Position numbers and translations under genes: made by a program
Shown: piece by piece, positions 1-64,000 of the stretch
Layout: every line of letters starts with the position of its first letter
How positions within the stretch are numbered: position 1 is the stretch's first letter
Virus record (IMG/VR): IMGVR_UViG_3300026094_000002
From: a virus
Lineage: Duplodnaviria; Caudoviricetes
Reading direction: 5' to 3' (one strand)
Length of the DNA: 64,000 bases
The notes under the pieces: generated by a model
The model's input: the letters and a program-made list of their open reading frames with translations, nothing else
What the model was told of the DNA's origin: nothing
The model's database searches: none

Positions 1-1
1 G

Positions 2-2869
2 TTGTTGGGAATACGTACTGATGAATATACTGTTAATTTAGCACCGGGACTACTGCCAGTGTTTCCGTTCAATGCTTCAGTTAATGGTGTTGATACCTCG
101 TTTGAGGCGATTTCCGCAACAAGCGTAGATGAAAACAGAATTTATGAGCCAATGCCCCGGGCAAATGGACAATTCAACCTTTTGTTCAGAAATGATGGAT
201 TGGGGTTTGCATCTAATAATACTGGCTACTTTTTATATTTTAAACAAGGAACTCTGCGTTTTCAAGATTTTCGCGTAACAGAAAAGGTGCCCAATAGACA
301 GATAGAAATTGATGTACGTGGAATTAATAATGAAGATGTTTGGTTAAACCAACTTGACTCCAACGGAAGGTTACAGCGTGAGTGGGAACAAGTTGAAAAT
401 ATATATTCCAGTCGTGCACAGCGTGGACCTAATGACAGATATTACTATTCAGTAAGCAGTCGTGCAAATGACCAAATTACACTTAACTTTGGTGATGGTG
501 TATTCTCGGAAATGCCTCTGGGATTTTTCCGCACGATATTGCGTGTAAACAATGGTCTTGATTATGTTATTAGTACAGAGGATTTACAATCAGTAACAAT
601 ACCAATTTCGTATGTTAGCCGTACTGGTCGTAATGAGACGCTAACTCTTACACTTGCACTTGAAACCCCGGTGAGTAATGCCAGAGCAAGAGAAACACTT
701 GATGAAATAAAGCAACGTGCTCCGGCTCGTTTTTATACACAGAACAGAATGGTAAATGGTGAAGATTACAATGTTTTTCCATTTACTCGATTTGGTAGCA
801 TAATAAAAAGCAAAGCAGTAAATCGGAGCAGCATAGGAACTAATCGGTATCTTGATTTGCTTGATGTCACAGGGAAGTATTCTAGTACAAACATATTTGC
901 CAGTGATGGTGCTCTTTACCGGGAACAAGGTCGTCCAAGCCTTACATTTACTTGGAACACTGTTAATGATATTGCTGATGTTATTGTAAATCGTGTTGAG
1001 CCATTGGTTTCTAGAAGATCTACAATACAATTTTATCACGATCAATTTCCGCGTCCTAATATTGCAGTGCAAGAGTTAGAGTGGAATCTTTCAACTACAA
1101 TAATAAATCAATCAACGGGATTTTTCTATTCTGAAAATATTAATCAGCCGCAAAATGTCGCTGGTTTCACCAGTAGTACACGGCGTTATATTGAGCCGGG
1201 TGCATTATTAAAGTTTGAGGCACCAACTGGATATTATTTCAACAGAGATAATCAATTAGAACTTGGTGTTCCAATAAGAAGCGATGAAAAGTCGTTTATT
1301 TGGGCAACACCGGTTGAGGTAATTGAGGATGGTGCCAACTTTGGGACAGGTAATCTTCCAGATGGCACTGGTCCAATTACGCTAAACGAAAGAATTCCAT
1401 CTGGTGCTATTATAACTGAAATAATACCAAAATTTGTTGTTGATTTTCCAGTTGATTTAGAGCAAAAAATTGTTGAACAAGTAAGACTTTTCCGTAATTT
1501 TGGCTTGGGATATGATAACAACGACAGAGAGTGGTATATCATTACCAGTAGCAATTTAGATGAAGATGCAGAGTTTAGCGTTGATAATGCAAAGTCAACT
1601 GATGGTGTTAATTCAGATGCATCTTGGTTGGTACAATTTACTGCAGATGGACAAATTTATACCGTAAAAAGTCGCTCGTTAGAATATTACTTTGCTTCTG
1701 TTCTTGAAACTCGGTTTTATTATAATGAAAATGAAACTGTTTTTGATACAAAAAATGGCACAGTGATTAATGACTTTATTAATGTATTAAAGACCAACAG
1801 CCAGCCTGATAGCCCACAACCACTTGCATTTGATAATAAGTTAGACATTATTGGGCAGCCGCAACAAAGTGATGGTTTTGTTAATGATTTTAGTGTTCTT
1901 GTCAGTTATGCAGACTCAGATTCTGATGGTATAGCAGACGATCCTGATTTCTTCCGGGAAGTTGTAAATCCAACACGAGCCCCTAACCAAAAGCTTGTTT
2001 TTCTACAAAGAATACTCGATTTTGACGATTTAGAAAGGTTACAACTGGTATCAAGTGATACTATAAACACTACCTATGCCACAAAAGATGATCTACTTGA
2101 AAATCGCCGTCGGTTAGTTAATGGACAAATTTTTTATACCACGTCAGAAAACCAATTTTGGGAATTTACAAGAACAGTAAATGGCGGTGAATTTACAGAA
2201 CGTAATGATTTCGTTGCACGAACTGGTCGTCAGGATATTGATTTCCAATACCGACATAATTCTCCAAATAGCCGCCGCATTGATCCCGGTAGCACAAATA
2301 TTATTGATTTGTATGTTATAACAAGCAGTTATAATACAGCATACAGACAATATATCAATGATAGCACTGGGCGTGTATCTGAGCCATTGCCGCCAACAAT
2401 TGAGCAGTTATCTCAAGATTATAGTGAATTACAAGATTTTAAAATGATATCAGACAATGTCATATTAAACAGTGCAAAATTTAAAGCACTATTCGGCGAC
2501 AAGGCTGATCCTGAACTACAGGCAACAATTAAGGTAGTTAAACAACGCAATTCCGTCGCAACTGATAGCGAAGTTAAAAGTAGGATTATTTCTGAAATGA
2601 ATAATTACTTTAGATTAGAAAATTGGGATTTTGGTGATACATTTTATTTTTCGGAATTGAGTGCATATCTTCATCAAGAATTAGGTGATTTAGCGTCAAG
2701 TATTGTACTTGTTCCGCTTGATCTTAATAAACGATTTGGTGACCTTTATGAAGTTCGCTCACAACCAGATGAAATTTTCGTAAATGCTGCAACTGTAAAT
2801 GATGTAGAAGTAGTAGATTCTCTTACATCATCCACTTTAAGAGTTTCACCAACAACAACACAAATTTAA
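2..2869 (+). CDS. Baseplate wedge subunit (T4 gp6-like), 5'-truncated by the window edge
   Basis: 955-aa ORF open from the window start; ETLDEIKQRAPARFYTQNRMVNGEDY resembles the gp6/baseplate-J motif; C-terminal YFRLENWDFGDTFYFSEL; sits in a structural cluster. Confidence 0.75.
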   Translation: MLGIRTDEYTVNLAPGLLPVFPFNASVNGVDTSFEAISATSVDENRIYEPMPRANGQFNLLFRNDGLGFASNNTGYFLYFKQGTLRFQDFRVTEKVPNRQIEIDVRGINNEDVWLNQLDSNGRLQREWEQVENIYSSRAQRGPNDRYYYSVSSRANDQITLNFGDGVFSEMPLGFFRTILRVNNGLDYVISTEDLQSVTIPISYVSRTGRNETLTLTLALETPVSNARARETLDEIKQRAPARFYTQNRMVNGEDYNVFPFTRFGSIIKSKAVNRSSIGTNRYLDLLDVTGKYSSTNIFASDGALYREQGRPSLTFTWNTVNDIADVIVNRVEPLVSRRSTIQFYHDQFPRPNIAVQELEWNLSTTIINQSTGFFYSENINQPQNVAGFTSSTRRYIEPGALLKFEAPTGYYFNRDNQLELGVPIRSDEKSFIWATPVEVIEDGANFGTGNLPDGTGPITLNERIPSGAIITEIIPKFVVDFPVDLEQKIVEQVRLFRNFGLGYDNNDREWYIITSSNLDEDAEFSVDNAKSTDGVNSDASWLVQFTADGQIYTVKSRSLEYYFASVLETRFYYNENETVFDTKNGTVINDFINVLKTNSQPDSPQPLAFDNKLDIIGQPQQSDGFVNDFSVLVSYADSDSDGIADDPDFFREVVNPTRAPNQKLVFLQRILDFDDLERLQLVSSDTINTTYATKDDLLENRRRLVNGQIFYTTSENQFWEFTRTVNGGEFTERNDFVARTGRQDIDFQYRHNSPNSRRIDPGSTNIIDLYVITSSYNTAYRQYINDSTGRVSEPLPPTIEQLSQDYSELQDFKMISDNVILNSAKFKALFGDKADPELQATIKVVKQRNSVATDSEVKSRIISEMNNYFRLENWDFGDTFYFSELSAYLHQELGDLASSIVLVPLDLNKRFGDLYEVRSQPDEIFVNAATVNDVEVVDSLTSSTLRVSPTTTQI

Positions 2870-2870
2870 T

Positions 2871-5800
2871 ATGGCACAATTAACAAGAACAATTGATTTA
2901 TTACCTGAGATTTTTCGGACTGAGCCAAACCGAAAATTTTTGTCATCAACCCTTGACCAGTTAACTCGCAATCCAGAGTTTGAGCGTGTTCAGGGATTTA
3001 TTGGCAGAGTTAGTACGCCCGGGTATAATACATCAGACAATTATGTTGATGAACTAACCGCAGAGCGAACCAATTATCAACTTGAGCCGGGAGTAGTCTT
3101 TACAGATGAGGACTCAAGCAATGCAGAAGATGCCATCACTTACCCGGGAATGCTTGATGCTCTATCCAATAACGGTGCCGATGTATCACGCCACGACCGA
3201 CTTTTTAAGGCTGAATATTCTGCGTGGGACCCGTTCATTGATTTTGACAAATTCAGCAACTTTAATCGGTATTACTGGTTACCTGCTGGGCCAGATTCCG
3301 TAGATGTTTCTGCTACGGAAATTCCATTTACTGATAGTTTTGATGTCTCTCGCCAAGAGTCAAGTTATCAACTAGAAGGGTTGGCAGGTAACAACCCAAT
3401 TATTACGCTTGTTCGTGGTGGCAGTTATACATTTGAATTAAATCAGCCGGGAAACCCCTTTTGGATACAAACTGAACCCGGCACTTCTGGAACATTAGAT
3501 GGTGCTACTAACCGATCTTCGCGTAATGTTTTGGGTGTTGTTAATAATGGTTCAGATACTGGTACTATCACATTCAATGTTCCTGATCGTAACGAACAAA
3601 GTTTCTTTTACAATTTACAAAGTGTCGGAACAGTTGATTTAATAACAGATATTGGTTTTGATGAAATTAATAACCGCTATGTTGATGAATTTATTGACGA
3701 ATATGGTGGTATTGATGGGGTAACTGATTTCAATGGTAAGTCAGTAGTAATAACACAACCAACTGATAGCAATTCTTGGAATCAAACTACATTTTTTGAC
3801 CCTCTTGAAGAAGCAACCGAAAATAACGGCGAGATTGGATCATTTGACACGCAATCGTGGGACCAGACATCTCCTATAACAAATATTTCAGAAACCAGAA
3901 GTATTTGGAGAATTTCGGTAATAGAAGGCAATGATGGAAGATCTTATCTGTCATTAACTGCTGTTCAAGAAGTGCCTAAATTAAGCAAATTCACCGTTGA
4001 GTTTGGAGAGCAAAACGCCAACAGAAGTTTCTACCGAGATTCTGGGAATGAATTTGAAGAAATACCGCTACTTTCAGCAATAAAAGATACATTATATTAT
4101 CAAGATCAAAACAATCCAGATTTGTTTGGTCGTATACTATTGGTTGGGCAAGAGCAAAGAGGGTTGCTCGATGTCAATGATATTATTGGCAGAAAAGAAT
4201 ATACAAGTCCAAATGGCGTTGAATTTACAAATGGATTAAAAGTACAATTCCGGGGATTAGTAGTACCTGAATCATTTGCCGATAACCAGTATTATGTTGA
4301 AGGCGTTGGAACATCAATTATGTTGCTTCCAGTTGAAGATTTTATCACCCCGGAAACATACACCGATAGCGAAGCAATACGATTTGACCAATTTCCTTTT
4401 GATATTGGTAATTTTGAAGAGTCTCTTAACCAACCACAACAACCAGATTATCTGACAATCAATAGAGCAAGTCCTGATTCAAATCCGTGGACCCGCTCAA
4501 ATCGTTGGTTTCACGAGGATGTTATACGAGAAACCGCAAGATACAATAATACAAATCCAGCGATTAATAATAACCAAAAAGCCCGACGACCAATTTTAGA
4601 GTTTAGATTGGGACTGCGTCTGTTTAATTTTGGCACAAAAAACTTAGACACAGTTGATGTTATTGATTTCTCTCAAACTGATGCATTTACTAATGTGAAT
4701 GGGTCTGGTGGTTACAGTATAGACGGTGTTTCTCTGCTTGATGGAACACGGATTATTTTTGCAAATGATAATGATCGTCGTGTTAGAGACAAAATTTATG
4801 AAGTATCTTTGAGAGACCCCAATGATGATGGCGATCAGCAAGTTCTTTTAAATGAAGCAACATCAACAATTGATATTGATGATAATATAATCGTCAAGAG
4901 TGGTGCTCGCAACCAAGGAAAAAGTTTCCGATATGATGGTGATTCGTGGGTACCTGCACAACAAAAAGAAAGCATAAATCAAGCACCGCTATTTGATGTA
5001 TTTGATGAAAATGGTAATAGTTTCGGCAATCAAGAAATATATCCCGGAAGTAACTTTTCAGGGTCAAAACTTTTTTCATATGCTGTTGGAACTGGTCCCG
5101 AAGATGATATACTAGAATTCCCACTTGAATTTTTAACTATTAACAATGTAGGTGACATAGTATTCAATAACAATTTTTATACTGATACTTTTACGGCTGT
5201 AGATGGTCGTACAAGCAAAACTGTTAATGTTAAATCCGGCTATGTTCGGGAATATGACCAAACCGGTGATTATCAAAGACGCATTGGCTGGCAAAAAGCA
5301 GTCGCACCTGCTCAACAAAAACAAGTATTCCGATATGCATACCAAACAGGCAGAGATTTATCATTAGATATTCCAGTTAAACAAGACACTGACATCCCCG
5401 CAGTAAAAATTACAGCAGATTCTGAGTTTGTATCACCATCACAGTATGAGATAACAGTTAATTCTAATAATACTCTTATAAAATTTTTAGAACAACCAGA
5501 ACCCGGCACAATAATTGAAGTACGGGCATTATCAGACAAAGCATCTAGTGTTGGATTTTATGAAATTCCTGCTAACTTGGAAAGAAATTCATTTAATGAA
5601 GAATCAGCCAATGTCACATTGGGAACTATAAGAAATCATTATCAAACACTTGTACAAAATATTCCTGAACTTCGTGGTCAAATTAATGGATCAAATAACA
5701 GCCGTGATTTAGGAAACATTGTTCCTTTTGGAACAGACATTATACAGCATAGCAGTTCAATGTTACCAACTGGCGGCGTCTTGCGTTCCGGTAGAGTTGA

Positions 5801-8800
5801 GTTTTTTGATGCATTAGAGTTCAACGCTCGTGCTTATGAAACCTATAAAACACGGATTATTGATCTTGTAACAAGACAAGATTTTGGTAATGCCCCGGCT
5901 CGCAGAATACTTGATCAAGTCGTTGCACGAATTTCTTCTGAAAAGAGTGAAAACAGTGCATTTTACTGGAGTGATATGCTACCAAGTGGTCTTGATTTTG
6001 TTGATAGCGAAACCGTTGTAAGAGAAGTGACCGGACAGGATTTTGATACGGTATATTCGTATGATTTTAATAATGCCAACCGTCAAAGTTTAATGGTATA
6101 TCTTAATGATAAGATTCTTTTAAAAGACGATGATTATGAAGTATCAACAGATTCGCCTTCTATAACAATTAAACAAGATTTGACAGTTGGTGATCGCGTT
6201 CTTATACGCGAGTATACAAAAACAAATGCAAGTTTTGTACCTAACACACCAACTAAAATAGGTCTATATCCTGCATACAAACCGGCTAAGTTTGTTGATG
6301 ATACATTTGTAGAGCCAGTCAATGTGTTACGTGGACACGATGGATCAATCACGGTAGCATATGACGATATCAGGGATGATGTAATATTAGAGTTTGAAAG
6401 CAGAGTTTATAACAATCTTAAAGTATCTTCAGAGATACCAATTAACGAGGCTGATATCATACCCGGAAAATTTAGAAAAACCGATTATGATTTAGAAACA
6501 ATAAACAATATATTATCAACAGAATTTTTAACGTGGTCTGGGCTGAATCGTTTGGACTATCGCAATCAGACTTATATTGCTGATAACGACTTTACATACA
6601 ATTATTCTACCGCCAATGATGTTGTTGATGGAGAAGCCCTCCTTGGACACTGGAGAGGGATTTACGAGTATTTTTATGATACTGACAGCCCACATTCTCG
6701 TCCTTGGGAAATGCTTGGTTTAACAACAAAGCCGACGTGGTGGGAAAGCACATATGGCCCTGCACCATATACAGAAAACAACTTAATTTTATGGCAAGAT
6801 ATCGCAGATGGTAAAGTTCGTGATCCTTCTGGAGAATATATTAATGAGTCTAGAGTTCGCCGTGGGCTTCTTGATGTAATACCAGTTGATGGGCACGGAA
6901 ATCTTAAATCGCCATTGGATAATGTAGTAAACAATTATAATTTCCAAGACTTTAGAAAAAAATGGGTATTTGGTGATGGTGCTCCAGTAGAAACTGCGTG
7001 GAGAAGAAGTAGCACGTATCCTTTTGTTATACAAAGGCTTATTGCATTGACTCGCCCAGCGAAATATTTTGCTACTGGCATTGATCGTGATCGTTATCAA
7101 TTTAATTCTGAGTTTGAACAGTATCTTTTTGATTCTCGTTCACGTCTTGATATTACAGATTTAAACAGTTATGGACAGGGCAACCCACAAAATAGTTACT
7201 TTAACTGGGTTTCTGACTACGAAAAACAATTAGGTAACGTTGATCAAGATTGCGTGAATGATTGCTTTTCAAACATTGATGTTAGACTTTGTTATCGCTT
7301 AGCCGGATTCTCAGACAAACAGTATCTCAGACTTTTTGCCGAGAACTTTACGCCTGATACACAAAACAGCAGTTTGTTGGTACCACAGGAAAGTTATCAA
7401 TTATTACTGTATCAAAATGAACCTGATGCAAGAATATCTTTTAGTTCGGTGATTGTACAGGTCAGTGACAATGGTTGGACAGTTTGGGGTAACAGTTCTG
7501 CCCGACCATATTTTGAAATTACCCAAAGCATACCAAATGGCAACTTTAACACAATTACTGTTGATGATGTGTCTGTAAGATATGCACGAGACTTTGATAA
7601 CGAAATCACACGTGTTCCATATGGATATACATTTAGAAGCCGAGACGCAGTTGTTGACTTTTTGATCAGTTATGGACGGCAACTTGAGTCAAGAGGTATG
7701 CAATTCAATACAAGAAGCAATGGAATTGGTATTGATTGGGGACAAATAGCAAGGGAGTTTTTAAACTGGAGTCAACAGGGTTGGGGCATTGGTAATATTA
7801 TTAACCTAAACCCAGCCGCTGAAAACATTTTGGTTAATAGAGCAGCCGGGCTGCTTGAAGATGTTTCCAGTGATCCACGGGTACTGCTAAACCAAAACAG
7901 AAACCCAATAAAATCTAACAATTATAATGTTGATCGTAGTGGTGACTTAACGGAAATATCGGTTTTATCTGAAGAACTTATTGGGCTGGCAGAACTTAAT
8001 TTTGTCAATTATGAACATTTATTGATTTTGGATAACTCAAGTATATTTGCTGATTTGTTTTATGATCCAGCATCAGGAAACAGACAAAATAGATTGCTCC
8101 TCTCTGGATCTAAAACTACAAACTGGGCAGGTCGCCCAGATGCCCCGGGCTTTCTTATATCTGATCCCGATATTCCAGATTGGTCACCAAACAATAGATA
8201 TGCCCGTGGCGAAATAGTTAGGTTTAAAAATCAACTGTGGAGTGCGAAAGAGTTAATAGAACCATCTGAAGAGTTTGATTACAATGATTGGTTGCCAAGT
8301 GATTTTGATGATACCCGACAAGGTCTTTTGCCGAATATAGCGACAAAAGCAGACGATGCACTTGATTATTATAATAAAAACTCTGCGAATCTTAACAAAG
8401 ATTCTGATTTGCTGGGACTTGGTATAATAGGATTCCGTCCACGTGATTATCTTGAGAATCTCAACTTAGATGATATAACACAAACCAATCTTTATAGTAA
8501 TTTCATTGCAACTAAAGGCACTTTGCCCACAACTCAATTATTATCTACTGCTGATTTTGCAAAAGAAAGAGCAGATTATGGTGTGTTTGAAAACTGGGCC
8601 GTAAAACAAGGCACTTATGGTGCTAATGGCAATCGTTCATATTTTGAAATATCACTAAACCAAGAAGAATTACAAGCCAATCCTTCTACTATATCAATTG
8701 TTGAGAACAATGATGATGTAGCCGCAGATCAGGCAGTCCGCGTAGAAAGACTTTATAAAGAAAGCGTAAGATTTTCAAACAGTAATATTTTACCAGAACT

Positions 8801-11800
8801 GACAAGATCTCGACCAGACACAGATCTGCCAAGTGCTGGGTTTGTAAATCGTGATGATGTAGATTTTCAAGTCTTTTCATTTGAAGATATAGAGTCTGAA
8901 ATATCATTTGATGAAATTGGACCCGGTAACACTGTTTGGGTTGCAAAAGATTCTGAGTTTGACTGGAATGTGTATTATGTAGGAAAGTTAAATGCACGTA
9001 TCATTCAACTTGATGACAATCTTAATGGACAATCACGAGTTACATTTTCTGCATTTCACGGATTGGTTCCCGGAGATAAAATTATAATAAAATCTTTCTC
9101 CACGGGTATTAATGGTTACTATGAAATAGAAGGTGTTCCAACTCTTGAGACGGCGTTAATTTCGTTTAGTTTCTCATCAAACCAGACACAGGAAACTGGC
9201 AATGGCATTGTTCTGACGTTTGAATCTGCAAGAGTTGAACAGCCAAGCGATATTGCAAATCTTAGTTTTTCAACCTCTTTGCGTCCCGGTGACCGTGCGT
9301 GGGTTAATAATAGTGGCGATGGCACGTGGCAAGTATTAGAAAAACAAGAACCATTTAAGTCAAACACAAAGTTAGTGCCAGAAATTGAAACAGACCAATA
9401 TGGGACAGCAATTGCACAAGGTTTTGACAATGTTGGCGTTCTGGTAGGGTCTCCAGATGGTGGCATTGACAATAGAGGACAAGTTTTTGCTTATATTCTA
9501 AATCGTGATGGTTCATATAATTCAGTTGCTCCATTATCTCTTCGTACCCCTGAGATAAAAGGGTATGGGCGGTCAATTGCCGCTGGCAACTCTAACTGGG
9601 CTATTGTAGGGGCACCAGATTCTGATGTAAACAAAGGTTATGCCGCTGCAATCTTTAAAGAAAGTTCTGCTGATCCGACTTTCCAACAAACGCAATTACT
9701 GTTAGATCCTAATAGCGACGAAGGCGACAGATTCGGCGACTCAGTTGCAATCAGCGACGATGAGCGTTGGGCGTATGTTGCTTCTCCGGGTGCAAGCCGA
9801 GTTTATGCATATGCACGAGTTGATCGGGAATCACAATTTGTCACGCACGTTGGTGACGGATCAACAACCGAATTTAGTTATGATGGAGAAATTTCTATTG
9901 GTCCAGATAACAGTGGAGATGAACTTTCAGTTATTGTCAACAACACCGTATTCTCCAGAACGGGCGGTGATTATGTAGTTAATACAACAGAAAATCTTAT
10001 TAGCTTTGCGGCTGCACCAAGTTCTGGCGAAACAATTGTAATTATAAGAAAAGAACAAATTTCATTAACATATAACAGCATTGGAAATGGCGTCAAAACC
10101 GACTTTAATATTGCTGTTATTGGAACACCAGATCCCGCTGATTTGCGTGTTTTTGTTGATAATACAGAACAAACAATTACTACCGATTATACAATAATTG
10201 GACAAACACTAAGTTTTAATACGGCACCCGATAATGATAGTACTATAACAGTCTATAATCCATCTCTTGACCAACTTATTGGTGTTAATGATTATACTGA
10301 TAGTTTCTCTGTGTTAAGAGATGGTGTTATTCTCCGTGCCGAAGTTGATTACACTTTTGATAGTAATACCAATACTATTTCATTTACAAACGGTGATTCT
10401 GACATTATTGACTCTGAGATACTAATAAGAGCACGGTCACATTTTAAACACGTTAATACTATTGAAATACCAGAGCAAACCAAGTCTTATATTTCACACG
10501 ATGATACAGTAATAACATTGGATAGTATTTCCGGTATTGAGCCACAAATGATTTTGATTGGTACTGGGTTTAATTCTGGACAATATGTTGAATCAATTGA
10601 TATAGAAAACAACCAAGTCACGCTTAATGAGTCACCAGACTCAACACCATCAGGAAATATACAGTTTAAATTAGAAAACTTTGGATCAAGCCTTGATACT
10701 ACCACAGATGGCAGACAAGTAGCAATTGGTTGTATTGGTAATGAAAAAACACCCGGACAGACTTTTGTTTTTGATAGAACAGTTGAGCGGTTTGAAATAG
10801 ATGATAAAACACAAGACGTATATACGCCACGGCGTGATACAAGTATTTCAAATACATCTGTTGTTCCAGTAAAAATCAATCAAAGATTTTTGACACCCGG
10901 AGAGATAAACTCCGTGCCGCAATTCAATTTAGGAAAAGAATATTCAGTGTTGTCAAATGCAGAAGTCAATGTCTTAGATGCTGATTTTGAACTTGGTGAT
11001 ATATTAGAAATAGAAACCGCTGAATTTTCAAAATTACAAACTTTAACTGCTGAAACCCCACAGTCAGGATCAGAATTTGGATTTAGCCTAAGCCAGTGTC
11101 CAACAAATTGTAGTTTATATATTGGGTCACCCGGGGATAGTCGTCAGGTTAATAATGGCGGATCTGCTGAGAGATTTGTAAACGAGCCAAGAATTTATGG
11201 CATAGCAACATCATCTAACTCAGACGCAGAATTGACTTCAGGAGACACGGTAAGAATCAATAACGTTGATGTAGAAGTTTCTGCTATAGATTCACACGTA
11301 GTTGCAGCAACGTATAACTCTGGAGATTTCCGCAAATCTAATGGAGAGGTATATCGTGCTGTACAAGATGTTCCGGCTGGAATATTATTGACTAATACAG
11401 ATTACTGGGAAGAGTCTTCTTGGTCTGAAGTATTTGTTAAAGACATAAATGACGCAAACATTTCAAATGTTAAAGCCACACTTGATACTCGTGGAAAAAT
11501 TGTTATAAGTGCTGTTGAGCCCAAAGCACAGACTGAATTCAATAAATTACAGATTTTGCCGGGCATTGGCACTGCGTTTACAGACCTTGGCTTTGACCCT
11601 ATACAACGAACACAAACAATATTACCACCTCGCATTCAAACAAGTGCCAGATTTGGGCACGTTGTACAAATTGACACCGAGGCTGATAACTTAGTAATAG
11701 GATCTCCCGGTGCACGATTGGTTATACCAAGTACGTGGCAGACGGAATCAGAGTTAGAGTTTGATAGTGGAGCAACGACTTTCTTTGATTCAGTTTCTGA

Positions 11801-14800
11801 AGCAGGGACTGTTTACACATTTGACTTCTTGCCAAGTTCTGTAAGTTCACCACGAAACCCCGGAAAGTTTGTTTTCGGTCAACAAGTTTTTGTTAGCGAA
11901 ATCTCTACTGGAGACAAATTTGGCACAGATGTTGATTATGTTAATGGTCGATTATTAGTTGGTGCACCAGATCGTGAATCAGGTGCTGTTTTTGCATTTA
12001 ATAATCTTGATCTTGACCCTGCGTGGCAACCAATTCACGAACAGGCAGTAGAAGTAGATAGCAAACTTATTAATACAATTTATGTTTATGATGCCGATGA
12101 CAGAAGAGTACTAAGATATCTGGACTGGATTGATCCTCTCCAAGGAAAAATACTTGGTGCTGCAAAAGAGAATATTGACTTTATCACCCCGGTTGACCCA
12201 GCAGGATACAATCAAGGAAATAATATTTCTGATTTCAATGTATGGCGTGATGAACATGTTGGACAAATTTGGTGGGATGTTACAAATTATAGGTTGACTG
12301 AGTATCACTCTGATGATATCACCTATTCAAGTAGGCGTTGGGCACAGGGGGTCACAGGAAGTCAAGTTGACGTTTACCAGTGGATTGAAAGCACTGTACC
12401 ACCTTCACAATATCAAGGTCCGGGCACACCCAAGGATAACGACTCATTCACAATAATTGGTGGTGTAGTTGATAATCAAATAATTGCTAATCGTTATTAT
12501 TTCTGGGTATCAAATACCGATTCAGTTATTGAGTCAGCAGGAAAAACGCTTGGGATAAATGCGATACAACAATATATTGAGTCCCCTCGTTCAAGCGGCA
12601 TTTCTTATATCGCTCCGATTTCCAGAAATACGTTGGGACTATTCAATTGTACTGATTTAATAAATCGTGCAGATAGCATCTTACACGTAGAATTTGATCA
12701 AATTGAAACGGATAATCAAGTACACGTAGAATATGAACTAATACCCGAGAATCGTGCTGATGGATTCATTACCGGGCAATTATATAGAAAACTTTTAGAT
12801 AGTTTGAGTGGGGCAGACACCGAGGGCAATTTGGTACCTGATGTCCAACTTCCGCCCTCTGAATTATATGGTGTTGACTTTAGACCGCGACAAAGTATGT
12901 TCCGGGATAGAGAAGCAGCATTACAAAACTATCTGAGTCAAGTCAATAATGTTCTCATAGAATACCCTGTTGTTGAATCTCGCGACTTTACTATTCTAAA
13001 TTCGGAAGACCCGATTCCCGAAGCGAATAGTGGTGAATGGAACAAAAAAGTTGAAACAACTTTAGAACTTGAATTCCAAAACTTGGACATAGTTCCAATA
13101 GGTTATCGTTATCTTGTGTTGAGTGATGACAGTGTTGATGGTTTGTGGTCAATTTATGAGGTTGACGAAAATCGCTCACTTAACCAAATAAGAATTCAAA
13201 CATTTGACACCAAACAGTATTGGAATTTTGTTGATTGGTATGCAAATGGATATTCAGATCAAACGATTTTAGACAGAACTGTAAAAACAAAACCAGATCT
13301 TTTTGCACTTGATGCAATTGATGGAGAGTTGGTACGAGTTGATAACGATGGAACAGGTCAATGGGAAATATATGTTCGGGAAAATGATTCTTGGAACCGA
13401 GTTGCAGCACAATCAGCAACAATACAGATTGATCTAACTATAGCAGATAACTCTGCTGGTAGATTTGGTTTTGATAATGAAGTCTTTGACGCTCAATTTT
13501 TTGATGAAAGACCTGTCAGAGAAACACGTCAAATTGTTGAAGCCATCAATGACGATCTATTAATCAATGATCTTGGTGTTGAAAGAAACCGTGCTTTGAT
13601 ACTACTGTTTAATTACATTTTATCAGAACAAATTACACCAGAGTGGTTAGAAAAAACCAGCCTTGTTGATGTTGATCATACAGTACGGTCCTTAGAACCA
13701 TTCCGTGTTTATCAACAAGATAATCAAACATTTGTTTCTGATTATATTAATGAAGTCAAACCATATCACGTTAAAATCAGACAGTTCAATCTAAAATATC
13801 AGGGTGAAGAATTATATCGTGGCGATATAACTGACTTTGATTTGCCAGCCGAGTGGAATCCAGAGAATAATCAATTTATTAGTCCTGTTCTGGATGACAC
13901 TGGCAGATTAAGCACCACAAGCAGCATTGATTCAGAATCTGAAGAATGGAATGATGGGAAATATTCAGAATGGTTTAATAACCGCTTTTTAGAAATTGAA
14001 TCAATATCCGTGTTCTCAGGTGGCACTGGGTACTCTGTTCCACCTGAGGTAATTATTACTGGTGATGCAGAAGTAGAAGCCAAAGCAAGAGCAAGACTAA
14101 ACGTATTAGGAGAGGTATCAAGTGTAGAAATACTTGAATCTGGTTCCGGTTATACAACAACACCATCAATCAATATAGTTGGTGGTAATGGTAGTGGTGC
14201 TCGTGTGGTTCCAATTATGAAAACACTGGGACCAAGAAACGGACTTATCACATTAAAATATGACAGATATGATTATACTCCAAACGTATCAGACTGGCAA
14301 CCAAATGTATTCTATGCTGCTGACGATTTAGTCAGATATGAAAACGAAGTATATCGTGTAGTAGAAACCAACGATAGTAGTATTTTGTTTTCTGGTGATG
14401 AGTTTGTACTTGAAAATTATGAGAGAGTATCAGCCAGTGAGTTAAGTGGGTTAGATAGAACCGCAGGTTATTATGTCCCTGCCCCGCGAACAACAGGAGA
14501 TGATATCTCCTTGTTAGTGGATGGTATAAGTTATCCCGGTGTTCAAGTATCTGCACCTGATTTCAACCAAAACACGGGTTACGATATATCTGCATTTGAT
14601 GTAACACCGTTTGATAACATTGATGTTGGACCAGAAAATGATATTTCGGTTGAATATACAGCAGATGGTTCAACTACAGTATATGAACTTGGATATCCAG
14701 ATGATGGTTTACCTACAAATATTGAGGAAGTATCTGTTTTTGTAGATGGAGTTGAGCAAGAACAAGAGGATGATTTTACTTTCAACCCCAGTATTATTAC

Positions 14801-16859
14801 TGGAGAGATTGCAACAATCACTTTTGAGTCTGCACCTGATGCTGATTCTATCATAGTCATTGAGAGCACAGTCACCAGACCAACTTATAGTGACAGAATT
14901 CTTGATGTAAGTTATTCCAGTAACTTTACTGATACCTTTTTGGGTACTTTACCCGCTCCAGAATATAACGGATCTCCAGAAGATTCTCGATCATACGGCA
15001 TAGAGGTAGACGGTGGTAAGTTTATTGATACATATGCCAGTCATGCACCCGAGGAATTAGTTCCCGGATCAACATTTGATACATTAGACATTAGCGTATC
15101 TACGCGTGTTGGACTTGACACTTCTGGGAATGGACACGCTTGGCAAACTGACAGTCGCAATGTCACAGTAGAATCTGCATCATTGGGCAGAACATACGAT
15201 TTACCAAAACTTGCAACACCAACAACAGCGGTAATAGTAACAAACTTAACTTCTGGAGCAACTTTACCAACAGATTCATATAGTATTGATTGGGTTGATA
15301 ATACTATTACTCTAATTTCTGGCATAGGTACAGGAAATATAGTACGATTTGATATATTTGGATTAGGCGGCGGAAATCATCTTTATTCAAATGAATTTAC
15401 AAGTTCTCAGATTGTGGATGATAATATAGAAGTGCCAGTTGATATTGATGAAATTAATAAAATATTAATTTTAATTGATGGACAAGTATATGAAAACTTC
15501 ACGTTTAGTAAATCTGAAAATCAAACTAACATAGAGTTCTTATCAACTGTTAATAATAATTCATTGATATCAATTTTTGTTCTTGGTGAAACCAGTGAGC
15601 AATTTGATTATTCATATCCAATTCTTCAAGAATTTGAATACGATGGCAATGAACGACAGTTTGAGTTGGAAAATGATTTAGAATATTCAAACAAAAGTCA
15701 TGCCATTGTTGAAGTAAATGGATTCCGGTTACAACCACCAAATGGTATTCATCATGTAGCAGATGAGTCGACTCTAACATATAATGTTTCAAGAGAAGAC
15801 GATTCAATTGAACCAGATCAAATTGGAACAATTGATGTTACGGTATATATTAATGATGAAGAATTAGATCTTAACACTGATTTTGTTTTAAATCCAAGTG
15901 ATGGCAGTTCTATTAGAACAATAACTCTGTCATCACCTCCTGAAAATGGAGATCGTATTTCAATATATGTCCGCACGTTAAGTGAATATGTCATTTCAGC
16001 AGGACAACTTATAATACGCGACTCGGTTGAATTGAATTCTGGTGATGATGTAACAATTCGTACATGGAATGATACGAGAGAGCAAAGATTGCAGACAAAA
16101 GTATTCCAAGGACCAATCGGAACATTATCTACATCTATTGTGCCATTTGATGTACAAGGTTATGACTTGGATAGATATGATGAAGAAAGTGAAGCAGTCG
16201 AGTTTGCTACTGAGTATGCATTAGGAACGATAGGGGCAACAGAGAACAGAGTATGGGCAACATATAATGGACAAAGGCTGCTACCAAATGAAGACTTTGT
16301 TATTGAAACGCGAGATGGTGTAGATGTATTAATTGTAACAAGAAGAATTTCTGGTCCAGAAGATGTTGTTGTTCTAACAATATTTGGACGAGAAACTGTA
16401 CCACTGCCTCTTGATTTCAAAATATTTGATGATATGCGTGGTAATCGCTCAATTTATCGGATAATAAATGAAAGTTCAACAATACTAACAAAATCTTTGG
16501 CTTTTGGTGATGATGTTATATATGTTGATGATGTTAGCGTTTTGGAAGATCCAGAATTAGAACAAAATAGATTTGGTATTCTGTTTATAAACGGAGAACG
16601 TATAACATTCCGTGAGCGTGATATTACTAATAATACAGTTAGTGGGTTGAGACGCGGAACCGCAGGAACAGGCGTATTTAATCATCAAATTGGTGACACT
16701 GTTATTGATGCAAGTCGTGCAAATGAGGCAAAGGGTGCTATTTCTACCACTTGGTATGAGTTAGATCCAGAAAATACCGAGGTTGATGAATTTCGACTTA
16801 CAGGTGATTCATTGCAAGAATCTCAAAATTCAATAGCACGGTTCCTAAAGGGCGAATGA
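2871..16859 (+). CDS. Giant (4662 aa) virion structural protein, probably baseplate/adsorption apparatus
   Basis: Uninterrupted 14-kb ORF 1 nt after the wedge gene; FG-GAP-like repeats, CBM5/12-like W-Y motifs and Ig-like GDGSTTxF repeats read from the translation. Confidence 0.8.
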   Translation: MAQLTRTIDLLPEIFRTEPNRKFLSSTLDQLTRNPEFERVQGFIGRVSTPGYNTSDNYVDELTAERTNYQLEPGVVFTDEDSSNAEDAITYPGMLDALSNNGADVSRHDRLFKAEYSAWDPFIDFDKFSNFNRYYWLPAGPDSVDVSATEIPFTDSFDVSRQESSYQLEGLAGNNPIITLVRGGSYTFELNQPGNPFWIQTEPGTSGTLDGATNRSSRNVLGVVNNGSDTGTITFNVPDRNEQSFFYNLQSVGTVDLITDIGFDEINNRYVDEFIDEYGGIDGVTDFNGKSVVITQPTDSNSWNQTTFFDPLEEATENNGEIGSFDTQSWDQTSPITNISETRSIWRISVIEGNDGRSYLSLTAVQEVPKLSKFTVEFGEQNANRSFYRDSGNEFEEIPLLSAIKDTLYYQDQNNPDLFGRILLVGQEQRGLLDVNDIIGRKEYTSPNGVEFTNGLKVQFRGLVVPESFADNQYYVEGVGTSIMLLPVEDFITPETYTDSEAIRFDQFPFDIGNFEESLNQPQQPDYLTINRASPDSNPWTRSNRWFHEDVIRETARYNNTNPAINNNQKARRPILEFRLGLRLFNFGTKNLDTVDVIDFSQTDAFTNVNGSGGYSIDGVSLLDGTRIIFANDNDRRVRDKIYEVSLRDPNDDGDQQVLLNEATSTIDIDDNIIVKSGARNQGKSFRYDGDSWVPAQQKESINQAPLFDVFDENGNSFGNQEIYPGSNFSGSKLFSYAVGTGPEDDILEFPLEFLTINNVGDIVFNNNFYTDTFTAVDGRTSKTVNVKSGYVREYDQTGDYQRRIGWQKAVAPAQQKQVFRYAYQTGRDLSLDIPVKQDTDIPAVKITADSEFVSPSQYEITVNSNNTLIKFLEQPEPGTIIEVRALSDKASSVGFYEIPANLERNSFNEESANVTLGTIRNHYQTLVQNIPELRGQINGSNNSRDLGNIVPFGTDIIQHSSSMLPTGGVLRSGRVEFFDALEFNARAYETYKTRIIDLVTRQDFGNAPARRILDQVVARISSEKSENSAFYWSDMLPSGLDFVDSETVVREVTGQDFDTVYSYDFNNANRQSLMVYLNDKILLKDDDYEVSTDSPSITIKQDLTVGDRVLIREYTKTNASFVPNTPTKIGLYPAYKPAKFVDDTFVEPVNVLRGHDGSITVAYDDIRDDVILEFESRVYNNLKVSSEIPINEADIIPGKFRKTDYDLETINNILSTEFLTWSGLNRLDYRNQTYIADNDFTYNYSTANDVVDGEALLGHWRGIYEYFYDTDSPHSRPWEMLGLTTKPTWWESTYGPAPYTENNLILWQDIADGKVRDPSGEYINESRVRRGLLDVIPVDGHGNLKSPLDNVVNNYNFQDFRKKWVFGDGAPVETAWRRSSTYPFVIQRLIALTRPAKYFATGIDRDRYQFNSEFEQYLFDSRSRLDITDLNSYGQGNPQNSYFNWVSDYEKQLGNVDQDCVNDCFSNIDVRLCYRLAGFSDKQYLRLFAENFTPDTQNSSLLVPQESYQLLLYQNEPDARISFSSVIVQVSDNGWTVWGNSSARPYFEITQSIPNGNFNTITVDDVSVRYARDFDNEITRVPYGYTFRSRDAVVDFLISYGRQLESRGMQFNTRSNGIGIDWGQIAREFLNWSQQGWGIGNIINLNPAAENILVNRAAGLLEDVSSDPRVLLNQNRNPIKSNNYNVDRSGDLTEISVLSEELIGLAELNFVNYEHLLILDNSSIFADLFYDPASGNRQNRLLLSGSKTTNWAGRPDAPGFLISDPDIPDWSPNNRYARGEIVRFKNQLWSAKELIEPSEEFDYNDWLPSDFDDTRQGLLPNIATKADDALDYYNKNSANLNKDSDLLGLGIIGFRPRDYLENLNLDDITQTNLYSNFIATKGTLPTTQLLSTADFAKERADYGVFENWAVKQGTYGANGNRSYFEISLNQEELQANPSTISIVENNDDVAADQAVRVERLYKESVRFSNSNILPELTRSRPDTDLPSAGFVNRDDVDFQVFSFEDIESEISFDEIGPGNTVWVAKDSEFDWNVYYVGKLNARIIQLDDNLNGQSRVTFSAFHGLVPGDKIIIKSFSTGINGYYEIEGVPTLETALISFSFSSNQTQETGNGIVLTFESARVEQPSDIANLSFSTSLRPGDRAWVNNSGDGTWQVLEKQEPFKSNTKLVPEIETDQYGTAIAQGFDNVGVLVGSPDGGIDNRGQVFAYILNRDGSYNSVAPLSLRTPEIKGYGRSIAAGNSNWAIVGAPDSDVNKGYAAAIFKESSADPTFQQTQLLLDPNSDEGDRFGDSVAISDDERWAYVASPGASRVYAYARVDRESQFVTHVGDGSTTEFSYDGEISIGPDNSGDELSVIVNNTVFSRTGGDYVVNTTENLISFAAAPSSGETIVIIRKEQISLTYNSIGNGVKTDFNIAVIGTPDPADLRVFVDNTEQTITTDYTIIGQTLSFNTAPDNDSTITVYNPSLDQLIGVNDYTDSFSVLRDGVILRAEVDYTFDSNTNTISFTNGDSDIIDSEILIRARSHFKHVNTIEIPEQTKSYISHDDTVITLDSISGIEPQMILIGTGFNSGQYVESIDIENNQVTLNESPDSTPSGNIQFKLENFGSSLDTTTDGRQVAIGCIGNEKTPGQTFVFDRTVERFEIDDKTQDVYTPRRDTSISNTSVVPVKINQRFLTPGEINSVPQFNLGKEYSVLSNAEVNVLDADFELGDILEIETAEFSKLQTLTAETPQSGSEFGFSLSQCPTNCSLYIGSPGDSRQVNNGGSAERFVNEPRIYGIATSSNSDAELTSGDTVRINNVDVEVSAIDSHVVAATYNSGDFRKSNGEVYRAVQDVPAGILLTNTDYWEESSWSEVFVKDINDANISNVKATLDTRGKIVISAVEPKAQTEFNKLQILPGIGTAFTDLGFDPIQRTQTILPPRIQTSARFGHVVQIDTEADNLVIGSPGARLVIPSTWQTESELEFDSGATTFFDSVSEAGTVYTFDFLPSSVSSPRNPGKFVFGQQVFVSEISTGDKFGTDVDYVNGRLLVGAPDRESGAVFAFNNLDLDPAWQPIHEQAVEVDSKLINTIYVYDADDRRVLRYLDWIDPLQGKILGAAKENIDFITPVDPAGYNQGNNISDFNVWRDEHVGQIWWDVTNYRLTEYHSDDITYSSRRWAQGVTGSQVDVYQWIESTVPPSQYQGPGTPKDNDSFTIIGGVVDNQIIANRYYFWVSNTDSVIESAGKTLGINAIQQYIESPRSSGISYIAPISRNTLGLFNCTDLINRADSILHVEFDQIETDNQVHVEYELIPENRADGFITGQLYRKLLDSLSGADTEGNLVPDVQLPPSELYGVDFRPRQSMFRDREAALQNYLSQVNNVLIEYPVVESRDFTILNSEDPIPEANSGEWNKKVETTLELEFQNLDIVPIGYRYLVLSDDSVDGLWSIYEVDENRSLNQIRIQTFDTKQYWNFVDWYANGYSDQTILDRTVKTKPDLFALDAIDGELVRVDNDGTGQWEIYVRENDSWNRVAAQSATIQIDLTIADNSAGRFGFDNEVFDAQFFDERPVRETRQIVEAINDDLLINDLGVERNRALILLFNYILSEQITPEWLEKTSLVDVDHTVRSLEPFRVYQQDNQTFVSDYINEVKPYHVKIRQFNLKYQGEELYRGDITDFDLPAEWNPENNQFISPVLDDTGRLSTTSSIDSESEEWNDGKYSEWFNNRFLEIESISVFSGGTGYSVPPEVIITGDAEVEAKARARLNVLGEVSSVEILESGSGYTTTPSINIVGGNGSGARVVPIMKTLGPRNGLITLKYDRYDYTPNVSDWQPNVFYAADDLVRYENEVYRVVETNDSSILFSGDEFVLENYERVSASELSGLDRTAGYYVPAPRTTGDDISLLVDGISYPGVQVSAPDFNQNTGYDISAFDVTPFDNIDVGPENDISVEYTADGSTTVYELGYPDDGLPTNIEEVSVFVDGVEQEQEDDFTFNPSIITGEIATITFESAPDADSIIVIESTVTRPTYSDRILDVSYSSNFTDTFLGTLPAPEYNGSPEDSRSYGIEVDGGKFIDTYASHAPEELVPGSTFDTLDISVSTRVGLDTSGNGHAWQTDSRNVTVESASLGRTYDLPKLATPTTAVIVTNLTSGATLPTDSYSIDWVDNTITLISGIGTGNIVRFDIFGLGGGNHLYSNEFTSSQIVDDNIEVPVDIDEINKILILIDGQVYENFTFSKSENQTNIEFLSTVNNNSLISIFVLGETSEQFDYSYPILQEFEYDGNERQFELENDLEYSNKSHAIVEVNGFRLQPPNGIHHVADESTLTYNVSREDDSIEPDQIGTIDVTVYINDEELDLNTDFVLNPSDGSSIRTITLSSPPENGDRISIYVRTLSEYVISAGQLIIRDSVELNSGDDVTIRTWNDTREQRLQTKVFQGPIGTLSTSIVPFDVQGYDLDRYDEESEAVEFATEYALGTIGATENRVWATYNGQRLLPNEDFVIETRDGVDVLIVTRRISGPEDVVVLTIFGRETVPLPLDFKIFDDMRGNRSIYRIINESSTILTKSLAFGDDVIYVDDVSVLEDPELEQNRFGILFINGERITFRERDITNNTVSGLRRGTAGTGVFNHQIGDTVIDASRANEAKGAISTTWYELDPENTEVDEFRLTGDSLQESQNSIARFLKGE

Positions 16860-16879
16860 TTTAAGGTAAATAACTACAT

Positions 16880-17002
16880 ATGGAAAAAGATAAACAAAAA
16901 AATGCGAATACAACCAATGAAGTTGGTTTAACGCGAGTAGAAGGATTTCTTCGTATATCCGACCCAAAAACGGGAAAAACTATCGTGGAGACAAGAGCAT
17001 GA
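16880..17002 (+). CDS. 40-aa peptide (MEKDKQKNANTTNEVGLTRVEGFLRISDPKTGKTIVETRA), not in the ORF track
   Basis: Fills the gap between genes; ATGA overlap with the next gene; TAAATA 7 nt upstream; resembles the N-terminus of the next protein. Confidence 0.7.
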   Translation: MEKDKQKNANTTNEVGLTRVEGFLRISDPKTGKTIVETRA

Positions 17003-17601
17003 TCGCAGCACCCATTGAAGTCAAGGGATTTATTAAAATCACCGATCCTTCAACTCAAAAGACACTGCTTGATACTCATAATGCCATTCATTACGAAAAT
17101 ATGAGTGAAGCATTGGCAAACAGTCTTGCTAACAGAGATATTGGCGAAATTTATTCAATGAGTTTTGGGAACGGTGGCAGTGCTGTTGATCCAACAGGTG
17201 TTATTACATACCTACCACCAAACGTTACTGGACAAAATTCTGAATTATATAATGAAACTTTTTCAAAGGTTGTTGATGATAATTCAGCAGCAAACACAGA
17301 CCCAATTAGGAATAAATTAACGGTTTCACACATATCTGGAAATGTTTATTCGGATATTCTTGTAAGTTGCTTGTTGGATTTTGGTGAGCCGAATGGTCAG
17401 CAAGCATTTGATAACTCTACTGATTTAGAGGGAGATTTTGTATTTGATGAACTTGGATTAAAAAGTTGGAATGGTTCTTCTGATAATCTTAAGTTAATAA
17501 CGCATGCAATTTTTCATCCAGTTCAAAAGAGTTTAAACAGACAAATACAAATTGATTACACTATACGTATTCAAACACTTACTAACCTAAGTACATCATA
17601 A
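16999..17601 (+). CDS. Putative virion structural protein (200 aa)
   Basis: ORF between the baseplate and tail-fibre genes; beta-rich composition; function inferred from context. Confidence 0.6.
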   Translation: MIAAPIEVKGFIKITDPSTQKTLLDTHNAIHYENMSEALANSLANRDIGEIYSMSFGNGGSAVDPTGVITYLPPNVTGQNSELYNETFSKVVDDNSAANTDPIRNKLTVSHISGNVYSDILVSCLLDFGEPNGQQAFDNSTDLEGDFVFDELGLKSWNGSSDNLKLITHAIFHPVQKSLNRQIQIDYTIRIQTLTNLSTS

Positions 17602-17661
17602 ATATATGCATATAACTAATGACTAAATACATTAAAGCTATAGCAAACGGAGTTTCTCAAC

Positions 17662-19098
17662 ATGGCGTATACTGTTAATAAAACAGATGGTAGCATTTTT
17701 GCAGTAGTTGCAGATGGTACCCTTAATACCGACAGCAATGTCACACTAGTCGGTAAAAACTTTGCTGGGTATGGCCAGTTTCTCAATGAGAACTTTATTC
17801 AATTACTTGAGAATGCTGCTAACAATTCAGAACCCAGTTCTCCACTAACAGGACAACTTTGGTATGATACCAGTGCTGGACTACTAAAAGTGTTCAGTGG
17901 GTCAGGTTTCAAAACAATAAGTGCCGCAACGGCTAGTAATGATGAACCAAGTAACAATGTTGTGGGCGATATTTGGTATGACACAACCAACGATCAACTA
18001 AATGTTTATAACGGTTCAGACTTTACCTTGGTTGGTCCACTTGGTGCTGGGCCCGGTGCTGGTGAAACTGGTGCAATTCCAACAACCATTGTTGATAACT
18101 TATCTGTAGAACATTTTGTTGTTCGTATTGTTGTAGATGACACCGTGTCAGCCATTGTCAGTAAAGATGCTCCGTTTACCCCGGCAAGTGCAATTACAGG
18201 ATTTTCATCAACTATTAAACCCGGCATTAATTTACCTGATACAGCAGTAAGCGGTCAAACGTTGCTTTTTCAAGGGACAGCCACAAATGCACAGACACTG
18301 GAAGGTGTTCCATCATCTGGCTTCTTGAGTTCAACTGATAATGACACCACTTCCGGGAGACTATCTATTCAAAACAATAGTGGTCTCGTTGTTGGTGAAG
18401 GAAGCGAGGGTTCATTTAACGTTGCGGGAACCAATATTAGAATTGACAACCGTGAAACAAATGGTGACTTGATTCTTCGTGTAAATGCCTCAGGAACTCA
18501 GACAGATGCCATTACAATAAACGGATCAACTGGAGATGTTGAATTTTCTAATGATGTTAGTGTTGATGGAGACATAGAAGCAACAAATATAGAAGCAACA
18601 AGTTCTGTTAGTCTACAAGAAATTATTAAAACAGGCACCGATGGAAGTGGCAATATTGGTTCTGAATCTAATTCTTTCAATGTGGTCCATGCTAAAGCAA
18701 CCAGTGCACAATATGCTGACTTGGCTGAAAGGTTTGCATCAGATGTTGTTTATGAGGCTGGCACTGTAGTTGAACTGGGCGGCACAGAAGAAATAACACA
18801 AGCATCTGAAGATTTAAGCGATAAAGTGTTTGGTGTCATAAGTACCAGAGCAGCTTATTTGATGAATGCTGGTGTTGGTGAAGACGAAACTCATCCACCA
18901 GTAGCAATGACTGGACGTGTTCCAGTTAAAACAATTGGAAAAGTAAAATTAGGAGACCGCTTGGTTTCTGCAGGTAATGGCATGGCCCGTGCTGCAAAAG
19001 AAGGAGAAGCCACCCCATTTAATACTATTGGACGGGCTCTTGAGACAAAAAATAATGATGAAATTGCTTCAGTAGAGGCAATTGTTAAAACGGTATAA
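17662..19098 (+). CDS. Tail fibre/spike-like protein with a C-terminal intramolecular chaperone (Peptidase_G2-like) domain
   Basis: N-terminal MAYTVNKTDG...LVGKNFAGYG and LWYDT repeats typical of fibre anchors; C-terminal AQYADLAERF..YEAGTVV..GG..VAMTGRVPVK; GGAG RBS. Confidence 0.7.
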   Translation: MAYTVNKTDGSIFAVVADGTLNTDSNVTLVGKNFAGYGQFLNENFIQLLENAANNSEPSSPLTGQLWYDTSAGLLKVFSGSGFKTISAATASNDEPSNNVVGDIWYDTTNDQLNVYNGSDFTLVGPLGAGPGAGETGAIPTTIVDNLSVEHFVVRIVVDDTVSAIVSKDAPFTPASAITGFSSTIKPGINLPDTAVSGQTLLFQGTATNAQTLEGVPSSGFLSSTDNDTTSGRLSIQNNSGLVVGEGSEGSFNVAGTNIRIDNRETNGDLILRVNASGTQTDAITINGSTGDVEFSNDVSVDGDIEATNIEATSSVSLQEIIKTGTDGSGNIGSESNSFNVVHAKATSAQYADLAERFASDVVYEAGTVVELGGTEEITQASEDLSDKVFGVISTRAAYLMNAGVGEDETHPPVAMTGRVPVKTIGKVKLGDRLVSAGNGMARAAKEGEATPFNTIGRALETKNNDEIASVEAIVKTV

Positions 19099-19110
19099 TA
19101 GGATATATAA

Positions 19111-20100
19111 ATGGCATACTCTTCAGGATCAACAATACTAGACGACGATTACAATATTTTCGTAACAGGAAACGCCTCTGGAACAGGAGACGACAATACC
19201 CCCAACGTGAATACAGTGTGGGGGAATGGAACAGGAAACAAAGGCTATGGACAAAGCAGTACGCTTAGTTCAGTAAGTGTTGGAAACACTATTACTGCCA
19301 CCCAATGGTCTAGTCTTTTAAATAGAATTTCGTCTATGGCAAATCACCAAGGATCTTCAATAACGGCAATATCAAACCCAACAGTTGGTGACACGATTGA
19401 AGCCTATAACGATCTTAGTTCAAATATAGATACTATTTTTAATAATAGACTAAACGCAGCAGCAAACGGAAGCGATATTACATCTGGCGGAAGTGTGTCA
19501 GGAACTACATCTTGGTATACACAAGCAGAGACAACAACCACAGTTTCATTCGCGGATGCTGACTCTGCCCGGTACTTTTTTAACGCTGGCGGAATGATTC
19601 GTTTGGACGCAATTCGATCTGGGACAAACAACAGCAAAAGCACAGAATGGAACGACCTAGCATCGGATATTGGCACTATTGCATTTACAAATGGTTCAAC
19701 GGCAACTATTGCCGGTACTACGTATTCTGGTACTGACAAGATAGGTGGTTCGGGAACAGTATCATCAATATCTGATAATACTGGGTTTTATGATCTTTCT
19801 CCCGGTGGCTCAGCAGTATCTATTTTCAAACAGTTTGCCGATAGTTCACCATACACTGCAAACTTTATTGAAATTAGTGTATCTCTTAATTCTGCATCAG
19901 ATGCTCTAACATTTATAATGACATTTCGTGATGATGCGGCAGACACAAAACAAGATAATGTTGGTAACTCATTGGATTCTGACCAAGTTCAGGGCACAAC
20001 AGGTTCTAACACAGTTGTTCGTCCACCATCTACGACACATATTTCAAATACTTGGGGTACACCAACTATTAGTGGCTCTATCAGTTATATTACATCATAA
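19111..20100 (+). CDS. Ser/Thr/Gly-rich virion protein (fibre-associated)
   Basis: 329-aa ORF with AGGA RBS directly after the fibre gene; low-charge S/T/G/N-rich composition. Confidence 0.6.
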   Translation: MAYSSGSTILDDDYNIFVTGNASGTGDDNTPNVNTVWGNGTGNKGYGQSSTLSSVSVGNTITATQWSSLLNRISSMANHQGSSITAISNPTVGDTIEAYNDLSSNIDTIFNNRLNAAANGSDITSGGSVSGTTSWYTQAETTTTVSFADADSARYFFNAGGMIRLDAIRSGTNNSKSTEWNDLASDIGTIAFTNGSTATIAGTTYSGTDKIGGSGTVSSISDNTGFYDLSPGGSAVSIFKQFADSSPYTANFIEISVSLNSASDALTFIMTFRDDAADTKQDNVGNSLDSDQVQGTTGSNTVVRPPSTTHISNTWGTPTISGSISYITS

Positions 20101-20122
20101 TAGTAATTTAAAATACTGTATC

Positions 20123-20153
20123 AAAAACACCTGACATTGACGGGTGTTTTTTT
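20123..20153 (+). terminator. Rho-independent terminator ending the structural operon
   Basis: AACACCTG-acattga-CGGGTGTT stem followed by a T run. Confidence 0.75.
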
Positions 20154-20185
20154 GTCTGTGAATAGTAAAAATACTAACTATTCCT

Positions 20186-20494
20186 ATGGATTCAGATATC
20201 ATTTATCAACACGCAAAGGCAAGATTTGACCATGCTCGGTCTCAACAAATCTTGCGTGAAAAATACCAAGCCAAATTACAATTCGCATATAATGGAGGAA
20301 TGTGGGAGGCTGGTCCTTTATTAATCAACACACTAAACTGCATGTTAGATTCAGAAACACTCGTAATTGAAGATTTATATAAAAATCCAGTTAAAGTTAA
20401 TACACAAGAACTTTTAGAAATTGCTAAAACCCACTGGCAAGAACAAATGAACGGTTGGTTGGTTGAATACGAAGAAAACAATAAAGAAAGATGA
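20186..20494 (+). CDS. Hypothetical protein (102 aa)
   Basis: ORF with ATGA overlap into the next gene; first gene of the glyco-locus. Confidence 0.65.
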   Translation: MDSDIIYQHAKARFDHARSQQILREKYQAKLQFAYNGGMWEAGPLLINTLNCMLDSETLVIEDLYKNPVKVNTQELLEIAKTHWQEQMNGWLVEYEENNKER

Positions 20495-21294
20495 AAACTG
20501 GTGCTTTACTCTTTGCCTATAACACGGGTGATACTGATTATCTAAAAATGGCGGAGTTTTCTGCTAAAAATATAAAACGGTGGTTGAACATTCCTACTAC
20601 TGTCGTCACTGATGTTGAATACAAATCATCTACGTTTGATAATATTATTGTAAATGAAAACACAAAGTCTTCCAGAAGATATTTTGATGATAGAAACTCC
20701 GTAGTAGAATGGAGGAACTCAGGCCGTTCTCATGCATATGACTTAACTCCATACGATCAAACTTTATTGTTAGATGTTGATTACATAATTGCCAGCGAAC
20801 AATTACAAACAGTATTGAATAGTTCTTGTGATTTTGTTTGCCCCGATACTGCAATTGAAGTTTCAGGAACAAAAAGCAATAATCCAACATTTGGAAAATT
20901 TCATATGAGAATGTTTTGGGCAACTGTAATAATGTTTAGAAAAACAAAGCACAGCCAAATAATATTTGAACTTATAAAAATGATAGAAAATAATTTTGAT
21001 CATTATGCCAAACTATATGGATTCCCAGAAACACCTTTTAGAAATGATTACGCACTTAGTATTGCTTTGAGTATTGCATCAGGACATTTAGAAACAAAAA
21101 AACATGCAATACCATATCCTATGATTAATATTCATCCAGAACATAATGTTAAGATGATAGACACTGATTGTTTTGAAATAACTTATAAAAAAACAACAAA
21201 AAACCGCGAAAAACTTTTACGCAATAAAATTAAAAATCAAGATGTACATGTAATGGGCAAAACATCACTGGAGAAAATAGTTGAAACCAGTTGA
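20491..21294 (+). CDS. Glycosyltransferase-like protein (GT-A, GT8-like)
   Basis: TPYDQTLLLDVDY (DxD motif); FWATVIMF and FRNDYALSIA segments typical of GT8-like folds. Confidence 0.6.
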   Translation: MKTGALLFAYNTGDTDYLKMAEFSAKNIKRWLNIPTTVVTDVEYKSSTFDNIIVNENTKSSRRYFDDRNSVVEWRNSGRSHAYDLTPYDQTLLLDVDYIIASEQLQTVLNSSCDFVCPDTAIEVSGTKSNNPTFGKFHMRMFWATVIMFRKTKHSQIIFELIKMIENNFDHYAKLYGFPETPFRNDYALSIALSIASGHLETKKHAIPYPMINIHPEHNVKMIDTDCFEITYKKTTKNREKLLRNKIKNQDVHVMGKTSLEKIVETS

Positions 21295-22108
21295 TGATAA
21301 AGGTTATTTAATCACCGCAATAAAGAGTGAAACAACTGATTATCTAACATGTGCCCGGGCATTGGCAAAAAGTATTCGGTATTGGCAACCGGAATCAAAA
21401 ATTTGTCTTCTTACAAATTACGAGCAAGTTGAGAACGATAGCGTATTTGATTATGTAAAAGCGTTTCGGTATTCAATTGACGAGACTAATCCATTTGCAA
21501 ATGATTGGCAAATTTTCTTCTGTAGTCCGTTTCACGAAACAATAAAATTAGAATCTGATATTGTTTTAACTGGTTCAATAGAGCATTGGTGGACACACTT
21601 AAGAAAACGCGATGTTGTTATATCACAAGGATGCAGGAACTTTTATGGACATTGGTCTAAAGAAAGGTTTTACCGCCGGTTATTTGATCAAAACAATTTG
21701 CCTGATGTGTATAATGCAATTACATACTGGAGAATGAGTAAGTTTTCTAAAGAATTCTTTGCTCAAGTCAGACATATTTTTGATAACTGGGATAGTTATT
21801 ACAAATTATTATCTGGAGTTGACAAAGACTTGGTTCCAGACACAGATCTTGTGTATTCAATTGCTGCTGTCATGGTTGGAGAAGAAAATGTAACACTGCC
21901 AAATGCAGAATATCCAAGTTTTGTTCATATGAAAGGAAAGCACAATAATTTCCCCGGTGAAGATTGGACTCGGCATTTGGTATGGGAGTTAGATGAAGGA
22001 CAATTGCGAATTAATACATTTTCTCAACAGCAGCCTGTTCATTATCATGAGAAAACATTCTCACATAAAATAGAGGAACACTATGACCAACTTTTGGCAA
22101 GGTCTTGA
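21281..22108 (+). CDS. Glycosyltransferase-like protein, paralog of the upstream gene
   Basis: SPFHETIKLESD aligns with TPYDQTLLLDVD; DTDLVYSIA aligns with RNDYALSIA; FVHMKG. Confidence 0.55.
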   Translation: MKPVDDKGYLITAIKSETTDYLTCARALAKSIRYWQPESKICLLTNYEQVENDSVFDYVKAFRYSIDETNPFANDWQIFFCSPFHETIKLESDIVLTGSIEHWWTHLRKRDVVISQGCRNFYGHWSKERFYRRLFDQNNLPDVYNAITYWRMSKFSKEFFAQVRHIFDNWDSYYKLLSGVDKDLVPDTDLVYSIAAVMVGEENVTLPNAEYPSFVHMKGKHNNFPGEDWTRHLVWELDEGQLRINTFSQQQPVHYHEKTFSHKIEEHYDQLLARS

Positions 22109-22427
22109 AGAATTTAACCAACAAGAAAACAAACCGGTTGAAATAGAGTTTCGTTTATATTATAATGAGTATGGTTATCCGTTGTTTTATACAACAGAAA
22201 AAGTGTCTGGGAAATATATCGTTATAGACCGAGACACTTATGTTCGTGGAGATTACCAAAACATCAAGGTGAAAGATGGTCGTATTTTACAACAAAACCC
22301 CACTGATTCAATAAAGTTAGTACATGATGATTCGGCGGGAACTTGTTGTTTAAAAAATGACATTACACTAATTGACGAGTCTGGACAGGGACAATATTGG
22401 AAATTAAAAACACATGAATATCGTTGA
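22083..22427 (+). CDS. Hypothetical protein (114 aa)
   Basis: ORF overlapping both neighbours in operon style; GAGGA upstream. Confidence 0.6.
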   Translation: MTNFWQGLEEFNQQENKPVEIEFRLYYNEYGYPLFYTTEKVSGKYIVIDRDTYVRGDYQNIKVKDGRILQQNPTDSIKLVHDDSAGTCCLKNDITLIDESGQGQYWKLKTHEYR

Positions 22428-23337
22428 TATTGCAGATTTGGATTGTATATTTTTAACATATGACGAGCCCAAGAAAGAAGAATTTTGGACTATTGTAAAA
22501 AACACAGTGCCATGGGCAACCCGCGTTGATGGCGTAAAAGGCTCTGATGCAGCACACAAAGCAGCAGCAGAAGCCAGCGAAACTGACCGCTTTATTTTAA
22601 TTGATGGTGACAACCTACCAAATCCAGATTTCTTTGACTTGCAGTTAGAATTTAAAAACGAGCAACAGGAACAAGCAGTTTTTAGATGGAGAGCAAGAAA
22701 TAACATCAACGGATTAATGTATGGAAACGGCGGCATAAGTTCTTGGACAAAAGATTTTGTGCGAGAAATGAAAACTCACGAAAACTCCGATGGTTCTGAC
22801 AAGACCTTAGTAGAGTTTTGTTTTGATGACCGTTATTGGGCAATGCATGACTGTTATTCTACAACATATCCCAACGGTTCGGAATTTCATGCATGGAGAG
22901 CAGGATTCCGCGAAGGTGTTAAAATGTGCCTTGACAGAGGATATTGCCCTTCTGTCTCTGAATTCCGTGACAGAGTACATGATAGAAACCTTGACCACCT
23001 AAATATTTGGCAAAATGTTGGTTTAGATGTTGAATACGGTGCTTGGGCAATTGCCGGTGCTCGTCAGGGAACATTTTTAACAATGTTAGATAATTGGGAT
23101 TACAGAAATGTTCAGGATTTTTCTTACCTCGCTGATTTTTGGAATAGCGAAGTGCAATCTAAAAATCCGCATGATTTGATAAGTGAGTTTGGTGAACGCC
23201 TATGCCAACAATTAGATTTAACTGATAACTTACTTGATGAAAACGCCAGTAAATTTTTTAAGTATCACTATCGTCCAAATTGGAAAAACATTGGACCTAT
23301 GGTAACCGAGCGTCAAGCAATTACTGGTGTCGTGTGA
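22414..23337 (+). CDS. Glycosyltransferase-like protein (GT-A)
   Basis: DCIFLTYDEP, RVDGVKGSDAAH, FILIDGDN (DxD); homologous to the C-terminal domain of 40636..43053. Confidence 0.6.
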   Translation: MNIVDIADLDCIFLTYDEPKKEEFWTIVKNTVPWATRVDGVKGSDAAHKAAAEASETDRFILIDGDNLPNPDFFDLQLEFKNEQQEQAVFRWRARNNINGLMYGNGGISSWTKDFVREMKTHENSDGSDKTLVEFCFDDRYWAMHDCYSTTYPNGSEFHAWRAGFREGVKMCLDRGYCPSVSEFRDRVHDRNLDHLNIWQNVGLDVEYGAWAIAGARQGTFLTMLDNWDYRNVQDFSYLADFWNSEVQSKNPHDLISEFGERLCQQLDLTDNLLDENASKFFKYHYRPNWKNIGPMVTERQAITGVV

Positions 23338-24209
23338 CCGATTCTCAAAAGCCGACTCTTCCTTTTGTTGAAACCATGCTAACTCAAGCGTGTAATCTTT
23401 CTTGCAAAGGTTGTACAAACTTTAGCGATCTCAGTCACAAGGGGTATGTCACATGGGCAGAAGGAAAAGAATGGCTAACCGAATGGAAACAGCGTATAGA
23501 GATCCCAGACTTTGGCATCATGGGTGGCGAACCACTAATAAACCCTGAGTATAAAGATTGGCTTATTGGTGTTAGAGAGATGTTACCAGATAGCCAAATA
23601 AGATTTACTACCAATGGATTATTACTAGAAAAACACTGGGATGTATTAGATGTTATACAAGACATTGGTAATACAGTTTTTAAAATAACTGTTCATGTGG
23701 ATGACAAAAAATTAGAAAACACGATCCAAAAAATATTTGAAAAATATGACTGGGAACCAGTATTTGAATTTGGAATTCATCGTTGGGCCACAAAAAACGG
23801 GCTGCGGTTTCAAATAAACCGCCCGGACAAATTTATTAAAACTTTTAAAAATGATTATTCTCACATGTCGCCATGGCATGCTAACCCAAAGGATGCATTT
23901 GACAACTGTATACAGCAGACATGCCCTCTATTGCATAATGGAAGAATTTACAAGTGTAGCACTTCTGCTTTAATAAAAGACACACTAAGTCGTTATGACT
24001 TTCCAAATTGGAAAGAGTGGGAGCCATACATGTCAGAAGGAATACATTGGACAAGTGATGATACCCAAATTGACACTTTTATTAATAACTTTGGCAAGCC
24101 AAATAAAATATGTGCCCAATGCCCATCAGCCAGTCAAACAGATTCTATAGTTGACCACAAGATATATGTAAGTACCCGCAAAGTGAAAAAGTATATTACT
24201 AATGAGTAA
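23334..24209 (+). CDS. Radical SAM protein 1 (probable GTG start at 23334)
   Basis: CNLSCKGC (CxxxCxxC), MGGEP, FTTNG; extra C-terminal Cys (TCPLL..GRIYKC, ICAQCP); GTGA overlap with the previous stop. Confidence 0.9.
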   Translation: MTDSQKPTLPFVETMLTQACNLSCKGCTNFSDLSHKGYVTWAEGKEWLTEWKQRIEIPDFGIMGGEPLINPEYKDWLIGVREMLPDSQIRFTTNGLLLEKHWDVLDVIQDIGNTVFKITVHVDDKKLENTIQKIFEKYDWEPVFEFGIHRWATKNGLRFQINRPDKFIKTFKNDYSHMSPWHANPKDAFDNCIQQTCPLLHNGRIYKCSTSALIKDTLSRYDFPNWKEWEPYMSEGIHWTSDDTQIDTFINNFGKPNKICAQCPSASQTDSIVDHKIYVSTRKVKKYITNE

Positions 24210-25623
24210 AAATAATTCAGGCGATGAAGTAGATAACAACTTCAAGTCAAAATTTCTTTCTGATGCCGAAAAAATGAAGGAAAAGTTGGACGATGTCAGT
24301 CCGTCTATGTGTCTTGCTAAGTGGAAGCAAGTTAGTCTTCACTTAACAACTGGTCACAACAATAGTTGTTATCATCCTCCATTGCATAAAATTGATGCCA
24401 GTGAAATAACAAAAAATCCTGCAGCATTGCATAATACTCAACACAAAAAACAACAGCGTAAGTTAATGCTGGGAGGCACTCGTCCAACGGAATGTAGTTA
24501 CTGTTGGGCAATGGAAGATAATAATAAATTGAGCGACCGACATTATCGCTCTGGAGAACCGTGGGCTGCAGAACATTTTGATAATGTAGTCAATGCAGAC
24601 TGGGATGCTGATGTAACTCCAAGTTATGTTGAGGTAAATTTTAATTCTGCTTGTAATTTAAAATGTAGTTATTGTAGTCCGCAGTTTTCTACTACATGGA
24701 TGGAAGAAATAGATAAGCACGGTGCATATCCTACGTCTGTACCACATAATGCTCCTGAATATTTTAACGGTGATAGACGCAGAATTCTAAACCGTGAGTC
24801 TAATCCTTATGTAGACGCATTTTGGAAGTGGTGGCCAGACTTGTATCCAGAACTAAAGCATTTTAGGATGACAGGTGGTGAACCTCTTATGGATAAAAAT
24901 ACCTATCGTGTATTTGACCATGTTTTGGAAAATCCAAAATCTGATTTGCATCTAGCGGTGACAAGTAACTTTTCTGTCAATCAAAAATTATGGGACAAGT
25001 ACAAACAGTATGTAAGCAAGTTGTGTGAAGGTGAAACAATAGAACATTACATGCAATATGTCAGTGTTGATACATGGGGTGCCCAAGCAGAGTATGTTCG
25101 AAATGGGCTAGATTTTGGTCTACTATGGGATCGTGTTCATGAATTTTTAAATGATATTCCATACAGAAATTCTCTTACGTTTATCATAACTATGAACAAT
25201 CTATCTGTTCCTAATCTGGATAAACTTCTAGAGGGAATTTTAGAACTAAGAAAAACATATAGCGACACTTATCAGAGAATCTGGTTTGATACGCCAGTGT
25301 TGCACACACCAAAATGGCAAAGTATGCAAGTGCTTCCAGATAGCTATGCGTTTAAATTAAAAAAAATTAAACAGTGGATGGAAGAAAACATTGAAACAGA
25401 ACAATCTAGATTCCATGGGTTTAAGGATTACGAAATCAATAGACTAGATCGTGATATTGCATGGATGCAAGAAGAATTAAACGAAGAAGACAAAAAGCAG
25501 AGAATGGCTGATTTTTATAGATTTTTTTCTGAGCACGATTCCAGACGTTCAACAAATTTTATAGAAACTTTTCCAGAGATGTCAGAGTGGTGGCAACAGT
25601 GCAGGTACTCTGCAAATGCATAA
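24202..25623 (+). CDS. Radical SAM protein 2 with an N-terminal Twitch/SPASM-like domain
   Basis: CLAKW..SCYHP..CSYCW upstream of CNLKCSYC; TGGEP. Confidence 0.9.
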   Translation: MSKNNSGDEVDNNFKSKFLSDAEKMKEKLDDVSPSMCLAKWKQVSLHLTTGHNNSCYHPPLHKIDASEITKNPAALHNTQHKKQQRKLMLGGTRPTECSYCWAMEDNNKLSDRHYRSGEPWAAEHFDNVVNADWDADVTPSYVEVNFNSACNLKCSYCSPQFSTTWMEEIDKHGAYPTSVPHNAPEYFNGDRRRILNRESNPYVDAFWKWWPDLYPELKHFRMTGGEPLMDKNTYRVFDHVLENPKSDLHLAVTSNFSVNQKLWDKYKQYVSKLCEGETIEHYMQYVSVDTWGAQAEYVRNGLDFGLLWDRVHEFLNDIPYRNSLTFIITMNNLSVPNLDKLLEGILELRKTYSDTYQRIWFDTPVLHTPKWQSMQVLPDSYAFKLKKIKQWMEENIETEQSRFHGFKDYEINRLDRDIAWMQEELNEEDKKQRMADFYRFFSEHDSRRSTNFIETFPEMSEWWQQCRYSANA

Positions 25624-27346
25624 TACTTTTTCTTACGAAAATATAACAGAATTTCAAATTGAGGTAACCACACATTGTAATGCTGCTTGTCCACAATGTC
25701 CTAGGAATATTAATGGTGGAGAGACAAACCCATACCTTGAGGTTCAACATCTCAGTAGAGAAGTAATTGATTCTACTTTTGACGAATCTTTATGTAACCG
25801 CCTAAAACAAATATTTTTCTGTGGAAGTTACGGTGACCCGATTGTTCATCCTGAGTTTTTGAATATAATAAAAGATTTTAGAAAAAAATCTGATACCTTG
25901 TGGATTTATATTCATACCAATGGTGGAGTAAGAAATACAGAGTGGTGGAAAGAACTTGCTGAGACTATTGGCGATTATGGAAAAATTGATTTTAATATTG
26001 ACGGGCTAGATGATACGAATCATTTATATAGAAGAAATGTATCATTTGATAAAGCAATGGAAAATGCAAAAGCATTTATAACTGCCGGAGGCAAAGCACA
26101 ATGGAATTTTATTGTGTTCAAACACAACGAACACCAAGTTGACACTGCAAAAATGATGAGTAATTTGTGGGGATTTGAGAATATTGTCTTTCGTGGTACT
26201 GGGAGATTTCTTGATCATAAGACACTAGAAAAATCTGATGAGTGGAAGGTCACCCCAAAAAGAGGAACGGAGTACTATCTTAAACCAACAGATATTAAAA
26301 GGTATTCAAATCAAAGCATTGAAAATTTGCCAAATCTAAAAAAACAATACACAGATATTAAAGACTATTTTGATAAAACGCCAATAAAATGTGATGCTTT
26401 AACTGGAAAAAAGGCAGTAATAACAGCAGAAGGATTAGTTCTGCCTTGTAATTTTTTTGAACATAATTTATATGATGCGAGGTTCAAAGACGAAAGTGTA
26501 ATGCCCCGGGCAAACGAATTGCATTATGATGAAAACGGCAATAATCAAGTTGAAGAATTTATTAAAAAGTACGGAAAACAGAATCTAAGTATATATCACA
26601 ATTCATTAAAAACTATATTCAAAAATCCGTTTTGGGATGATCTTATAGATTCATGGAATAAAGATATTGACAATGGAAGATTATTTGAATGTGCATTTAC
26701 TTGTGGACAGAAATTAACTAAAACATGGGATCAAAATAAAACAGTGGCTAATACATATAGATATTATATTACAGGTGATAACAGAGGTTTAGGAAAGGCA
26801 TTAAAAGAACATTTCTACGGTGATGGCTCTAGCAGAAGCACAGGATATGATATAACTAATCCAGAGCATATCAAATTAATTGCAAAAGAATCATTGCATT
26901 ATGATGTTTTTATCAATAATGCATTTGATGGTCCACCAGATGAAGATTGGGCAAATTTTGCTCAGATTAATCTTCTTCATGCAGTATTTGATGAATGGAA
27001 ATTACATGAAAAAACTGGATGGATATTTAATATTGGTAGTATAGCAGAAAAAGCAATTGTTGCAGCAGAGCCAAAATGGGAAAGATACAGAGTAGCAAAG
27101 AGTGCATTGAGTTATGCCAGCAAACAATCAAGTACTGCTTTTAAAAATAATCTTGTAAATTTTAAGACAACACTAATAACACCTGACAGGTTAGACACAG
27201 AATTATCAAGATCAAAGCCAACATGGACTGGTAATGGCATCTCTTGTGATGATATTATCAGGTTTATAGAATATTGCACATCAATATCTTCTAACACGGT
27301 AGTTGACGAAATCTCATTATCGGTTAACTTTGATTACCAAAACTAA
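25616..27346 (+). CDS. Radical SAM protein 3 (C-terminal SPASM-like Cys) fused to a short-chain dehydrogenase domain
   Basis: CNAACPQC, IHTNG, KCDAL..GLVLPC..ECAFTC; then ITGDNRGLG, FINNA, NIGS, YRVAK. Confidence 0.85.
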   Translation: MHNTFSYENITEFQIEVTTHCNAACPQCPRNINGGETNPYLEVQHLSREVIDSTFDESLCNRLKQIFFCGSYGDPIVHPEFLNIIKDFRKKSDTLWIYIHTNGGVRNTEWWKELAETIGDYGKIDFNIDGLDDTNHLYRRNVSFDKAMENAKAFITAGGKAQWNFIVFKHNEHQVDTAKMMSNLWGFENIVFRGTGRFLDHKTLEKSDEWKVTPKRGTEYYLKPTDIKRYSNQSIENLPNLKKQYTDIKDYFDKTPIKCDALTGKKAVITAEGLVLPCNFFEHNLYDARFKDESVMPRANELHYDENGNNQVEEFIKKYGKQNLSIYHNSLKTIFKNPFWDDLIDSWNKDIDNGRLFECAFTCGQKLTKTWDQNKTVANTYRYYITGDNRGLGKALKEHFYGDGSSRSTGYDITNPEHIKLIAKESLHYDVFINNAFDGPPDEDWANFAQINLLHAVFDEWKLHEKTGWIFNIGSIAEKAIVAAEPKWERYRVAKSALSYASKQSSTAFKNNLVNFKTTLITPDRLDTELSRSKPTWTGNGISCDDIIRFIEYCTSISSNTVVDEISLSVNFDYQN

Positions 27347-27347
27347 T

Positions 27348-28691
27348 ATGAGTATGAATCCAGATTTAAAATTTAAAAAAGAGGTATTAGACAAAAAAAG
27401 TGAAAGTTTTTGTGCGGCTAAATGGTACAATGCTACTATATGGTTAGGGTCTGGTATGACAACGAGTTGTCACCATCCACCAGCCCATCATGTATCCGCT
27501 GATGATGTAAAGAAAAATCCAAAACTTCTTCATAATACTGATCAAAAAAAGAAAGACAGACAGCAAATGATTGCCGGTGAGCGACCACCGGGTTGTGAAT
27601 ATTGCTGGAAAATAGAAGACATGGAAAAAGATGCTATAAGTGATCGTGTCTATAAAACAAAAATATATTCACAAAAAGAAATTGATGATGCTTTCAATAT
27701 TCCAGTCAATGAAGATGTTGATTTAAAAACATTGGAAATTAGTTTTGATAGAACATGTAACTTTGCGTGCTCTTACTGTAACCCTGCGTTTTCTACAACA
27801 TGGGTCAAGGACATCAAGAAAAACGGGTCATATGGTGGGCTACAATCTGATGGTAGAAATCACTTTACTCATACACATGATTCTGCACAACTTTTTAAGT
27901 TTAAAGATACAAATCCGTATGCTGAAGCATTCATGCAATGGTGGGAATCTGATTTGCATAGAACCCTGCAGGAACTGCGAATAACTGGTGGTGAGCCTTT
28001 ACTATCTGGATATACATGGCAGTTGTTTGATTGGTTTAACGAGAACAAAGGTAAAAGTAATACTAGGCTGGCAATTAATTCTAATCTTGGGATAAATCGC
28101 AAAGAGGTTGACAGGTTATTGGATGCAACACAGAATGTTGAACTAGACTTATATACCTCAAATGAATCCATGGGAACACACGCAGAATACATCCGTGATG
28201 GTCTTGAGTGGCAGCAATGGATTGGCAATCTTGAGTACTTGCTAGAAGGCAAACAACTTCGTGGTCTACATTGTATGTGTACTATTAATGCATTATGCTT
28301 AGAAAGTCTGGATGAATTTTTGGATCTAATGTTATACTATAAACAGAATTACGGCAAAGAAGCAGTTAATTTTTCCCTAAATATTCTAAGATTTCCAAGT
28401 TTCCAAAGTGCACTTGTTCTTCCTGATGAAATAAGACAGTCTCGGGGCGATAAATTACAACAATGGTTTGACAAGAACAGTTCGTCAGAATTTTTGCATG
28501 AAATGGAACTAAATCAATTACAGCGATTAATTGACTACCTTGATATTGTAAAAACGCCGCATAGTGAAAGTTTTGAACTTCCAAAGTTGCGTAATGATTT
28601 TAAAAAATTCTTTGAGCAATATGATACAAGACGTGGAAAGAACTTTGCTGATACATTTCCAGAACTAAAGGATTGGTATGAATCTTTATGA
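27348..28691 (+). CDS. Radical SAM protein 4 with an N-terminal Twitch domain (paralog of RS2); start moved to ATG 27348
   Basis: CAAKW..SCHHP..CEYCW; CNFACSYC; TGGEP; ATG 1 nt after the previous stop. Confidence 0.9.
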   Translation: MSMNPDLKFKKEVLDKKSESFCAAKWYNATIWLGSGMTTSCHHPPAHHVSADDVKKNPKLLHNTDQKKKDRQQMIAGERPPGCEYCWKIEDMEKDAISDRVYKTKIYSQKEIDDAFNIPVNEDVDLKTLEISFDRTCNFACSYCNPAFSTTWVKDIKKNGSYGGLQSDGRNHFTHTHDSAQLFKFKDTNPYAEAFMQWWESDLHRTLQELRITGGEPLLSGYTWQLFDWFNENKGKSNTRLAINSNLGINRKEVDRLLDATQNVELDLYTSNESMGTHAEYIRDGLEWQQWIGNLEYLLEGKQLRGLHCMCTINALCLESLDEFLDLMLYYKQNYGKEAVNFSLNILRFPSFQSALVLPDEIRQSRGDKLQQWFDKNSSSEFLHEMELNQLQRLIDYLDIVKTPHSESFELPKLRNDFKKFFEQYDTRRGKNFADTFPELKDWYESL

Positions 28692-29692
28692 CTGTACAAG
28701 TAGAGGTTAATGACAATCATGATTTTTGGTTTCATAATGAATCAATAAATCAAATAATCTCAGAACTTATTAACAATGGGCGTGTAACCATAAACTTTAA
28801 TACAGAAGGGCCGTGTGTAAAATCAATGGGACTTTATGAGTTTCTTGAAAATATATCAAGCAATTTAAACATACCTCATAATAATATAGAAATACGAACA
28901 CACAATCAAGTAGAATACCACCCAACATTTAAAATAACTAAACTTCCTCTGGCACATTCTCTGCCCACTGTTCAAAATGAATTGTTTTTTGATGAAAACA
29001 AGCATATGAAGAGTTTTAGTGATAAATCTTTTAAAAAATTTGCTTGTTTTGTTGGAAGAAATTCATGGGATAGGTTACGGATTTCTAGCAGACTTTATAA
29101 AGAATATAAAGAAGAAAGCATCCAAACATATCATTTAAATATAGATGATAAAAAGTCCCTTGAAAGAAGTATTCTTGGTGTTGATACTATTATTAGCAAT
29201 TCTGCTAGTATTGACACTGCGAAAGATGCTTTAAACTTTTTGACAGAATGTCCTTTTAATGGACCAGATAATATAAATCAATATCCGATAACAGTTGATT
29301 CTAATTTAAACATTGATAGTGAGTATTATCGTTTTTTTCTAGAAGTTGTGTGTGAAACTTATATCAAGGGAAATACATTTTTCCCTACAGAAAAAACGTG
29401 GCGTCCTATTGCACTTAAAACCCCATTTGTTGTCAATGGGCCAGTTGGCTTCTTAAAGAATTTAAAGAAATTGGGATTCAAAACATTTGATAGGTGGTGG
29501 GAAGAATCTTATGATTATAATGGGCATGAAGCGAGAATAGAAAAGATTTTTAAAATTATAGATTATATTTCTACTCTATCAATATCAGAATTAAATACCA
29601 TGTATAATGAAATGCAAGATGTTCTAGAGCATAATTATCAGATTCTTTATAAATTAACACTAGAAGATTTTAAAAAAGTATTTCATTATTGA
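28688..29692 (+). CDS. GT-B/GT10-like 'TEK' glycosyltransferase paralog 1
   Basis: VVCETY..FPTEKTWRPIALKTPFVV..LKKLGFKTF..WEESYD. Confidence 0.55.
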   Translation: MTVQVEVNDNHDFWFHNESINQIISELINNGRVTINFNTEGPCVKSMGLYEFLENISSNLNIPHNNIEIRTHNQVEYHPTFKITKLPLAHSLPTVQNELFFDENKHMKSFSDKSFKKFACFVGRNSWDRLRISSRLYKEYKEESIQTYHLNIDDKKSLERSILGVDTIISNSASIDTAKDALNFLTECPFNGPDNINQYPITVDSNLNIDSEYYRFFLEVVCETYIKGNTFFPTEKTWRPIALKTPFVVNGPVGFLKNLKKLGFKTFDRWWEESYDYNGHEARIEKIFKIIDYISTLSISELNTMYNEMQDVLEHNYQILYKLTLEDFKKVFHY

Positions 29693-29710
29693 TTATTAGG
29701 GATTTATTTT

Positions 29711-29953
29711 ATGATTAAAAACATGAAAGACCACTTAAAAAACAGCAGCATGACATATACATACCATATGCTTCACGCTTGTCATTACGGTTTTAGGTTG
29801 TTGTGGGCGGGATTTAAAAGTATTATTCATGGAATTTTCCCACTAGTATGGAAATATGATGGTCCTAGATCGATAATTAAAATGTATAGAGAATTACGCC
29901 GACATAAACACATCCGTAAAATGATGGATGAAGATACCGATGAGCAGAAATGA
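29711..29953 (+). CDS. Small membrane protein (DUF6356-like)
   Basis: HLKNSSMTYTYH..A..SIIHGIFP pattern with a hydrophobic helix; family name recalled, not searched. Confidence 0.45.
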   Translation: MIKNMKDHLKNSSMTYTYHMLHACHYGFRLLWAGFKSIIHGIFPLVWKYDGPRSIIKMYRELRRHKHIRKMMDEDTDEQK

Positions 29954-30521
29954 ATTTTTTGCGATATCTTTTGATACTTCTATATTAAATGATTTAACAC
30001 AATATTCAAATCTTCCAGAAGTTAATGTCATAAACCCGATTGACTTTTTAAATCAGAGCAAAGTTGATAATTCTAAATACTTCATTAATTTAGTAACACA
30101 AGATTTTGATTTAAGAAAACAAATTTCTCATCATATGGATACTGTTAAGTGTAAAAGATTTAGCATTATTCACCATCAATCTTATGTAGAGGGATCAGAA
30201 ATTGGTGATGGCTCATTTATATATCCCAATGTAACAGCATATCCTAAATCAAAAATAGGAAAAGACGTTATTATACAATCTAATAGTAGGATTTCTCATA
30301 ATGCAACAATTGATGATGGGTGTTTTATTGGTGGTCTTACGAATATTTCTGGATCAGTGACTGTTGGTTCCTTCTGTAAAATATTCCCGTGCTGCAATAT
30401 AGTTGATAAAGTTAATATTGTTGATGATGTTACATTGGGAACTAGAAGCACAATAAGAAAAAATATTACAGAAAGTGGAACATATTCAGAATTACCAAAC
30501 AAAGTTAAAAAGATTAGATAA
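29928..30521 (+). CDS. Hexapeptide-repeat sugar N/O-acetyltransferase (PglD/NeuD-like); alternative start 29940
   Basis: Left-handed beta-helix hexapeptides (IGDGSF, IGKDVI, ISHNATIDDGCFIG, VTVGSFC, IVDDVTLG). Confidence 0.8.
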   Translation: MKIPMSRNEFFAISFDTSILNDLTQYSNLPEVNVINPIDFLNQSKVDNSKYFINLVTQDFDLRKQISHHMDTVKCKRFSIIHHQSYVEGSEIGDGSFIYPNVTAYPKSKIGKDVIIQSNSRISHNATIDDGCFIGGLTNISGSVTVGSFCKIFPCCNIVDKVNIVDDVTLGTRSTIRKNITESGTYSELPNKVKKIR

Positions 30522-30523
30522 GA

Positions 30524-31813
30524 ATGACATACAATTATAATAGTACTGAACCAGTAAAAATTTCTAGTGATGATTTATCAGAGCGACATAAAGAATTAGT
30601 AACTGAAAGTAAAACTTTTTGCATATATCCTTGGATACATTTACATGCTTATCCAACGGGAGAAGCGTTCCCCTGTTGTCATGCAGAAATGAAAGAAGGT
30701 CCAGTTGGAAATTGTAAAGAGAATACTTTAAAAGAAATTTGGAATTCTAAGGAAATGAAAAATCTTCGGAAAGATATGTTAAATGGGACACCAAATTCCT
30801 ATTGCACAAGATGCTATGAACAAGAAGATTCTGGGTTTTTCTCTGGTCGCCAAAGTGCTAACAAACATCATGGCCATCATATAGACAGAGTTGATGAAAC
30901 TAACGAAGACGGTTCATATGACGAGTTTGCTATGACCTATTGGGATATAAGATTTAGCAACCTTTGTAATCTTAAATGTCGTAGTTGTGGTCATATATTT
31001 TCTAGCAATTGGTATAGCGATCAAGCAAAACTAGCCGGTGAAGACTGGAAGAAACATAATAAAGCACTTAACTTTGCTGGACGATGGGAAACCGATGTAT
31101 GGGAGCAACTTGTTGAGCACTTAGATTATGTTGAACAAATTTACTTCGCTGGTGGCGAGCCACTGTTAATGGAAGAACATTATCGCATTTTAGACGAATT
31201 GGAACGACGTGGAAGATTTGATGTTCGTTTAATTTATAACAGTAACTTTACAGAAACCAGTCTCAAAGGTCGTTCAGTTTTTGATTATTGGAAAAAGTTT
31301 GACTCTGTTGCCGTTGGTGCAAGTTTGGATGCCTCTGGAGAAAGAGCAGAGTATATTAGAAAAGGGACTAAGTGGGATAAGGTATTAAGAAATCGTGAAG
31401 AAATGTTGGAAACATGTCCTGAGGTTGATTTTTATATTTCACCAACGCTTTCAATAATGAATGCATGGCATTTGCCCGATTTTCATCGTGACTGGGTAGA
31501 AAGAGGCTTTATCCGTGCCCAAGATCTTAATGTTAACATCTTACAAGATCCAGTGCATTATAGAATAGATATTGCTCCAGATGCGTATAAGCAACAATTA
31601 AAAGAGAAGTATGAAGAGCATTTAAAATGGTTGCGACCATTTGATAAACTTAATCGGGCCTCTGTGGGGTTTGAAAGTGCTATATCTTTCATGATGTCTA
31701 CCAATAATCAACATCTGATTCCTGAGTTTTGGGCACGTACAAGACAACTAGATGAAATTAGAAAAGAAGATATTTTAGACATATTACCAGAACTAAAGGC
31801 TATAGCGGTTTAA
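30524..31813 (+). CDS. Radical SAM protein 5 with an N-terminal Twitch/SPASM domain
   Basis: CIYPW..PCC..CTRCY; CNLKCRSC; FAGGEP. Confidence 0.9.
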   Translation: MTYNYNSTEPVKISSDDLSERHKELVTESKTFCIYPWIHLHAYPTGEAFPCCHAEMKEGPVGNCKENTLKEIWNSKEMKNLRKDMLNGTPNSYCTRCYEQEDSGFFSGRQSANKHHGHHIDRVDETNEDGSYDEFAMTYWDIRFSNLCNLKCRSCGHIFSSNWYSDQAKLAGEDWKKHNKALNFAGRWETDVWEQLVEHLDYVEQIYFAGGEPLLMEEHYRILDELERRGRFDVRLIYNSNFTETSLKGRSVFDYWKKFDSVAVGASLDASGERAEYIRKGTKWDKVLRNREEMLETCPEVDFYISPTLSIMNAWHLPDFHRDWVERGFIRAQDLNVNILQDPVHYRIDIAPDAYKQQLKEKYEEHLKWLRPFDKLNRASVGFESAISFMMSTNNQHLIPEFWARTRQLDEIRKEDILDILPELKAIAV

Positions 31814-33021
31814 TGAAAATTCCTCATGAAAAGTTTTGTGTTTTGCCTTGGGTTAGTATGGAGACTAGCCCTACTGGAACTGTAAGACCATGCTGTTTGG
31901 CTGAGGATGAAATTGCTGATGATAATGGCAACCCATTTGAACTTGCTAGTGCACCATTTTCTCAAATTCAAAATAGCAATCATATGAAAACTCTCCGCAG
32001 AGAGTTTCTTGACGGCAAACGGCCTAATACTTGTCAAAAATGCTGGAATGAAGAAGATGCTGGAAGAACCAGTAAAAGAATGCACACGCTGGATCGCTTA
32101 AAACACATTATACCAGATAATATACAGTGGAGCGAAGAGGCAGAGCCACTAATGTTTCTAGATTTAAAACTGGGGAACATATGCAACTTAAAGTGCAGAA
32201 TATGTGGCTCATGGTCTTCGAGTGCATTTGCAACAGAAGAACTTCAAAGTATGCCACGTGAGCAAAAAAAGTCCAGTTTTCAATACATGATGCTAAAAAA
32301 AGGTGCATGGCCAAGAGAGAAAACAGAATTCTGGGATGAATTAGAAAACATATTAGACCAAATACGCTACATTGAATTTACTGGCGGTGAGCCTTTTATG
32401 ATAGGCGAGCATTTTGAATTGCTCCAAAATTTAGTAGATAAAGGAATCGCCCCACAAGTTGAAATACACTATAATACAAATGGGACACATTTCCCAGAAC
32501 ATGCAATCGATACTTGGAAGCATTTTAAACATGTAGAGGTTGCTTTTAGTATTGATGATGTTGGAGAAAGGTTTGAGTACCAGCGGACCAATGCTATATG
32601 GAATGAGGTTGAAGATAATATTGCTAGATTTAAGAAATTAAGAAAAGAGTTGAATAACATGTCTTTGCAGGTATGTTCAACAGTAAACGCTTACAATGTT
32701 TACTATCTTTCAGATTTGGCACACTGGATTGATCAGCAAAACTTTGATTTTATCTATTGGAATATGTTACACGAACCTCATTATCTTAGTGTCAGTCGCT
32801 TACCAAAAAAAGCAAAAGCGTTTGCGATTGAATCGTTAGAGCAGAGTGATGTTTCTACGCGGCATCGTTTAGAGTTTAACCATATCATTGATTTTATCAC
32901 TAATGGTGAAACAACAGACGGTTCTGAACTGCTAGATAATATAAAATTGCTTGACGATAGGAGAAATGTCAACCTCGCCGATTCTCACGAAAAGTGGGCA
33001 GAGGTTCTAGGATATGGATAA
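31813..33021 (+). CDS. Radical SAM protein 6 with an N-terminal Twitch/SPASM domain
   Basis: CVLPW..RPCC..CQKCW; CNLKCRIC; TGGEP; YNTNG. Confidence 0.9.
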   Translation: MKIPHEKFCVLPWVSMETSPTGTVRPCCLAEDEIADDNGNPFELASAPFSQIQNSNHMKTLRREFLDGKRPNTCQKCWNEEDAGRTSKRMHTLDRLKHIIPDNIQWSEEAEPLMFLDLKLGNICNLKCRICGSWSSSAFATEELQSMPREQKKSSFQYMMLKKGAWPREKTEFWDELENILDQIRYIEFTGGEPFMIGEHFELLQNLVDKGIAPQVEIHYNTNGTHFPEHAIDTWKHFKHVEVAFSIDDVGERFEYQRTNAIWNEVEDNIARFKKLRKELNNMSLQVCSTVNAYNVYYLSDLAHWIDQQNFDFIYWNMLHEPHYLSVSRLPKKAKAFAIESLEQSDVSTRHRLEFNHIIDFITNGETTDGSELLDNIKLLDDRRNVNLADSHEKWAEVLGYG

Positions 33022-34324
33022 GCCAGAAAAAAAGCCTGAAACGCTTTGTATGGCTCCATGGGTACACACATATCTAAGCCCTCAAACAGAGAGAAGAATG
33101 TGTTGTGCAAGCAGAGAACCAGCACAAAATTTTGAACAGTATATAGATACAGAATCTGGAACGGGAGAGTATAATCCTCAGGCTTTAGATGAACACTGGA
33201 ACAGTGACCACATGCGATCTGTTAGACGACGCATGATGGCTGGCGAAACGCTTCCTGAATGTGAGGTTTGTAATAATAAACTCTTGAATACTGATGTGTA
33301 TCGTGATTATTTTTGGCACTTATTTCGTCGTCGGTATGATGAAATATGGGAATCGACTGACTCAGATGGTTACACACATATGAAGCCTATTTCTTGGGAT
33401 TATAGGTTTTCTAACTTATGCAATTTTAAATGCCGTATGTGTGGGGATATGCTTAGTTCTGCATGGGAGTCAGAGCAAAGACAACAAAATATGATCAATT
33501 GGCACGATCCAAAAAATAATTGGATGAAGCCAGAAATAAGAAAGCAAATATCAAAATTTCAAGATACACAAATTGAAAAAGAATTTTCTGATGCTGTAGA
33601 AGAGCACCGTGTTGAAGAAATATATTGGGTAGGTGGTGAGCCTCTTATGTATGAACAACATTGGCGATATATGAAGCGTATTGTTGATTTGGGCGATGGC
33701 CCGGGACTTTATGCCAGATATAATACAAATCTAAGTCGTGTGAAGTATAAAGGCATTGATTTATTTGACGACATACTCTCTAACATTAGAGATTGGCAAA
33801 TATGTGCAAGTTTAGATGGTACTGGACCTATTGGTGAATACATTCGTACTGGGCTGAATTATGAACAATGGTTAGAAAATTTTAAAAGAGCAATCACTTA
33901 TGCAAAGAATCGTCGTCAAGTAAGATTAGACTTTACTCTTACTCTGCCCGGGCTATTTGAAGTTCAAAATATTCAAGACTTATCACAAAATCTTGGTGTT
34001 GATATCCTAGCAAAAGTAATATTCAGTTTTGGACCAGATATATTTTTGAGTCCATTAGCACTTCCAAGAACAGTACTAGACCGTAAGGTTGATGAAGTCA
34101 GCGATGGGTTGCCAAATGGTGCACTTAAAGATGTTCTACTACAACTTAAAACTAGACCCACATTTGAAGAACAATGGCCAGATACGTTTGTAGATGGGTT
34201 AGCAGCAGGAAAGTCCAGAATACTTCAATTAGAGAAAATTAGAACACAGCCAACAACAATGGCATATATATTAGAAAAGGACCCAGAAATTTATGAGTGG
34301 TGGAAAAACATTAGATCAGATTGA
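33014..34324 (+). CDS. Radical SAM protein 7 with an N-terminal Twitch/SPASM domain
   Basis: CMAPW..RMCC..CEVC; CNFKCRMC; VGGEP. Confidence 0.9.
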   Translation: MDKPEKKPETLCMAPWVHTYLSPQTERRMCCASREPAQNFEQYIDTESGTGEYNPQALDEHWNSDHMRSVRRRMMAGETLPECEVCNNKLLNTDVYRDYFWHLFRRRYDEIWESTDSDGYTHMKPISWDYRFSNLCNFKCRMCGDMLSSAWESEQRQQNMINWHDPKNNWMKPEIRKQISKFQDTQIEKEFSDAVEEHRVEEIYWVGGEPLMYEQHWRYMKRIVDLGDGPGLYARYNTNLSRVKYKGIDLFDDILSNIRDWQICASLDGTGPIGEYIRTGLNYEQWLENFKRAITYAKNRRQVRLDFTLTLPGLFEVQNIQDLSQNLGVDILAKVIFSFGPDIFLSPLALPRTVLDRKVDEVSDGLPNGALKDVLLQLKTRPTFEEQWPDTFVDGLAAGKSRILQLEKIRTQPTTMAYILEKDPEIYEWWKNIRSD

Positions 34325-35378
34325 AATTGATTTACGAAATTATGAAACGGGAGATTTACATACCCTTTATATAGACGTCCACGATAACAGTCTTAGCTAT
34401 AAGTGGTTAAAAGAATTAAATCATTTAATAAAAAATGAATATCATTTAGAAAAAAACTATTGTTTTGTAGGATTTTCTGATTCAGAACGCAATGGTTGGT
34501 ATATTTGTGACCGAATCAATGAAACTATTGCAGCAATAAACAAGTCAACTACTGATTATTTTATAGATGATTATTTTAGCATAGAAAATGCTCTGGATAA
34601 TACTGAATATTATGCAGGTGATCCGGGAAGACATATAAACCATGATAAGTTTAATTGGCTACACCGTTATTTTGAAGATTTACAAGGTGTCAGCGGCAAT
34701 ATGTCATCACACTATATTAATGCTGACTCAACAACTCGTTGGCATATTAGGCAGTTAAACTTGTTATGTCACGAGTTTGAATCATGGGCTTTGAGTTACC
34801 GAAAAAAGGCACAAGCACCCGAGTGGCAAAGGCCAAGCCAACTAATGTGTTGGTTGAATGCCCCAAGATTTATATTATCGGAAGAAGACTATGAGTGTTT
34901 TGGAATTGAGACCTTAAATCGTGATCAAGGTGGCGTGTTTGTCGGAGTTAATAAAGCAGTAGGAAAAGACCACTGGGAAGTTTTTAATGATGAAGATGGA
35001 GCAGACATTGATGACTTGGTAACTGTAGCATTAAAACCACAAACAGAAGCTGCTGGTGATTTTGATATAGAATGGGGGCAGAATCCATCTGGAAAAGATT
35101 GGCAAATTATGAAACTAAATGAATTCAGACAATGGCTCATAAGAAATAATTTTGATCCAGAAGACAAATCTCTGACAATTGGACACCCACAAGTTGGCCA
35201 GATTGATTTAGAAAAGTCCTTCCCTAATCCCAGTAGGGAAGGCATTTGGGATCTACTCAACAATTTCCTTGATGTTTATAGTATAAGAACTTCTGATGCC
35301 TCCGTAGTCTATGATTATCATTGGTCTGATAAGAATTATGCTGAGCAGCAAATAGAAATATCAAGGAATAATCAGTAA
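34293..35378 (+). CDS. Hypothetical protein (361 aa)
   Basis: Long ORF in operon continuity; no motif recognised. Confidence 0.7.
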   Translation: MSGGKTLDQIEIDLRNYETGDLHTLYIDVHDNSLSYKWLKELNHLIKNEYHLEKNYCFVGFSDSERNGWYICDRINETIAAINKSTTDYFIDDYFSIENALDNTEYYAGDPGRHINHDKFNWLHRYFEDLQGVSGNMSSHYINADSTTRWHIRQLNLLCHEFESWALSYRKKAQAPEWQRPSQLMCWLNAPRFILSEEDYECFGIETLNRDQGGVFVGVNKAVGKDHWEVFNDEDGADIDDLVTVALKPQTEAAGDFDIEWGQNPSGKDWQIMKLNEFRQWLIRNNFDPEDKSLTIGHPQVGQIDLEKSFPNPSREGIWDLLNNFLDVYSIRTSDASVVYDYHWSDKNYAEQQIEISRNNQ

Positions 35379-35494
35379 TGTTTAAAAAAATAAAGAAATT
35401 TATCACACGCATTTATAACAAAATCAAATTAGAAATACGGTATAGAAAAAAATTACGCAAATTGCGTAAACGTGACCCATTCATATATAAATGA
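35378..35494 (+). CDS. 38-aa highly basic peptide (MFKKIKKFITRIYNKIKLEIRYRKKLRKLRKRDPFIYK), not in the ORF track
   Basis: TAATG overlap with the upstream stop and ATGA overlap with the carbamoyltransferase start; exactly fills the gap. Confidence 0.75.
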   Translation: MFKKIKKFITRIYNKIKLEIRYRKKLRKLRKRDPFIYK

Positions 35495-36996
35495 GCTACA
35501 TCTTAGGAATCAGTTCTGGATTTCATGATGCTGCAGCAAGTGTCGTTTCCCAAGACGGAGAAATAGTTTTTGCCGGTCATAGTGAAAGATATAGTAAAAA
35601 GAAAAACGACCCTAATTTACATCCTGCACTTATAAAAGATGCAATGCAATGGGATGTATCTTCTATTGCATATTATGAAAGGCCGTGGATGCACAATGTG
35701 CAAAAAATACGAAGTGGTCAGTATGGGTTGACGCCGTGGTCAACACGAGGTGTTTTAAAACAACAGTTAAATTCATATGCAAAACCTCTGTTAAAAAAAT
35801 GTAGTATTTCACGATTTTCACACCATCTCAGCCATGCAGCAGCAGGATTTCAAACATCTCCGTATGAAGAAGCTGCTGTTGTTGTTATTGACGCAATTGG
35901 GGAATTGGACACAATATCCATATATCATGCGTCATATGATGCTAATGGTATCGCACAATATAAAAAAATGTGGGGGCAAAAGTACCCTCATAGCATAGGT
36001 CTATTTTACTCTGCTATCACACAGGCGATTGGATTAAAACCAATGGAAGATGAATATGTCACAATGGGTATGGCAGGTTGGGGGTCCGACTTTGGTGCTG
36101 TGATGATGAAAAGTGACTTCTTTATTGACATATCAACGGGTGAATTAAATCAAAATCTTCATATGGGCATTGACAATAGTCATTTTAAGAAAAATCAATA
36201 TATTCGTGCCAATAAAGAGAATATCGCTGCAAGTGCTCAGAGAGTAGTAGAAGAGGCAATATTAGAAATAATGCGACGGGCTAAAAATCTTACCAAATCT
36301 GAAAATTTGGTTTTTATGGGTGGAGTTGCTTTAAACTGTGTTGCTAATAGTCGTTTGGGTGTTATATTTCCAAATATGTGGATAATGCCTAATCCGAGTG
36401 ATGCAGGGTCAAGTTTGGGTGCAGCAGCACTACAGTATAAAAAGCCATTGAAATGGAAAGATGCATATCTTGGTCACGAAATTCCCGGCGAATATCCAGT
36501 CAATGATATTGTTGATAGACTGGTAACTGATAAGATAGTTGGTGTAGCATCAGGCAGAGCAGAGTTTGGTCCAAGGGCACTTGGAAACAGAAGTCTCTTA
36601 GCAGACCCGCGTGGCAAAGATATAAAAGATAGAGTAAATGAAATAAAGAAAAGACAGAAGTTTAGGCCATTTGCCCCAGCAATATTAGAAGAGCATGTAG
36701 ATGATTATTTTGAAATGCCGGGCAATGTTTCTACAAGTCCTTATATGCAGACAGTTGCCAGAGTTAAACATCCGGAAGACTTCCCAGCAATAACGCATGT
36801 AGATGGTACTGCACGAGTTCAAACAGTTCCAGATGATGGGTCAGGATTTAGAAAGTTGCTGGAACTATGGTATGTCTGGTCAGGATGTCCAATGCTGTTA
36901 AATACCAGTCTTAATATACGCGGTGAGCCGATGGTTAACGACAGACAGGATGCTGACAGATTCCAGAAGAAATACGGCGTTACTGTTTGTAGTTAA
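35491..36996 (+). CDS. Carbamoyltransferase (NodU/CmcH family)
   Basis: ILGISSGFHDAAA, HHLSHAAAG, GGVALNC, GRAEFGPRALGNRS, RPFAP, HVDGTARVQTV, LLNTSLN. Confidence 0.95.
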   Translation: MSYILGISSGFHDAAASVVSQDGEIVFAGHSERYSKKKNDPNLHPALIKDAMQWDVSSIAYYERPWMHNVQKIRSGQYGLTPWSTRGVLKQQLNSYAKPLLKKCSISRFSHHLSHAAAGFQTSPYEEAAVVVIDAIGELDTISIYHASYDANGIAQYKKMWGQKYPHSIGLFYSAITQAIGLKPMEDEYVTMGMAGWGSDFGAVMMKSDFFIDISTGELNQNLHMGIDNSHFKKNQYIRANKENIAASAQRVVEEAILEIMRRAKNLTKSENLVFMGGVALNCVANSRLGVIFPNMWIMPNPSDAGSSLGAAALQYKKPLKWKDAYLGHEIPGEYPVNDIVDRLVTDKIVGVASGRAEFGPRALGNRSLLADPRGKDIKDRVNEIKKRQKFRPFAPAILEEHVDDYFEMPGNVSTSPYMQTVARVKHPEDFPAITHVDGTARVQTVPDDGSGFRKLLELWYVWSGCPMLLNTSLNIRGEPMVNDRQDADRFQKKYGVTVCS

Positions 36997-38158
36997 GTTG
37001 GTCAACGATATGTTGAATATTCTCGCGGATTCTGGAAGAGAACGCATACTGGTTATAGATTATATCTGGGTAGCACTCGTAAAATAATTCCTTTAATCCG
37101 TGATTTTTTATTCTTTTTATTTCTGCTGATAGTGCTTTCCAGCGTTCAGTGTTGTCTTCTATTTCATCATAATCATTATTCAAAACATAATCAAATGTTT
37201 TGTAACCCAAACTTCTTAAAAGTTTTAAACTATGTGCAGTACCAGCAATTAAGAAAGGTTGTCCAAACTTTATAGGCTTGAGTGTTTTTTCTGTTAGAAA
37301 TGTCCCACCGCTTCCATCAGCATCAAAGTGTGTTTCTAATACAATATTAAAATACGATTTTCTATATAAATCTTCATTGACCCAGCGATGATTGTTGTGT
37401 GTTTTTTCATCATCATATAGATATGGACCACCGGCAACAAATTCTTTTACTCTGTCTCCTTTTAATTTTAATACCGATAAATCAATGGGGTTTTGATCAA
37501 ATGGATCACCGATATCATAATTTGTATTATAACTCCATATGCTGTTATCTAATGCTCCTTTACGTATCAGATCTGCATAACATGTGGCCCTCCACCATTT
37601 ATGCGTTCTTGATAACATAGAAAAATCAAATTCTTTTTCTCTTCTCGTACTTAAAAAAGAACTTTGACTTCGGTTGATGTTAGCAAAAAACGATTCATGA
37701 TCATTATAATAGATAAAATTTTCTATATTATTTGCGGCAGTATTTGCACTAACAAAAACATAACAATCATTTGGTAATTGATGTTTTTCTATTAAAAAAT
37801 CAATTCTTTCTTTTATATGATATGGATTGTCTGCTTCATGATAATAAAATAGTATTTTAATTTCACTGTTTTTAATTCGCTTAATACTATTATTTGGAAT
37901 CAAATCAATATAGTCACAATCAAAATCAAACCAAGAAAATGCTATTGGATACCAAGAGCCATTAGGTGCAGAATCAACAGAGGTTTCTTTGAATAAAAAT
38001 CCATTATCATTAAAAAATTTTATTATTCTCAACTTGACAGTGTTCGGCCAGATATGGTCCCATTTTCTCCAAGAGTGTCCAAATTTGGCAAGGTTGGGGT
38101 ATCCAACTCCATTGTCATATACTCTATCGTAACAAAAAACTAAATCGGTTTCTTTCAT
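36980..38158 (-). CDS. GT10-like 'TEK' glycosyltransferase paralog 2
   Basis: NIVLETH..FLTEKTLKPIKFGQPFLI..LGYKTF..NDYD. Confidence 0.55.
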   Translation of the reverse strand: MKETDLVFCYDRVYDNGVGYPNLAKFGHSWRKWDHIWPNTVKLRIIKFFNDNGFLFKETSVDSAPNGSWYPIAFSWFDFDCDYIDLIPNNSIKRIKNSEIKILFYYHEADNPYHIKERIDFLIEKHQLPNDCYVFVSANTAANNIENFIYYNDHESFFANINRSQSSFLSTRREKEFDFSMLSRTHKWWRATCYADLIRKGALDNSIWSYNTNYDIGDPFDQNPIDLSVLKLKGDRVKEFVAGGPYLYDDEKTHNNHRWVNEDLYRKSYFNIVLETHFDADGSGGTFLTEKTLKPIKFGQPFLIAGTAHSLKLLRSLGYKTFDYVLNNDYDEIEDNTERWKALSAEIKRIKNHGLKELFYECYPDIIYNQYAFSSRIRENIQHIVDQLNYKQ

Positions 38159-39528
38159 TGTTGTAACTTACTTATTAAGTCAGTGAGTCTTTCTTTTTTG
38201 GATTCTAAAAATAGTTTGCTGTTGTGTGTAATTTCTGGTTTTAAATCAAGGTATAATTTGTGCAATCGGTGATCTGGCATAGAAGCAATTTCAGAACACA
38301 ATTCAATTACTGCCTCCATTCTTTTTTGGTCATTTTCTATGTCATCGTATGATTCATCAATAACACGATCAAATGTTTTATATCCAAATTTTTTTAATTC
38401 TTTGAGCGTATGCGGCGGTCCTACAACAATAAAAAATTGATTGTGGCATATGGGTTTTATAATTTTTTCTGTTAAACAAGTTCCAATATTGTCTTGCATA
38501 TTAAAATATGTTTCTACAACAAAATTGCAGTAACTTTTTTCAAAATGTTCCTTATTCAAACTTTCAAAAGAATTATGGTCAATATCATTCAATGAGTCTG
38601 CTTTAAATGGTCCATCTGCTAAAAAGTTTTGAATGAGTCTATATTTTGATTCAATGAATTCTCTGTCAAAGGGTTGGCAACTTACTTCATCACTTTCTTT
38701 TCCCTGAGATATTTGGTTGTAACTAAAAAACCCTTGGTCATGTACTCCTGCCCTCCACAATTCTCCCATAAAGATTGCTCGCCAGAGTTTGTGAATTCTT
38801 ACTAATGCAGTAAATTTTTTCTCTCTCTTTTCTTCATGATATGGAACAATATTTTCTTTTTGTTGAGATCTACGATATAATAATTCATCATCAAAAAAGT
38901 AATAAAAATTTTCTATTTTGTCCGCGTATGTATTACCAGAAACGAAATGAATTCTTTCTATATCTATATCATGTTTTTGACACAAGGTTGATAGCGATTT
39001 TTTTATTTCTATAGGGTTATCTGCCTCATCATAAAAAAACAAAACATTTATTTCATTTCTTTTTAATCGGGCATATGCTTCGTTTGAAATCTCAGAAAAA
39101 TAATCAAAATCTGGGTGAAATATATTTAATCCTATAATATAAAAACTATCTATTGGTGCTTCACTTATCTTCCATAATTTGTATGGGACACCTTCATCAT
39201 ACAAATAATCTATTAGTCTAACGTGCTCAGTATTTGGATATGTAGTACTAAACTCTCCCCAACTGTCATACCCATAAACTCCATTATGGCGTGTGCATGT
39301 AGGATATGGAATTTCTCTAAAACCGTGTCTTTCTTTTTGTGACTTTGGATCAAGTTTTACTTTGCGACATATCGTTTTAAAATCATCAGATAAATTTTCA
39401 AACTCTGAAAATGATTTTAATTCTGGCCAATGGGGTTTTTTGTTTGTGTTGTAAATATCTACCCAGTTGTCTTCTAACCATTGTATGTCTAAATTATATA
39501 ATGTAAAATCGCAACACAGATTAATCAT
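38155..39528 (-). CDS. GT10-like 'TEK' glycosyltransferase paralog 3
   Basis: NFVVETY..CLTEKIIKPI..FGYKTF..DESYD. Confidence 0.55.
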   Translation of the reverse strand: MINLCCDFTLYNLDIQWLEDNWVDIYNTNKKPHWPELKSFSEFENLSDDFKTICRKVKLDPKSQKERHGFREIPYPTCTRHNGVYGYDSWGEFSTTYPNTEHVRLIDYLYDEGVPYKLWKISEAPIDSFYIIGLNIFHPDFDYFSEISNEAYARLKRNEINVLFFYDEADNPIEIKKSLSTLCQKHDIDIERIHFVSGNTYADKIENFYYFFDDELLYRRSQQKENIVPYHEEKREKKFTALVRIHKLWRAIFMGELWRAGVHDQGFFSYNQISQGKESDEVSCQPFDREFIESKYRLIQNFLADGPFKADSLNDIDHNSFESLNKEHFEKSYCNFVVETYFNMQDNIGTCLTEKIIKPICHNQFFIVVGPPHTLKELKKFGYKTFDRVIDESYDDIENDQKRMEAVIELCSEIASMPDHRLHKLYLDLKPEITHNSKLFLESKKERLTDLISKLQQ

Positions 39529-40637
39529 GAATTAATGTCCTTTTTTATATTGTTTAGCATAGATGTTAATTCTTTCCATAAGATATTCTTAAAAACTCCG
39601 TTATAAAAATGATTATAATTAAATTTTAATGTTGGAATCATATGTTTATACATTTGATTTAATTCTTTAGGAGTAAGATCGTCTAAATTTTTGGTTAATT
39701 TTGCTATTTTTTCAATTCTCAAAATATCATCTTCTTCGGTATCGTAATCTTCAGACCAGAATTCTGAGAATGTTTTAAATCCATATGATTTCAAATATTC
39801 TAAACTATATGCAGTAGAAACAAGAATAAATGGCATATACATACAAATTGGCTTGAATATTTTCTCTGTAAGATGATTTCTTTTTCCAGAAAAAACAGTT
39901 TCTGTAACAATGTATGCGAGGGATTCAAAAGACTGATCAAATAATCCAAGCGTATAACTTTCCATTGGATGATTTTCTTCACCTGAAAAGTTCCATGGTA
40001 AATTAACAGAGCCTAAAACTTTTTCAATATCTGGATATGTATTTCTATATCTTCTTCCAATTTTTGATGCGAACTCATTTTCATATGGGCAAACTTGTGG
40101 CATACTAATTTTTGCATTGGTAATATTGTTTTTTACCATATTGTAGAACAGTAGTACTCTGTGGTTTCTCTTGCCGCCTATAATCCTATTAGGACTTATA
40201 AAACTTGATTTTATTTTTCTTGACTCTGGGGGTTCAATAGTGAAATCATAGTTAAAACCTCTAAACCATTCTAATGCCGCCCATCCATGAAAAAAATAGT
40301 AATAATCATCCCAACCATATATGTTGCAGACCTCATTAACTTCATCGCTATTTTTTTCACTGTGAATTAATATTTTTTTGTTTGAATTAAAATTATCAGT
40401 TATATCTTTATTTCTTTTTTCAACATCATCAAAAAGCGGTTTATGCACATCTAAAAATATTGGCTCTTGGTCGTGAAGGAATATATAATTATATTCAGTT
40501 ATATCATGACCATAATTCATTAAGTTTTCGGGGTCAGTTGTCCCCGGCGGATCACAAAAAAATAACCGAGTTTTAGGGATATTCTTATCAATATAATTTT
40601 TGAAAATATTAACGTAAATTTCTTCTATTCTTATCAT
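39525..40637 (-). CDS. GT10-like 'TEK' glycosyltransferase paralog 4
   Basis: YIVTETV..HLTEKIFKPICMYMPF..YGFKTF..SEDYD. Confidence 0.55.
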   Translation of the reverse strand: MIRIEEIYVNIFKNYIDKNIPKTRLFFCDPPGTTDPENLMNYGHDITEYNYIFLHDQEPIFLDVHKPLFDDVEKRNKDITDNFNSNKKILIHSEKNSDEVNEVCNIYGWDDYYYFFHGWAALEWFRGFNYDFTIEPPESRKIKSSFISPNRIIGGKRNHRVLLFYNMVKNNITNAKISMPQVCPYENEFASKIGRRYRNTYPDIEKVLGSVNLPWNFSGEENHPMESYTLGLFDQSFESLAYIVTETVFSGKRNHLTEKIFKPICMYMPFILVSTAYSLEYLKSYGFKTFSEFWSEDYDTEEDDILRIEKIAKLTKNLDDLTPKELNQMYKHMIPTLKFNYNHFYNGVFKNILWKELTSMLNNIKKDINS

Positions 40638-43053
40638 GTTTGATGTATTTTACTTTGATAAAAAGCCAAACGTGTTTTCTCATGAAATCCACGTGAAAAG
40701 TATAGATGAGGCTAGAGAAAAATCTAAAACCAGATACTTTTGGATTTTGAATTACTTATCAGACTATTCTTGCTTTGATTTTATTTGGGAACCCGTTCCG
40801 TGGGAAAGTGAGTTTATTCACGCTTGGCCAAGCCAGTGGCAAAAAGATGGTCAAACATATCTAGTACCAAAAGAAAAATCTGTTGGCACAAAATACCACA
40901 AAAATATTATCCCTAGAATACTATCAGAAAAAAATTGGGAAATACCAAAAGATTGTATTGATGATAATTTTGATTTTACTTGGCATCCAGACCCAACTGA
41001 ACCACCATACATATATCAATTCGGTACTCAACACCAAAAGACAGGTGGCCCTAGATATGTCGTTCCCAATGCAACAGAAGTAAAATATGAAAGAAGCACA
41101 ATAGTTAAAAAAACTTCCATTGATAATAACTGGGAAATCCCCTCTGATATTGATGTAAATAATTTTGACTTCACATGGCACCCAGACGAAACAGAATCAC
41201 CATACATATATCAATTCGGTACTCAACACCAAAAGACAGGTGGCCCTAGATATGTCATGGAAGGTGCGACTGAAACAAAATTTATACGTGGCATAAAAGC
41301 CAAAAAAACCTCTATAGATGATAATTGGGAAATTCCTACAGGTGTCACATTTGAAGAGTTTGATTATACTTGGCACCCAGACGAAACAGAATCACCATAT
41401 ATCTATCAATTCGGCACTCAACACCAAAAGACAGGTGGTCCTCGGTATAGAATGTCTGGTGCCACAGAAACAAAATTTATACGCGGGATAAAAGCCAAAA
41501 AAACTTCTATTGATGATAACTGGGAAGTATCACCAGACATTGATGTGGAAAACTTTGATTACACTTGGCACCCGGATGAAACGGAATCACCATATATCTA
41601 TCAATTCGGCACTCAGCACCAAAAAACTGGCGGACCTAGATATATCACAAAGGGTTCTACAGAAACAAAATTTGTTCGGAATATATACGCTAATGTTAAA
41701 AGCAGTCCGGCAAAAAAAGTTTTTTTCATTGATCATTATGACGGGAACATTGACAAATCAATAGAATCTGTCAATTCTACAGACCTAGAAATATTAAAGA
41801 CACGGTATTCGTCAAATTATTTGAGTACAATAAGAAGAATAGCAAAGAAAGTTGGCGATGATTCTGAATACATTTGGATTTGTTCTTCGGTTTGTGATTA
41901 TACTGATTTTAATTTTTCTTGGCACCCAGAGCAGTGGCAGAGCAACATGGTCCATGTATTTCCAAGTAATGAGCAAAAATTCGGAGATACTTTTTTTATT
42001 CATGTGCCTTCAATCTTGGATCAATTAGATGTAGAATTATTAGAATGGCATAATATAAATTTTCTATCTGACATCTCAGTACCTAGATGGAATTGTCCAG
42101 AAGTAAAACACGATGATGATAGCCATATTGATGTGATAAAAAATCAAAATTTGCTGGCACCATTAACAATATTCTCTTGCGATAATGTCAATACTGATGA
42201 TATTAAAAATACCCCAACTGTTCCACTATGGGAAGAAAAAACAAAAACAATAGTACCACTATCAGATGGGGGATCTTCAGTTATAGTTCCCAGAGAAAGT
42301 ATTGCTTTTATTAATGATCAATTATATGATTATCCTTATATAGATAAAACTTTTTCTGGGATATGCGATGATAAACCATTAGACATTGTTTTTATATCTA
42401 ATGGTGAAACTAATGCAGAAGAAAACTGGGAACATTTACTCAGTGTTACTGCTGATAAATCAAATAGGGTTGCGAGAGTAGATGGTATAAATGGGCGTGT
42501 AGCGGCTTATCAGGCTGCTCTTGAGGAAAGTAATACCGACTGGGCATTTTGTGTGTTTGCTAAATTAAAAGTCAATCCAGAGTTTGATTGGTCGTGGCAA
42601 CCTGATAGAATGCAACAAAGAAAGCATTATATATTTCATGCAAAAAATCCAGTCAATTTTCTGGAATATGGTCATATGGCAATGATCGCATATAACAAAA
42701 AATTAACACTTCAAAACACAGGGGGTGGATTAGATTTTACACTTGACCAAGAACATGATGTAGTGCCACTACTAAGTGGAACAGCGGAATTCAATAATGA
42801 TCCGTGGATGACATGGAGAACGGCATTTAGAGAGTGTTTAAAGTTGCGTGATAGTTTGCCAAATATTGAAAACGAATATCGCTTAGAAACATGGCTTTCT
42901 GTCGGTGATGGCAATAATGGAGATTGGAGTGTCCGTGGTGCAGAGGATGCAGTGAGATATTACGAATCAGTGAATGGTGACTTTGAAAAACTCAAGTTAA
43001 GTTATGAATGGAAGTGGTTACAAGAGTTTTTTAATCGCGAGTACTCTCAATAA
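40636..43053 (+). CDS. Multi-module glycosyltransferase-like protein with four 65-aa tandem repeats
   Basis: C-terminal DIVFISNGE..RVDGINGRVAAY..WRTAFRECLK is homologous to 22414..23337; internal repeats. Confidence 0.7.
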   Translation: MFDVFYFDKKPNVFSHEIHVKSIDEAREKSKTRYFWILNYLSDYSCFDFIWEPVPWESEFIHAWPSQWQKDGQTYLVPKEKSVGTKYHKNIIPRILSEKNWEIPKDCIDDNFDFTWHPDPTEPPYIYQFGTQHQKTGGPRYVVPNATEVKYERSTIVKKTSIDNNWEIPSDIDVNNFDFTWHPDETESPYIYQFGTQHQKTGGPRYVMEGATETKFIRGIKAKKTSIDDNWEIPTGVTFEEFDYTWHPDETESPYIYQFGTQHQKTGGPRYRMSGATETKFIRGIKAKKTSIDDNWEVSPDIDVENFDYTWHPDETESPYIYQFGTQHQKTGGPRYITKGSTETKFVRNIYANVKSSPAKKVFFIDHYDGNIDKSIESVNSTDLEILKTRYSSNYLSTIRRIAKKVGDDSEYIWICSSVCDYTDFNFSWHPEQWQSNMVHVFPSNEQKFGDTFFIHVPSILDQLDVELLEWHNINFLSDISVPRWNCPEVKHDDDSHIDVIKNQNLLAPLTIFSCDNVNTDDIKNTPTVPLWEEKTKTIVPLSDGGSSVIVPRESIAFINDQLYDYPYIDKTFSGICDDKPLDIVFISNGETNAEENWEHLLSVTADKSNRVARVDGINGRVAAYQAALEESNTDWAFCVFAKLKVNPEFDWSWQPDRMQQRKHYIFHAKNPVNFLEYGHMAMIAYNKKLTLQNTGGGLDFTLDQEHDVVPLLSGTAEFNNDPWMTWRTAFRECLKLRDSLPNIENEYRLETWLSVGDGNNGDWSVRGAEDAVRYYESVNGDFEKLKLSYEWKWLQEFFNREYSQ
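40933..41712 (+). repeat. Four in-frame 195-bp tandem repeats (NWEIP..FD[F/Y]TWHPD.TE.PYIYQFGTQHQKTGGPRY)
   Basis: The WHP Trp codons fall at 40981, 41176, 41371 and 41566, exactly 195 bp apart. Confidence 0.95.
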
Positions 43054-44110
43054 CAGATTCACCAATATACTCTACTTCACTGTCTGATAACTCTGGATAG
43101 CAAGGCAAACTTAGCACACTTCTAGATAACATACTAGCAGTGCTAATCATCCCCGGATTTGGATACTTTTTAAATGCAGGTAACTCAAATAGTGGCTTGT
43201 CATAATGTATCTTTGTTTCAATGTCTTTATCAGCGAGTTTTTGTTTGATTTTGTTTCTCTCGCTATGTGATATAACAAACTTATGAAACCCATGATCACT
43301 GATAGAGTTGACAAGAACATTAATACCATTTTTTTCAAATATGCGGTACCAATATGAAAAAATCTCCCGACGACGATCCTGCCATTCATCAATATATTTT
43401 GACTTTACCATGAGTTGAGCACAATCTACCTCACTCATTCTCAAGTTACTGCCTGTTTGATAATTATTTGGTTTGCCATTATTACGATATTGTTTTGCAA
43501 AAAGTGCAAAACTTTCATCATTAGTAACTACTGCCCCACCGTTAGCATAATTGCCAAAATTTTTAGTAGGATCAAAACTTAAGGCTGCAGCAATTCCGCA
43601 TCGTTGAGAATTGTTTGCCAGCCAGTGCTGTGCTGCATCTTCTATCTCAACAGCAGTTTTATGTTTTGCCAATGCATTACGAACATCGCCGCCATACAGT
43701 CCGACTAATACTATTAAATGTGGGTCAATATCACTCTGAATAGAATCTGGTTTTATTATTCCATACTTGTCTACATCTGCAAAACAAATTTTCCAACCAG
43801 AATTAGCAAATGCATTTGCTGTAGCAGAATATGTCAATGACGGTAGTACTACTATTGGTGTTGTAGAATCATCATATTTAAGCATGTTATACATGGCGTA
43901 CTTTGCTATTAATTCTAACGCAACAGTACCGCTTGTGCATGTCACTGCATAACGATTACTATTTTTATTTGCTAACCATGTCTCAAACCGCTCAGTGAAG
44001 GGGCCATCCATAAGAATGCCACTGGAGAGAACTTTATCAGTAGCGTCTAGTATTTCTTCTCGCAGATTTTTATACTGACGTTCTATGTTTGAGAATGGTA
44101 TGAAACTCAT
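43031..44110 (-). CDS. DegT/DnrJ/EryC1/StrS PLP-dependent sugar aminotransferase
   Basis: CTSGTVAL, EDAAQH, SFDPTKNFG..NGGAV (PLP lysine), LSLPCYPEL. Confidence 0.92.
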   Translation of the reverse strand: MSFIPFSNIERQYKNLREEILDATDKVLSSGILMDGPFTERFETWLANKNSNRYAVTCTSGTVALELIAKYAMYNMLKYDDSTTPIVVLPSLTYSATANAFANSGWKICFADVDKYGIIKPDSIQSDIDPHLIVLVGLYGGDVRNALAKHKTAVEIEDAAQHWLANNSQRCGIAAALSFDPTKNFGNYANGGAVVTNDESFALFAKQYRNNGKPNNYQTGSNLRMSEVDCAQLMVKSKYIDEWQDRRREIFSYWYRIFEKNGINVLVNSISDHGFHKFVISHSERNKIKQKLADKDIETKIHYDKPLFELPAFKKYPNPGMISTASMLSRSVLSLPCYPELSDSEVEYIGESVIESTRD

Positions 44111-44119
44111 TTAAAATAA

Positions 44120-45061
44120 TTATTGATTGATTAAATAGTCATAAGTTTTTTCTAACCCAATTTCTATATCAACTGTTGGATTATAACCAAGTAAAGACTT
44201 GGCTTTGTTAATATCTAACGTTCCGCGACTTGGATAAGAGTTATCTGGGTTGTTCATTTTGATTTCACCACCACCAGCGATAGCAGTGGCAATTTGTGCA
44301 GCATCATATATAGTCCGTGCAGAACCACGGGTCATGTTGAAAGTTTGATTCTCTGATTCTTTCTTTTCTGTTGTTAGTGCAATTCCAGACACTAAATCAC
44401 TTATGTATGTAAAGTCTATAGATTCATCTTTGCCATTTACAGTAAGTGTTTTGTTATCGTTTGCCGCAGACAAAAACTTTGGAACTATCCGGTCGCTAAT
44501 ATCATTTGACCCATATACAGCACTTGGGCGAATTATCGTGTATGGCACTGACATCTTAGATGACCAATCTTTAACTAAATTTTCACCTGCAAGTTTAAGT
44601 ATGCCATATTGACCTTTTGGATTGCACGGAGAATCCTCGGTAACTGAACCAGAAAAATCGCCATACACCATACTAGAACTAACAAATATAAATTTGCCAA
44701 CGTTGCTACATGCTTGTAATAAGTTTATATTACCTTCAATCATGGTTCTTGCAGCAAGTGCTGGGTTTTTGGAAACAGTTTTTTGACGTGGAAAACTGGC
44801 TAGATGTATAACCACATCATAGGAGTTGACATTAAAGATAGATTGGAAGTCGGCATAATCATTTATATCGGCTCGGTAAATAATTACGCTTTTTGGGATT
44901 GTTTTTAGCCTACTAGAAACTAATCGCCCAACTTCTGCAGAGTTGACCGAACCATAATCAGTGACATTGTCAATTATTGATACTTGATGGCCTAGGTGGC
45001 ACAAGTGTTGAACAAGATGGTGGCCTATAAAACCTAGGCCACCAGTTACCATTATTTTCAT
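44120..45061 (-). CDS. NAD-dependent NDP-sugar epimerase/dehydratase
   Basis: VTGGLGFIG, VIHLAS, SSSMVYG, YGILK (YxxxK), RPSAVYG, DFTYISD. Confidence 0.92.
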   Translation of the reverse strand: MKIMVTGGLGFIGHHLVQHLCHLGHQVSIIDNVTDYGSVNSAEVGRLVSSRLKTIPKSVIIYRADINDYADFQSIFNVNSYDVVIHLASFPRQKTVSKNPALAARTMIEGNINLLQACSNVGKFIFVSSSMVYGDFSGSVTEDSPCNPKGQYGILKLAGENLVKDWSSKMSVPYTIIRPSAVYGSNDISDRIVPKFLSAANDNKTLTVNGKDESIDFTYISDLVSGIALTTEKKESENQTFNMTRGSARTIYDAAQIATAIAGGGEIKMNNPDNSYPSRGTLDINKAKSLLGYNPTVDIEIGLEKTYDYLINQ

Positions 45062-45064
45062 TTT

Positions 45065-45745
45065 TTATTCAGAAACATACTCTTCACTCAGAGGAAAAAT
45101 CTTTGCGATTACTTCTGCACAGATTTTTGCAATCTCAGCGTGTTCTTTTTGCGTACCATTGCCAGATCTTAATTGTATGTAGTGGATCCAAGAACGAATA
45201 GTGCCATTCATGTACATTCTTGACATAATGTTTCCTTCTGGTAGAACTGCCCGTGCTTGTTCTTTAGCAATACCGTTTTCAATTGCCCATTCATATGCTT
45301 CCCTAGCAGTCTGGATGACATTTGCCTGTTTTTCATTCCACATTTCTTGAAGCACTTTATTGGAAGTAGTGTCATCAAGTTCTATTGAGTTTTGACGATT
45401 CTTATTATCTTGCAGACGTGCCTCTCTAATAACAAATTCTAAATCTTTGGTAGGATTTGCATACCTTTGGGACCATTCCTGAAAAGAAAAACTACGATGA
45501 CGCAAAATTTGACGAGCAATATCACGAGTTGTTTCAATCTCTAAACATGCAGAAACCATTTCAAAAGGACTCCAATGAGCATGTTTAGCCAAGAAGTTTA
45601 GCAGTTTTGTTGATGTTTCTGTATTATATTGATTATTTGGGTTACTTACCCGTGCACAGTATGCAATAAGGTCTTGCACATCATCAAGATCTTGATCAAT
45701 TAATTCTTGTGACGGTTGTGAATATGATATTAATTTTACGTTCAT
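45065..45745 (-). CDS. thyX: FAD-dependent thymidylate synthase
   Basis: HWSPFE, RQILRHRSFSFQEWSQRY (ThyX motif), EQARAVLP, TQKEH. Confidence 0.95.
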   Translation of the reverse strand: MNVKLISYSQPSQELIDQDLDDVQDLIAYCARVSNPNNQYNTETSTKLLNFLAKHAHWSPFEMVSACLEIETTRDIARQILRHRSFSFQEWSQRYANPTKDLEFVIREARLQDNKNRQNSIELDDTTSNKVLQEMWNEKQANVIQTAREAYEWAIENGIAKEQARAVLPEGNIMSRMYMNGTIRSWIHYIQLRSGNGTQKEHAEIAKICAEVIAKIFPLSEEYVSE

Positions 45746-45990
45746 AGAGGATCTATCTCTTGATCATTTTCCATTTCCCAAGAATTAAGGATATTTCCTA
45801 AAGCAAGACCAACAATTGGATCACAATCATCACTTTCTTTATATTCAAAAATTTCTAAAATTTGTTCTTTTGACAATTCATCAGTGTCTTCAACTGAATA
45901 AAATTCTGTAACTTGATTTTCCATCCACTCCGTCGCAGTTCCTTCAATCATATCTAGCAGTTTAGATGTTTTCCCGGGATCATAACTCAT
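45742..45990 (-). CDS. Acidic hypothetical protein (82 aa)
   Basis: ORF with ATGA overlap into thyX; GGAG RBS. Confidence 0.6.
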   Translation of the reverse strand: MSYDPGKTSKLLDMIEGTATEWMENQVTEFYSVEDTDELSKEQILEIFEYKESDDCDPIVGLALGNILNSWEMENDQEIDPL

Positions 45991-46023
45991 GATGATTTGT
46001 TTCTCCTATAGTCATTGAGTTTA

Positions 46024-46329
46024 TTAGTCTAGTTTTAAAAGTTTGTTGGTCTCTGCTTGAACAATTCGGGCAACAGCATCAATATCAACATAGAAATCCA
46101 TGTCATCAGCACTGCCCCCGATTGTTGCTACAGTTTCATAGAAGATTGACTCAATAGTATCTGAAGACAATCCTTGTTTCTTCATTTTATCAATATCAAT
46201 TGTTTTGTGGTTTTCGTCGTCAACATTAACTGTGACACGTTTCACATATTCAATTGGTATCATTGTCTTATCTACCGAATTTATTATATCAGACCAACGT
46301 TCTACAAAGCCCTTTTCGGTTGGATTCAT
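46024..46329 (-). CDS. Hypothetical protein (101 aa)
   Basis: ORF in the minus-strand operon. Confidence 0.65.
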   Translation of the reverse strand: MNPTEKGFVERWSDIINSVDKTMIPIEYVKRVTVNVDDENHKTIDIDKMKKQGLSSDTIESIFYETVATIGGSADDMDFYVDIDAVARIVQAETNKLLKLD

Positions 46330-46332
46330 AAT

Positions 46333-46989
46333 TTATGAAGAAGTTGTTTTTGTGGTTTGTGTCTTGGTTTCTGACTTTGGCTTACGACCACGCTTAGCAG
46401 GTTTCTTTGGCTCTGGCTCACCCTTGAGTTCTGCAGCCTCTTTAAGAAGTCGCTCACTCTCTGCCATTAGAGACTCTGCTTCTGACTTCATTCGTGCAGC
46501 CTGTTGCTCAAAATCTTGTGCTAGTTTTGTATCATCAAGAACATTCTGTGCACCTTGTGCTGCTTCTTGTACTTGTGATGCACGAGGATCAACCATCCCA
46601 GCATTTTCGTCAAGATCAGAAAGCCTCTTAACCGCGTCTTCACCCTGCTTCATTTCGTTCAGAATAGTGTTTAACTCATCAAGACGAATAGTAGAACCCG
46701 GCTTTGGTGTCATTATAATCTGACTGGTTTGTACCTTTTTAATCATGCCTTCTTTGTGCAAAGATTCTAGGATAGGATTACCGTTTGGGAGAAGGTTCCT
46801 ATGCAACACATCCCCAAGATCGTCTGCTGCTTGTCCTTCGGGGCTTTCAATTGCTTTCATAATAGCAGAATCCCACTCACCCGGCAAAAGGTCAGGGAAA
46901 ACTACCAGTGCCATATGTTCCTCATCAGGAACCTGTTTGAATACAACAGCAACCTTGCGGTCGCCGTTTTTGCCTACGTGCTTAATCAT
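46333..46989 (-). CDS. Hypothetical protein with a C-terminal coiled coil and basic tail (start moved to MIKHVGK, 46989)
   Basis: GAGGAG RBS before ATG 46989; 218 aa. Confidence 0.7.
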   Translation of the reverse strand: MIKHVGKNGDRKVAVVFKQVPDEEHMALVVFPDLLPGEWDSAIMKAIESPEGQAADDLGDVLHRNLLPNGNPILESLHKEGMIKKVQTSQIIMTPKPGSTIRLDELNTILNEMKQGEDAVKRLSDLDENAGMVDPRASQVQEAAQGAQNVLDDTKLAQDFEQQAARMKSEAESLMAESERLLKEAAELKGEPEPKKPAKRGRKPKSETKTQTTKTTSS

Positions 46990-47191
46990 TTTGAGAATTC
47001 TCCTCGGTTGGTTCAGAATCAGTTGTTGTATTATCTGTAGCATCTAAAGAATTTAAGAAAGCGGCGATCTTTTCGTAGGTTTCTCCTACAATACGGCTTT
47101 CGTCGGCTTTAAATGCCCCACGTTGTACAGCAACATCTATGATTTTCTGTATTTGTAACAAATCGTTAATTGTTAATGTTTCTTCATTCAT
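46982..47191 (-). CDS. Small hypothetical protein (69 aa)
   Basis: ORF with TAAATA 7 nt upstream; overlaps the next gene. Confidence 0.7.
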   Translation of the reverse strand: MNEETLTINDLLQIQKIIDVAVQRGAFKADESRIVGETYEKIAAFLNSLDATDNTTTDSEPTEENSQND

Positions 47192-47232
47192 GGTCTATTA
47201 TTTACCAACATTATATCCGTATATAATAAAAA

Positions 47233-48468
47233 TTATGAATTATCTTTTGGTGTATATTTTACAGCAGTTCCATATGGAGTTTCGGCTCTGTCTACAGAAC
47301 TATGTAGTATAAAAAGTGTATCACAATAATCAGGGTCACCCCAATCATGAACAAACCCGTCAGTGAATACCACAAGTTGCTCTGGTTCAATTTGTTCATC
47401 TTTAAGAAAGTTAAAGATGCAACTAAATGCAGTACCCCCACCACCAATACATTCGTATTCAGCGATTGAATCTAAGTTTTCAGAATTGAAAACGTGATAA
47501 TTATATACTTCTGTATCAAAACTAAAAACGTGAAGATTAAAGGACACAAAGGTCTCAGTAATACCTTGAACCTCGCTTAGGAAATCACGAATCTGAGATT
47601 CACGAATAGAACCTGACAAATCAAGTGCAATTGCGATATCTACTGTTTCTGCATCATTATGACCGGGAAGGACTGCCTCAATATGCCATGAACGTCGACT
47701 CGGACGGTTCCAAGTGTAATCATCTTTAATTTTAGACTGCATAGTAACCTGCAGTAGTTCTCGCCAATCAAGTTGAGGCTCAATAAGATCTTGAACCATA
47801 CGACGCACACCCTTCGGAAGTGATCCCGGGTCAGATCCCTGTGCTGCAGCCAATGTTGCTTCTTTAATCTCATCTCTGATTTGCTTTTTTTCTTCCTCAC
47901 TCAGAGTTGGTCGACCATCAGAAGAAGAATTATCGGCATCGCCAGAGCCAGAACCATCTAGGTGTTCATCTAGAATCTTCTCAAGTAACTTATCAACCTC
48001 AATCTTTTCGGCATTATCAAACAAGTCATCATATACCTGCTCAGAACTCCAACCAATATATTTTGTGTCATAAAGACAATCTACCGTGGTAATAAATTCT
48101 CCCACGCCATGTTTTTTAAGATCGGCATTGACGCAATAATCATTGGCAATGTTCCAAAGTTGTGGATCACGGTCTCCACGCCGACCAAAGTGATCATAAA
48201 CACAATGTAGAACTTCGTGGCCAAACAAAAACTCTCGTTCAGCAGGACGCAAACTCTTAATAAATTCAGAATTGTAATAAAAGTTACGACCGTCAGTGGC
48301 TGCAGTTGGACACCAACTATCGGCGTTGACCAACTTTAGCCTAGTGGCTAGATTACCGAAAAAGTTAGCCTTGAGAAGAAGACCAACTCGGGCAGTCACC
48401 AACATTTCCCTAACTTCTCTATCAAGAACGGGATCAAATTCTGTCTTTTCAGTAACTTCTTCAGTCAT
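47233..48468 (-). CDS. VWA-like domain protein with an N-terminal HExxH metallopeptidase-like domain (DUF2201-like)
   Basis: TAATDG, GHEVLH, IALDLSGS (MIDAS), GGGGTAF, VVFTDG. Confidence 0.85.
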   Translation of the reverse strand: MTEEVTEKTEFDPVLDREVREMLVTARVGLLLKANFFGNLATRLKLVNADSWCPTAATDGRNFYYNSEFIKSLRPAEREFLFGHEVLHCVYDHFGRRGDRDPQLWNIANDYCVNADLKKHGVGEFITTVDCLYDTKYIGWSSEQVYDDLFDNAEKIEVDKLLEKILDEHLDGSGSGDADNSSSDGRPTLSEEEKKQIRDEIKEATLAAAQGSDPGSLPKGVRRMVQDLIEPQLDWRELLQVTMQSKIKDDYTWNRPSRRSWHIEAVLPGHNDAETVDIAIALDLSGSIRESQIRDFLSEVQGITETFVSFNLHVFSFDTEVYNYHVFNSENLDSIAEYECIGGGGTAFSCIFNFLKDEQIEPEQLVVFTDGFVHDWGDPDYCDTLFILHSSVDRAETPYGTAVKYTPKDNS

Positions 48469-48497
48469 TGTGATGTCCTTTGCGAATGAATGATACT

Positions 48498-48527
48498 ATT
48501 ATAGCAAACTTAGTACTTGTTAATCAA
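48498..48527 (-). promoter_or_regulatory. Sigma70-like early promoter TTGATT-N18-TATAAT
   Basis: Upstream of the VWA gene, with TG extension before the -10. Confidence 0.6.
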
Positions 48528-48533
48528 GAGATA

Positions 48534-48890
48534 TTATGAAAAAGATAAGTGAAAAAATGATAATTCTTTGTTACTACAAATATATATTCTCAAATCTTCA
48601 GTGCCATTCGACCATGACCAGTGAGGATTAACGTATTTGTTAATCTCGTTTGAGTCTTTTTCGCTAATAGGAGGCCAATTTACCCGCTTGGTAATAAACT
48701 TCCAGTCTCTCATTTCTTGCCATTGGCGAACTTCAGATGATGTTCCGTATTTCTCGGTAAACCAGTCTATCGCCTGACAAAAGTTAAGAGGACCAACATC
48801 TTGTCCCATATATTTTGAGAAACTGATATAACAAAAGAACCATTTATGATATCGGTGTCTGCGGTCAGTGTAATGCAGTTTGTACTTCAT
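48534..48890 (-). CDS. Aromatic-rich hypothetical protein (118 aa)
   Basis: ORF with TAAATA 7 nt upstream. Confidence 0.6.
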   Translation of the reverse strand: MKYKLHYTDRRHRYHKWFFCYISFSKYMGQDVGPLNFCQAIDWFTEKYGTSSEVRQWQEMRDWKFITKRVNWPPISEKDSNEINKYVNPHWSWSNGTEDLRIYICSNKELSFFHLSFS

Positions 48891-48919
48891 TGAACCCTAT
48901 TTACAGTGGGGGTGTTTAT

Positions 48920-48952
48920 TAAAATAATAAAGGCGACCGCAGCCGCCTTTAT
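48920..48952 (-). terminator. Rho-independent terminator after the AAA ATPase
   Basis: 9-bp stem ATAAAGGCG/CGCCTTTAT followed on the minus strand by TATTTT. Confidence 0.65.
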
Positions 48953-48973
48953 ATTGGGTTTTACTACCACCAA

Positions 48974-50065
48974 TTACGAATTGGCTTGAACAATATAATT
49001 TCCATAGCGTGAATGGAACTCTTCAAAGTTCTTCAACTTAGTTGGTTGTAGTGGAAGGTTATAAGTAGTAAGTGCTACCCTTGCTCCCATAACAACCAGT
49101 TCTGGCTCAAAGTTATCCATCATATAGCGGAAAAAGTAATCCGCCATCTTATGGAAATCCTTTTCATCAATCTCATTTTCAAGATTCTGCTTTAGTTCAT
49201 AGCAAAGGTTAATAACCAAACTATACATAGCAGAGATTTCGTTTACTTCTAGGTCAGTCACCTTGCCAGAAAGAATATCTTCAGCCAGCGGCATCTTGTT
49301 AGAAATCTTTCTATGTGCCATAAACTTGATAGCCAGACCTTCGCCAATCGTGCCGGAGACAAGATCAGTCAGCGTGTCGTGATCAAGATCATCATCTTCA
49401 AGAAGTTCTGACACAAATGACCACGAACGTGGAGTCGCGAACGCACGACTTGCACTCTTGGCATCAAAGTCATACAGATCTTGCTTAGCAAATGATAGAT
49501 ACCCAACAACATCACTATGGATTCCATTATTCACCGCCCAATCTTGCCAGTCAGCAAAATCTACACGCATTTCCTGATGAACAAACCGGTTCGCCAGAGG
49601 CGTGGGCATACGATAGGTAACACCCTTGTCACTCTCGCGGTTACCAGCAGCAACCAGAACAACATTATCAGGAAGCACATACTTTCCTACGCGACGATTA
49701 AGAATCAACTGATATGCTGCCGCCTGAACACTTGGTGGGGCAGAGTTCATTTCATCAAGAAATAGCACAACAACAGGGTACTGTGCCGCTGTCTTTTCAT
49801 CGGGAAGATCAATAGGTGGAGCCCAATCCATGATACCCTCTTCCTTGTTGTAGTAGGGAATACCACGAATATCAGTTGGATCCATTTGTCCTAGACGAAG
49901 ATCAATCATAAGACCGCTCATCTCTTTTGCAACATCTGCAACAATTTCAGACTTGCCAATGCCGGGAGGCCCCCACAGGAACAGTGGACGCTGGATGTTG
50001 AAACACTTTGTTAGTGCCTTGCGAATACCAGAAGGCGTTACTGTTCGAGTATCAGAATCAGACAT
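48974..50065 (-). CDS. MoxR/dynein-related AAA+ ATPase
   Basis: Walker A GPPGIGKS, Walker B LFLDEMN, AAGN, ANRF, ATPRSW. Confidence 0.92.
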   Translation of the reverse strand: MSDSDTRTVTPSGIRKALTKCFNIQRPLFLWGPPGIGKSEIVADVAKEMSGLMIDLRLGQMDPTDIRGIPYYNKEEGIMDWAPPIDLPDEKTAAQYPVVVLFLDEMNSAPPSVQAAAYQLILNRRVGKYVLPDNVVLVAAGNRESDKGVTYRMPTPLANRFVHQEMRVDFADWQDWAVNNGIHSDVVGYLSFAKQDLYDFDAKSASRAFATPRSWSFVSELLEDDDLDHDTLTDLVSGTIGEGLAIKFMAHRKISNKMPLAEDILSGKVTDLEVNEISAMYSLVINLCYELKQNLENEIDEKDFHKMADYFFRYMMDNFEPELVVMGARVALTTYNLPLQPTKLKNFEEFHSRYGNYIVQANS

Positions 50066-50095
50066 TTTGTTTTCCTTTGCTTGAATTCAGGAAGA

Positions 50096-50124
50096 AGTAT
50101 ATTCTAATTTAGATAGCGTGTCAA
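50096..50124 (-). promoter_or_regulatory. Sigma70 promoter TTGACA-N17-TATACT
   Basis: Near-consensus, upstream of the AAA ATPase RBS (AAGGA). Confidence 0.75.
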
Positions 50125-50131
50125 TAGTAAA

Positions 50132-50458
50132 TTATACACCAAAACTAGAACCACAGCCACAAGTAGTTTCAGCATTCGGATTATCAATGACGAATTGCTC
50201 GCCCATTAATCCTTCAGTATAATCTATTCTTGCACCTTCGAGATATTGCATGCTGAAGAAATCAACAACAACTTTGTATTCTTCGTTAAGATCAAATTCC
50301 CAATCGCCTTCATCTTGGTCTTCTACAAGTGCAAAGCCATACTGGAATCCAGAACACCCACCACCCTCAATAAATGTTCTTAACTTGAGATTAGGGTTGT
50401 CTTCTTCTTTGAGAATTTCAACTATTTTGGAACGAGCATTGTCGGTAATTTCAATCAT
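50132..50458 (-). CDS. A-type Fe-S cluster carrier (HesB/IscA/ErpA family)
   Basis: GGGCSGFQY and CGCGSSF motifs. Confidence 0.95.
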   Translation of the reverse strand: MIEITDNARSKIVEILKEEDNPNLKLRTFIEGGGCSGFQYGFALVEDQDEGDWEFDLNEEYKVVVDFFSMQYLEGARIDYTEGLMGEQFVIDNPNAETTCGCGSSFGV

Positions 50459-50495
50459 AACAATATTTATAAGGATATAGGAACGAAGTGTAAAA

Positions 50496-50761
50496 TCAGC
50501 CCGTTCTGTTTACAGGTGGGCCAGACCCAGAGCGACTAAGCAGCTAGTGCGAAATCCTCAGAATAAAAATCGTCATTTGCGACTATTTTAGTTTGCTTCT
50601 ACGATCGGGTAACCCCAATCCTAACGGCTTCAGCATTGCCGATTCTCCACGATGCTTCGTTCTGCTCCGTCGAAACTGTTTCATCCCCATAGTTGGTGGA
50701 GATGCCCGGTACTGCCCCGGGGTCCGCAACAGCGTCCCATCGCTTCATCAAATTCTTAATT
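50496..50761 (-). ncRNA. ssrA: Circularly permuted two-piece tmRNA, alphaproteobacterial type
   Basis: Minus strand: T-arm CCCGG-GGCAGTA-CCGGG, CATCTCC-ACCA (CCA end 50694), 5-nt spacer, GGGGATG..TTTCGAC (G1 at 50688, G3.U pair), tag ORF 50580-50536 ANDDFYSEDFALAA*. Confidence 0.92.
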
Positions 50762-51953
50762 AAATATATTTATGTTGTTTATTGCCATCATTATGAAGTA
50801 TTTTGTTTGCAATGTCAATAGCAGTGTATGCACTTAGAGTCCAGCCTAAATGCCCGTGGCCTGTATTATACCATATATTGGAATTCTTCTTGCTCTGCTT
50901 GACAATAGGCATCATGTTCGGTGTCATTGGCCGAAGACCTGCCCACGGAACAACACTTTCTGTATTCATTTGTGGAAATAACTCTTCTGTCCAATCAACC
51001 AATGGCTGGACACGATGTTGGAGAATATCGCGGTTATATCCATTAAATTCTGCTGTACCAGCGGCACGGAAGCGAGACTCGCCCAGTCGGGAACTAACAA
51101 TTTTTGTTTCATCATCAAGCAAACTAGTCCATGGACTATTTCCCGGTTCATTAACAGTAATAGAATATCCTTTTACAGGATAGATTGGCAAGTTATCACC
51201 AATAAGTTTAGCAATGTCACGACTTCCAGTGCCAGCACAAATGACTACTGGTCCTTGCTTTTGGAATAGTTCTAATGAATCCTTGTCAACTGTTTCCTGA
51301 ACAAATTGAACGGCATAATGTCTTTCTAAGCAACGTGCAAGGTTTGTACAAAACTTGTGAATATCACCTGTAAAATCTTCTTCTGTGTAAAATCCACCGA
51401 CAATAGAGCGTCTAGAATTTTGTAGTTCCGGCTCAATAGAAAATACTTCTTCTGAGGTAATTTCATTACGAGCAAGCCCAGCCGACCGATAAATTTTGTT
51501 AGTCAGTCTTGCACTCTGTAAATCTTTCTCATTAGAATAGATGTGCATTATGCCTTGTTTTACACAGTCAAAATCAATTCCCTCACGCTCGGCAATATTT
51601 TTGTAAAGATCGTGTGCTTCAATTGCCATCTCGCAAGTATGGTGTGTATTTTCTTTTCTGTTTGGAATGTGACTTAAAAATTTTGCAAACCAAGAATACT
51701 TGTGAAGTGACGGTGCGGGATTGATTTTTAGCGGTGCATCTTTTCGAAACATCCACTTAGCACCTTTTGCTACATTGTGCCAACTATTCCATACTTCTGA
51801 GTTTGATGCACTTAACTGCCCACCATTTGCATATGATGTTCCCATTCCCGAATATCTTTCTTGATCAACCACAAGAACATCGTAACCTGAACGTGCAAGA
51901 TAATATGCTGTAGTAATACCAGTTATTCCAGCACCGATGACCGTAACTGTCAC
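50760..51953 (-). CDS. FAD-dependent D-amino acid dehydrogenase (DadA-like)
   Basis: VIGAGITG, TSYANGGQ, YPVKGYS, WAGLRPMTP, NTGHGHLGWT. Confidence 0.88.
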   Translation of the reverse strand: MTVTVIGAGITGITTAYYLARSGYDVLVVDQERYSGMGTSYANGGQLSASNSEVWNSWHNVAKGAKWMFRKDAPLKINPAPSLHKYSWFAKFLSHIPNRKENTHHTCEMAIEAHDLYKNIAEREGIDFDCVKQGIMHIYSNEKDLQSARLTNKIYRSAGLARNEITSEEVFSIEPELQNSRRSIVGGFYTEEDFTGDIHKFCTNLARCLERHYAVQFVQETVDKDSLELFQKQGPVVICAGTGSRDIAKLIGDNLPIYPVKGYSITVNEPGNSPWTSLLDDETKIVSSRLGESRFRAAGTAEFNGYNRDILQHRVQPLVDWTEELFPQMNTESVVPWAGLRPMTPNMMPIVKQSKKNSNIWYNTGHGHLGWTLSAYTAIDIANKILHNDGNKQHKYI

Positions 51954-52072
51954 TTTTGTGTGTTCTCCTTTATGTTTTCTTGATCAACTTTTCTTTTTGT
52001 GGGGACAGAACCATAACCCACTGTACGTTCCCATTCAAGATTGGTGAAGATGAACGAATCTTCTTTGTTCAT
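51950..52072 (-). CDS. 40-aa peptide (MNKEDSFIFTNLEWERTVGYGSVPTKRKVDQENIKENTQK), not in the ORF track
   Basis: AAGGAG RBS; GTGA overlap with the DadA-like start. Confidence 0.6.
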   Translation of the reverse strand: MNKEDSFIFTNLEWERTVGYGSVPTKRKVDQENIKENTQK

Positions 52073-52087
52073 GAAGTAACTCCTTAA

Positions 52088-52465
52088 TCACAAATGTTCA
52101 ACGACTTGGTCGCCTTTGCGATTGTGGAAGACGATTTCTTGAACGTTTGTATCAAGTATATATCCCATACAAATTTTGCACGGAAAAGATGCTTTTGGAA
52201 CACCTGCCCGACTGGTACGGACAACTTGTATAGTATGAACATCTTCTCTTGCCCGAATTAAAGCAAGAACTTCTGCATGAAGATTGATTCTTTTTGCCAT
52301 ACCAGCCAGTTCTGCATACTTTGCCTGAATGGGATGGCTTTTTTGTGGCATATTCCATGCGGTAGAGATAAGCCGCCCCCGCTTATCATAACAGGCACAC
52401 GATACCTTGTGCTGATGTGCAGGAGAGTTAAATGCAATATCAAGCATACTTTCAGTTTTAAGCAT
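52088..52465 (-). CDS. Zinc-dependent CMP/dCMP-deaminase-like protein (start moved to MLKTES, 52465)
   Basis: LHAEV and PCKIC zinc motifs; GGAAG RBS; promoter upstream. Confidence 0.8.
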   Translation of the reverse strand: MLKTESMLDIAFNSPAHQHKVSCACYDKRGRLISTAWNMPQKSHPIQAKYAELAGMAKRINLHAEVLALIRAREDVHTIQVVRTSRAGVPKASFPCKICMGYILDTNVQEIVFHNRKGDQVVEHL

Positions 52466-52479
52466 TTTTGCTTCCCAAT
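52426..52479. repeat. 54-bp direct repeat, copy 1 (5' end and RBS of the deaminase)
   Basis: 52/54 identical to 54244..54297. Confidence 0.95.
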
Positions 52480-52496
52480 TACTAATGGATATTAAT

Positions 52497-52526
52497 ATAA
52501 TAGGCACAACAGTTGCGAAAAGTCAA
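52497..52526 (-). promoter_or_regulatory. Sigma70-like promoter TTGACT-N18-TATTAT
   Basis: Upstream of the deaminase start. Confidence 0.5.
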
Positions 52527-52581
52527 GGCACAAAAAATGTATAATATACAAGGGTGCAGTTTGAATTTGTAAAAAAATAAT

Positions 52582-54129
52582 TTAGTATTTTGATTTAGGT
52601 ATTTTAAATAATCTTTCTTTATATTTTCTGGATATATCTTCTCTTTTTGATACAAGGGAATGCCAATCAAAAGTTTTTATTGTCTTGTTAAAGGTGTGTT
52701 CTAGATCAACGCCAGTTATACATGCGTAAAATGCGGATAAACTGCTGATTTTTTTCTCAGCGACATTATTTCCTTTAACGATATAATGGTCAGCTAGATG
52801 GATACATTCAGTTAAGCATGTGTGTTGATTCTCCCATCTATAAGATTTTAAACTTTGATCCCATTCTAATAACGTGTACCCATATTGTGAGTAATTTAAC
52901 TCTATTTTACTTAAAAATTTTTTTTGTAGAGGCCCTATCATTAGTGGAAATATGAGCCAGCTATCCAATCCGCTTTCTCCAGCAACTAACATATCCCCAG
53001 TTTTTTTCATGCTCTCTACTGGTTCTTCTGGGAGTCCAAAGATAAATGTACCATGGAGGGAGACACTGTTTCCATATTTGTTTTTAATATATTTTACGGT
53101 GTCAAACATTTTATCTCTATCACCCCCCTTGCCGATTAACGAAGAAGTTTTTTTGTTTAGTGTTTCGATTCCAAAGTGACAGGCACGGAGTCCGCTATCG
53201 AACAATTTGTCAATGTATTCTTTATGTGCTGTTAATAAATCTAAGCGTATATATGCCCAATATTCAAGTTTAAACGGAAGTTCTTTAGAAATCTGATATA
53301 TTAACTCGATTTTTTCAATGCTGTCGTTAAAAGTATCATCACTAAAGATGTACCTAGTAATGCCAAAATTTTCATAATGGTAAATGAATTCTTTTAATAG
53401 TATATTTTTTAATTTAATGAAATCATTTTTTTTCTTTCCATTTAACGGATATGAACAAAACGCACAATTAAAAATACATCCTCTAGAAATTTCAGTTACT
53501 AATGACTCGTTATCTAATAATAAATCATTTTCATGAAAAAGCATTGGGGTTTCAGAAAAATTATATCCCTCGGCTTTGGCATCATCTATTACTATAGATT
53601 TGTACAAACTCTTCTTGGCGTTTTTTAATGGTTCGTTTTTTGACAAATGATTGGCTAGATTGACAGCAGAGTTGTCTGCGTATCCTATTATAGTGTAGTC
53701 AAAATATTTAATATAAGGCAACACTTGTGCATCAGGTCCACCTAATACTAGTTTACAGTTTTTGTTAAGTGTTTTAATTAAATTAATAATTCTGCTATTA
53801 AATTCTATACCATGTGGCAATAGTGCACCGGGCACTTTTTCGCCAAAACGAATCCCACCGCTCTCCCATTGATTGTCATTATCAATAGTGTTTTGTTGTG
53901 AAATATCTTTATAAAAAAAGGTATTAAATCCAACAAATAATGTATCAGCATCGATAAAGTATTTTAGTGCTTCTTCTATTTCATCAAGTGAAAAAGTATG
54001 TAGAAAATCAATAACTTGTACTTTATAGCCACTATTTCTTAATGCTGCCGCTACTTTATATGGGCCCAATGTTCTAGACAAAAAGACTTCATCAACATTA
54101 TCATTGAGCAATAGAATATTTTTAGTCAT
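52582..54129 (-). CDS. Cobalamin-binding (class B) radical SAM protein, putative methyltransferase
   Basis: N-terminal LGPYKVAAAL..VIDF..LGGP B12-binding-like domain; EISRGCIFNCAFC; FSDDTF; HFGIET; FIFGLP. Confidence 0.88.
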   Translation of the reverse strand: MTKNILLLNDNVDEVFLSRTLGPYKVAAALRNSGYKVQVIDFLHTFSLDEIEEALKYFIDADTLFVGFNTFFYKDISQQNTIDNDNQWESGGIRFGEKVPGALLPHGIEFNSRIINLIKTLNKNCKLVLGGPDAQVLPYIKYFDYTIIGYADNSAVNLANHLSKNEPLKNAKKSLYKSIVIDDAKAEGYNFSETPMLFHENDLLLDNESLVTEISRGCIFNCAFCSYPLNGKKKNDFIKLKNILLKEFIYHYENFGITRYIFSDDTFNDSIEKIELIYQISKELPFKLEYWAYIRLDLLTAHKEYIDKLFDSGLRACHFGIETLNKKTSSLIGKGGDRDKMFDTVKYIKNKYGNSVSLHGTFIFGLPEEPVESMKKTGDMLVAGESGLDSWLIFPLMIGPLQKKFLSKIELNYSQYGYTLLEWDQSLKSYRWENQHTCLTECIHLADHYIVKGNNVAEKKISSLSAFYACITGVDLEHTFNKTIKTFDWHSLVSKREDISRKYKERLFKIPKSKY

Positions 54130-54241
54130 CTAATTATTTAACATTAATATTTTTTAGTAATTTTTAAACCTGATAATATTAAACACGCTGACTTTAGATT
54201 ATATTTTTCTCAAAAATATGCCATCTCATGTCTTTTGATGG

Positions 54242-54283
54242 TCAGTTAAATGCAATATCAAACATACTTTCAGTTTTAAGCAT
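54242..54283 (-). pseudogene. Truncated duplicate of the deaminase N-terminus (MLKTESMFDIAFN*)
   Basis: 13 codons, 12 identical in amino acid to the deaminase start, then TGA. Confidence 0.75.
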
Positions 54284-54297
54284 TTTTGCTTCCTAAT
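54244..54297. repeat. 54-bp direct repeat, copy 2
   Basis: 52/54 identical to 52426..52479. Confidence 0.95.
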
Positions 54298-54342
54298 ATC
54301 TAACAATACTTAGTATTATACGTATGCTGAGTAGAAAGTTAA

Positions 54343-54897
54343 TTATTTGCGACAGGTATCTGCTAAACCTTTTAATAGTGCAGAAGATGGTATTTGTCCC
54401 GGGTGGTTTTTCTCTCGTTGCCATTTCCCCTGTATGCCATATGCAAGAGCCTCTAACGTCCCTTTACAATATTTGCTATTATAGAATCCATTTACTTTTT
54501 GCATAAAGTGAACTAACTCATGAACAAGTATGTGACGGGTATCCCAATCTCTTACACTAAAATTCGTATCAAAATACATTGTGTTCTTACCAGCATGATA
54601 AAGGGCAGCAATATTACTGTTGTTTATTTTCTGTAAATCTTTTTTGGTTTGGTTTTTTGGATCTGGGTCAATACCATAGAATCGTATTGCCATTTCTTCT
54701 CGTGATATTTTTTTAATATTTGGTAATTCTTCTCCATTGTAGTCTAAAAATGTTTCAGAACTAATCCATTCAACATGCTTTAGTACAATTTCTTGGCGTT
54801 GTTGTGTATCAACTTGATGAATTAAAAGTGAAAATATTATTACTATTATAGTAAGTGAAATGTATTTTAAAACAATGGAAAACGTATTATTATGCAC
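54343..54897 (-). CDS. Membrane-anchored zincin-like protein (HExxH)
   Basis: N-terminal hydrophobic helix; LVHELVHFMQ..EALAY; GTG start. Confidence 0.65.
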   Translation of the reverse strand: MHNNTFSIVLKYISLTIIVIIFSLLIHQVDTQQRQEIVLKHVEWISSETFLDYNGEELPNIKKISREEMAIRFYGIDPDPKNQTKKDLQKINNSNIAALYHAGKNTMYFDTNFSVRDWDTRHILVHELVHFMQKVNGFYNSKYCKGTLEALAYGIQGKWQREKNHPGQIPSSALLKGLADTCRK

Positions 54898-54962
54898 CGA
54901 TCCGCTCTCATTTTGAGTATTTAGTGCGTATAAAAAAATTGAACTGAATGCGTAAATAAAAT

Positions 54963-55074
54963 GAGGACATCACATGGGAGCGGACATGTGATGTCCTCGG
55001 GAAAACAACTGCAATCAGGAGCGGTAATTGCAGTTGGCGTTGACTACCGGCTCGGTAATCAGATGCTCGTTTTT
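54963..55074. ncRNA. Candidate three-hairpin small RNA with GGAGCGG (+) / CCGCUCC (-) loops
   Basis: Perfect 14-bp and 10-bp stems sharing the loop 7-mer, plus a third 9-bp stem; intergenic; strand unresolved. Confidence 0.6.
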
Positions 55075-55077
55075 ATT

Positions 55078-55290
55078 TTAACTAAAATATTTGTTTAACA
55101 TCTCTAGTTTGTCATCGTAATCGGCAATTTCAGCCAATTCTTTTTCAATCTCTTCTAAGATATCACCAGAACCCTCGCCAGTACCAACTGGATTTTCTAA
55201 CAGAACTTCTACATTAGCACGGTGCTTTTCAATGTGTCCGACAAAGTGGGCTTCAGCAGATTTGAAAATTGTATCTCTGAGATTTTTCAT
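55078..55290 (-). CDS. Small acidic hypothetical protein (70 aa)
   Basis: HIEKHRANVEVLLENPVG pattern recalled from marine myovirus hypotheticals; not searched. Confidence 0.7.
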   Translation of the reverse strand: MKNLRDTIFKSAEAHFVGHIEKHRANVEVLLENPVGTGEGSGDILEEIEKELAEIADYDDKLEMLNKYFS

Positions 55291-55339
55291 TAATAATAAC
55301 CTATGTTTTCTAAGAGGTATTTAGATAATATAAACCTAA

Positions 55340-56050
55340 TTATAATAATTTTATGAGTGAATTTACTGTTTTGTCTAAATTGCCAAAATTAAAAACGTGT
55401 ATATCAAATTGATTATCCAACTTCTTAACGAATTTGGCTGTATTGAAACCAGAACAAGAAAGATATTTGACTCCAACAACATTAGGAATTATTTCTCGGG
55501 TAGTACGAGCAATACCACAGAGTTTAATGAATTTCAACAATTCTTTTGCAGTACAATTGCTTGGGACACCAACGATTGTTTTTTGATCAAATTGTTTTAA
55601 CAGAGAAAGATTCAAACAAATCTGTGTAATGCCACGGGCAAACTTGGTATATTTGGTTTCGGTTACAGAATCATGCGTTTCGTGTTGAGGATACACTCCA
55701 CATAAAAAATTAAAACCATATTCTTTATCTTTGAGGTCTTTAAGCAAATCAAAGGCATTTCCATAACAGTTTCCATATTTTCTACTGCCCCCAATGATTA
55801 AAACATCTTTAACCCCAAGGTCAACAAATCGATCACAGTTGTCATATAATTCTTTTTTGTTTTTTAGATTGCGAGCGGCAATATGTGGGATAATTTTTAT
55901 TCTTGAATTCTGTCGGCGAAGATTAGAAATAGCGGTTACTGTCTCAGAGAGTCGTGTTCCCGGAAGGTGAGTAACACTTACAGAGTCAACATTTGAGAGG
56001 ACATTTTGGGATAGTTTTTGTTTTGGCGTTTGTTCAACACTTATTTTCAC
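55340..56050 (-). CDS. Methylenetetrahydrofolate reductase-like (MetF family) flavoprotein, short form
   Basis: VSVTHLP, IPHIAARN, VKDVLIIGG, GVYPQHE, ITQ, VGVP follow the MTHFR barrel pattern. Confidence 0.6.
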   Translation of the reverse strand: MKISVEQTPKQKLSQNVLSNVDSVSVTHLPGTRLSETVTAISNLRRQNSRIKIIPHIAARNLKNKKELYDNCDRFVDLGVKDVLIIGGSRKYGNCYGNAFDLLKDLKDKEYGFNFLCGVYPQHETHDSVTETKYTKFARGITQICLNLSLLKQFDQKTIVGVPSNCTAKELLKFIKLCGIARTTREIIPNVVGVKYLSCSGFNTAKFVKKLDNQFDIHVFNFGNLDKTVNSLIKLL

Positions 56051-56122
56051 TGTATTTTACTTTCTTGTTGATAGAAAATATTTATGAATTAGACGGAGAA
56101 ATAGGGAGATATCGCACAAAAA

Positions 56123-56506
56123 TTAAGTAATTTTAGAAAGCCACTCATGGACGTCGCCATACAAAGTTGCTAATGTTGCCTCTTTACTGGAGAAAAAATG
56201 AATCTTGTTGTTCTTTCTGTCAACATAGTATGGCCAATCTAAATTCCTGTCAAGATCTAACAGTATCTTTTGATTTATTTTTTTATCCGATGATATATCA
56301 ACTGACCAAGTATCTAACTCAAGTGTGTCTTTGAAAATTTCATACCCTTTGTTTGTCAACCGAAATCCACCAGTTTTTCTAATATTGTACCACCAAGTAT
56401 TCATTGCTTGGTTGTGGCTATCTTTGTCTTCTTCTGGTATTAAATCAAGTATCTGTTGTGTTAGATTACTTTTTAGATTTCGGGCGTTCAGGGTATACTT
56501 GCTCAC
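56123..56506 (-). CDS. Hypothetical protein (127 aa)
   Basis: ORF in the minus-strand operon. Confidence 0.65.
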   Translation of the reverse strand: MSKYTLNARNLKSNLTQQILDLIPEEDKDSHNQAMNTWWYNIRKTGGFRLTNKGYEIFKDTLELDTWSVDISSDKKINQKILLDLDRNLDWPYYVDRKNNKIHFFSSKEATLATLYGDVHEWLSKIT

Positions 56507-56774
56507 CTTGGTTTAAAAATACCACTGTAAACTTGTCAGTTTTGTATTTTGAATTTAACTTTTTTGCCAAGTTGACGGCGTGTCCTTGGTTTGAAAATGA
56601 GACCTTGACGTATTTTGGCCCGGGATATTGTATCAACTGGTTTGCAGTTTTAAGATTTATTGGACGGCCATCATAAAACACTGCCCAAATTCCGTCAGCA
56701 GCGAGAACCTGTTCAGTTTTATATGTTGCTTTGTCTATTTTTTCTAATAGTATTTCAGGCTTTGGACGCGACAC
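56466..56774 (-). CDS. Basic hypothetical protein (102 aa)
   Basis: GTG start with AAGGA RBS and TAAATA upstream. Confidence 0.7.
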   Translation of the reverse strand: MSRPKPEILLEKIDKATYKTEQVLAADGIWAVFYDGRPINLKTANQLIQYPGPKYVKVSFSNQGHAVNLAKKLNSKYKTDKFTVVFLNQGEQVYPERPKSKK

Positions 56775-56837
56775 TTCTGATAAAATCCTTTATGTTTGGT
56801 GTTATTATTTATCAAAAGTGTTTACTACAGTAACGTC

Positions 56838-57044
56838 TTAGAATTTGCCACCATTCAATTCTATTTTTTCAATAGTAGGTTCTGTTTTATTTTGGGATTC
56901 TTTGAGAGTATCTAATGATAACAAAAGTTTAGTAATTTCAGAGTGTAATGCCTTTGCTTCAGCCACGGACATCGTAAAATCACGTGAGTTAGAAGATACT
57001 CCCCTAACTCTATCAACAAAGCGATATATTGCTGGATAACTCAT
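56838..57044 (-). CDS. Small hypothetical protein (68 aa)
   Basis: ATGA overlap with the upstream gene. Confidence 0.65.
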   Translation of the reverse strand: MSYPAIYRFVDRVRGVSSNSRDFTMSVAEAKALHSEITKLLLSLDTLKESQNKTEPTIEKIELNGGKF

Positions 57045-57496
57045 TTGAACACAAAATCCTCTGGATCTTTTGCCGGTCCAAAATAATCGTAACGCTCAAG
57101 TAGTATAAGTTTTGGACAGAAAACCAATTCCCAATCACGATGCTGTTTTAATTGAAAATACCCAGCGGCATACCATGACTTGCTTTCAGGAGATTTAGTA
57201 AATAATGCCATACGATTTTTCACATCGTATACAGGATTATAAACTGTTGCATCTGCTGGAAACCCATATACAGAATTTTTAGAATGTGTTGGGATAACCT
57301 GTGTGTTAAGTTCATCAAACTCAAGCCCATCTACTTTCTTTATTTCTTCAAGGTTTGTACCTAAAGAATGAACTTGTCCATTAATTCTTAGTGAATAACT
57401 GCCATCTTCGTCAGCAGTTAGTTCGCCTACTTTTTGATTTTGCTCCTTTAGAATCCAAAATTCATCGGATATGACTGGTGTTGCTTTTATCATCAA
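57041..57496 (-). CDS. Hypothetical protein (151 aa)
   Basis: ORF with GGAG RBS, coupled to RNase H. Confidence 0.65.
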   Translation of the reverse strand: MMIKATPVISDEFWILKEQNQKVGELTADEDGSYSLRINGQVHSLGTNLEEIKKVDGLEFDELNTQVIPTHSKNSVYGFPADATVYNPVYDVKNRMALFTKSPESKSWYAAGYFQLKQHRDWELVFCPKLILLERYDYFGPAKDPEDFVFK

Positions 57497-58487
57497 TTGC
57501 TCCTTGATATGTTTTATTTAACCATTCTGAAAGTTGTGTAGCCATTTCTGATAATCTAATAAGTTCATGGCGACCACAAAACTTCATAAACCTTATGCCA
57601 ACCTGTGTTACATCTTTCTTGGATACTTGTTCGCTGATTGCACTGTCAACCGCTTGTTTAATTTCATCAGGTTGTGCCCGTAAATCAATTAAAGTACGGT
57701 TTCTCTCGTAATCATCTAACACCCTGTGTTCCACGCCTTCGTGGTCAGTCCAGCGTTGTAACATCAAGTTGTTCCAAGAAAACCCTTTCGCCAGCCTGTC
57801 ATCAAATGCTTCAATTAAACCGGTTTTGTTTTTAGTTCCTTTTTTGCGGACTCCGGGATATGCAGAGAATACATTATCTGTTGCATCACCCCGCACACAC
57901 TTCTCAAACAGCAACCATTCTGGGTCAGGGACTTCCTTCGGCTCGCCGGTCTTCTTTTCTTTGACAGGATTATCCTTATCGTCAAGAATACCCTTGGTAG
58001 TAATTAGGTGTCCCATAACTCCATTATATTGCTGTACATTATTAGCAAGGAGTTGAACAAAGTCAGTATCGCTCGATATGATTATGTGTTGGTCATCGGG
58101 ATGTAAATCCACCCAACGTGCTATAATATCGTCGGCTTCAGCACGTTCATGCTTTATTACCGAACAGTTGGTCTGCTCCTTAAGGTACTTAGTGAGTTCT
58201 TCAAAGGTTTCCCAAAAAACTTTTTCTTCCTCTTGTTCTCGCTCACTCAATGCTGCTCGTGCATCAGTACGATTTCTCTTGTATCGTGGATAAACATCTT
58301 TACGCCAACTGCGTCCTTCTAAACAAAATACTACATGGTCTGCACCAAACTTTTTGTACATTCTGTTTATAGAACTAAGAGTGACGTGCATTGCATATCC
58401 AACTTTTTCATGTGTATCTGCCGCCCGAAATGCAGCGTGTCGTGCACGGAAAAATGTATTAGCCGTGTCTACCAATAGATAACGCAT
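57462..58487 (-). CDS. rnh: T4 RNase H-like 5'-3' exonuclease (FEN/PIN fold)
   Basis: LLVDTAN, SWRK..YP.YK.NR, EADDII, ISSDTDFVQL, RGDATDNV. Confidence 0.9.
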   Translation of the reverse strand: MRYLLVDTANTFFRARHAAFRAADTHEKVGYAMHVTLSSINRMYKKFGADHVVFCLEGRSWRKDVYPRYKRNRTDARAALSEREQEEEKVFWETFEELTKYLKEQTNCSVIKHERAEADDIIARWVDLHPDDQHIIISSDTDFVQLLANNVQQYNGVMGHLITTKGILDDKDNPVKEKKTGEPKEVPDPEWLLFEKCVRGDATDNVFSAYPGVRKKGTKNKTGLIEAFDDRLAKGFSWNNLMLQRWTDHEGVEHRVLDDYERNRTLIDLRAQPDEIKQAVDSAISEQVSKKDVTQVGIRFMKFCGRHELIRLSEMATQLSEWLNKTYQGAIDDKSNTSHIR

Positions 58488-58494
58488 AGATTGC

Positions 58495-59202
58495 CTATAA
58501 TATGCCGTTGTTTAAAATATATTGTAACATATAACGAGACCAAAAACTATGGGCATCTCTACCAAAATGCCAAGAATCTGGGGATACTGTTTTGAACCCA
58601 GATTCTTTTAGTATTGCGTGAAATGTTTTATCAGAATCATAGGGACCAATATAATTAACGCCCCAATCTTGAATATTATTAATTGTTCTAAAGCATATAT
58701 TTCCATTGAAAAATATATGTTTTATATTTTTCTCTAATAACTCACGATGAAAATCCCAAATATCTTTATGTACATGCATGGTCTTTCGTGGCAAATTCAA
58801 TGTAGATATAAATTCTTTATATTTTTCTTGGTGTGATTCTGGGAGGTTGTCTTTGCCAGATGCGTTAATTTGATAATATTCGTCGTCTATTACCCATTCT
58901 TCTCTTTCCCAAGTGGACCACTGAATAATGACTAATAGTTCGTCATTGAATTTTGGATATGTTTCTTCAATCCACTTTCTTGATGTTCGCAGTATTCTTT
59001 CATTAGAACTTGCACTCTCAGCACCACAATGAAACCCTGCATGGAGAGAATCTGCTAATAGTTTCCCCCAACTAACTTTTAAATTATCAGGGTGTGGTGC
59101 TCTGCCTTTGTAGAAGTATTTCCCATCGTCTTCGGCAAACGCATGTGGATTAACGGCTTCTGCTGCAGCAGTGTGGCTATCACCATTTACATAAAGTATC
59201 AC
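58495..59202 (-). CDS. SGNH-hydrolase-like protein
   Basis: VNGDSH, ASSNERI, IIQWS, WHFG..AH. Confidence 0.55.
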   Translation of the reverse strand: MILYVNGDSHTAAAEAVNPHAFAEDDGKYFYKGRAPHPDNLKVSWGKLLADSLHAGFHCGAESASSNERILRTSRKWIEETYPKFNDELLVIIQWSTWEREEWVIDDEYYQINASGKDNLPESHQEKYKEFISTLNLPRKTMHVHKDIWDFHRELLEKNIKHIFFNGNICFRTINNIQDWGVNYIGPYDSDKTFHAILKESGFKTVSPDSWHFGRDAHSFWSRYMLQYILNNGIL

Positions 59203-59570
59203 GAAATTTCTTTCCTGCCATTCCCTAAATCGCGGGTATGTACATAGGTTTCATGGTTCATAGCATCATATTGATCATATGTTTCCATAACAACATGGCG
59301 ACACACGGTTTGAAACCATTGATCTACTACATCTGCATCAGTTTCACCTTGATAGCCAGCCCTAATTAAATTAGATACGAACTTTTCGTTCCAATCAAGT
59401 TCAAAAGAGCCTTGGTGTAGATTCTCTGGGTCTACTTCCATTCCCAAGATTGCGACATAAGGTTCACCCTTTTTCTCTGCAATTTCTTTTTCACTCTTTT
59501 TTGGTTTAGAAGGCGTAGGAGATGGTTGTGTTTTTGGTTTCTGGAATCGTTTTTTAATATTTTCAAACAT
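59199..59570 (-). CDS. Hypothetical protein (123 aa)
   Basis: ORF preceded by a sigma70-like promoter. Confidence 0.65.
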   Translation of the reverse strand: MFENIKKRFQKPKTQPSPTPSKPKKSEKEIAEKKGEPYVAILGMEVDPENLHQGSFELDWNEKFVSNLIRAGYQGETDADVVDQWFQTVCRHVVMETYDQYDAMNHETYVHTRDLGNGRKEIS

Positions 59571-59595
59571 ATTTGACCTTGGAATTCATACTAGT

Positions 59596-59625
59596 ATTAT
59601 AACACACTATTCTACTTTTAATCAA
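59596..59625 (-). promoter_or_regulatory. Sigma70-like promoter TTGATT-N18-TATAAT
   Basis: Same architecture as 48498..48527, including the TG extension. Confidence 0.6.
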
Positions 59626-59986
59626 GAAAAAAATTATCTAAACGTGGTGGCTTGAATGTATCTGGCTTAATTACTTTGCCATCCGCTCTTTTTAAAACCT
59701 TTCCTGTTTCTGCGTCAATTTTACTCATGTTAGAAGAAATAACTTCCTTCCATGCATTTTCATCATCTACTCCAAGAGAATGTAATGCACCAAGAGTGAC
59801 GACCATAATGTCAAGTAATGCATCAAGTTTTTCTACTCTGTCATCGGCATCAATTGCTTCGTCAAGTTCTGCTACTTCTTCCTTAATTAGGTTTCTGTAT
59901 AAATCAAATTGTTCTGGATTGTGTGTGCCAACTGTTTGGTCACATGCTTCCATGAATATTTTCTGATCTTTAAATGGGTTTGTCAT
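59618..59986 (-). CDS. MazG-like / PRA-PH family nucleotide pyrophosphohydrolase
   Basis: LIKEEVAEL..DALLDIMVV..VISSNMSK..RADGKVIKP. Confidence 0.85.
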   Translation of the reverse strand: MTNPFKDQKIFMEACDQTVGTHNPEQFDLYRNLIKEEVAELDEAIDADDRVEKLDALLDIMVVTLGALHSLGVDDENAWKEVISSNMSKIDAETGKVLKRADGKVIKPDTFKPPRLDNFFLD

Positions 59987-60006
59987 ATTTTATTTCCTCT
60001 CTTTAA

Positions 60007-60012
60007 TAAATA
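60007..60012 (+). promoter_or_regulatory. TAAATA late-promoter motif (example; others at +16867, +17599, +17624, +54953, -47199, -48898, -50464, -50767, -54135, -54918, -55318, -56079, -56806)
   Basis: Core of the T4 late promoter TATAAATA, repeatedly found just upstream of starts. Confidence 0.6.
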
Positions 60013-60017
60013 TCACT

Positions 60018-60563
60018 ATGATTGATGATATTAAAAATTTCTTAAACATTGTTGAAGCGGCTGGTGTTCCCGGCGTTAAACAATATGATCGTGATGAAAC
60101 AAAGATCACTGCTCAAATTGACAGCAAACTTGGACCAAAGTTTGACCGACTTGTAGATGATCTGCAAAAAGTTGATAATTTAAAAGCCCAACTAAAACAG
60201 ATGCAAGATACCACAAAAACACAGACACGGCAAGATGTTGCATTTTTATTTGATGTTGAAGATGCAGTATTCACTCGCGTCATTGAAACAAAGAATGTTA
60301 TTTTAGAAATATCTAAAGATCCCAAGCCAACAGAATCACCACAATATAAAAAGATTCTTGAAGCATTAGAAAAACATTTAACACCTGATCTCGTTGAAGT
60401 TCTTGAAAAATTAAAAGAAGAACATAAAACCGTTACTCAAAAAGATCCAGCAGTCAAATATAAATTTAAAGAAGATGCGTCAGATGAATTAGATTTAGAT
60501 CCAGTCAAACAGTGGCTTGACACATACGACCGCAAACTTGATTTAGTTAAACAATATCTTTAA
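60018..60563 (+). CDS. Coiled-coil hypothetical protein (181 aa), lone + strand gene in this block
   Basis: ATG 5 nt after TAAATA, no SD. Confidence 0.7.
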   Translation: MIDDIKNFLNIVEAAGVPGVKQYDRDETKITAQIDSKLGPKFDRLVDDLQKVDNLKAQLKQMQDTTKTQTRQDVAFLFDVEDAVFTRVIETKNVILEISKDPKPTESPQYKKILEALEKHLTPDLVEVLEKLKEEHKTVTQKDPAVKYKFKEDASDELDLDPVKQWLDTYDRKLDLVKQYL

Positions 60564-61339
60564 TCCAACCCTAATAGTTCTTTATATGTAGGCAACCAAT
60601 ATTCTGCCGCCGCTTCGTGTGCATCGTCAAGCGGATGCCATCCCGGTTCTGTAACTTTAAAGTTGTTCTTTCTGCTCCAATCTAAAAAATTTAAATCATT
60701 AAATGAACTCATATGTGGTAGTATAAATTTTTGTAGTTCTTGGATATACCCATCACAAAACCATTTAGTCTCAAATATTTCATTATCCATGTTGGTTTGA
60801 ACAAATTTTATACCTTTATTCAATAAAAATGTTGTAGCACAGTATATTGATTGTAAAGAATTAAACTTATTCATCATTTCATTATCACTAATATATTCAA
60901 TATACATGCTTTCTAATTGTTTTTGGTAGTCTATACTAATTTTTGATTTTTTATTCAATGTTTCTTTAAGTTGTCTTGAAAAATCATTGTTTTTAAGATC
61001 AATATTTTCTATTTCCTGTAAATCTCCAAACGGAGAGTTTTTAACTGATGGACCAAAATTAATCCATGTGTTCCAATTGCTTTGATTGACAAAATAACTC
61101 CATCTATGAGACCATGTCCAGTTTATTATTGCTAAATCATTTGAGTTGTTATTGTCTGAATAATAATCCAAAATTCTTCTACAAATAGATGAATTGCTTG
61201 CTCCCGGTGAGGCTTTACATTCAAAATCTACATTTAGTTTTTTGGCTGCTACACTTGGCCAACCCGCAGAGCCGTCATAATTTTCTGGAATTTCATATCC
61301 AAATATAAAACTATCACCGAAACTTACTATTTTAGACAT
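60560..61339 (-). CDS. SGNH-hydrolase-like protein 2
   Basis: SFGDSFIFG, PGASN, IINWT, WHPLDDAH. Confidence 0.6.
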   Translation of the reverse strand: MSKIVSFGDSFIFGYEIPENYDGSAGWPSVAAKKLNVDFECKASPGASNSSICRRILDYYSDNNNSNDLAIINWTWSHRWSYFVNQSNWNTWINFGPSVKNSPFGDLQEIENIDLKNNDFSRQLKETLNKKSKISIDYQKQLESMYIEYISDNEMMNKFNSLQSIYCATTFLLNKGIKFVQTNMDNEIFETKWFCDGYIQELQKFILPHMSSFNDLNFLDWSRKNNFKVTEPGWHPLDDAHEAAAEYWLPTYKELLGLD

Positions 61340-61345
61340 ACAAAC

Positions 61346-62194
61346 TTATTTCTTTTGGTCGTGCTTTTTTAAATCAACCAAATGCATTTGATTGTTTATA
61401 TCAGCCGCCATTATATCTTTCCACGGATCTCTTTCACCAGTCAAATAATCTATCCATGGTTTAACAGATTCGCCTTGTATTTTTAAAAACCATGCGATCC
61501 GATCTGCCATTTGGTATCGTTTTGCTCTTGCATCTTTATGTGCAATATCACCGGGTTGCGTAGGATTGCCTTCTAACAATCGCCTTGACTCAAATGTTTC
61601 GTCATGGTTATTACCAGTTAAATCAAATCTATCGTGTTCGACCCACACATCAATTCTTTCAAATATTCCCAATAGATACGCAATTTGTGATATCTCTGCA
61701 TCATTTAGGGGATGACTGCTCAAATATCCCAATAATTTAAACCACTCAACTGGAACGATTGGAAAAATACTGTATGGGTGTTCATTGTGAGTATGAACTG
61801 CTAATACGCGAAAATGCCCATCCCATTTAGAAAACTCTATATCCCAATCTTGTGTTTGCATTTCAGCGTCGTCATTCCAAAAGAACAACCATCGACCTCG
61901 GGCATGTCCTGCTAAGTGATTCACATACTGATTTAATCTTGAGTATCCCAGTGGGGGGAACTTTAATGCCTTGTAAGAAACCCTGTGTCCATCTAATTTA
62001 GGGATAATATTCTCGGCAAAGTATTCATAACTTTCAGTATCATCATTATCAAATGCAAGGAGTATTTCTATTTCAGAAGTGTCAGATACAGTTGTTATGA
62101 GACTATTAAGACTTTTTAGTAGTTGTTCAGTTCTACCACGCGTGGGCAACAAGACTGAAATTTTTAGTATTGAGTCAGATGATATTAGTTGCAT
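61346..62194 (-). CDS. GT2-like glycosyltransferase
   Basis: ISVLLPTRGR, LLAFDNDD, FFWNDDA. Confidence 0.75.
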   Translation of the reverse strand: MQLISSDSILKISVLLPTRGRTEQLLKSLNSLITTVSDTSEIEILLAFDNDDTESYEYFAENIIPKLDGHRVSYKALKFPPLGYSRLNQYVNHLAGHARGRWLFFWNDDAEMQTQDWDIEFSKWDGHFRVLAVHTHNEHPYSIFPIVPVEWFKLLGYLSSHPLNDAEISQIAYLLGIFERIDVWVEHDRFDLTGNNHDETFESRRLLEGNPTQPGDIAHKDARAKRYQMADRIAWFLKIQGESVKPWIDYLTGERDPWKDIMAADINNQMHLVDLKKHDQKK

Positions 62195-62203
62195 AAAACA
62201 TAC

Positions 62204-63286
62204 TTACCAAGATCCGTTATGGTTTCTGAAATAATTTAAAATGCTACCAGTGCGTGATCGAAAAAGATTTTCTGCTTTTTCAGAATTTAAGTTTTTTCTG
62301 GATAGAGTTCTTATTGATTCTGTATCAAATAGGTGTTCTCTATTTTTCAATAATCTACGCTGAATTTCTGGAGTTTGAATTAAATTTGTAGCAGCAGAAA
62401 ATACTTCTTTATTAAACTCCATCATATCAATAACACGCTTTGTCGGATCTTTTTCATACTGATATTCTGTGTTAATAAAGTCCTCAAATGTATCAAAGCC
62501 TATTGCGTTTAATTTATCATAAATCTTGTATCCAGTAACAATTGGTATTGTTAATCCGATTACCGCGTTAATATACTTTTCTGTGATAGCACACGCATTA
62601 ATCCAAAAATCTGGTTCTGTAACAATGCTGATAGCAGTCTTTGAGAATACTTCTGGATATAAACTTTCGTTGAATATCTCTACATTATCTTTGTACTGAT
62701 ATTTTGATGCGTCTTCATTTCTAAAAGAAAACCAATTTGGTGATAGTTGATTAAAAACTTTATTGGGATCTGAAGAATAATGTTTATGAAATAGTTGTTC
62801 TGCATACCGTTGTCTTCTTGTGTTACTTTTGTTCCATGATTGACTATAAATTAAATCTTTCTGCCAATCGTAGTTTTTAAAAATCCAGTTGCTAACTAAT
62901 ACTCTATGAATTCTCTCTTTGTTTAAAAGACAATTTAATGGAACGGTTTTTCTTTCCCAGTTGGGTTCAAATGCGGTTGGATCAATTCTATCTCTATATT
63001 GACTAATACAACCAATAAAGAACCCCGGATAAAAAAATCCATTGTCTTCGTAATCTTCAAACCCCAAATAATAGTCAAATACAAATAATTTTTCTTGAGT
63101 ATTATAATCCAAAAAATATTTGATAGTGTCTCCACTGCCGATATTAGTAAAAGAAACATAATCCTCAATATCTGGAATATGATCTTTGACCAAATAAACA
63201 GTATCTTCTTTGGATAACTCTTCTTTCTTTGTATTAGATAAAATTACCGAGGGATTAAACATATCGTTATTAAAAATCCCAATCAA
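62204..63286 (-). CDS. GT10-like 'TEK' glycosyltransferase paralog 5 (divergent)
   Basis: SIVTEP..AITEKYINAV..IPIV..IGFDTF. Confidence 0.5.
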   Translation of the reverse strand: MIGIFNNDMFNPSVILSNTKKEELSKEDTVYLVKDHIPDIEDYVSFTNIGSGDTIKYFLDYNTQEKLFVFDYYLGFEDYEDNGFFYPGFFIGCISQYRDRIDPTAFEPNWERKTVPLNCLLNKERIHRVLVSNWIFKNYDWQKDLIYSQSWNKSNTRRQRYAEQLFHKHYSSDPNKVFNQLSPNWFSFRNEDASKYQYKDNVEIFNESLYPEVFSKTAISIVTEPDFWINACAITEKYINAVIGLTIPIVTGYKIYDKLNAIGFDTFEDFINTEYQYEKDPTKRVIDMMEFNKEVFSAATNLIQTPEIQRRLLKNREHLFDTESIRTLSRKNLNSEKAENLFRSRTGSILNYFRNHNGSW

Positions 63287-63998
63287 TATTCACAGAAACA
63301 CTGTTTTTGTTATTTTGTCTAATAATTCCACTGGTTGAAACATTTAGATTTTCTGTCAAGTCATTTTCTAAATGCAACCTCACATAAACATTTTCTTCAT
63401 TAATTAAAGAAACTTCGTCGTCAATAAATTTTAAATCACCATTTTCATTCACTGAACCCGGCATTGAAATAGTGGCAGACCCGGAGATAACATATGGATC
63501 AACCCCACCATATACTCCAAAGTTGTTGCTCTTATCTTGCCATCCAATATCGCCCCATACTGAATAAATGTCGCTGACCCCATTGATCAAACCGGGAGTT
63601 ATTTCAGTTTGTGTGTGCATTAGTCCAGTATTCACTACCCACTGATCTTTTTTAAAAGTCACAATTCCTTCTATTATTTCTGAACTTTCAACCTCCCCCC
63701 ACATACCAGACATCCCAACCCAAGGGCTAAAGTCAATATCAGAAAATGTAGCACTAAGGTAAAGGTTCTCTCTAATCTTTACATGAGGCAGAGAAAGGCT
63801 GTAATTACTCAAATCTGAATCAGAGTGATACAGTGTTGTTCCTTTAAAAGAAAAGGTATCACCATCCACTAAATTAGCAGACCGATTGCTATAATTAAAT
63901 GTAGAAGGATCTGTAATATCAGCATATGAATGCCATCCTGTTACTGTATCCCCAACAGACTCACTTAAATCAACCGAAAATGTCCGATTAAAATCATC
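63270..63998 (-). CDS. C-terminal part of a putative outer-membrane beta-barrel protein, 5'-truncated by the window edge
   Basis: Frame stays open from the window end (DDFNRTFSVDLS...), beyond the GTG used by the ORF track; amphipathic beta strands; ends SVSVNIDWDF with terminal Phe. Confidence 0.55.
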   Translation of the reverse strand, partial: DDFNRTFSVDLSESVGDTVTGWHSYADITDPSTFNYSNRSANLVDGDTFSFKGTTLYHSDSDLSNYSLSLPHVKIRENLYLSATFSDIDFSPWVGMSGMWGEVESSEIIEGIVTFKKDQWVVNTGLMHTQTEITPGLINGVSDIYSVWGDIGWQDKSNNFGVYGGVDPYVISGSATISMPGSVNENGDLKFIDDEVSLINEENVYVRLHLENDLTENLNVSTSGIIRQNNKNSVSVNIDWDF

Positions 63999-64000
63999 AG

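Follow-up and report, generated by a model that had tools for sequence, protein, structure and literature searches.

The window analysed here is a 64,000-nucleotide stretch of DNA from an uncultured jumbo phage of soil and lake water. The locus under study (positions 20186-45061) comprises 23 ORFs of at least 80 aa and one ORF of 38 aa (Table 1). It lies right behind the tail genes, as stated in a preliminary description of this DNA: a baseplate wedge gene, a gene for a 4662-aa protein and a fibre-like gene are found upstream. The gene thyX adjoins the locus. None of the 23 proteins contains a transmembrane segment, and neither a PGT nor Wzx was found in the 194-kb record, in agreement with the earlier remark that polysaccharide export genes are missing.

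Table 1. Features of the locus, with positions in the 64,000-nucleotide window.
Feature	Position	Strand	Group	Basis
Intrinsic terminator between fibre genes and module	20123..20151	+		11-bp stem then T-run
A102, small soluble protein, first operon gene	20186..20494	+	core	conserved full length in 15 orthologs
B267, paralog of C275; candidate GT-A-like protein	20491..21294	+	core	paralogy E 3e-5
C275, paralog of B267	21281..22108	+	core	phrog_1903 (no known function)
D114, conserved small soluble protein	22083..22427	+		ortholog alignment
E307, GT-A-like (putative nucleotide-diphospho-sugar transferase fold)	22414..23337	+	core	fold comparison, DGD
rS0, generic radical SAM	23280..24209	+	accessory	PF04055 E 4e-14
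T1, N-terminal-twitch radical SAM	24202..25623	+	core	NF033640, 324 bits
rS-SDR, radical SAM/SPASM-like + classical SDR fusion	25616..27346	+	accessory	PF04055 E 2e-12
T2, N-terminal-twitch radical SAM	27303..28691	+	core	NF033640, 314 bits
G0, GT10-like paralog	28688..29692	+	accessory	C-terminal homology to G1-G3, TEK motif
DUF6356 small protein	29711..29953	+	accessory	PF19883 E 8e-14
Hexapeptide (left-handed beta-helix) sugar N-acetyltransferase-like	29928..30521	+	accessory	PF00132 E 1e-17
T3, N-terminal-twitch radical SAM	30524..31813	+	core	NF033640, 432 bits
T4, N-terminal-twitch radical SAM	31813..33021	+	core	NF033640, 359 bits
T5, N-terminal-twitch radical SAM	33014..34324	+	core	NF033640, 288 bits
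H361, acidic orphan protein	34293..35378	+	core	conservation in relatives
Micro-ORF, 38-aa basic protein ending ...RKRDPFIYK	35378..35494	+		conservation across relatives
O-carbamoyltransferase, NodU/CmcH/TobZ family	35491..36996	+	core	PF16861 E 2e-51, PF02543 E 1e-35
G1, GT-B glycosyltransferase, GT10-like	36980..38158	-		AF2 pLDDT 92.7, Foldseek
G2, GT10-like paralog	38155..39528	-		34% identity to G1 over 384 aa, TEK motif
G3, GT10-like paralog	39525..40637	-		C-terminal homology, TEK motif
R805, repeat protein with E307-like C-terminal domain	40636..43053	+		195-bp tandem repeat x 3.8
DegT/DnrJ/EryC1 sugar aminotransferase	43031..44110	-	accessory	PF01041 E 3e-56
Extended SDR NDP-sugar epimerase/dehydratase	44120..45061	-	accessory	PF01370 E 9e-42

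The locus is the local form of a conserved, wholly soluble biosynthetic module of an uncultured clade of jumbo myoviruses of about 340 kb, and is built from a conserved core into which variable genes are inserted. This core (T1-T5, five small or GT-like genes, the 361-aa orphan H361, the carbamoyltransferase and convergent GT10-like genes) is collinear across about 70 distinct viral contigs of this clade, and T1-T5, H361 and the carbamoyltransferase are all present in 40 of 43 informative non-redundant loci. Across 80 further loci, the order giant protein-U200-U478-U329-A102-...-carbamoyltransferase is kept, apart from contig ends and occasional undetected fibre-type genes. Inserts at related loci fall into the same three classes, radical SAM, GT10-like and SDR. 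Synteny among related phages, suggested earlier as a check, thus holds for the core but not for the amino-sugar genes and two radical SAMs, which are strain-specific. A hairpin with a T-run occurs at the site equivalent to the terminator in 54 of 64 related loci. The operon in relatives is preceded by its own terminator and a TATAAT-type box (a sigma70-like promoter), while the ATAAATA late motif sits before the fibre gene and not before the module operon; this does not point to co-expression with virion genes.

All seven radical SAM genes counted in the preliminary description match Pfam PF04055, and five of them are full members of NCBIfam NF033640, a family with the twitch domain at the N-terminus (288-432 bits at a cut-off of 170 bits). 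We know of no characterised member and no substrate of this family. Where its profiles match solved structures, namely a RiPP maturase, viperin, MoaA and BlsE, the match is confined to the generic radical SAM core. Orthologs of T1 occur in 77/80 loci (55-71% identity) and of T3 in 80/80 (66-75%); T2 is the closest paralog of T1, at 35% identity. In the tree, T1 and T3 join cellular sequences before each other (support 0.90-0.98). T2 and T5 also join cellular sequences first, at unsupported nodes (0.05-0.06), T5 having Bdellovibrionota cassette genes as nearest neighbours at a weakly supported node, and T4 first joins another copy from the same genome. This pattern suggests old, distinct paralogs. 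The accessory rS0 and rS-SDR have matches in only 7/80 and 3/80 loci, respectively. The SDR domain noticed earlier turned out to be fused to the radical SAM part of rS-SDR; it gives a weak SDR match (residues 418-531) and carries the motifs TGxxxGxG, NNA, NIGS and YxxxK.

Three GT-A-like genes had been proposed, of which E307 could be retained. Its AF2 model (pLDDT 71.7) weakly suggests a nucleotide-diphospho-sugar transferase fold: PBCV-1 A64R is the top Foldseek match (E 0.017), GT-A glycosyltransferases and related sugar nucleotidyltransferases make up most of the top matches, and VIA Z is 6-7.3 over residues 1-145. A DGD motif is nearly invariant. E307 has 404 relatives on viral contigs, and in P0235 an E307-type domain is naturally fused to an N-twitch radical SAM, which ties the two classes together. 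The other two, B267 and C275, lack a supporting family match: searches of Pfam, PHROGs and PDB profiles returned nothing for B267 and, for C275, a PHROGs match to phrog_1903 only. The presumed repeat-containing glycosyltransferase R805 does have a C-terminal domain homologous to E307 (E 5e-17), but its DGD is replaced, leaving it without a DxD. The four GT10-like genes, in contrast, were recovered as reported, as paralogs sharing the motif ET.F...TEK..KPI in 4/4 cases; none matches Pfam GT10. The model of G1 is a GT-B fold with GT10 fucosyltransferases among its top PDB matches (Foldseek: FUT13, FUT9, H. pylori FucT, SenB and BshA; E about 1e-4), and over 1300 metagenomic homologs of G1 lack any Pfam domain. 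Presence of G0 differs between related loci. In all 14 loci whose sequence extends far enough, the carbamoyltransferase is followed by convergent G genes. Elsewhere among viral protein clusters, the GT10-like fold has as neighbours a protein also bearing an NDP-sugar epimerase domain and one bearing a methyltransferase domain.

Pfam matches also confirmed the acetyltransferase, DegT and epimerase genes. The hexapeptide protein is closest to TIGR03570 (NeuD/PglB/VioB), at 88.8 bits and under the cut-off of 160.8, and the epimerase has the 6zl6 family and UDP-glucose 4-epimerase as closest PDB entries. For DegT, these entries are scyllo-inositol transaminase, QdtB and WbpE; the protein is thus nearer to 3-aminotransferases (QdtB, WbpE) and scyllo-inositol transaminase than to PglE-type enzymes. 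The Pgl-like branch for N-acetylated amino-deoxy sugars previously read from these genes falls outside the conserved system, with DegT in 5/80 related loci, the acetyltransferase in at most 1/80, and epimerase matches in 16/80, reaching at least 40% identity in 2 only. The DUF6356 protein occurs in 1/80 loci.

The carbamoyltransferase is of the NodU type, as first described, with both the N- and the C-terminal Pfam domain; its closest solved relatives are NovN (E 3e-51), GdmN and TobZ (E 1e-36). Translationally coupled to it and to H361 is the micro-ORF, a gene overlooked so far, including in the preliminary description, which saw no obvious RiPP precursor. The micro-ORF has no Pfam family and is under strong purifying selection: among 27 DNA versions, its C-terminal 21 codons show 3064 synonymous versus 471 non-synonymous pairwise codon differences, and these 21 residues are conserved above every enzyme compared. 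It recurs in three divergent modules (L172, L173, L175), directly after the last T gene, and is absent from RsoM2USA, K566 and cellular cassettes, all of which keep radical SAMs. Complex prediction weakly suggests that the micro-protein pairs with the carbamoyltransferase (score 0.38 against 0.00 for the best control; partner pLDDT of 64 or more; agreement between runs on 33% or more of the contacts). The mark was attained by 51/78 solved complexes and 2/108 mismatched pairs, but passes of up to 0.60 are more often wrong than right. No match was found for A102 in Pfam or PHROGs, for D114 in Pfam, or for H361 in Pfam, PHROGs, the PDB profile search or Atlas; H361 occurs in 63/80 loci at 40% identity or more. 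No fold could be assigned to H361, B267 or C275.

A reduced module is present in a cultured, distant relative, Ralstonia phage RsoM2USA, whose ORF353 and ORF352 are 31% and 28% identical to B267 and C275, and in which homologs of E307 and T1 lie side by side; the homologs of the module in this phage are ORF348-353. A Vibrio phage, too, carries related radical SAM clusters. Cellular relatives of the T family form tandem arrays, mainly in Bdellovibrionota and partly beside sugar genes, and unrelated cellular loci of the same family carry GT2, GT4, UDP-glucose dehydrogenase, an SDR epimerase and a carbamoyltransferase. A four-gene T cassette of Bdellovibrionota lies without a nearby sugar gene, and in L200 integrase and conjugation genes adjoin. 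Further cellular partners (B12 radical SAMs, methyltransferases and Asp/Asn-hydroxylase-like oxygenases) would suit peptide tailoring just as well.

The block behind the tail-fibre genes most likely builds and tailors a sugar-containing product. Judged from gene content, the glycan reading given earlier is plausible; it gains from the sugar context in the phage clade and in unrelated cellular loci, and loses the Pgl-like branch, which is not conserved. We put the probability at about 50% that a soluble module glycosylates, radical-tailors and carbamoylates a glycan whose likeliest acceptor is a phage protein. In the cytoplasm, E307, G0-G3 and perhaps B267 and C275 would draw on nucleotide sugars to build an oligosaccharide. 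Its acceptor would need no lipid carrier or exporter; candidates include the fibre and the giant virion proteins, whose genes lie directly upstream. T1-T5, probably ancient and non-redundant, may each carry out a single radical C-H activation on the sugar or glycoconjugate, with epimerisation, oxidation, dehydration and C-C/C-methyl chemistry as candidates. The carbamoyltransferase, probably partnered by the conserved micro-protein, would add an O-carbamoyl group, and strain-specific cassettes (the radical SAM-SDR fusion, DegT, acetyltransferase, epimerase, extra GT10-like and radical SAM genes) would vary the product. The fusion may act like AprD4 and AprD3, a radical SAM dehydratase and a reductase that together deoxygenate the sugar of an aminoglycoside. 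BtrN is a twitch radical SAM with an aminocyclitol substrate, and TobZ, NovN and NodU O-carbamoylate sugars or sugar-bearing products.

That the enzymes instead alter host LPS, capsule or another surface glycan (serotype conversion or superinfection exclusion), using the lipid carrier, flippase and ligase of the host, appears unlikely. Peripheral O-antigen glycosyltransferases are likewise soluble, and the sigma70-like, not late, promoter before the operon in relatives would fit early action. Surface-glycan alteration has been suggested for the glycosyltransferases of a pelagimyophage host recognition cluster (PMC7029224). However, searches of the module and the 194-kb record found neither an initiating phosphoglycosyltransferase nor Wzx, and the module showed no membrane protein. 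Host-specific surface-modifying genes are usually patchy, whereas this core is kept across a diverse clade and, in reduced form, in the Ralstonia phage; with related clusters in the Vibrio phage, the radical SAM family is therefore not bound to one host envelope.

We regard as equally unlikely a peptide-centred pathway, in which the micro-protein would be substrate or scaffold, T1-T5 would modify it (compare PQQ, mycofactocin and RiPP maturation), and glycosyltransferases and carbamoyltransferase would decorate it to a glycosylated peptide-derived product. Peptides are the commoner substrates of twitch/SPASM enzymes, a RiPP maturase is the best PDB profile match, and mycofactocin, with its small peptide, radical SAM/SPASM enzyme and glycosyltransferase, provides a precedent. 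The purifying selection on the micro-ORF, whose C-terminal 21 residues are more conserved than any enzyme compared, its Tyr-containing tail, its position after the last T gene in divergent modules, and the RRE-chaperone-like size of A102 and D114 also favour this pathway. Yet the micro-protein has no Cys, is strongly basic and, instead of a leader/core pattern, shows an invariant sequence; RsoM2USA, K566 and the cellular cassettes retain radical SAMs without it; and a Pfam search found no RRE/PqqD domain, protease or exporter. The sole, weak complex signal involves the carbamoyltransferase, not a radical SAM.

Decoration of phage genome bases by glycosyltransferases and tailoring enzymes to evade restriction is very improbable. 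Some thymidine hypermodifications involve radical SAM enzymes, and the adjoining thyX, the early-type promoter and soluble enzymes without export genes would suit such a role. However, neither this record nor four relatives of 98-100% completeness yielded a ThyA-like pyrimidine hydroxymethylase, the T4 beta-glucosyltransferase match is one among many generic GT-B matches, and about eight glycosyltransferase-like genes far exceed every DNA glycosylation system known to us. Least probable is a diffusible metabolite, such as an aminoglycoside-like pseudo-oligosaccharide or other small molecule acting on competitors or host: the kit resembles aminoglycoside tailoring (TobZ-like carbamoyltransferase, DegT closest to scyllo-inositol transaminase, twitch radical SAMs, radical SAM-SDR pair) and a similar cyanophage trio was annotated as 'antibiotic synthesis genes' (PMC12801897), but neither a cyclitol synthase nor an exporter or resistance gene was seen, glycosyltransferases are too many, and the aminoglycoside-like genes (DegT, radical SAM-SDR) belong to the accessory set, not to the core.

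The best-supported reading of the module (20186-45061) is that of a soluble cytoplasmic pathway that would build a glycoconjugate and tailor it by radical chemistry. The preliminary description had counted seven radical SAM genes here, a number borne out by Pfam. Five of the encoded proteins, the core enzymes T1-T5, match the N-terminal-twitch (N-twitch) family NF033640 (N_Twi_rSAM) end to end with 288-432 bits (cut-off 170); the two accessory enzymes, rS0 and rS-SDR, reach 29-33 bits and hence fall outside this family. All five have a Cys-rich twitch/SPASM-like domain ahead of the CxxxCxxC core; in T3-T5, a Pfam SPASM domain (residues 9-98) lies ahead of the Radical_SAM domain (about residues 120-315). 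Within the N-twitch alignment C33, C94, C97, C148, C152 and C155 are invariant and C52 is present in at least 90% of the sequences; besides the invariant CxxxCxxC and GGEP motifs, the family of T1-T5 thus has three invariant N-terminal cysteines and a fourth in at least 90%. rS0 is a generic radical SAM protein (best PDB match 7wzv), and rS-SDR is a radical SAM domain fused to a classical SDR with all SDR motifs present. NF033640 is defined by sequence only, whereas here five distinct subfamilies stand in fixed order within one phage operon; we know of no member with a known reaction.

At E 1e-30 or better, the N-twitch family comprises 7,562 representatives of 50%-identity clusters. In many of these (P0123-P0272), two or three units are fused in tandem, giving proteins of 790-1466 aa, and one joins an N-twitch radical SAM to a domain of the type of E307, the GT-A-like protein of the module. 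About eleven representatives have a common N-terminal extension of 130-160 aa; others bear Sel1/TPR-like extensions. A tree of 200 sequences joins T1 and T3 to cellular genes before it joins them to each other (support 0.90-0.98); T2 and T5 likewise join cellular genes first, at nodes that have no support, and the first neighbour of T4 is a further copy from the phage genome of the window. PADLOC indicated no defence-system membership; the radical SAM core showed a weak, partial-length similarity to pVip (E 1e-5 to 6e-11).

The parent IMG/VR record comprises 194,522 bp at a CheckV completeness of 56%, and the public runs that contain this stretch are labelled as soil, lake-water and other aquatic metagenomes. 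A pelagiphage identity, considered because of curli genes and a permuted tmRNA, was rejected on account of these sources and of the genome size of the relatives (~340 kb). The arrangement of the locus is summarized in the table. One of the upstream fibre-like genes encodes a Peptidase_G2 intramolecular-chaperone domain.

Arrangement of the module and its surroundings (positions in the 64,000-nt stretch)
Feature	Position	Strand	Remark
Baseplate wedge gene (phrog_10646), 4662-aa ORF, fibre-like genes			upstream of module
4662-aa ORF	2871-16859	+	C-terminal parts shared at 30-56% identity by nearly all related loci
Strong terminator	20123-20151		closes upstream fibre unit
Seventeen genes	20186-35378	+	abutting or overlapping
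E307, GT-A-like	22414-23337		
T1-T5, N-twitch radical SAMs	24202-34324	+	
Micro-protein, 38 aa, basic, ending ...RKRDPFIYK	35378-35494	+	within 112-bp 'gap' before carbamoyltransferase gene; overlaps H361 and carbamoyltransferase genes
Carbamoyltransferase	35491-36996		start overlaps preceding stop, as does that of the 38-aa ORF
G1-G3, three GT10-like genes	36980-40637	-	convergent toward carbamoyltransferase
R805, repeat protein	40636-43053		divergent from GT10-like genes
DegT and SDR epimerase genes		-	run on into thyX
DUF2201 metallopeptidase/VWA-like gene	47233-48468	-	downstream of thyX
ATPase gene, phrog_1297	48974-50065	-	small ORF between it and DUF2201 gene

Relatives in viral contigs number at least 119 for T3 and 404 for E307. 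Core genes were counted in 69 non-redundant loci, and gene order was followed in 80 further ones. T1-T5, the family-less protein H361 and the carbamoyltransferase occur in the same order in 40 of the 43 non-redundant loci that cover the region. Convergent GT10-like genes are present in all 14 loci with enough downstream sequence, and R805 is present in 8 of them. Between E307 and the carbamoyltransferase there are five radical SAM genes in 33 loci, six in 8, seven in 4 and eight in 2. The order giant protein-U200-U478-U329-A102-B267-C275-D114-E307-T1..., in which the U genes precede A102, recurs in the 80 further loci, with exceptions confined to occasional undetected fibre-type genes and contig ends. 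The genes on which the earlier argument for an N-acetylated amino-deoxy sugar was built turned out to be accessory, with DegT in 5 of 80 related loci, true epimerase orthologs in 2-3 and the acetyltransferase in at most one. Similarly rare are the DUF6356 gene (at most one), rS-SDR (3) and rS0 (7). Inserted cassettes always consist of additional N-twitch radical SAM, GT10-like or SDR genes, a pattern as expected for a pathway undergoing product diversification. Completeness is 98-100% for four relatives, whose genomes span 337-347 kb and in two cases have terminal repeats. Each of the four encodes 7-16 N-twitch members, 5-6 inside the module and the remainder scattered; the 56% complete record of the window encodes seven. 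Two further single N-twitch genes of the 194-kb record (G000:C1:70477-71625 and 99784-100884) lie far from sugar gene clusters, as do up to 10 additional ones scattered singly in the 347-kb relative.

The constant partners of the radical SAMs include glycosyltransferase-like proteins. The predicted model of G1 (pLDDT 92.7) adopts a GT-B fold, and all of its top Foldseek matches are GT-B proteins, several of them GT10 (E about 1e-4, TM 0.40-0.45). Because the four paralogs G0-G3 match neither PF00852 nor any other Pfam family and their Atlas feature score to GT10 clusters is low (0.80-0.81), we call them GT10-like and not members of GT10. They share the motif ET.F...TEK..KPI, which is invariant in their family and which may correspond to the conserved GT10 fucosyltransferase motif (acidic-x-x...TEK, C-terminal domain). 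In E307, a DGD motif is nearly invariant; a best Foldseek E of 0.017 and VIA Z scores of 6-7.3, also to sugar nucleotidyltransferases, hint at a GT-A / nucleotide-diphospho-sugar transferase fold. In R805, a 195-bp unit is repeated 3.8 times, and the C-terminal domain is like that of E307 but lacks DGD. The carbamoyltransferase has both domains of its family, PF02543 (Carbam_trans_N, Kae1-like; 123.9 bits) and PF16861 (Carbam_trans_C, YrdC-like; 174.1 bits), and its nearest solved relatives are NovN, GdmN and TobZ (TobZ E 1e-36). As it scores 128 bits against the NodU equivalog with its cut-off of 1000, it is a member of the NodU/CmcH/TobZ family and not NodU itself. The DegT protein is nearest to scyllo-inositol transaminase and to 3-aminotransferases (QdtB, WbpE), and the extended SDR to UDP-hexose 4-epimerases and the family of PDB 6zl6, a UDP-glucuronate 4-epimerase. 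For B267, C275, H361, A102 and D114, searches of PHROGs and Pfam returned nothing beyond one unnamed PHROG. Profiles of E307, H361 and B267/C275 gave only chance-level matches to PDB sequences, and an Atlas search with H361, the stored model of which is poor, gave no usable match. By hhalign, no relation was detected between B267/C275 and E307, between H361 and the GT10-like family, or between B267/C275 and a 246-aa protein that follows a Bdellovibrionota cassette.

Promoter motifs were read over the 90 nt that precede the orthologs of A102 and U478 in L090-L169. The late-type motif ATAAATA precedes the fibre gene U478 in 59 of 60 related loci, but A102 in 1 of 64. Upstream of A102, a hairpin terminator occurs in 54 of 64 loci and a TA[TC]AAT box whose end lies 5-7 nt from the ATG in 50 of 64, accompanied by a -35-like hexamer in 40 of those 50; in the window itself the terminator is present and the -10 box is poorer. 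Terminator and box, together with the missing late motif, mark the module as a transcription unit of its own, and its start suggests sigma70-like, nearly leaderless and non-late expression. The T4-type late promoter TATAAATA has a single site in 64 kb, which is below chance, and none before the operon. No RNA run is among the runs that hold the sequence.

The preliminary description had seen no obvious RiPP precursor, and had thereby missed a conserved micro-ORF of 38 codons. Thirty-one related loci have a 33-aa version, as do divergent modules, in which it comes after the last T gene. Its C-terminal 21 codons are nearly invariant across the clade: pairwise codon differences comprise 3064 synonymous and 471 non-synonymous ones (about 6.5x), and this part is 89% identical to that of the window, compared with 57-71% for the flanking enzymes. 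The micro-protein belongs to no Pfam family, and a search for the ORF beside the cellular cassettes, in Vibrio phage K566 and in Ralstonia phage RsoM2USA gave no hit. A three-chain complex of H361, the carbamoyltransferase and the micro-protein was predicted with a score of 0.38 (best control 0.00). Of 78 solved complexes 51 attained the mark, as did 2 of 108 mismatches, but among passes up to 0.60 the wrong ones outnumber the right ones. The partners had a pLDDT of at least 64, at least 33% of the contacts were common to the runs, and the signal vanished once the carbamoyltransferase was swapped out. Contact of the micro-protein with the other chains is weakly supported by this prediction and is a lead, not a finding. 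A peptide-centred pathway built on this micro-protein is an unlikely alternative to the glycoconjugate reading; no Pfam family of an RRE (PqqD-like) domain, leader peptidase or exporter was detected in the 23 module proteins. Its fullest version, in which T1-T5, the glycosyltransferases and the carbamoyltransferase would jointly convert the 33-38-aa protein into a glycosylated, carbamoylated cofactor-like or glycopeptide product, comparable to mycofactocin or PQQ, we consider quite improbable. If true, viruses would encode a new class of natural product, synthesized by a family of more than 7,500 sequence clusters.

Outside the clade, the locus had no megablast match among 50,697 deposited phage records, and E307 occurs in these records only in RsoM2USA (MG752970), a cultured 343.8-kb jumbo myovirus. 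Mass spectrometry identified ORF356, ORF359 and ORF361 of this phage as proteins of its virion (PMC8504454). This phage shares the order giant virion protein - structural genes - B267 - C275 - E307 - T1 - E307' at 28-38% identity, all module homologs being annotated as hypothetical. It differs in having only two N-twitch radical SAMs in its whole genome, and in the 25-kb region compared, nothing matched the carbamoyltransferase, the GT10-like genes, H361 or orthologs of T2-T5. No sequence match was found between the 4662-aa ORF and the 2541-aa ORF361 at the corresponding position. The Vibrio phages K566 and K567 carry four clustered N-twitch radical SAMs in a non-structural region.

In prokaryote genomes, a search with a narrower alignment found 424 N-twitch relatives; a single radical SAM query returned nothing, and a wide alignment was too diverse to serve as query. 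The nearest eight prokaryote-labelled loci (L170-L177) carry the phage module wholly or in part (40-70% identity) and are almost certainly jumbo-phage contigs mis-binned into MAGs. Their labels read Haliscomenobacter, Legionellales, Rickettsiales, Betaproteobacteria TMED41, Pacearchaeota, Porticoccaceae and Flavobacterium. The remaining loci are mostly from Bdellovibrionota and form tandem arrays with up to ten N-twitch genes per 21 kb; such arrays (L178-L248, e.g. L189, L216, L225) also occur in some Bacteroidota and Acidimicrobiales. Among the 977 ORFs of 71 prokaryote loci, 259 fall into one radical SAM cluster (N-twitch and rS-SDR-type). Partners seen repeatedly comprise further radical SAMs (some of them B12-binding), a weakly QueC-like PP-loop protein, methyltransferases and Asp/Asn-hydroxylase-like oxygenases, and, on the sugar side, GT2, GT4, UDP-glucose dehydrogenase, SDR epimerases, carbamoyltransferases and also E307-like genes. 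A recurrent cassette of four genes (T2-, T4-, T5- and T1/T2-like) adjoins a carbamoyltransferase and two SDRs in one locus, and in L200 an integrase and conjugation/type IV secretion genes with no sugar gene.

A sugar substrate for the module is favoured because the glycosyltransferase-like genes are constant, an E307-radical SAM fusion exists and sugar enzymes stand beside the cellular arrays. None of the 23 module proteins has a transmembrane segment, and the initiating phosphoglycosyltransferase and flippase/exporter families PF02397, PF00953 and PF01943 were not found in the 56% complete 194-kb record. This lack of a lipid-carrier or export function, together with the fixed position behind virion genes, favours a phage protein as the acceptor. 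The same lack weighs against remodelling of the host envelope, suggested for similar islands (PMC7029224), which we regard as unlikely here. DNA hypermodification is very unlikely, as PF00303 (ThyA-like pyrimidine hydroxymethylase) is absent from the record and from the four 98-100% complete relatives. That the product is a diffusible metabolite seems scarcely probable. Within the preferred reading of a glycoconjugate on a phage protein, simple fibre glycosylation is disfavoured because of the non-late promoter, the context in K566 and the sugar-free cellular cassette.

Chlorovirus PBCV-1 A64R and its partners, the Mimivirus fibril glycans and mycobacteriophage virion glycosylation are precedents in which the virus's own soluble glycosyltransferases and sugar-nucleotide enzymes glycosylate virion proteins independently of host membrane pathways. 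A64R is also the top, weak Foldseek match of E307. To our knowledge, none of these systems includes a radical SAM enzyme or a carbamoyltransferase, and for the module glycosylation of virions is a putative role. BtrN is a twitch-type radical SAM enzyme with a sugar-like substrate, but its twitch is C-terminal, not N-terminal as here, and the similarity is marginal (E 0.04). In aminoglycoside tailoring, AprD4/AprD3 form a deoxygenation pair of a radical SAM enzyme and a reductase that is mirrored by the rS-SDR fusion, and TobZ is a homolog of the module's carbamoyltransferase; the cyclitol pathway, however, is absent from the module. Large islands that combine glycosyltransferases with 'radical SAM cassettes' and lie behind a giant structural gene and tail fibres are known from the host recognition cluster of pelagimyophages and cyanomyophages (Zaragoza-Solas et al. 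2020, PMC7029224) and from a T4-like environmental genome with 12 radical SAM genes (Nishimura et al. 2017, PMC5332604). These were described as hypervariable and not dissected, whereas here the core is strictly conserved and collinear; the present phage, a ~340-kb jumbo type found in soil, lake-water and other aquatic runs, also differs from the ~150-kb marine SAR11 phages. The literature on this island type holds passing mentions only, and no reaction has been studied.

Newly added are the division of this genome's module into core and accessory genes, the micro-protein, the contrast in promoters, the fusion protein and the cultured relative. The module would be a form of virus-encoded glycan biosynthesis centred on the N-twitch family; we know of no such viral machinery with radical SAM chemistry. 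Five non-redundant N-twitch subfamilies are kept in fixed order in a widespread jumbo-phage clade, and the same family is arrayed in predatory Bdellovibrionota. One solved N-twitch reaction would annotate thousands of genes, and could reveal new sugar or peptide radical chemistry as well as the purpose of about 7% of a large-phage genome. The cultured phage RsoM2USA is a practicable starting point, and a concrete biochemical hypothesis follows from the conserved micro-protein. Beyond the module, the DUF2201/VWA-like gene and the phrog_1297 ATPase gene resemble the pairing of a MoxR-type ATPase with a VWA partner.

Follow-up and report, generated by a model that had tools for sequence, protein, structure and literature searches.

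Five co-inherited N_Twi radical SAM enzymes beside tail-fibre genes in large uncultured phages, with a possible role in glycan tailoring

Virus-encoded glycosylation is familiar from the virions of mycobacteriophages and from the glycans of chloroviruses and mimiviruses, and radical SAM enzymes are, to our knowledge, no known part of any of these systems. The curated model NF033640 (N_Twi_rSAM) describes radical SAM proteins in which an N-terminal Cys-rich domain is followed by the CxxxCxxC motif, but it is a sequence model only and is silent on multi-paralog arrays and on phages. Our literature search found no paper that uses the N_Twi_rSAM name or assigns the family a function. Nishimura et al. 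(2017, PMC5332604) reported 12 radical SAM genes and an A-type Fe–S carrier gene in a T4-like marine genome of 183 kb; the 194.5-kb record that contains our window, the 64,000-nucleotide stretch of phage DNA analysed here, has 13 Radical_SAM matches. That study counted its radical SAM genes as Fe–S metabolism and described no N-terminal-twitch family, five-gene set, neighbours or function.

Seven co-directional radical SAM ORFs (RS1–RS7), most of them overlapping, occupy positions 23334–34324 of the window. They directly follow the tail-fibre genes and share their strand (+). A motif scan found exactly one CxxxCxxC in each of the seven, which confirms the intact triads of the initial annotation, and six of the seven pass Pfam Radical_SAM (PF04055, gathering threshold 29.5 bits), with RS2 below it at 21.4 bits. 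The array lies within an operon that has no intergenic gaps from 20186 to 36996 and is opened by the small conserved ORF d102 (20186–20494), and three genes outside the superfamily (28688–30521) fill the space between RS4 and RS5.

Five of the ORFs, RS2 (24202–25623), RS4 (27303–28691, with a probable start at the ATG at ~27348), RS5 (30524–31813), RS6 (31813–33021), and RS7 (33014–34324), score 324, 314, 432, 359, and 288 bits against NF033640, whose full-length cut-off is 170 bits, and align end to end with the model and with one another. The last four reach 31.5, 31.9, 50.7, and 39.2 bits, respectively, on Pfam Radical_SAM. All five have four to five cysteines upstream of CxxxCxxC, arranged as CxAKW...SCxHP...CxYCW (subtype CxAKW..SCxHP..CxxC) in the paralogs RS2 and RS4, which are 35% identical, and as CxxPW...CC...CxxC in RS5–RS7. 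On Pfam SPASM (cut-off 21.5 bits), the N-terminal parts of RS5 (residues 33–98) and RS6 score 48.8 and 28.2 bits, and RS7 falls narrowly short at 21.0 bits. In an alignment of 82 phage and cellular N_Twi sequences, the auxiliary and catalytic cysteines and the GGEP motif found in all five enzymes are invariant; in RS5 numbering this applies to C33, C94, and C97, with C51/C52 near-invariant, all preceding C148/C152/C155 of the CxxxCxxC motif. Each of the core five combines a single-cluster domain of twitch/SPASM type at the N-terminus, a partial TIM barrel that holds CxxxCxxC, and a C-terminal region made of helices; the AF2 model of RS5 has a pLDDT of 94.6. From its four to five conserved cysteines, the N-terminal domain is predicted to bind one [4Fe–4S] auxiliary cluster. 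The initial annotation had read the quoted motifs and their N-terminal position correctly, but its four architectures reduce to three families, as RS2/RS4 and RS5–RS7 all pass NF033640, and the domain arrangement that it regarded as unusual already defines that curated family. What is new here is the conserved five-gene N_Twi set in phages. Two further N_Twi genes above the NF033640 cut-off, RS8 and RS9, lie elsewhere in the same genome and also match the model end to end.

RS1 and RS3 do carry the C-terminal Cys sets previously noticed, and with 32.9 and 29 bits on NF033640, below the cut-off of 170, they are non-members of the family. RS1 (23334–24209; Pfam Radical_SAM 53.6 bits) has the motif CNLSCKGC and starts at a GTG that overlaps the upstream gene's stop as GTGA, the ORF being open from a TTG at 23280. 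RS3 (25616–27346; 48.3 bits) is fused to an SDR region (residues 418–531, NCBIfam match with E 3e-5) and has 2513 full-length homologs elsewhere, including one that a T4-like TARA contig carries apart from any array. Among 82 related loci, RS1-like genes occur in only 7 (28% identity) and RS3-like genes in 3 (~30%), so that these two stand outside the conserved set formed by the five co-inherited N_Twi enzymes. The genes between RS4 and RS5 are i334 (28688–29692), a candidate glycosyltransferase of GT10-like (fucosyltransferase-type) character that occupies a variable slot; j80 (29711–29953), a small lineage-specific ORF present in 1/82 loci; and a hexapeptide-repeat acetyltransferase (29928–30521), likewise in 1/82, which scores 63 bits on Pfam Hexapep and 88.8 bits on TIGR03570 (NeuD/PglB/VioB), under that model's cut-off of 160.8. 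RS1, the RS3–SDR fusion, the acetyltransferase, and the GT10-like gene are accessory, in slots that differ between relatives. A survey of 97 gene clusters from such slots, many of which lack any family match, returned DegT, epimerase, FkbM and other methyltransferases, SAM synthetase, and a PNP_UDP_1 family enzyme.

In contrast to these accessory genes, the core five are found again in 80 or more related viral contigs, with 61–71% identity (RS2 66%, RS5 71%, RS7 71%). RS5 is present in 82 of the 82 loci, RS2, RS4, and RS6 in 80 each, and RS7 in 75. The backbone order h307–RS2–RS4–RS5–RS6–RS7–k361–peptide–carbamoyltransferase is kept in 65–82 of the 82 loci, with variable genes interspersed, and dN/dS is 0.069 for RS2, 0.097 for RS4, 0.07 for RS5, 0.087 for RS6, and 0.098 for RS7. 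The five N_Twi paralogs are thus kept in fixed order and under strong purifying selection in large uncultured phages that span a wide clade. One could suppose from the tandem arrangement, and from the extra RS2-, RS4-, RS5-, and RS6-like copies in some relatives, that these are redundant or decaying duplicates without distinct roles. However, the paralogs are only 20–37% identical to one another, compared with 61–71% for each paralog across phages at dN/dS ≤0.1; every cluster ligand is intact; and each forms its own clade, mostly with its own cellular relative. The selection and conservation data contradict this explanation, which we consider hardly credible. The initial annotation had likewise argued against decay, and its proposed dN/dS check bears this out (0.07–0.10 for the core five), with catalytic and auxiliary cysteines kept across ~80 orthologous loci. 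Nor did any of RS1–RS7 exceed an NCBIfam cut-off for an enzyme of characterised housekeeping function, a possibility that had also been raised there.

The five-enzyme set recurs in some predatory bacteria besides phages. In the tree, every core paralog is a separate clade (SH-aLRT 94–100); RS2, RS4, and RS6 each have a well-supported cellular sister (97–100), RS5 has a more weakly supported one (89), and the position of RS7 among cellular sequences is unresolved. The sister of the RS2 clade is from Bacteriovoracaceae, where one chromosome carries eight consecutive N_Twi genes with a counterpart for each core paralog (RS2-like 48%, RS4-like 53–55%, RS5-like 43%, RS6-like 35%, and RS7-like 43% identity). 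Their joint inheritance in phages and in this genome is consistent with the five enzymes acting together on a single class of substrate. The Bdellovibrionota arrays adjoin housekeeping or transport genes and have no glycosyltransferases beside them, suggesting that the five-enzyme set needs no glycan cluster. In Bacteriovoracaceae and Oligoflexia the arrays stand alone as islands, with either L21/Obg/RsfS or Fur and ABC-transporter genes next to them. Of 145 genes that neighbour N_Twi genes in cellular genomes, 9 match GT2, more than any other family, and beta-ketoacyl synthases (4) and PhyH dioxygenases (6) also occur. The isolation of these arrays, the latter two families, and the presence of RS8 and RS9 elsewhere in the phage genome could mean that the set acts on some common cell component of the host or producer, such as an envelope molecule or a lipid, irrespective of adjacent glycan genes, and serves the phage as an auxiliary metabolic or host-remodelling module. 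We consider this unlikely, as ~80 phage loci always keep the set in the same place within the tail-fibre-proximal island, between h307 and k361, and such constant placement argues for a functional tie between the set and the island.

Candidate sugar genes lie in and around the island. Upstream of RS1 lie e267 (20491–21294; 64/82 loci) and its paralog f275 (21281–22108; 67/82), possible GT8-like glycosyltransferases whose family profile reaches glycogenin-1 with an E of only 0.2–0.5, although the DxD region aligns; e267 has no Pfam hit. They are followed by the small conserved ORF g114 (22083–22427; 69/82), which, like d102 (53/82) and j80, matched no family in our searches, and by h307 (22414–23337; 74/82, 65% identity, dN/dS 0.075). 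The latter is highly conserved, has an LIDGD motif, and may be a GT-A enzyme; it has no Pfam or PDB match, and its Atlas glycosyltransferase hints score below 0.9. An 805-aa protein (40636–43053, +) without a Pfam hit is homologous to h307 in its C-terminus (BLASTP, 26% identity over 252 aa, E 1e-14). The operon ends with a NodU/CmcH-type carbamoyltransferase (35491–36996; 65/82; Pfam Carbam_trans_N 124 bits, Carbam_trans_C 174 bits). Convergent with it are three GT10-like paralogs of 392, 457, and 370 aa (36980–40637, −). Together with i334, which has no Pfam hit, they belong to a family with 10 copies in the genome. For the 370-aa member (n370), all named Atlas hits are Glyco_transf_10 (score 0.80), and its structural hits include viral fusions with Epimerase/GDP_Man_Dehyd. 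Beyond these, on the minus strand, are a DegT/DnrJ/EryC1 sugar aminotransferase (43031–44110; Pfam 191.8 bits) and an NAD-dependent NDP-sugar epimerase/dehydratase (44120–45061; Pfam Epimerase 143.6, GDP_Man_Dehyd 128 bits). The array is thereby associated, in this locus or in relatives' slots, with DegT, epimerase/dehydratase, carbamoyltransferase, acetyltransferase, and GT10-like genes.

On this basis we tentatively propose that the core five carry out stepwise radical tailoring of a phage-encoded glycan. A carbohydrate structure is the most likely substrate in this phage; it would be built and decorated by the flanking GT8-like and GT10-like candidates, the carbamoyltransferase, the acetyltransferase, the DegT aminotransferase, and the 4,6-dehydratase/epimerase. 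Because these candidate glycan genes directly follow the tail-fibre genes and are predicted to be co-transcribed with them, a glycan of the virion surface or of the fibres is the probable product. By analogy with the superfamily, each enzyme would cleave SAM reductively at the CxxxCxxC cluster, and the 5′-deoxyadenosyl radical would then take a hydrogen from the substrate, while the N-terminal auxiliary [4Fe–4S] cluster may handle the electron or help to keep the substrate in place, much as other twitch/SPASM enzymes do. Since the paralogs are deeply diverged and inherited as a set, the five may perform different successive steps on a single substrate, akin to the serial, position-specific reactions that the initial annotation had supposed for the array, with NDP-sugars or virion proteins as candidate substrates. 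Several observations run against the glycan reading: the Bdellovibrionota arrays lack adjoining glycosyltransferases; in Pfam and PDB sequence searches, e267/f275, h307, and the i334 family stay below significance for their GT-like assignments; the closest solved folds include both the sugar enzyme BlsE and the peptide-modifying CteB, anSME, and SuiB; and the strictly conserved neighbours k361 and a micropeptide are neither of them recognisable sugar enzymes.

k361 (34293–35378; 69/82 loci, dN/dS 0.097) is modelled as a cyclophilin-like beta-barrel with an inserted helical bundle (AF2 pLDDT 88.7). The model resembles many cyclophilins (VIA Z 9–10 over ~145 residues), and k361 has no Foldseek hit in the PDB and no Pfam or PHROG hit. 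The basic micropeptide (35378–35494; 38 aa here, 33 aa in most relatives), two genes downstream of RS7, overlaps its neighbours as TAATG and ATGA and directly follows k361 in 60 of 69 cases. Its C-terminus, ...LEIRYRKKL+ELRKRDPFIYK, is a motif found in 67 phage loci; no other element of the locus is as conserved as this small ORF, whose terminal ...RKRDPFIYK is near-invariant. Variation by codon position (0.11/0.04/0.31) indicates that the ORF is coding and constrained; family searches, including PHROG, returned no match. These two genes raise the alternative that the five enzymes and k361 mature a peptide or protein, either the micropeptide itself (RiPP- or cofactor-like) or a virion protein such as the fibre proteins, for example by cross-links or epimerisation. 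Peptide maturation is the typical role of SPASM/twitch radical SAM enzymes, the top fold matches are CteB, anSME, and SuiB, the cyclophilin-like fold often binds Pro-containing peptides, the small ORF is translationally coupled behind k361, and the fibre genes immediately precede the array. However, Pfam searches of the core and of the 97 variable-slot clusters, many of them unmatched, revealed none of the hallmarks of RiPP loci, such as an RRE, a peptidase, or an exporter, and the micropeptide is Lys/Arg-rich and helical in character, from which typical core peptides differ. Furthermore, neither k361 nor the micropeptide occurs in the Bacteriovoracaceae array, in the other cellular N_Twi loci, or in Vibrio phage K566, suggesting that the radical SAM set works there without them. 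Peptide or protein maturation is, in our judgement, rather unlikely.

Compared with characterised enzymes, the core five share the core fold and the type of auxiliary domain, predicted here to bind [4Fe–4S], with anSME, CteB, SuiB, and BlsE (Foldseek E 2e-5 to 6e-4), in all of which that domain is C-terminal rather than N-terminal. At 12–22% identity and TM ~0.35–0.46, a substrate cannot be transferred from any of them. BlsE (E 4e-5, TM 0.36/0.46) is matched no more closely than the peptide maturases, and the BlsE model TIGR04466 gives RS6 21 bits against a cut-off of 400. The locus resembles the virus glycosylation machineries in having its own glycosyltransferase-like and NDP-sugar genes beside structural genes, and differs from them in that its conserved core consists of five radical SAM enzymes.

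Eighteen plus-strand genes in the window (20186–36996) overlap or abut one another with no promoter-sized gap, and they are directly preceded by fibre-type genes of very large size (ORFs of 4662 and 478 aa), the 478-aa ORF carrying a tail-spike chaperone-type Peptidase_G2 domain. Seven of the eighteen encode radical SAM enzymes (RS1–RS7, 23334–34324, +), as the initial annotation had proposed, and each of these ORFs contains one CxxxCxxC motif. Six of the seven pass the Pfam Radical_SAM threshold; RS2 falls below it, but scores 324 bits on the NCBIfam model NF033640 (full name "N_Twi_rSAM, twitch domain-containing radical SAM protein"). This model matches RS2, RS4, RS5, RS6, and RS7 end to end at 288–432 bits (cut-off 170). 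The five align over their full length with a mutual identity of 20–37%, and GGEP is invariant among them. The N-terminal Cys motifs quoted for these enzymes are present; against Pfam SPASM, the N-termini of RS5 and RS6 score above the cut-off and that of RS7 slightly under it. Four Cys positions are conserved before the triad, three of them invariant and the fourth falling, in the alignment, at the first cysteine of the RS5–RS7 CC pair, a pattern that would suit one auxiliary [4Fe-4S] cluster.

The N-terminal auxiliary domain, initially regarded as an unusual architecture, is the defining trait of the curated family NF033640. Since all five enzymes match this family and align end to end, the two N-terminal architectures that had been distinguished (RS2 and RS4 versus RS5–RS7) are subtypes of one family. 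RS1 and RS3 lie outside NF033640, and RS3 consists of a radical SAM core, a C-terminal Cys set, and a fused SDR domain. We found no literature naming NF033640 or testing or assigning its function, and a PDB sequence search with the N_Twi profile returned distant radical SAM cores only; the architecture is that of a known but uncharacterised family.

The window belongs to a 194.5-kb IMG/VR virus record that is 56% complete by CheckV. Portal_T4 was not found in this incomplete record, and the T4-like status of the phage is not confirmed thereby. The full T4 late promoter consensus TATAAATA occurs once in the window, at 50464–50471 (−), outside the cluster, and TAAATA is absent within 60 nt upstream of the cluster gene starts except for the tail-fibre gene at 17662; with no late promoter at the cluster, it is the operon layout by itself that would suggest late timing. 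For expression, no RNA runs were present among the listed public runs holding matching DNA.

Conservation was assessed in 80 IMG/VR loci and two metagenome loci, each with 10-kb flanks (n = 82). The backbone order is fixed: c329, d102, e267, f275, g114, h307, RS2, RS4, RS5, RS6, RS7, k361, a micropeptide gene, and a carbamoyltransferase gene. Each N_Twi gene is kept in 75–82 of the 82 loci at 61–71% identity, and the N_Twi family is large, RS5 by itself having more than 7700 homologs in a large protein collection, many about 73% identical. Nei–Gojobori dN/dS, computed for ortholog pairs with 0.05 < dS < 1.5, is 0.069 for RS2, 0.097 for RS4, 0.070 for RS5, 0.087 for RS6, and 0.098 for RS7, compared with 0.097 for k361 and 0.13 for the carbamoyltransferase. 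Relaxed selection on the five N_Twi genes is therefore not seen, nor does any array enzyme match a characterised housekeeping enzyme, in line with the initial annotation; judged by their sequences, the array genes are functional and strongly selected. Many relatives (P0035 and about 20 others; e.g. L013 10001–11701) have RS5 orthologs of about 560 aa, lengthened at the N-terminus by a domain of roughly 138 aa and unassigned family that the RS5 of the window lacks.

Variable slots separate the backbone genes, and their contents differ from phage to phage. RS1, RS3, and the acetyltransferase occupy such slots in this phage; RS1-like genes occur in seven of the 82 loci and RS3-like genes in three, at about 30% identity, and a counterpart of the acetyltransferase occurs in one. 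In the relatives, these slots contain additional radical SAMs, a number of methyltransferases (the FkbM type among them), DegT aminotransferases, NDP-sugar epimerase/dehydratase, an AMP-binding enzyme, SAM synthetase, and a PNP_UDP_1 family enzyme, and for many slot genes there is no family match. The PNP_UDP_1 family includes 5′-methylthioadenosine/SAH nucleosidases, which would fit removal of 5′-deoxyadenosine.

Megablast against 50 697 phage records found no near-identical phage DNA, and at the protein level the only N_Twi carriers among phage records are Vibrio phages K566 and K567, Ralstonia phage RsoM2USA, and one marine virus fragment (24–26% identity). Vibrio phage K566, an isolated phage of 255 kb, has four N_Twi genes interleaved with hypothetical proteins (record 161548–168284) and is without k361, the micropeptide, and the GT-like families. 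Near-identical DNA is present in soil-labelled metagenome runs from two further studies, each with more than half of the sampled words, and lake and other aquatic metagenome runs give partial matches. The phage-type locus, including the micropeptide and a 70%-identical RS5, also turns up on contigs L094 and L095 (183 and 148 kb) of a MAG labelled Haliscomenobacter sp.; these contigs probably represent phage genomes that were binned into the MAG, and the binning is at most a possible hint of a Saprospiraceae host.

The family extends to cells. Among prokaryotic genomes, searched at one per species, N_Twi genes with 35–45% identity to RS5 were found in Bacteroidota, Bdellovibrionota, Elusimicrobiota, Paenibacillus, and others; the seven-paralog alignment was too divergent as a query for cellular genomes, and RS6 alone gave no matches in them. 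A contig of Bacteriovoracaceae bacterium UBA6144, a predatory bacterium with a 2.6-Mb genome, contains eight consecutive N_Twi genes (L102 6076–18072): two RS4-like copies (53% and 55%), one RS7-like and one RS5-like (43% each), two RS6-like (30% and 35%), and two RS2-like (48% and 35%). The array adjoins ribosomal protein L21, Obg, and RsfS, which shows that the contig is cellular. All eight N_Twi genes of this genome sit in the single array, which also encloses two unassigned ORFs of 143 and 320 aa. A comparable array of four genes, next to Fur and ABC-transporter genes, is present in an Oligoflexia genome, and both arrays are without the phage GT-like genes, k361, and the micropeptide. Among the families flanking cellular N_Twi genes, GT2 is the most frequent (9 of 145 genes), followed by PhyH and ketoacyl synthases. 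In a maximum-likelihood tree, the five phage orthogroups each form a separate clade (SH-aLRT 94–100), with cellular sisters well supported for RS2, RS4, and RS6, more weakly supported for RS5, and RS7 placed without support. Separate clades together with a cellular set that has counterparts indicate that the paralogs diverged long ago and were inherited as a set, which on this phylogeny is older than the phages. We infer that the five enzymes would act together on one substrate, for which their joint inheritance is the best evidence.

The record is rich in radical SAM genes beyond the set, with 13 Pfam Radical_SAM matches including two N_Twi genes outside the array. Six radical SAM genes lie outside it, five at record coordinates 70471–71640, 99718–100893, 106540–107040, 113954–114301, and 118556–119659, and one in the window at 52582–54129 (−). 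They include RS8, an N_Twi gene nearest to RS6 (37%), RS9, a very divergent N_Twi gene, and one gene of the B12-binding type. A T4-like marine viral genome of 183 kb with an A-type Fe–S carrier and 12 radical SAM genes has been mentioned in passing (PMC5332604). RS3-type fusions have 2513 homologs, about 63% identical over their full length. A TARA T4-like contig carries a 63%-identical radical SAM–SDR homolog of RS3 followed by a second small radical SAM (L173 10001–12612); RS1 was compared with this second enzyme and is unrelated. The RS3 homolog is flanked by gp46/47-like recombination genes on one side and T4 baseplate/portal genes on the other, well away from any N_Twi-type array, and its presence at a phage site without the array indicates that in marine T4-like phages the fusion is a mobile module in its own right.

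Secure Pfam assignments in the window are a NodU/CmcH-type carbamoyltransferase, a DegT aminotransferase, and an NDP-sugar epimerase/dehydratase; a hexapeptide-repeat acetyltransferase is also secure, its relation to NeuD/PglB/VioB scoring under the cut-off of that family. The gene i334 (28688–29692, +) and its paralogs l392, m457, and n370 (36980–40637, −) belong to a family with a conserved TEK motif reminiscent of GT10 fucosyltransferases. All named Atlas hits of this family are Glyco_transf_10 (score 0.80), and its structural neighbours include viral fusions of the same fold to Epimerase/GDP_Man_Dehyd; a GT10-like glycosyltransferase function for the four is a lead. The family has 10 paralogs spread over the record, the others at about 8.6–10.0, 36.3–37.3, 40.9–41.9, 53.1–54.3, 111.6–112.9, and 127.7–128.8 kb, an unusual expansion for a phage. 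The profile of e267 and f275 can be aligned with glycogenin (GT8) over the DxD region at E 0.2–0.5 only, and a GT8-like function for the pair is likewise a possible lead. No member of either family has a glycosyltransferase Pfam hit. The h307 protein contains an LIDGD motif in a family undetectable by Pfam and PDB searches, and PDB sequence searches with the i334-family and h307 profiles gave nothing meaningful. As a whole, the phage locus resembles a hypervariable island for glycan building that is attached to the tail-fibre operon and keeps the radical SAM set as a constant core.

Directly after RS7, k361 (34293–35378) is modelled as a cyclophilin-like β-barrel with an inserted helical bundle of about 110 residues (pLDDT 88.7). 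VIA-align 2 gives Z 9–10 over about 145 residues against some 25 cyclophilins, Foldseek gave no PDB hit at E ≤ 0.001 and only uncharacterised proteins in AFDB, and the protein has no sequence family match. Its stop overlaps the start of the micropeptide gene (35378–35494, +), translationally coupling the two, and the micropeptide stop overlaps the start of the next gene. The peptide is Lys/Arg-rich, with 38 aa in the window and 33 aa in most relatives (consensus MxWIKxLWxRIxLEIRYRKKLKELRKRDPFIYK), and ends in ...LEIRYRKKLKELRKRDPFIYK; its gene recurs at L010 14917–15018, L013 15266–15367, and about 65 other loci. The motif was found in 67 phage loci, and in 60 of 69 cases the gene follows k361, the gene after it being variable. 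Some relatives (L035, L087) have two copies. Codon variation is 0.31 at third positions and 0.04 at second positions, showing that the micropeptide is translated and very strongly constrained; no other coding element of the locus is as conserved, and the constraint on it exceeds that on any enzyme there. NCBIfam and PHROG contain no match to it. One could propose that the five N_Twi enzymes and k361 mature the micropeptide into a heavily modified phage peptide or cofactor, a RiPP-like multi-radical-SAM pathway in the tail-fibre operon of a widespread large-phage clade. We regard this as improbable; a predicted complex of k361 with the micropeptide (score 0.02) speaks neither for nor against it.

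The conserved, co-inherited five-paralog set with its fixed partners, in a widespread large-phage clade and in Bdellovibrionota, appears to be previously undescribed. Five deeply diverged N_Twi members are kept together as a fixed set under strong selection in about 80 viral contigs from many different metagenome samples, and again in predatory bacteria, and this co-inheritance turns listed "radical SAM domain proteins" into a defined, testable multi-enzyme system. The conserved partner protein, the micropeptide, and the cultivable N_Twi-array carriers (Vibrio phages K566/K567 and Ralstonia phage RsoM2USA) offer handles for its study. Its substrate and mechanism are inferred. Should a virion glycan be the product, radical chemistry would join the phage means of surface diversification; a peptide product would represent a new class of phage-encoded natural product. 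Comparison with known enzymes does not separate sugar from peptide chemistry, since the AF2 model of RS5 (pLDDT 94.6) has CteB, anSME, BlsE, and SuiB as fold neighbours and resembles them about equally (TM 0.35–0.46).

Follow-up and report, generated by a model that had tools for sequence, protein, structure and literature searches.

BlsE, an enzyme of blasticidin S biosynthesis, is a radical SAM enzyme that acts on cytosylglucuronic acid, and BtrN, of the butirosin pathway, is a Twitch-domain radical SAM dehydrogenase that makes a ketone from a sugar-like secondary alcohol. BtrN functions with no SDR, and BlsE has no fused or partner SDR, unlike the phage protein that we describe here. A closer parallel is found in apramycin/tobramycin C3'-deoxygenation, in which the radical SAM 1,2-diol dehydratase AprD4 and the NADPH-dependent reductase AprD3 act consecutively on the sugar (PMC5461906, PMC13707489). 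These two are likewise a radical SAM enzyme and an NADPH-dependent reductase, but AprD4 and AprD3 are two separate proteins from antibiotic pathways of actinomycetes, whereas the phage form is a fusion. Among phages, radical SAM cassettes and LPS-type sugar genes lie beside the tail-fibre genes of SAR11 myophages, the pelagimyophages (Zaragoza-Solas et al., 2020, PMC7029224); that study only notes that they are present, and describes neither the fusion nor its split forms or chemistry. Our searches of the literature for a phage radical SAM-SDR fusion, for phage twitch radical SAM proteins with glycosyltransferases, and for jumbo-phage glycans found nothing relevant.

One phage gene encodes a radical SAM enzyme and an SDR

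We analyzed a stretch of 64,000 nucleotides (the window) from a large uncultured marine phage, in which a radical SAM enzyme and a small NADPH-type reductase are encoded by a single gene. The phage record is only about 56% complete, and neither a T4-type portal nor a class I/II ribonucleotide reductase large subunit was found in it. The fusion gene occupies positions 25616..27346 (all coordinates are on the plus strand) and encodes 576 aa plus the stop, in one uninterrupted frame that runs from ATG to TAA. The stop of the upstream neighbour, an N-terminal-twitch radical SAM gene, overlaps the start of the fusion gene by 8 nt, and the next ATG downstream lies 2 nt past its stop.

The original prediction of a radical SAM enzyme fused in frame to a compact SDR held up: there is one intact ORF, and both folds are modelled. 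The motifs on which the prediction was built all lie in this frame, namely CNAACPQC (C21/C25/C28), ECAFTC (C359/C363), and TWDQ (370-373) in the radical SAM half, and ITGDNRGLG (385-393), FINNA (432-436), NIGS (472-475), and YRVAK (491-495) in the SDR half. All are invariant across 26 full-length homologs with 58-95% identity (alignment A1). We obtained an AlphaFold model of the 576-aa protein with a mean pLDDT of 84.7 and a pTM of 0.66, and the gene product is a predicted bifunctional enzyme with radical SAM and SDR activities. The channelling between the two activities that was originally proposed is unsupported, because a pTM of 0.66 leaves the domain-domain geometry of the model uncertain.

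The radical SAM half carries a Twitch-like auxiliary domain

Pfam, fold matches, and standalone homologs delimit a radical SAM plus Twitch-type domain at residues 1-376 (25616..26743); the standalone radical SAM homologs are 376-377 aa long and end at the domain boundary. This half belongs to the radical SAM superfamily by its Pfam match (Radical_SAM, PF04055, residues 15-174, E 1.7e-12, above the cut-off), by its fold (Z 17.6-19.7), and by a CX3CX2C motif (C21, C25, C28; 25676..25699). The latter is predicted to hold the SAM-binding [4Fe-4S] cluster and is invariant both in A1 and in A2, an alignment of the broad family that is wider than A1. A further cysteine of this half, C69, is invariant as well.

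The CX9-15GX4C hairpin is a motif common to SPASM and Twitch domains. In the alignments of the phage protein it appears as C259-X13-G273-X4-C278 (26390..26449), with C259, G273, P277, and C278 invariant in A1 and C259, P277, and C278 invariant in A2. The other two conserved auxiliary-cluster cysteines, C359-X3-C363 of ECAFTC (26690..26704), are invariant in both alignments. This hairpin, together with the fact that the best structural neighbours are all SPASM/Twitch enzymes, places the protein in the SPASM/Twitch subgroup. The seven-cysteine motif of a full SPASM domain, including CX2CX5CX3C, is absent: the only conserved cysteines after the core are C259, C278, C359, and C363, and Pfam SPASM (PF13186) did not match the 576-aa protein. 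Because only these four auxiliary cysteines are conserved, the domain is consistent with a Twitch-like domain holding one auxiliary cluster, rather than with a full SPASM domain. The cysteines first described as SPASM-like are therefore real and invariant auxiliary cysteines, but of the Twitch-like rather than the full SPASM type.

Structure comparison with residues 1-370 of the model placed SuiB first (Z 19.7), followed by SkfB and BlsE (both Z 18.5), MoaA (Z 18.0), and anSME (Z 17.6), so that sugar-acting and peptide-acting SPASM/Twitch enzymes are tied within this range. In Foldseek, the top match of the radical SAM half was BlsE (7vob, E 6.7e-10), and BtrN was also among the matches. BlsE, a sugar-nucleoside, small-molecule enzyme, has a similar core plus a C-terminal extension and aligns over 264 residues, but it shares 14-17% identity with the phage protein and its profile match (E 9e-5) covers the core only. 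BtrN (4m7t) has a single auxiliary cluster, four cysteines, and a shortened SPASM (Twitch) domain, as predicted for the phage protein, but its profile match is weak (E 0.03) and in the phage protein ~80 additional residues lie between the two cysteine pairs. AprD4 carries CX3CX3C (PMC13707489) where the phage protein carries CX3CX2C. Neither the AprD4 model (NF033070) nor the BlsE model (TIGR04466) is among the best 25 of 28 NCBIfam matches listed for the phage protein. Among PDB sequences, profile searches turned up no more than generic radical SAM and SDR matches, and in PHROGs the N-terminal half matched a generic radical SAM family only, while the SDR half matched no family. Judged by these sequence comparisons, the phage protein is outside the AprD4, BlsE, and BtrN families, and its likeness to BlsE and BtrN is at the level of the fold only.

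The SDR half is a compact, probably NADP-type reductase

The C-terminal half, residues 383-576 (26762..27343), is a compact classical SDR domain of about 195 aa, delimited by fold matches and standalone homologs. The SDR Rossmann fold, on which the original reading of this domain depended, was found in the AlphaFold model. In the structure comparison, residues 376-576 matched FabG (3nyw) with Z 19.3 and an rmsd of 2.6 Å over 184 residues, sepiapterin reductase (2bd0) with Z 18.3, and the SDR 5u4s, with an overall range of Z 17.7-19.3 and rmsd 2.6-2.7 Å. The Pfam adh_short match on the 576-aa protein is weak (E 0.015, 15.3 bits versus a cut-off of 26.6); PF00106 is nevertheless precomputed on many homologs.

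The domain is a classical SDR by this FabG fold match and by its invariant motifs: the TGxxxGxG cofactor motif (TGDNRGLG, T386-G393; 26771..26794), N434-N435-A436 within the NNAG-type motif NNAF (residues 434-437; 26915..26926), which is followed by an invariant DGPP, and the predicted catalytic residues from Ser475 of NIGS to Tyr491-x3-Lys495 of YRVAK (27038..27100), with S475, Y491, and K495 invariant. The stretch P523-D-R-L-D-T528 (27182..27199), in which R525, D527, and T528 are invariant, is presumably the counterpart of the SDR motif PGxxxT. The phage domain thus has the Rossmann fold, TGxxxGxG, NNAG-like, Ser-Tyr-Lys, and PG-like motifs in common with the classical SDRs 3nyw, 2bd0, and 5u4s, but at ~195 aa it is shorter than these (~250 aa), and its model has no helix between beta-2 and beta-3. 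It belongs to a compact family of 180-200-aa SDRs that is known almost only from viruses.

NADP-type classical SDRs are marked by a basic residue in the Gly-rich motif and/or just past beta-2, and by the lack of a conserved acidic residue at the end of beta-2. The phage domain has this pattern: R390 in TGxNRGLG and R407 past strand beta-2 are both invariant in A1, and position 404 is variable. Because R390 and R407 are invariant, we infer that the SDR half uses NADP(H) and is probably reductive.

Fused and split forms keep the two halves together

The halves are joined by a short linker, residues 374-382 (26735..26761), recognized from pLDDT values below 50 at residues 376-379 and from the boundaries of the split forms. 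A stop or frameshift at this junction had been named as the result that would undo the fusion; none occurs at about 26735-26761. The fused architecture was found in >100 independent metagenome proteins (58-95% identity, several data sources), and the junction is in frame in 60 of the 80 viral loci that we examined. Homologs exist in both states, always adjacent, in identical order, and translationally coupled when split. In the split viral loci (L061-L080, about a quarter of the 80), the radical SAM gene is followed by the SDR gene in a different frame, with an ATGA stop/start overlap and GGAGG just upstream. HSP boundaries at q373-377 and q380-385 put the radical SAM stop and the SDR start of these forms within the linker region. 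The two genes do occur apart, but an assembly or frameshift artefact that joined them here can safely be set aside, given the independently assembled fusions, the 60 in-frame loci, and a linker that is conserved in fused forms and unlike the stop/start junction seen in split ones.

Short proteins matching the SDR half numbered 857, and complete standalone SDR genes (193-196 aa, 57-66% identity) lie on contigs at least 300 kb long; the long contigs that carry homologs measure 150-356 kb. In a tree built from the radical SAM halves, at least two changes between the fused and split states are needed. In bacterial MAGs, a related SDR (32-56% identity) is present in 8 of 80 loci and lies beside a same-family radical SAM gene where gene order was inspected. 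The fused, coupled-split, and bacterial-neighbour forms all keep the pair together, which shows a functional partnership; we regard the two halves as obligate partners.

We found relatives on 337 IMG/VR viral contigs, and >2,500 protein clusters (90% identity) match the whole 576-aa protein. Single-sequence scans of species-representative genomes and IMG/VR found no relatives, whereas alignment-based scans succeeded. The fused gene or the two-gene coupled pair is common in uncultured aquatic phages. The fusion was absent from 50,697 deposited phage records searched by tblastn, in which the only match was one to the radical SAM core, in Pelagibacter phage Mosig (27% identity), and megablast of 20 kb against deposited phage records returned nothing. 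A WecG/TagA glycosyltransferase is the fusion partner of one relative of the radical SAM half. When we looked for longer fusions, a single protein came up, from a Symbiodinium record, in which a radical SAM relative is linked to a flavodoxin-containing protein with the label 'por'.

Gene context and proposed chemistry

In the window, the fusion gene lies in an operon that encodes glycosyltransferases, a hexapeptide acetyltransferase, a carbamoyltransferase, a DegT aminotransferase, and an NDP-sugar epimerase/dehydratase. This glycan-tailoring operon directly follows tail-fibre-like genes, a setting similar to the pelagimyophage host recognition cluster (PMC7029224). The neighbour genes of the window are not conserved beside the fusion in other phages, and thus the window context alone cannot define function. 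Elsewhere, a gene that combines an RfaE-domain-II-like nucleotidyltransferase with a mannose-6-P-isomerase-type cupin lies directly upstream in phage loci L010-L014 and L016, and bacterial relatives are flanked by GT2 genes.

The pair was originally read as a radical oxidation followed by an NAD(P)H reduction, giving a sugar epimerisation or deoxygenation. This is plausible and fits the NADP-type motifs of the SDR, the sugar-acting enzymes among the structural neighbours, and the sugar genes of the context. We propose a sugar substrate because of the BlsE and BtrN fold matches, the WecG/TagA fusion, the GT2 neighbours, the nucleotidyltransferase-cupin, and the window operon. AprD4/AprD3 would be the best mechanistic analogue for fusing two such activities, and by this analogy our leading, though still tentative, reading is a radical diol dehydration of a nucleotide-activated sugar or glycan precursor followed by NADPH-dependent ketone reduction, that is, a deoxygenation. 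Both halves would act in turn on one small molecule, most likely of this kind. The radical SAM half would abstract a hydrogen next to a hydroxyl, and the neighbouring hydroxyl would be lost (1,2-diol dehydration) to give a keto-sugar, whose ketone the SDR half would reduce with NADPH; the net result would be a deoxygenation that follows the AprD4/AprD3 logic in an unrelated family. Fusion or translational coupling would keep the producer and the consumer of a labile keto-intermediate at 1:1 supply, and in the window phage the product would then be used by the glycan-tailoring operon in which the gene lies.

Most T4-like phage loci have the gene next to gp46 on one side and a SegE-like endonuclease on the other, without a glycosyltransferase in the vicinity, and therefore a sugar substrate is not implied there. 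Most T4-like loci surround the gene with DNA metabolism: either gp47-gp46 lie upstream of it, or it is flanked by a Mom-family gene and by the gp44/gp62 clamp loader. Its partners at these loci include a gene resembling B12-type radical SAM methylases and small ORFs of no assigned function, but no glycosyltransferases. These DNA-metabolism surroundings, and fold and sequence matches of the radical SAM half that also include MoaA, viperin-like enzymes, and GDGT-MAS, would fit a similar two-step logic on a substrate other than a sugar, such as a ribonucleotide, a modified-DNA-base precursor, a cofactor, or a lipid head group. We consider such a substrate unlikely, though it is the alternative to be taken most seriously: T4-like insertion sites are known plastic genome regions, which makes adjacency weak evidence, the Mom-family loci have a sugar-1-phosphate nucleotidyltransferase-cupin as their direct upstream neighbour, and the bacterial and window contexts are rich in glycosyltransferases.

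A second alternative keeps the sugar but changes the outcome: a BtrN-type oxidation, with the auxiliary cluster as electron sink, would be followed by reduction from the opposite face by the SDR, giving a net epimerisation of a sugar hydroxyl. Auxiliary clusters whose ligands are all cysteines are typically found in oxidising enzymes such as BtrN and anSME, both of which are among the fold matches. The four invariant auxiliary cysteines of the phage protein suggest a fully ligated, BtrN-like Twitch-type cluster, which favours oxidation over deoxygenation, and the SDR half is intact. Such a stereo-inversion nonetheless strikes us as rather improbable, since an SDR alone usually epimerises by transient oxidation and one SAM per turnover is hard to justify; the sequence similarity to BtrN is also weak, and to our knowledge the known radical SAM epimerases need no SDR partner.

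The order of the two steps might also be reversed, with the SDR first making a ketone that would activate the substrate for radical C-C bond formation, deamination, or rearrangement. SDRs are reversible and domain order does not fix reaction order, but the invariant R390 and R407 point to NADPH and hence to reduction in cells, which makes this order improbable. A peptide (RiPP) maturase, in which the radical SAM half would modify a peptide or protein residue and the SDR process the product, is very improbable despite the top structure matches to the peptide-acting SuiB and SkfB, and also anSME, because the radical SAM core begins at residue 12 with no N-terminal RRE domain, clustering of neighbouring ORFs (≥80 aa, so that shorter precursors are missed) gave no conserved small precursor ORF, and the context is one of sugar genes.

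Implications for marine phages

Among the accessory genes of marine myophages that still lack an explanation, radical SAM genes are some of the commonest, and the radical SAM-SDR pair is abundant in uncultured phages, absent from cultured-phage records, and uncharacterised. Taken together, its fused, split, and neighbouring forms argue, in the manner of a 'Rosetta stone', that the two activities belong with each other, and they give an otherwise anonymous radical SAM protein a two-step enzymatic role that can be tested (SAM plus NADPH). If a deoxy- or epi-sugar is made, this pair would be a second, evolutionarily independent example of deoxygenation by a radical SAM enzyme and a reductase, and would also point to a way in which glycans of the surface or the virion are remodelled by large phages that infect abundant ocean bacteria. 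More broadly, Bdellovibrionota share these arrays, which suggests a glycan-tailoring system that is wider and so far unstudied. We speculate, as a possibility that we rate as somewhat doubtful, that the module is a new-family, phage-spread deoxygenase (or a keto-forming/keto-reducing pair) that turns a common host metabolite into an unusual deoxy- or epi-sugar, or conceivably into a modified nucleotide. It would then be a cog of an unrecognised multi-radical-SAM glycan-tailoring system (tandem N-terminal-twitch paralogs, conserved proteins of no assigned function, glycosyltransferases, and a carbamoyltransferase) common to marine phages, Bdellovibrionota, and other bacteria.

The fused reading frame and its homologs

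The fusion gene (window 25616-27346, plus strand) is one open reading frame of 576 codons whose ATG shares 8 nt with the stop of the preceding gene and whose TAA lies 2 nt ahead of the next gene's ATG, which places it within a tightly packed operon. The motif CNAACPQC (C21, C25 and C28) and all the motifs quoted in the original prediction of an in-frame fusion fall in this single frame: ECAFTC (C359 and C363), TWDQ, ITGDNRGLG (residues 385-393), FINNA (432-436), NIGS (472-475) and YRVAK (491-495). Pfam's Radical_SAM model matches the core at residues 15-174 (E 1.7e-12), and its adh_short model matches the SDR half weakly, under the cut-off (E 0.015); in NCBIfam, the best 25 of 28 matches are SPASM/Twitch-type radical SAM and generic SDR families, all far under cut-off. 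Searching 5.8 billion proteins with the fusion returned 2,513 matches, the best 120 of which are almost all 567-580 aa long, cover 98-100% of the query at 58-95% identity, and come from ENA, JGI, Logan, Tara and NCBI assemblies. JGI automatic annotation tags some of these homologs 'radical SAM enzyme/NAD(P)-dependent dehydrogenase'. In an alignment of 26 full-length homologs, the invariant residues are the CX3CX2C cysteines, C69, C259, C278, C359 and C363 and, in the SDR half, T386-G387 and N389 to G393 of the Gly motif (TGxNRGLG), N434 to P441 (NNAFDGPP), N472 to S475 (NIGS), Y491, K495, R525, D527 and T528. Since the architecture recurs, near full length and conserved in this alignment, in homologs from several independent assembly sources, an assembly artefact at the junction is effectively ruled out; a stop or frameshift there had been named as its possible sign, and the frame is intact with numerous fused homologs.

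Fused and split forms

The question of whether homologs are fused or split has a twofold answer. An alignment-based scan found relatives on 337 IMG/VR viral contigs; the fused form is present in 60 of the 80 viral loci fetched from these, and in the other 20 (L061-L080) the halves are adjacent genes in the same order and in different frames. The split radical SAM gene ends in VWDQGGSKR and a stop that forms an ATGA overlap with the start of the SDR gene; its last codons, just upstream, contain GGAGG (L062:11100-11125, L064:11105-11125, L073:11090-11110), an arrangement that indicates translational coupling of the pair. In fused forms, a linker of about 10 residues replaces this stop/start junction. 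Among 1.84 billion 50%-identity representatives, 865 scored below 1e-30, and the close family shrinks to very few proteins: one is fused (P0242, 586 aa), standalone radical SAM representatives have 376-377 aa (46-55% identity), a standalone SDR has 196 aa (58% identity), and further out lies a very large standalone radical SAM family of about 360 aa (31-43% identity). Residues 377-576, searched against proteins shorter than 316 aa, gave 857 matches, many of them complete SDRs of 193-196 aa that share 57-66% identity with the query and in some cases lie on contigs of 300-356 kb. In a maximum-likelihood tree built from the radical SAM halves, the split forms fall into two clades; a fused member sits within one of these, and the state must have changed at least twice. 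The sister group consists of two Bdellovibrionota loci with an SDR a few hundred bases downstream. Both activities thus stay together through fusion and fission events, and this co-retention is the best argument for placing them in a single sequence of pathway steps. Our findings show a two-domain enzyme in which the cluster and catalytic residues are all conserved and the halves are obligate partners.

Structure of the two halves

An AlphaFold2 model was made from the alignment of 26 homologs (mean pLDDT 84.7, pTM 0.66). Dips in its confidence are confined to the linker (376-379) and one loop (480-483), and the domain-domain geometry is uncertain given the modest pTM. For residues 1-370, Foldseek against the PDB placed BlsE (7vob) at the top, then SuiB, anSME, SkfB and MoaA, with BtrN further down; VIA-align Z scores for the radical SAM half were 19.7 for SuiB, 18.5 for SkfB, 18.5 for BlsE (264 residues), 18.0 for MoaA and 17.6 for anSME. 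The C-terminal part of this half carries C259-X13-G273-X4-C278, an instance of the CX9-15GX4C hairpin motif that SPASM and Twitch domains share. After C278 there are just two more conserved cysteines (C359-X3-C363), and the conserved auxiliary cysteines suffice for one [4Fe-4S] cluster; the domain with the cysteines first described as SPASM-like is therefore Twitch-like, of the one-cluster type, and not a full SPASM. Separately, all of the radical SAM family, including members of only 30% identity, keeps an extra cysteine, C69 (window 25820-25822), within a CG(S/N)YGDP motif; hydrogen donor, cluster ligand and acid/base are its candidate roles.

Residues 376-576 matched classical SDRs in Foldseek, and VIA-align scored FabG 3nyw at Z 19.3 (rmsd 2.6 Å over 184 residues) and sepiapterin reductase 2bd0 at Z 18.3 (24% identity), so that the C-terminal domain does have the Rossmann fold whose absence would have counted against the original prediction. 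The compact domain with a full SDR motif set was also borne out: about 195 aa retain TGxxxGxG, NNAF and Ser-Tyr-Lys, together with D412-I-T (adenine-binding) and PDRLDT as a PG-like motif, and the model has no helix between beta-2 and beta-3. Neither R390 (within the Gly motif) nor R407 (after beta-2) varies, and the end of beta-2 lacks a conserved acidic residue; for such a pattern, established SDR coenzyme rules predict that this half uses NADP(H), from which we infer a reductive role in vivo.

Genomic context

The host record is a 194.5-kb IMG/VR virus record with an estimated completeness of 56%, and the window also encodes a 4,662-aa protein, ThyX, a DUF2201/AAA pair and a 5'-3' exonuclease. 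Surrounding the fusion are five paralogous radical SAM genes with an N-terminal Twitch/SPASM-like cysteine domain. Four of them (24202-25623, 27303-28691, 30524-31813 and 31813-33021) match NCBIfam NF033640, the N-terminal twitch radical SAM subfamily (E 1e-93 to 3e-129), and the fifth (33014-34324) is homologous to that family. The operon further holds a hexapeptide acetyltransferase, a NodU/CmcH-type carbamoyltransferase (35491-36996; 47% identical to homologs in three bacterial radical SAM array loci), a DegT aminotransferase and an NDP-sugar epimerase/dehydratase. The ORF at 22414-23337, with which the C-terminal part of 40636-43053 is grouped, has no match in Pfam, NCBIfam or PHROG; it is 44% identical to a family of about 260 aa in 18 bacterial radical SAM arrays, and this family is a conserved component of the array system. 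Elsewhere in the window, a B12-binding-type radical SAM gene (52582-54129, minus strand) is, like the phage gene L067:235-1737, closest in NCBIfam to PhpK-like and lipid B12 radical SAM proteins. In the other phage loci examined, the window neighbours are not conserved beside the fusion.

Members of the fusion's radical SAM family with 33-47% identity are spread over many MAGs, among them those of Bdellovibrionota, Myxococcota, Gammaproteobacteria and Verrucomicrobiota. These bacterial members often belong to arrays together with tandem N-terminal-twitch paralogs, a 380-aa radical SAM family, GT2 glycosyltransferases and the families shared with the window's ORF 22414-23337 and carbamoyltransferase; the N-terminal-twitch family reaches up to 5-8 tandem copies in MAG loci of Bdellovibrionota, Rickettsiales, Gammaproteobacteria and Parcubacteria (e.g. 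L092, L093, L097, L123). A related SDR is found in eight bacterial loci, beside the fusion-family radical SAM gene where gene order was inspected. The radical SAM half also has relatives with other fusion partners (proteins P0248, P0288, P0254, P0332, P0347, P0381 and P0393): flavodoxin, a WecG/TagA glycosyltransferase, Sel1 repeats, an AMP-binding enzyme or a second radical SAM domain. One relative lies within a flavodoxin-containing protein of 1,033 aa that a Symbiodinium record labels 'por'. In the ESM Atlas, nearly all neighbours of either half are viral.

Most T4-like loci run from gp47 and gp46 through optional genes to the fusion or split pair, after which come a SegE-like GIY-YIG endonuclease, the baseplate genes and the portal gene. 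Three kinds of optional gene occur: one resembling B12-type radical SAM methylases (about 500 aa), a 171-aa ORF, and a paralog (about 290 aa) from the fusion's own radical SAM family. The first two often precede the pair, and B12-binding-type genes similar to L067:235-1737 occur in 23 loci. The SegE-like homing endonuclease gene (L048:10873-11301 and 46 other viral loci; PF19835, E 1.5e-32) immediately follows the fusion or split pair in 47 of the 80 phage loci and may help the cassette spread among T4-like phages. In six viral loci (L010-L014 and L016), the gene just ahead of the fusion encodes a 255-aa protein that joins an RfaE-domain-II-like nucleotidyltransferase to a mannose-6-phosphate-isomerase-type cupin (L010:2978-3745; L012:4645-5460) and is itself preceded by a Mom-family gene (E 1.5e-59), with gp44/gp62 clamp-loader genes downstream where the contig reaches; a DNA-modification role is possible for this arrangement.

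Proposed chemistry

Among known pairs of a radical SAM enzyme and an NADPH reductase, AprD4/AprD3 is the best precedent: a radical SAM 1,2-diol dehydratase gives a keto-sugar, which the reductase then reduces, for net C3'-deoxygenation (PMC5461906; PMC13707489). The radical SAM half would likewise carry out radical dehydration of a nucleotide-sugar, and the SDR half would then reduce the resulting ketone with NADPH. We favour this reading tentatively, at somewhat short of an even chance, given the precedent, the sugar-acting fold neighbours (BlsE, top in Foldseek, and BtrN) and the recurrent sugar-gene context of nucleotidyltransferase-cupin gene, glycosyltransferases, WecG fusion and window operon. 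The gp46 and replication-module locations of the gene would also suit a non-sugar substrate (nucleotide, DNA-base precursor, cofactor or lipid), which we consider possible and rather unlikely. Doubtful to a greater degree is a BtrN-like oxidation followed by reduction from the opposite face, hence epimerisation, which is favoured by the fully ligated auxiliary cluster and disfavoured on economy. SDRs are reversible, so the SDR might act first, an order we hold to be improbable. A peptide substrate is very unlikely: neither an RRE domain nor, among clustered neighbour ORFs of at least 80 aa, a conserved precursor gene turned up.

Place among known families

The fusion protein belongs to the radical SAM superfamily, in the one-cluster type of the SPASM/Twitch subgroup, and to the classical SDRs. 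Membership of the AprD4, BlsE or BtrN families is ruled out by sequence (best 25 of 28 NCBIfam matches and a profile search against the PDB); AprD4 has a CX3CX3C motif, which the fusion protein lacks. Work on pelagimyophages mentions radical SAM cassettes beside tail-fibre genes (PMC7029224). Our literature searches for a radical SAM-SDR fusion in phages found no description or characterisation, and tblastn against a deposited-phage collection (50,697 records) found it in no record. We class the finding as the logic of radical SAM plus NADPH reductase, used here by a fusion from an enzyme family that is new and mostly viral. Its chemistry is so far a guess; the fusion itself is abundant, conserved and directly testable.
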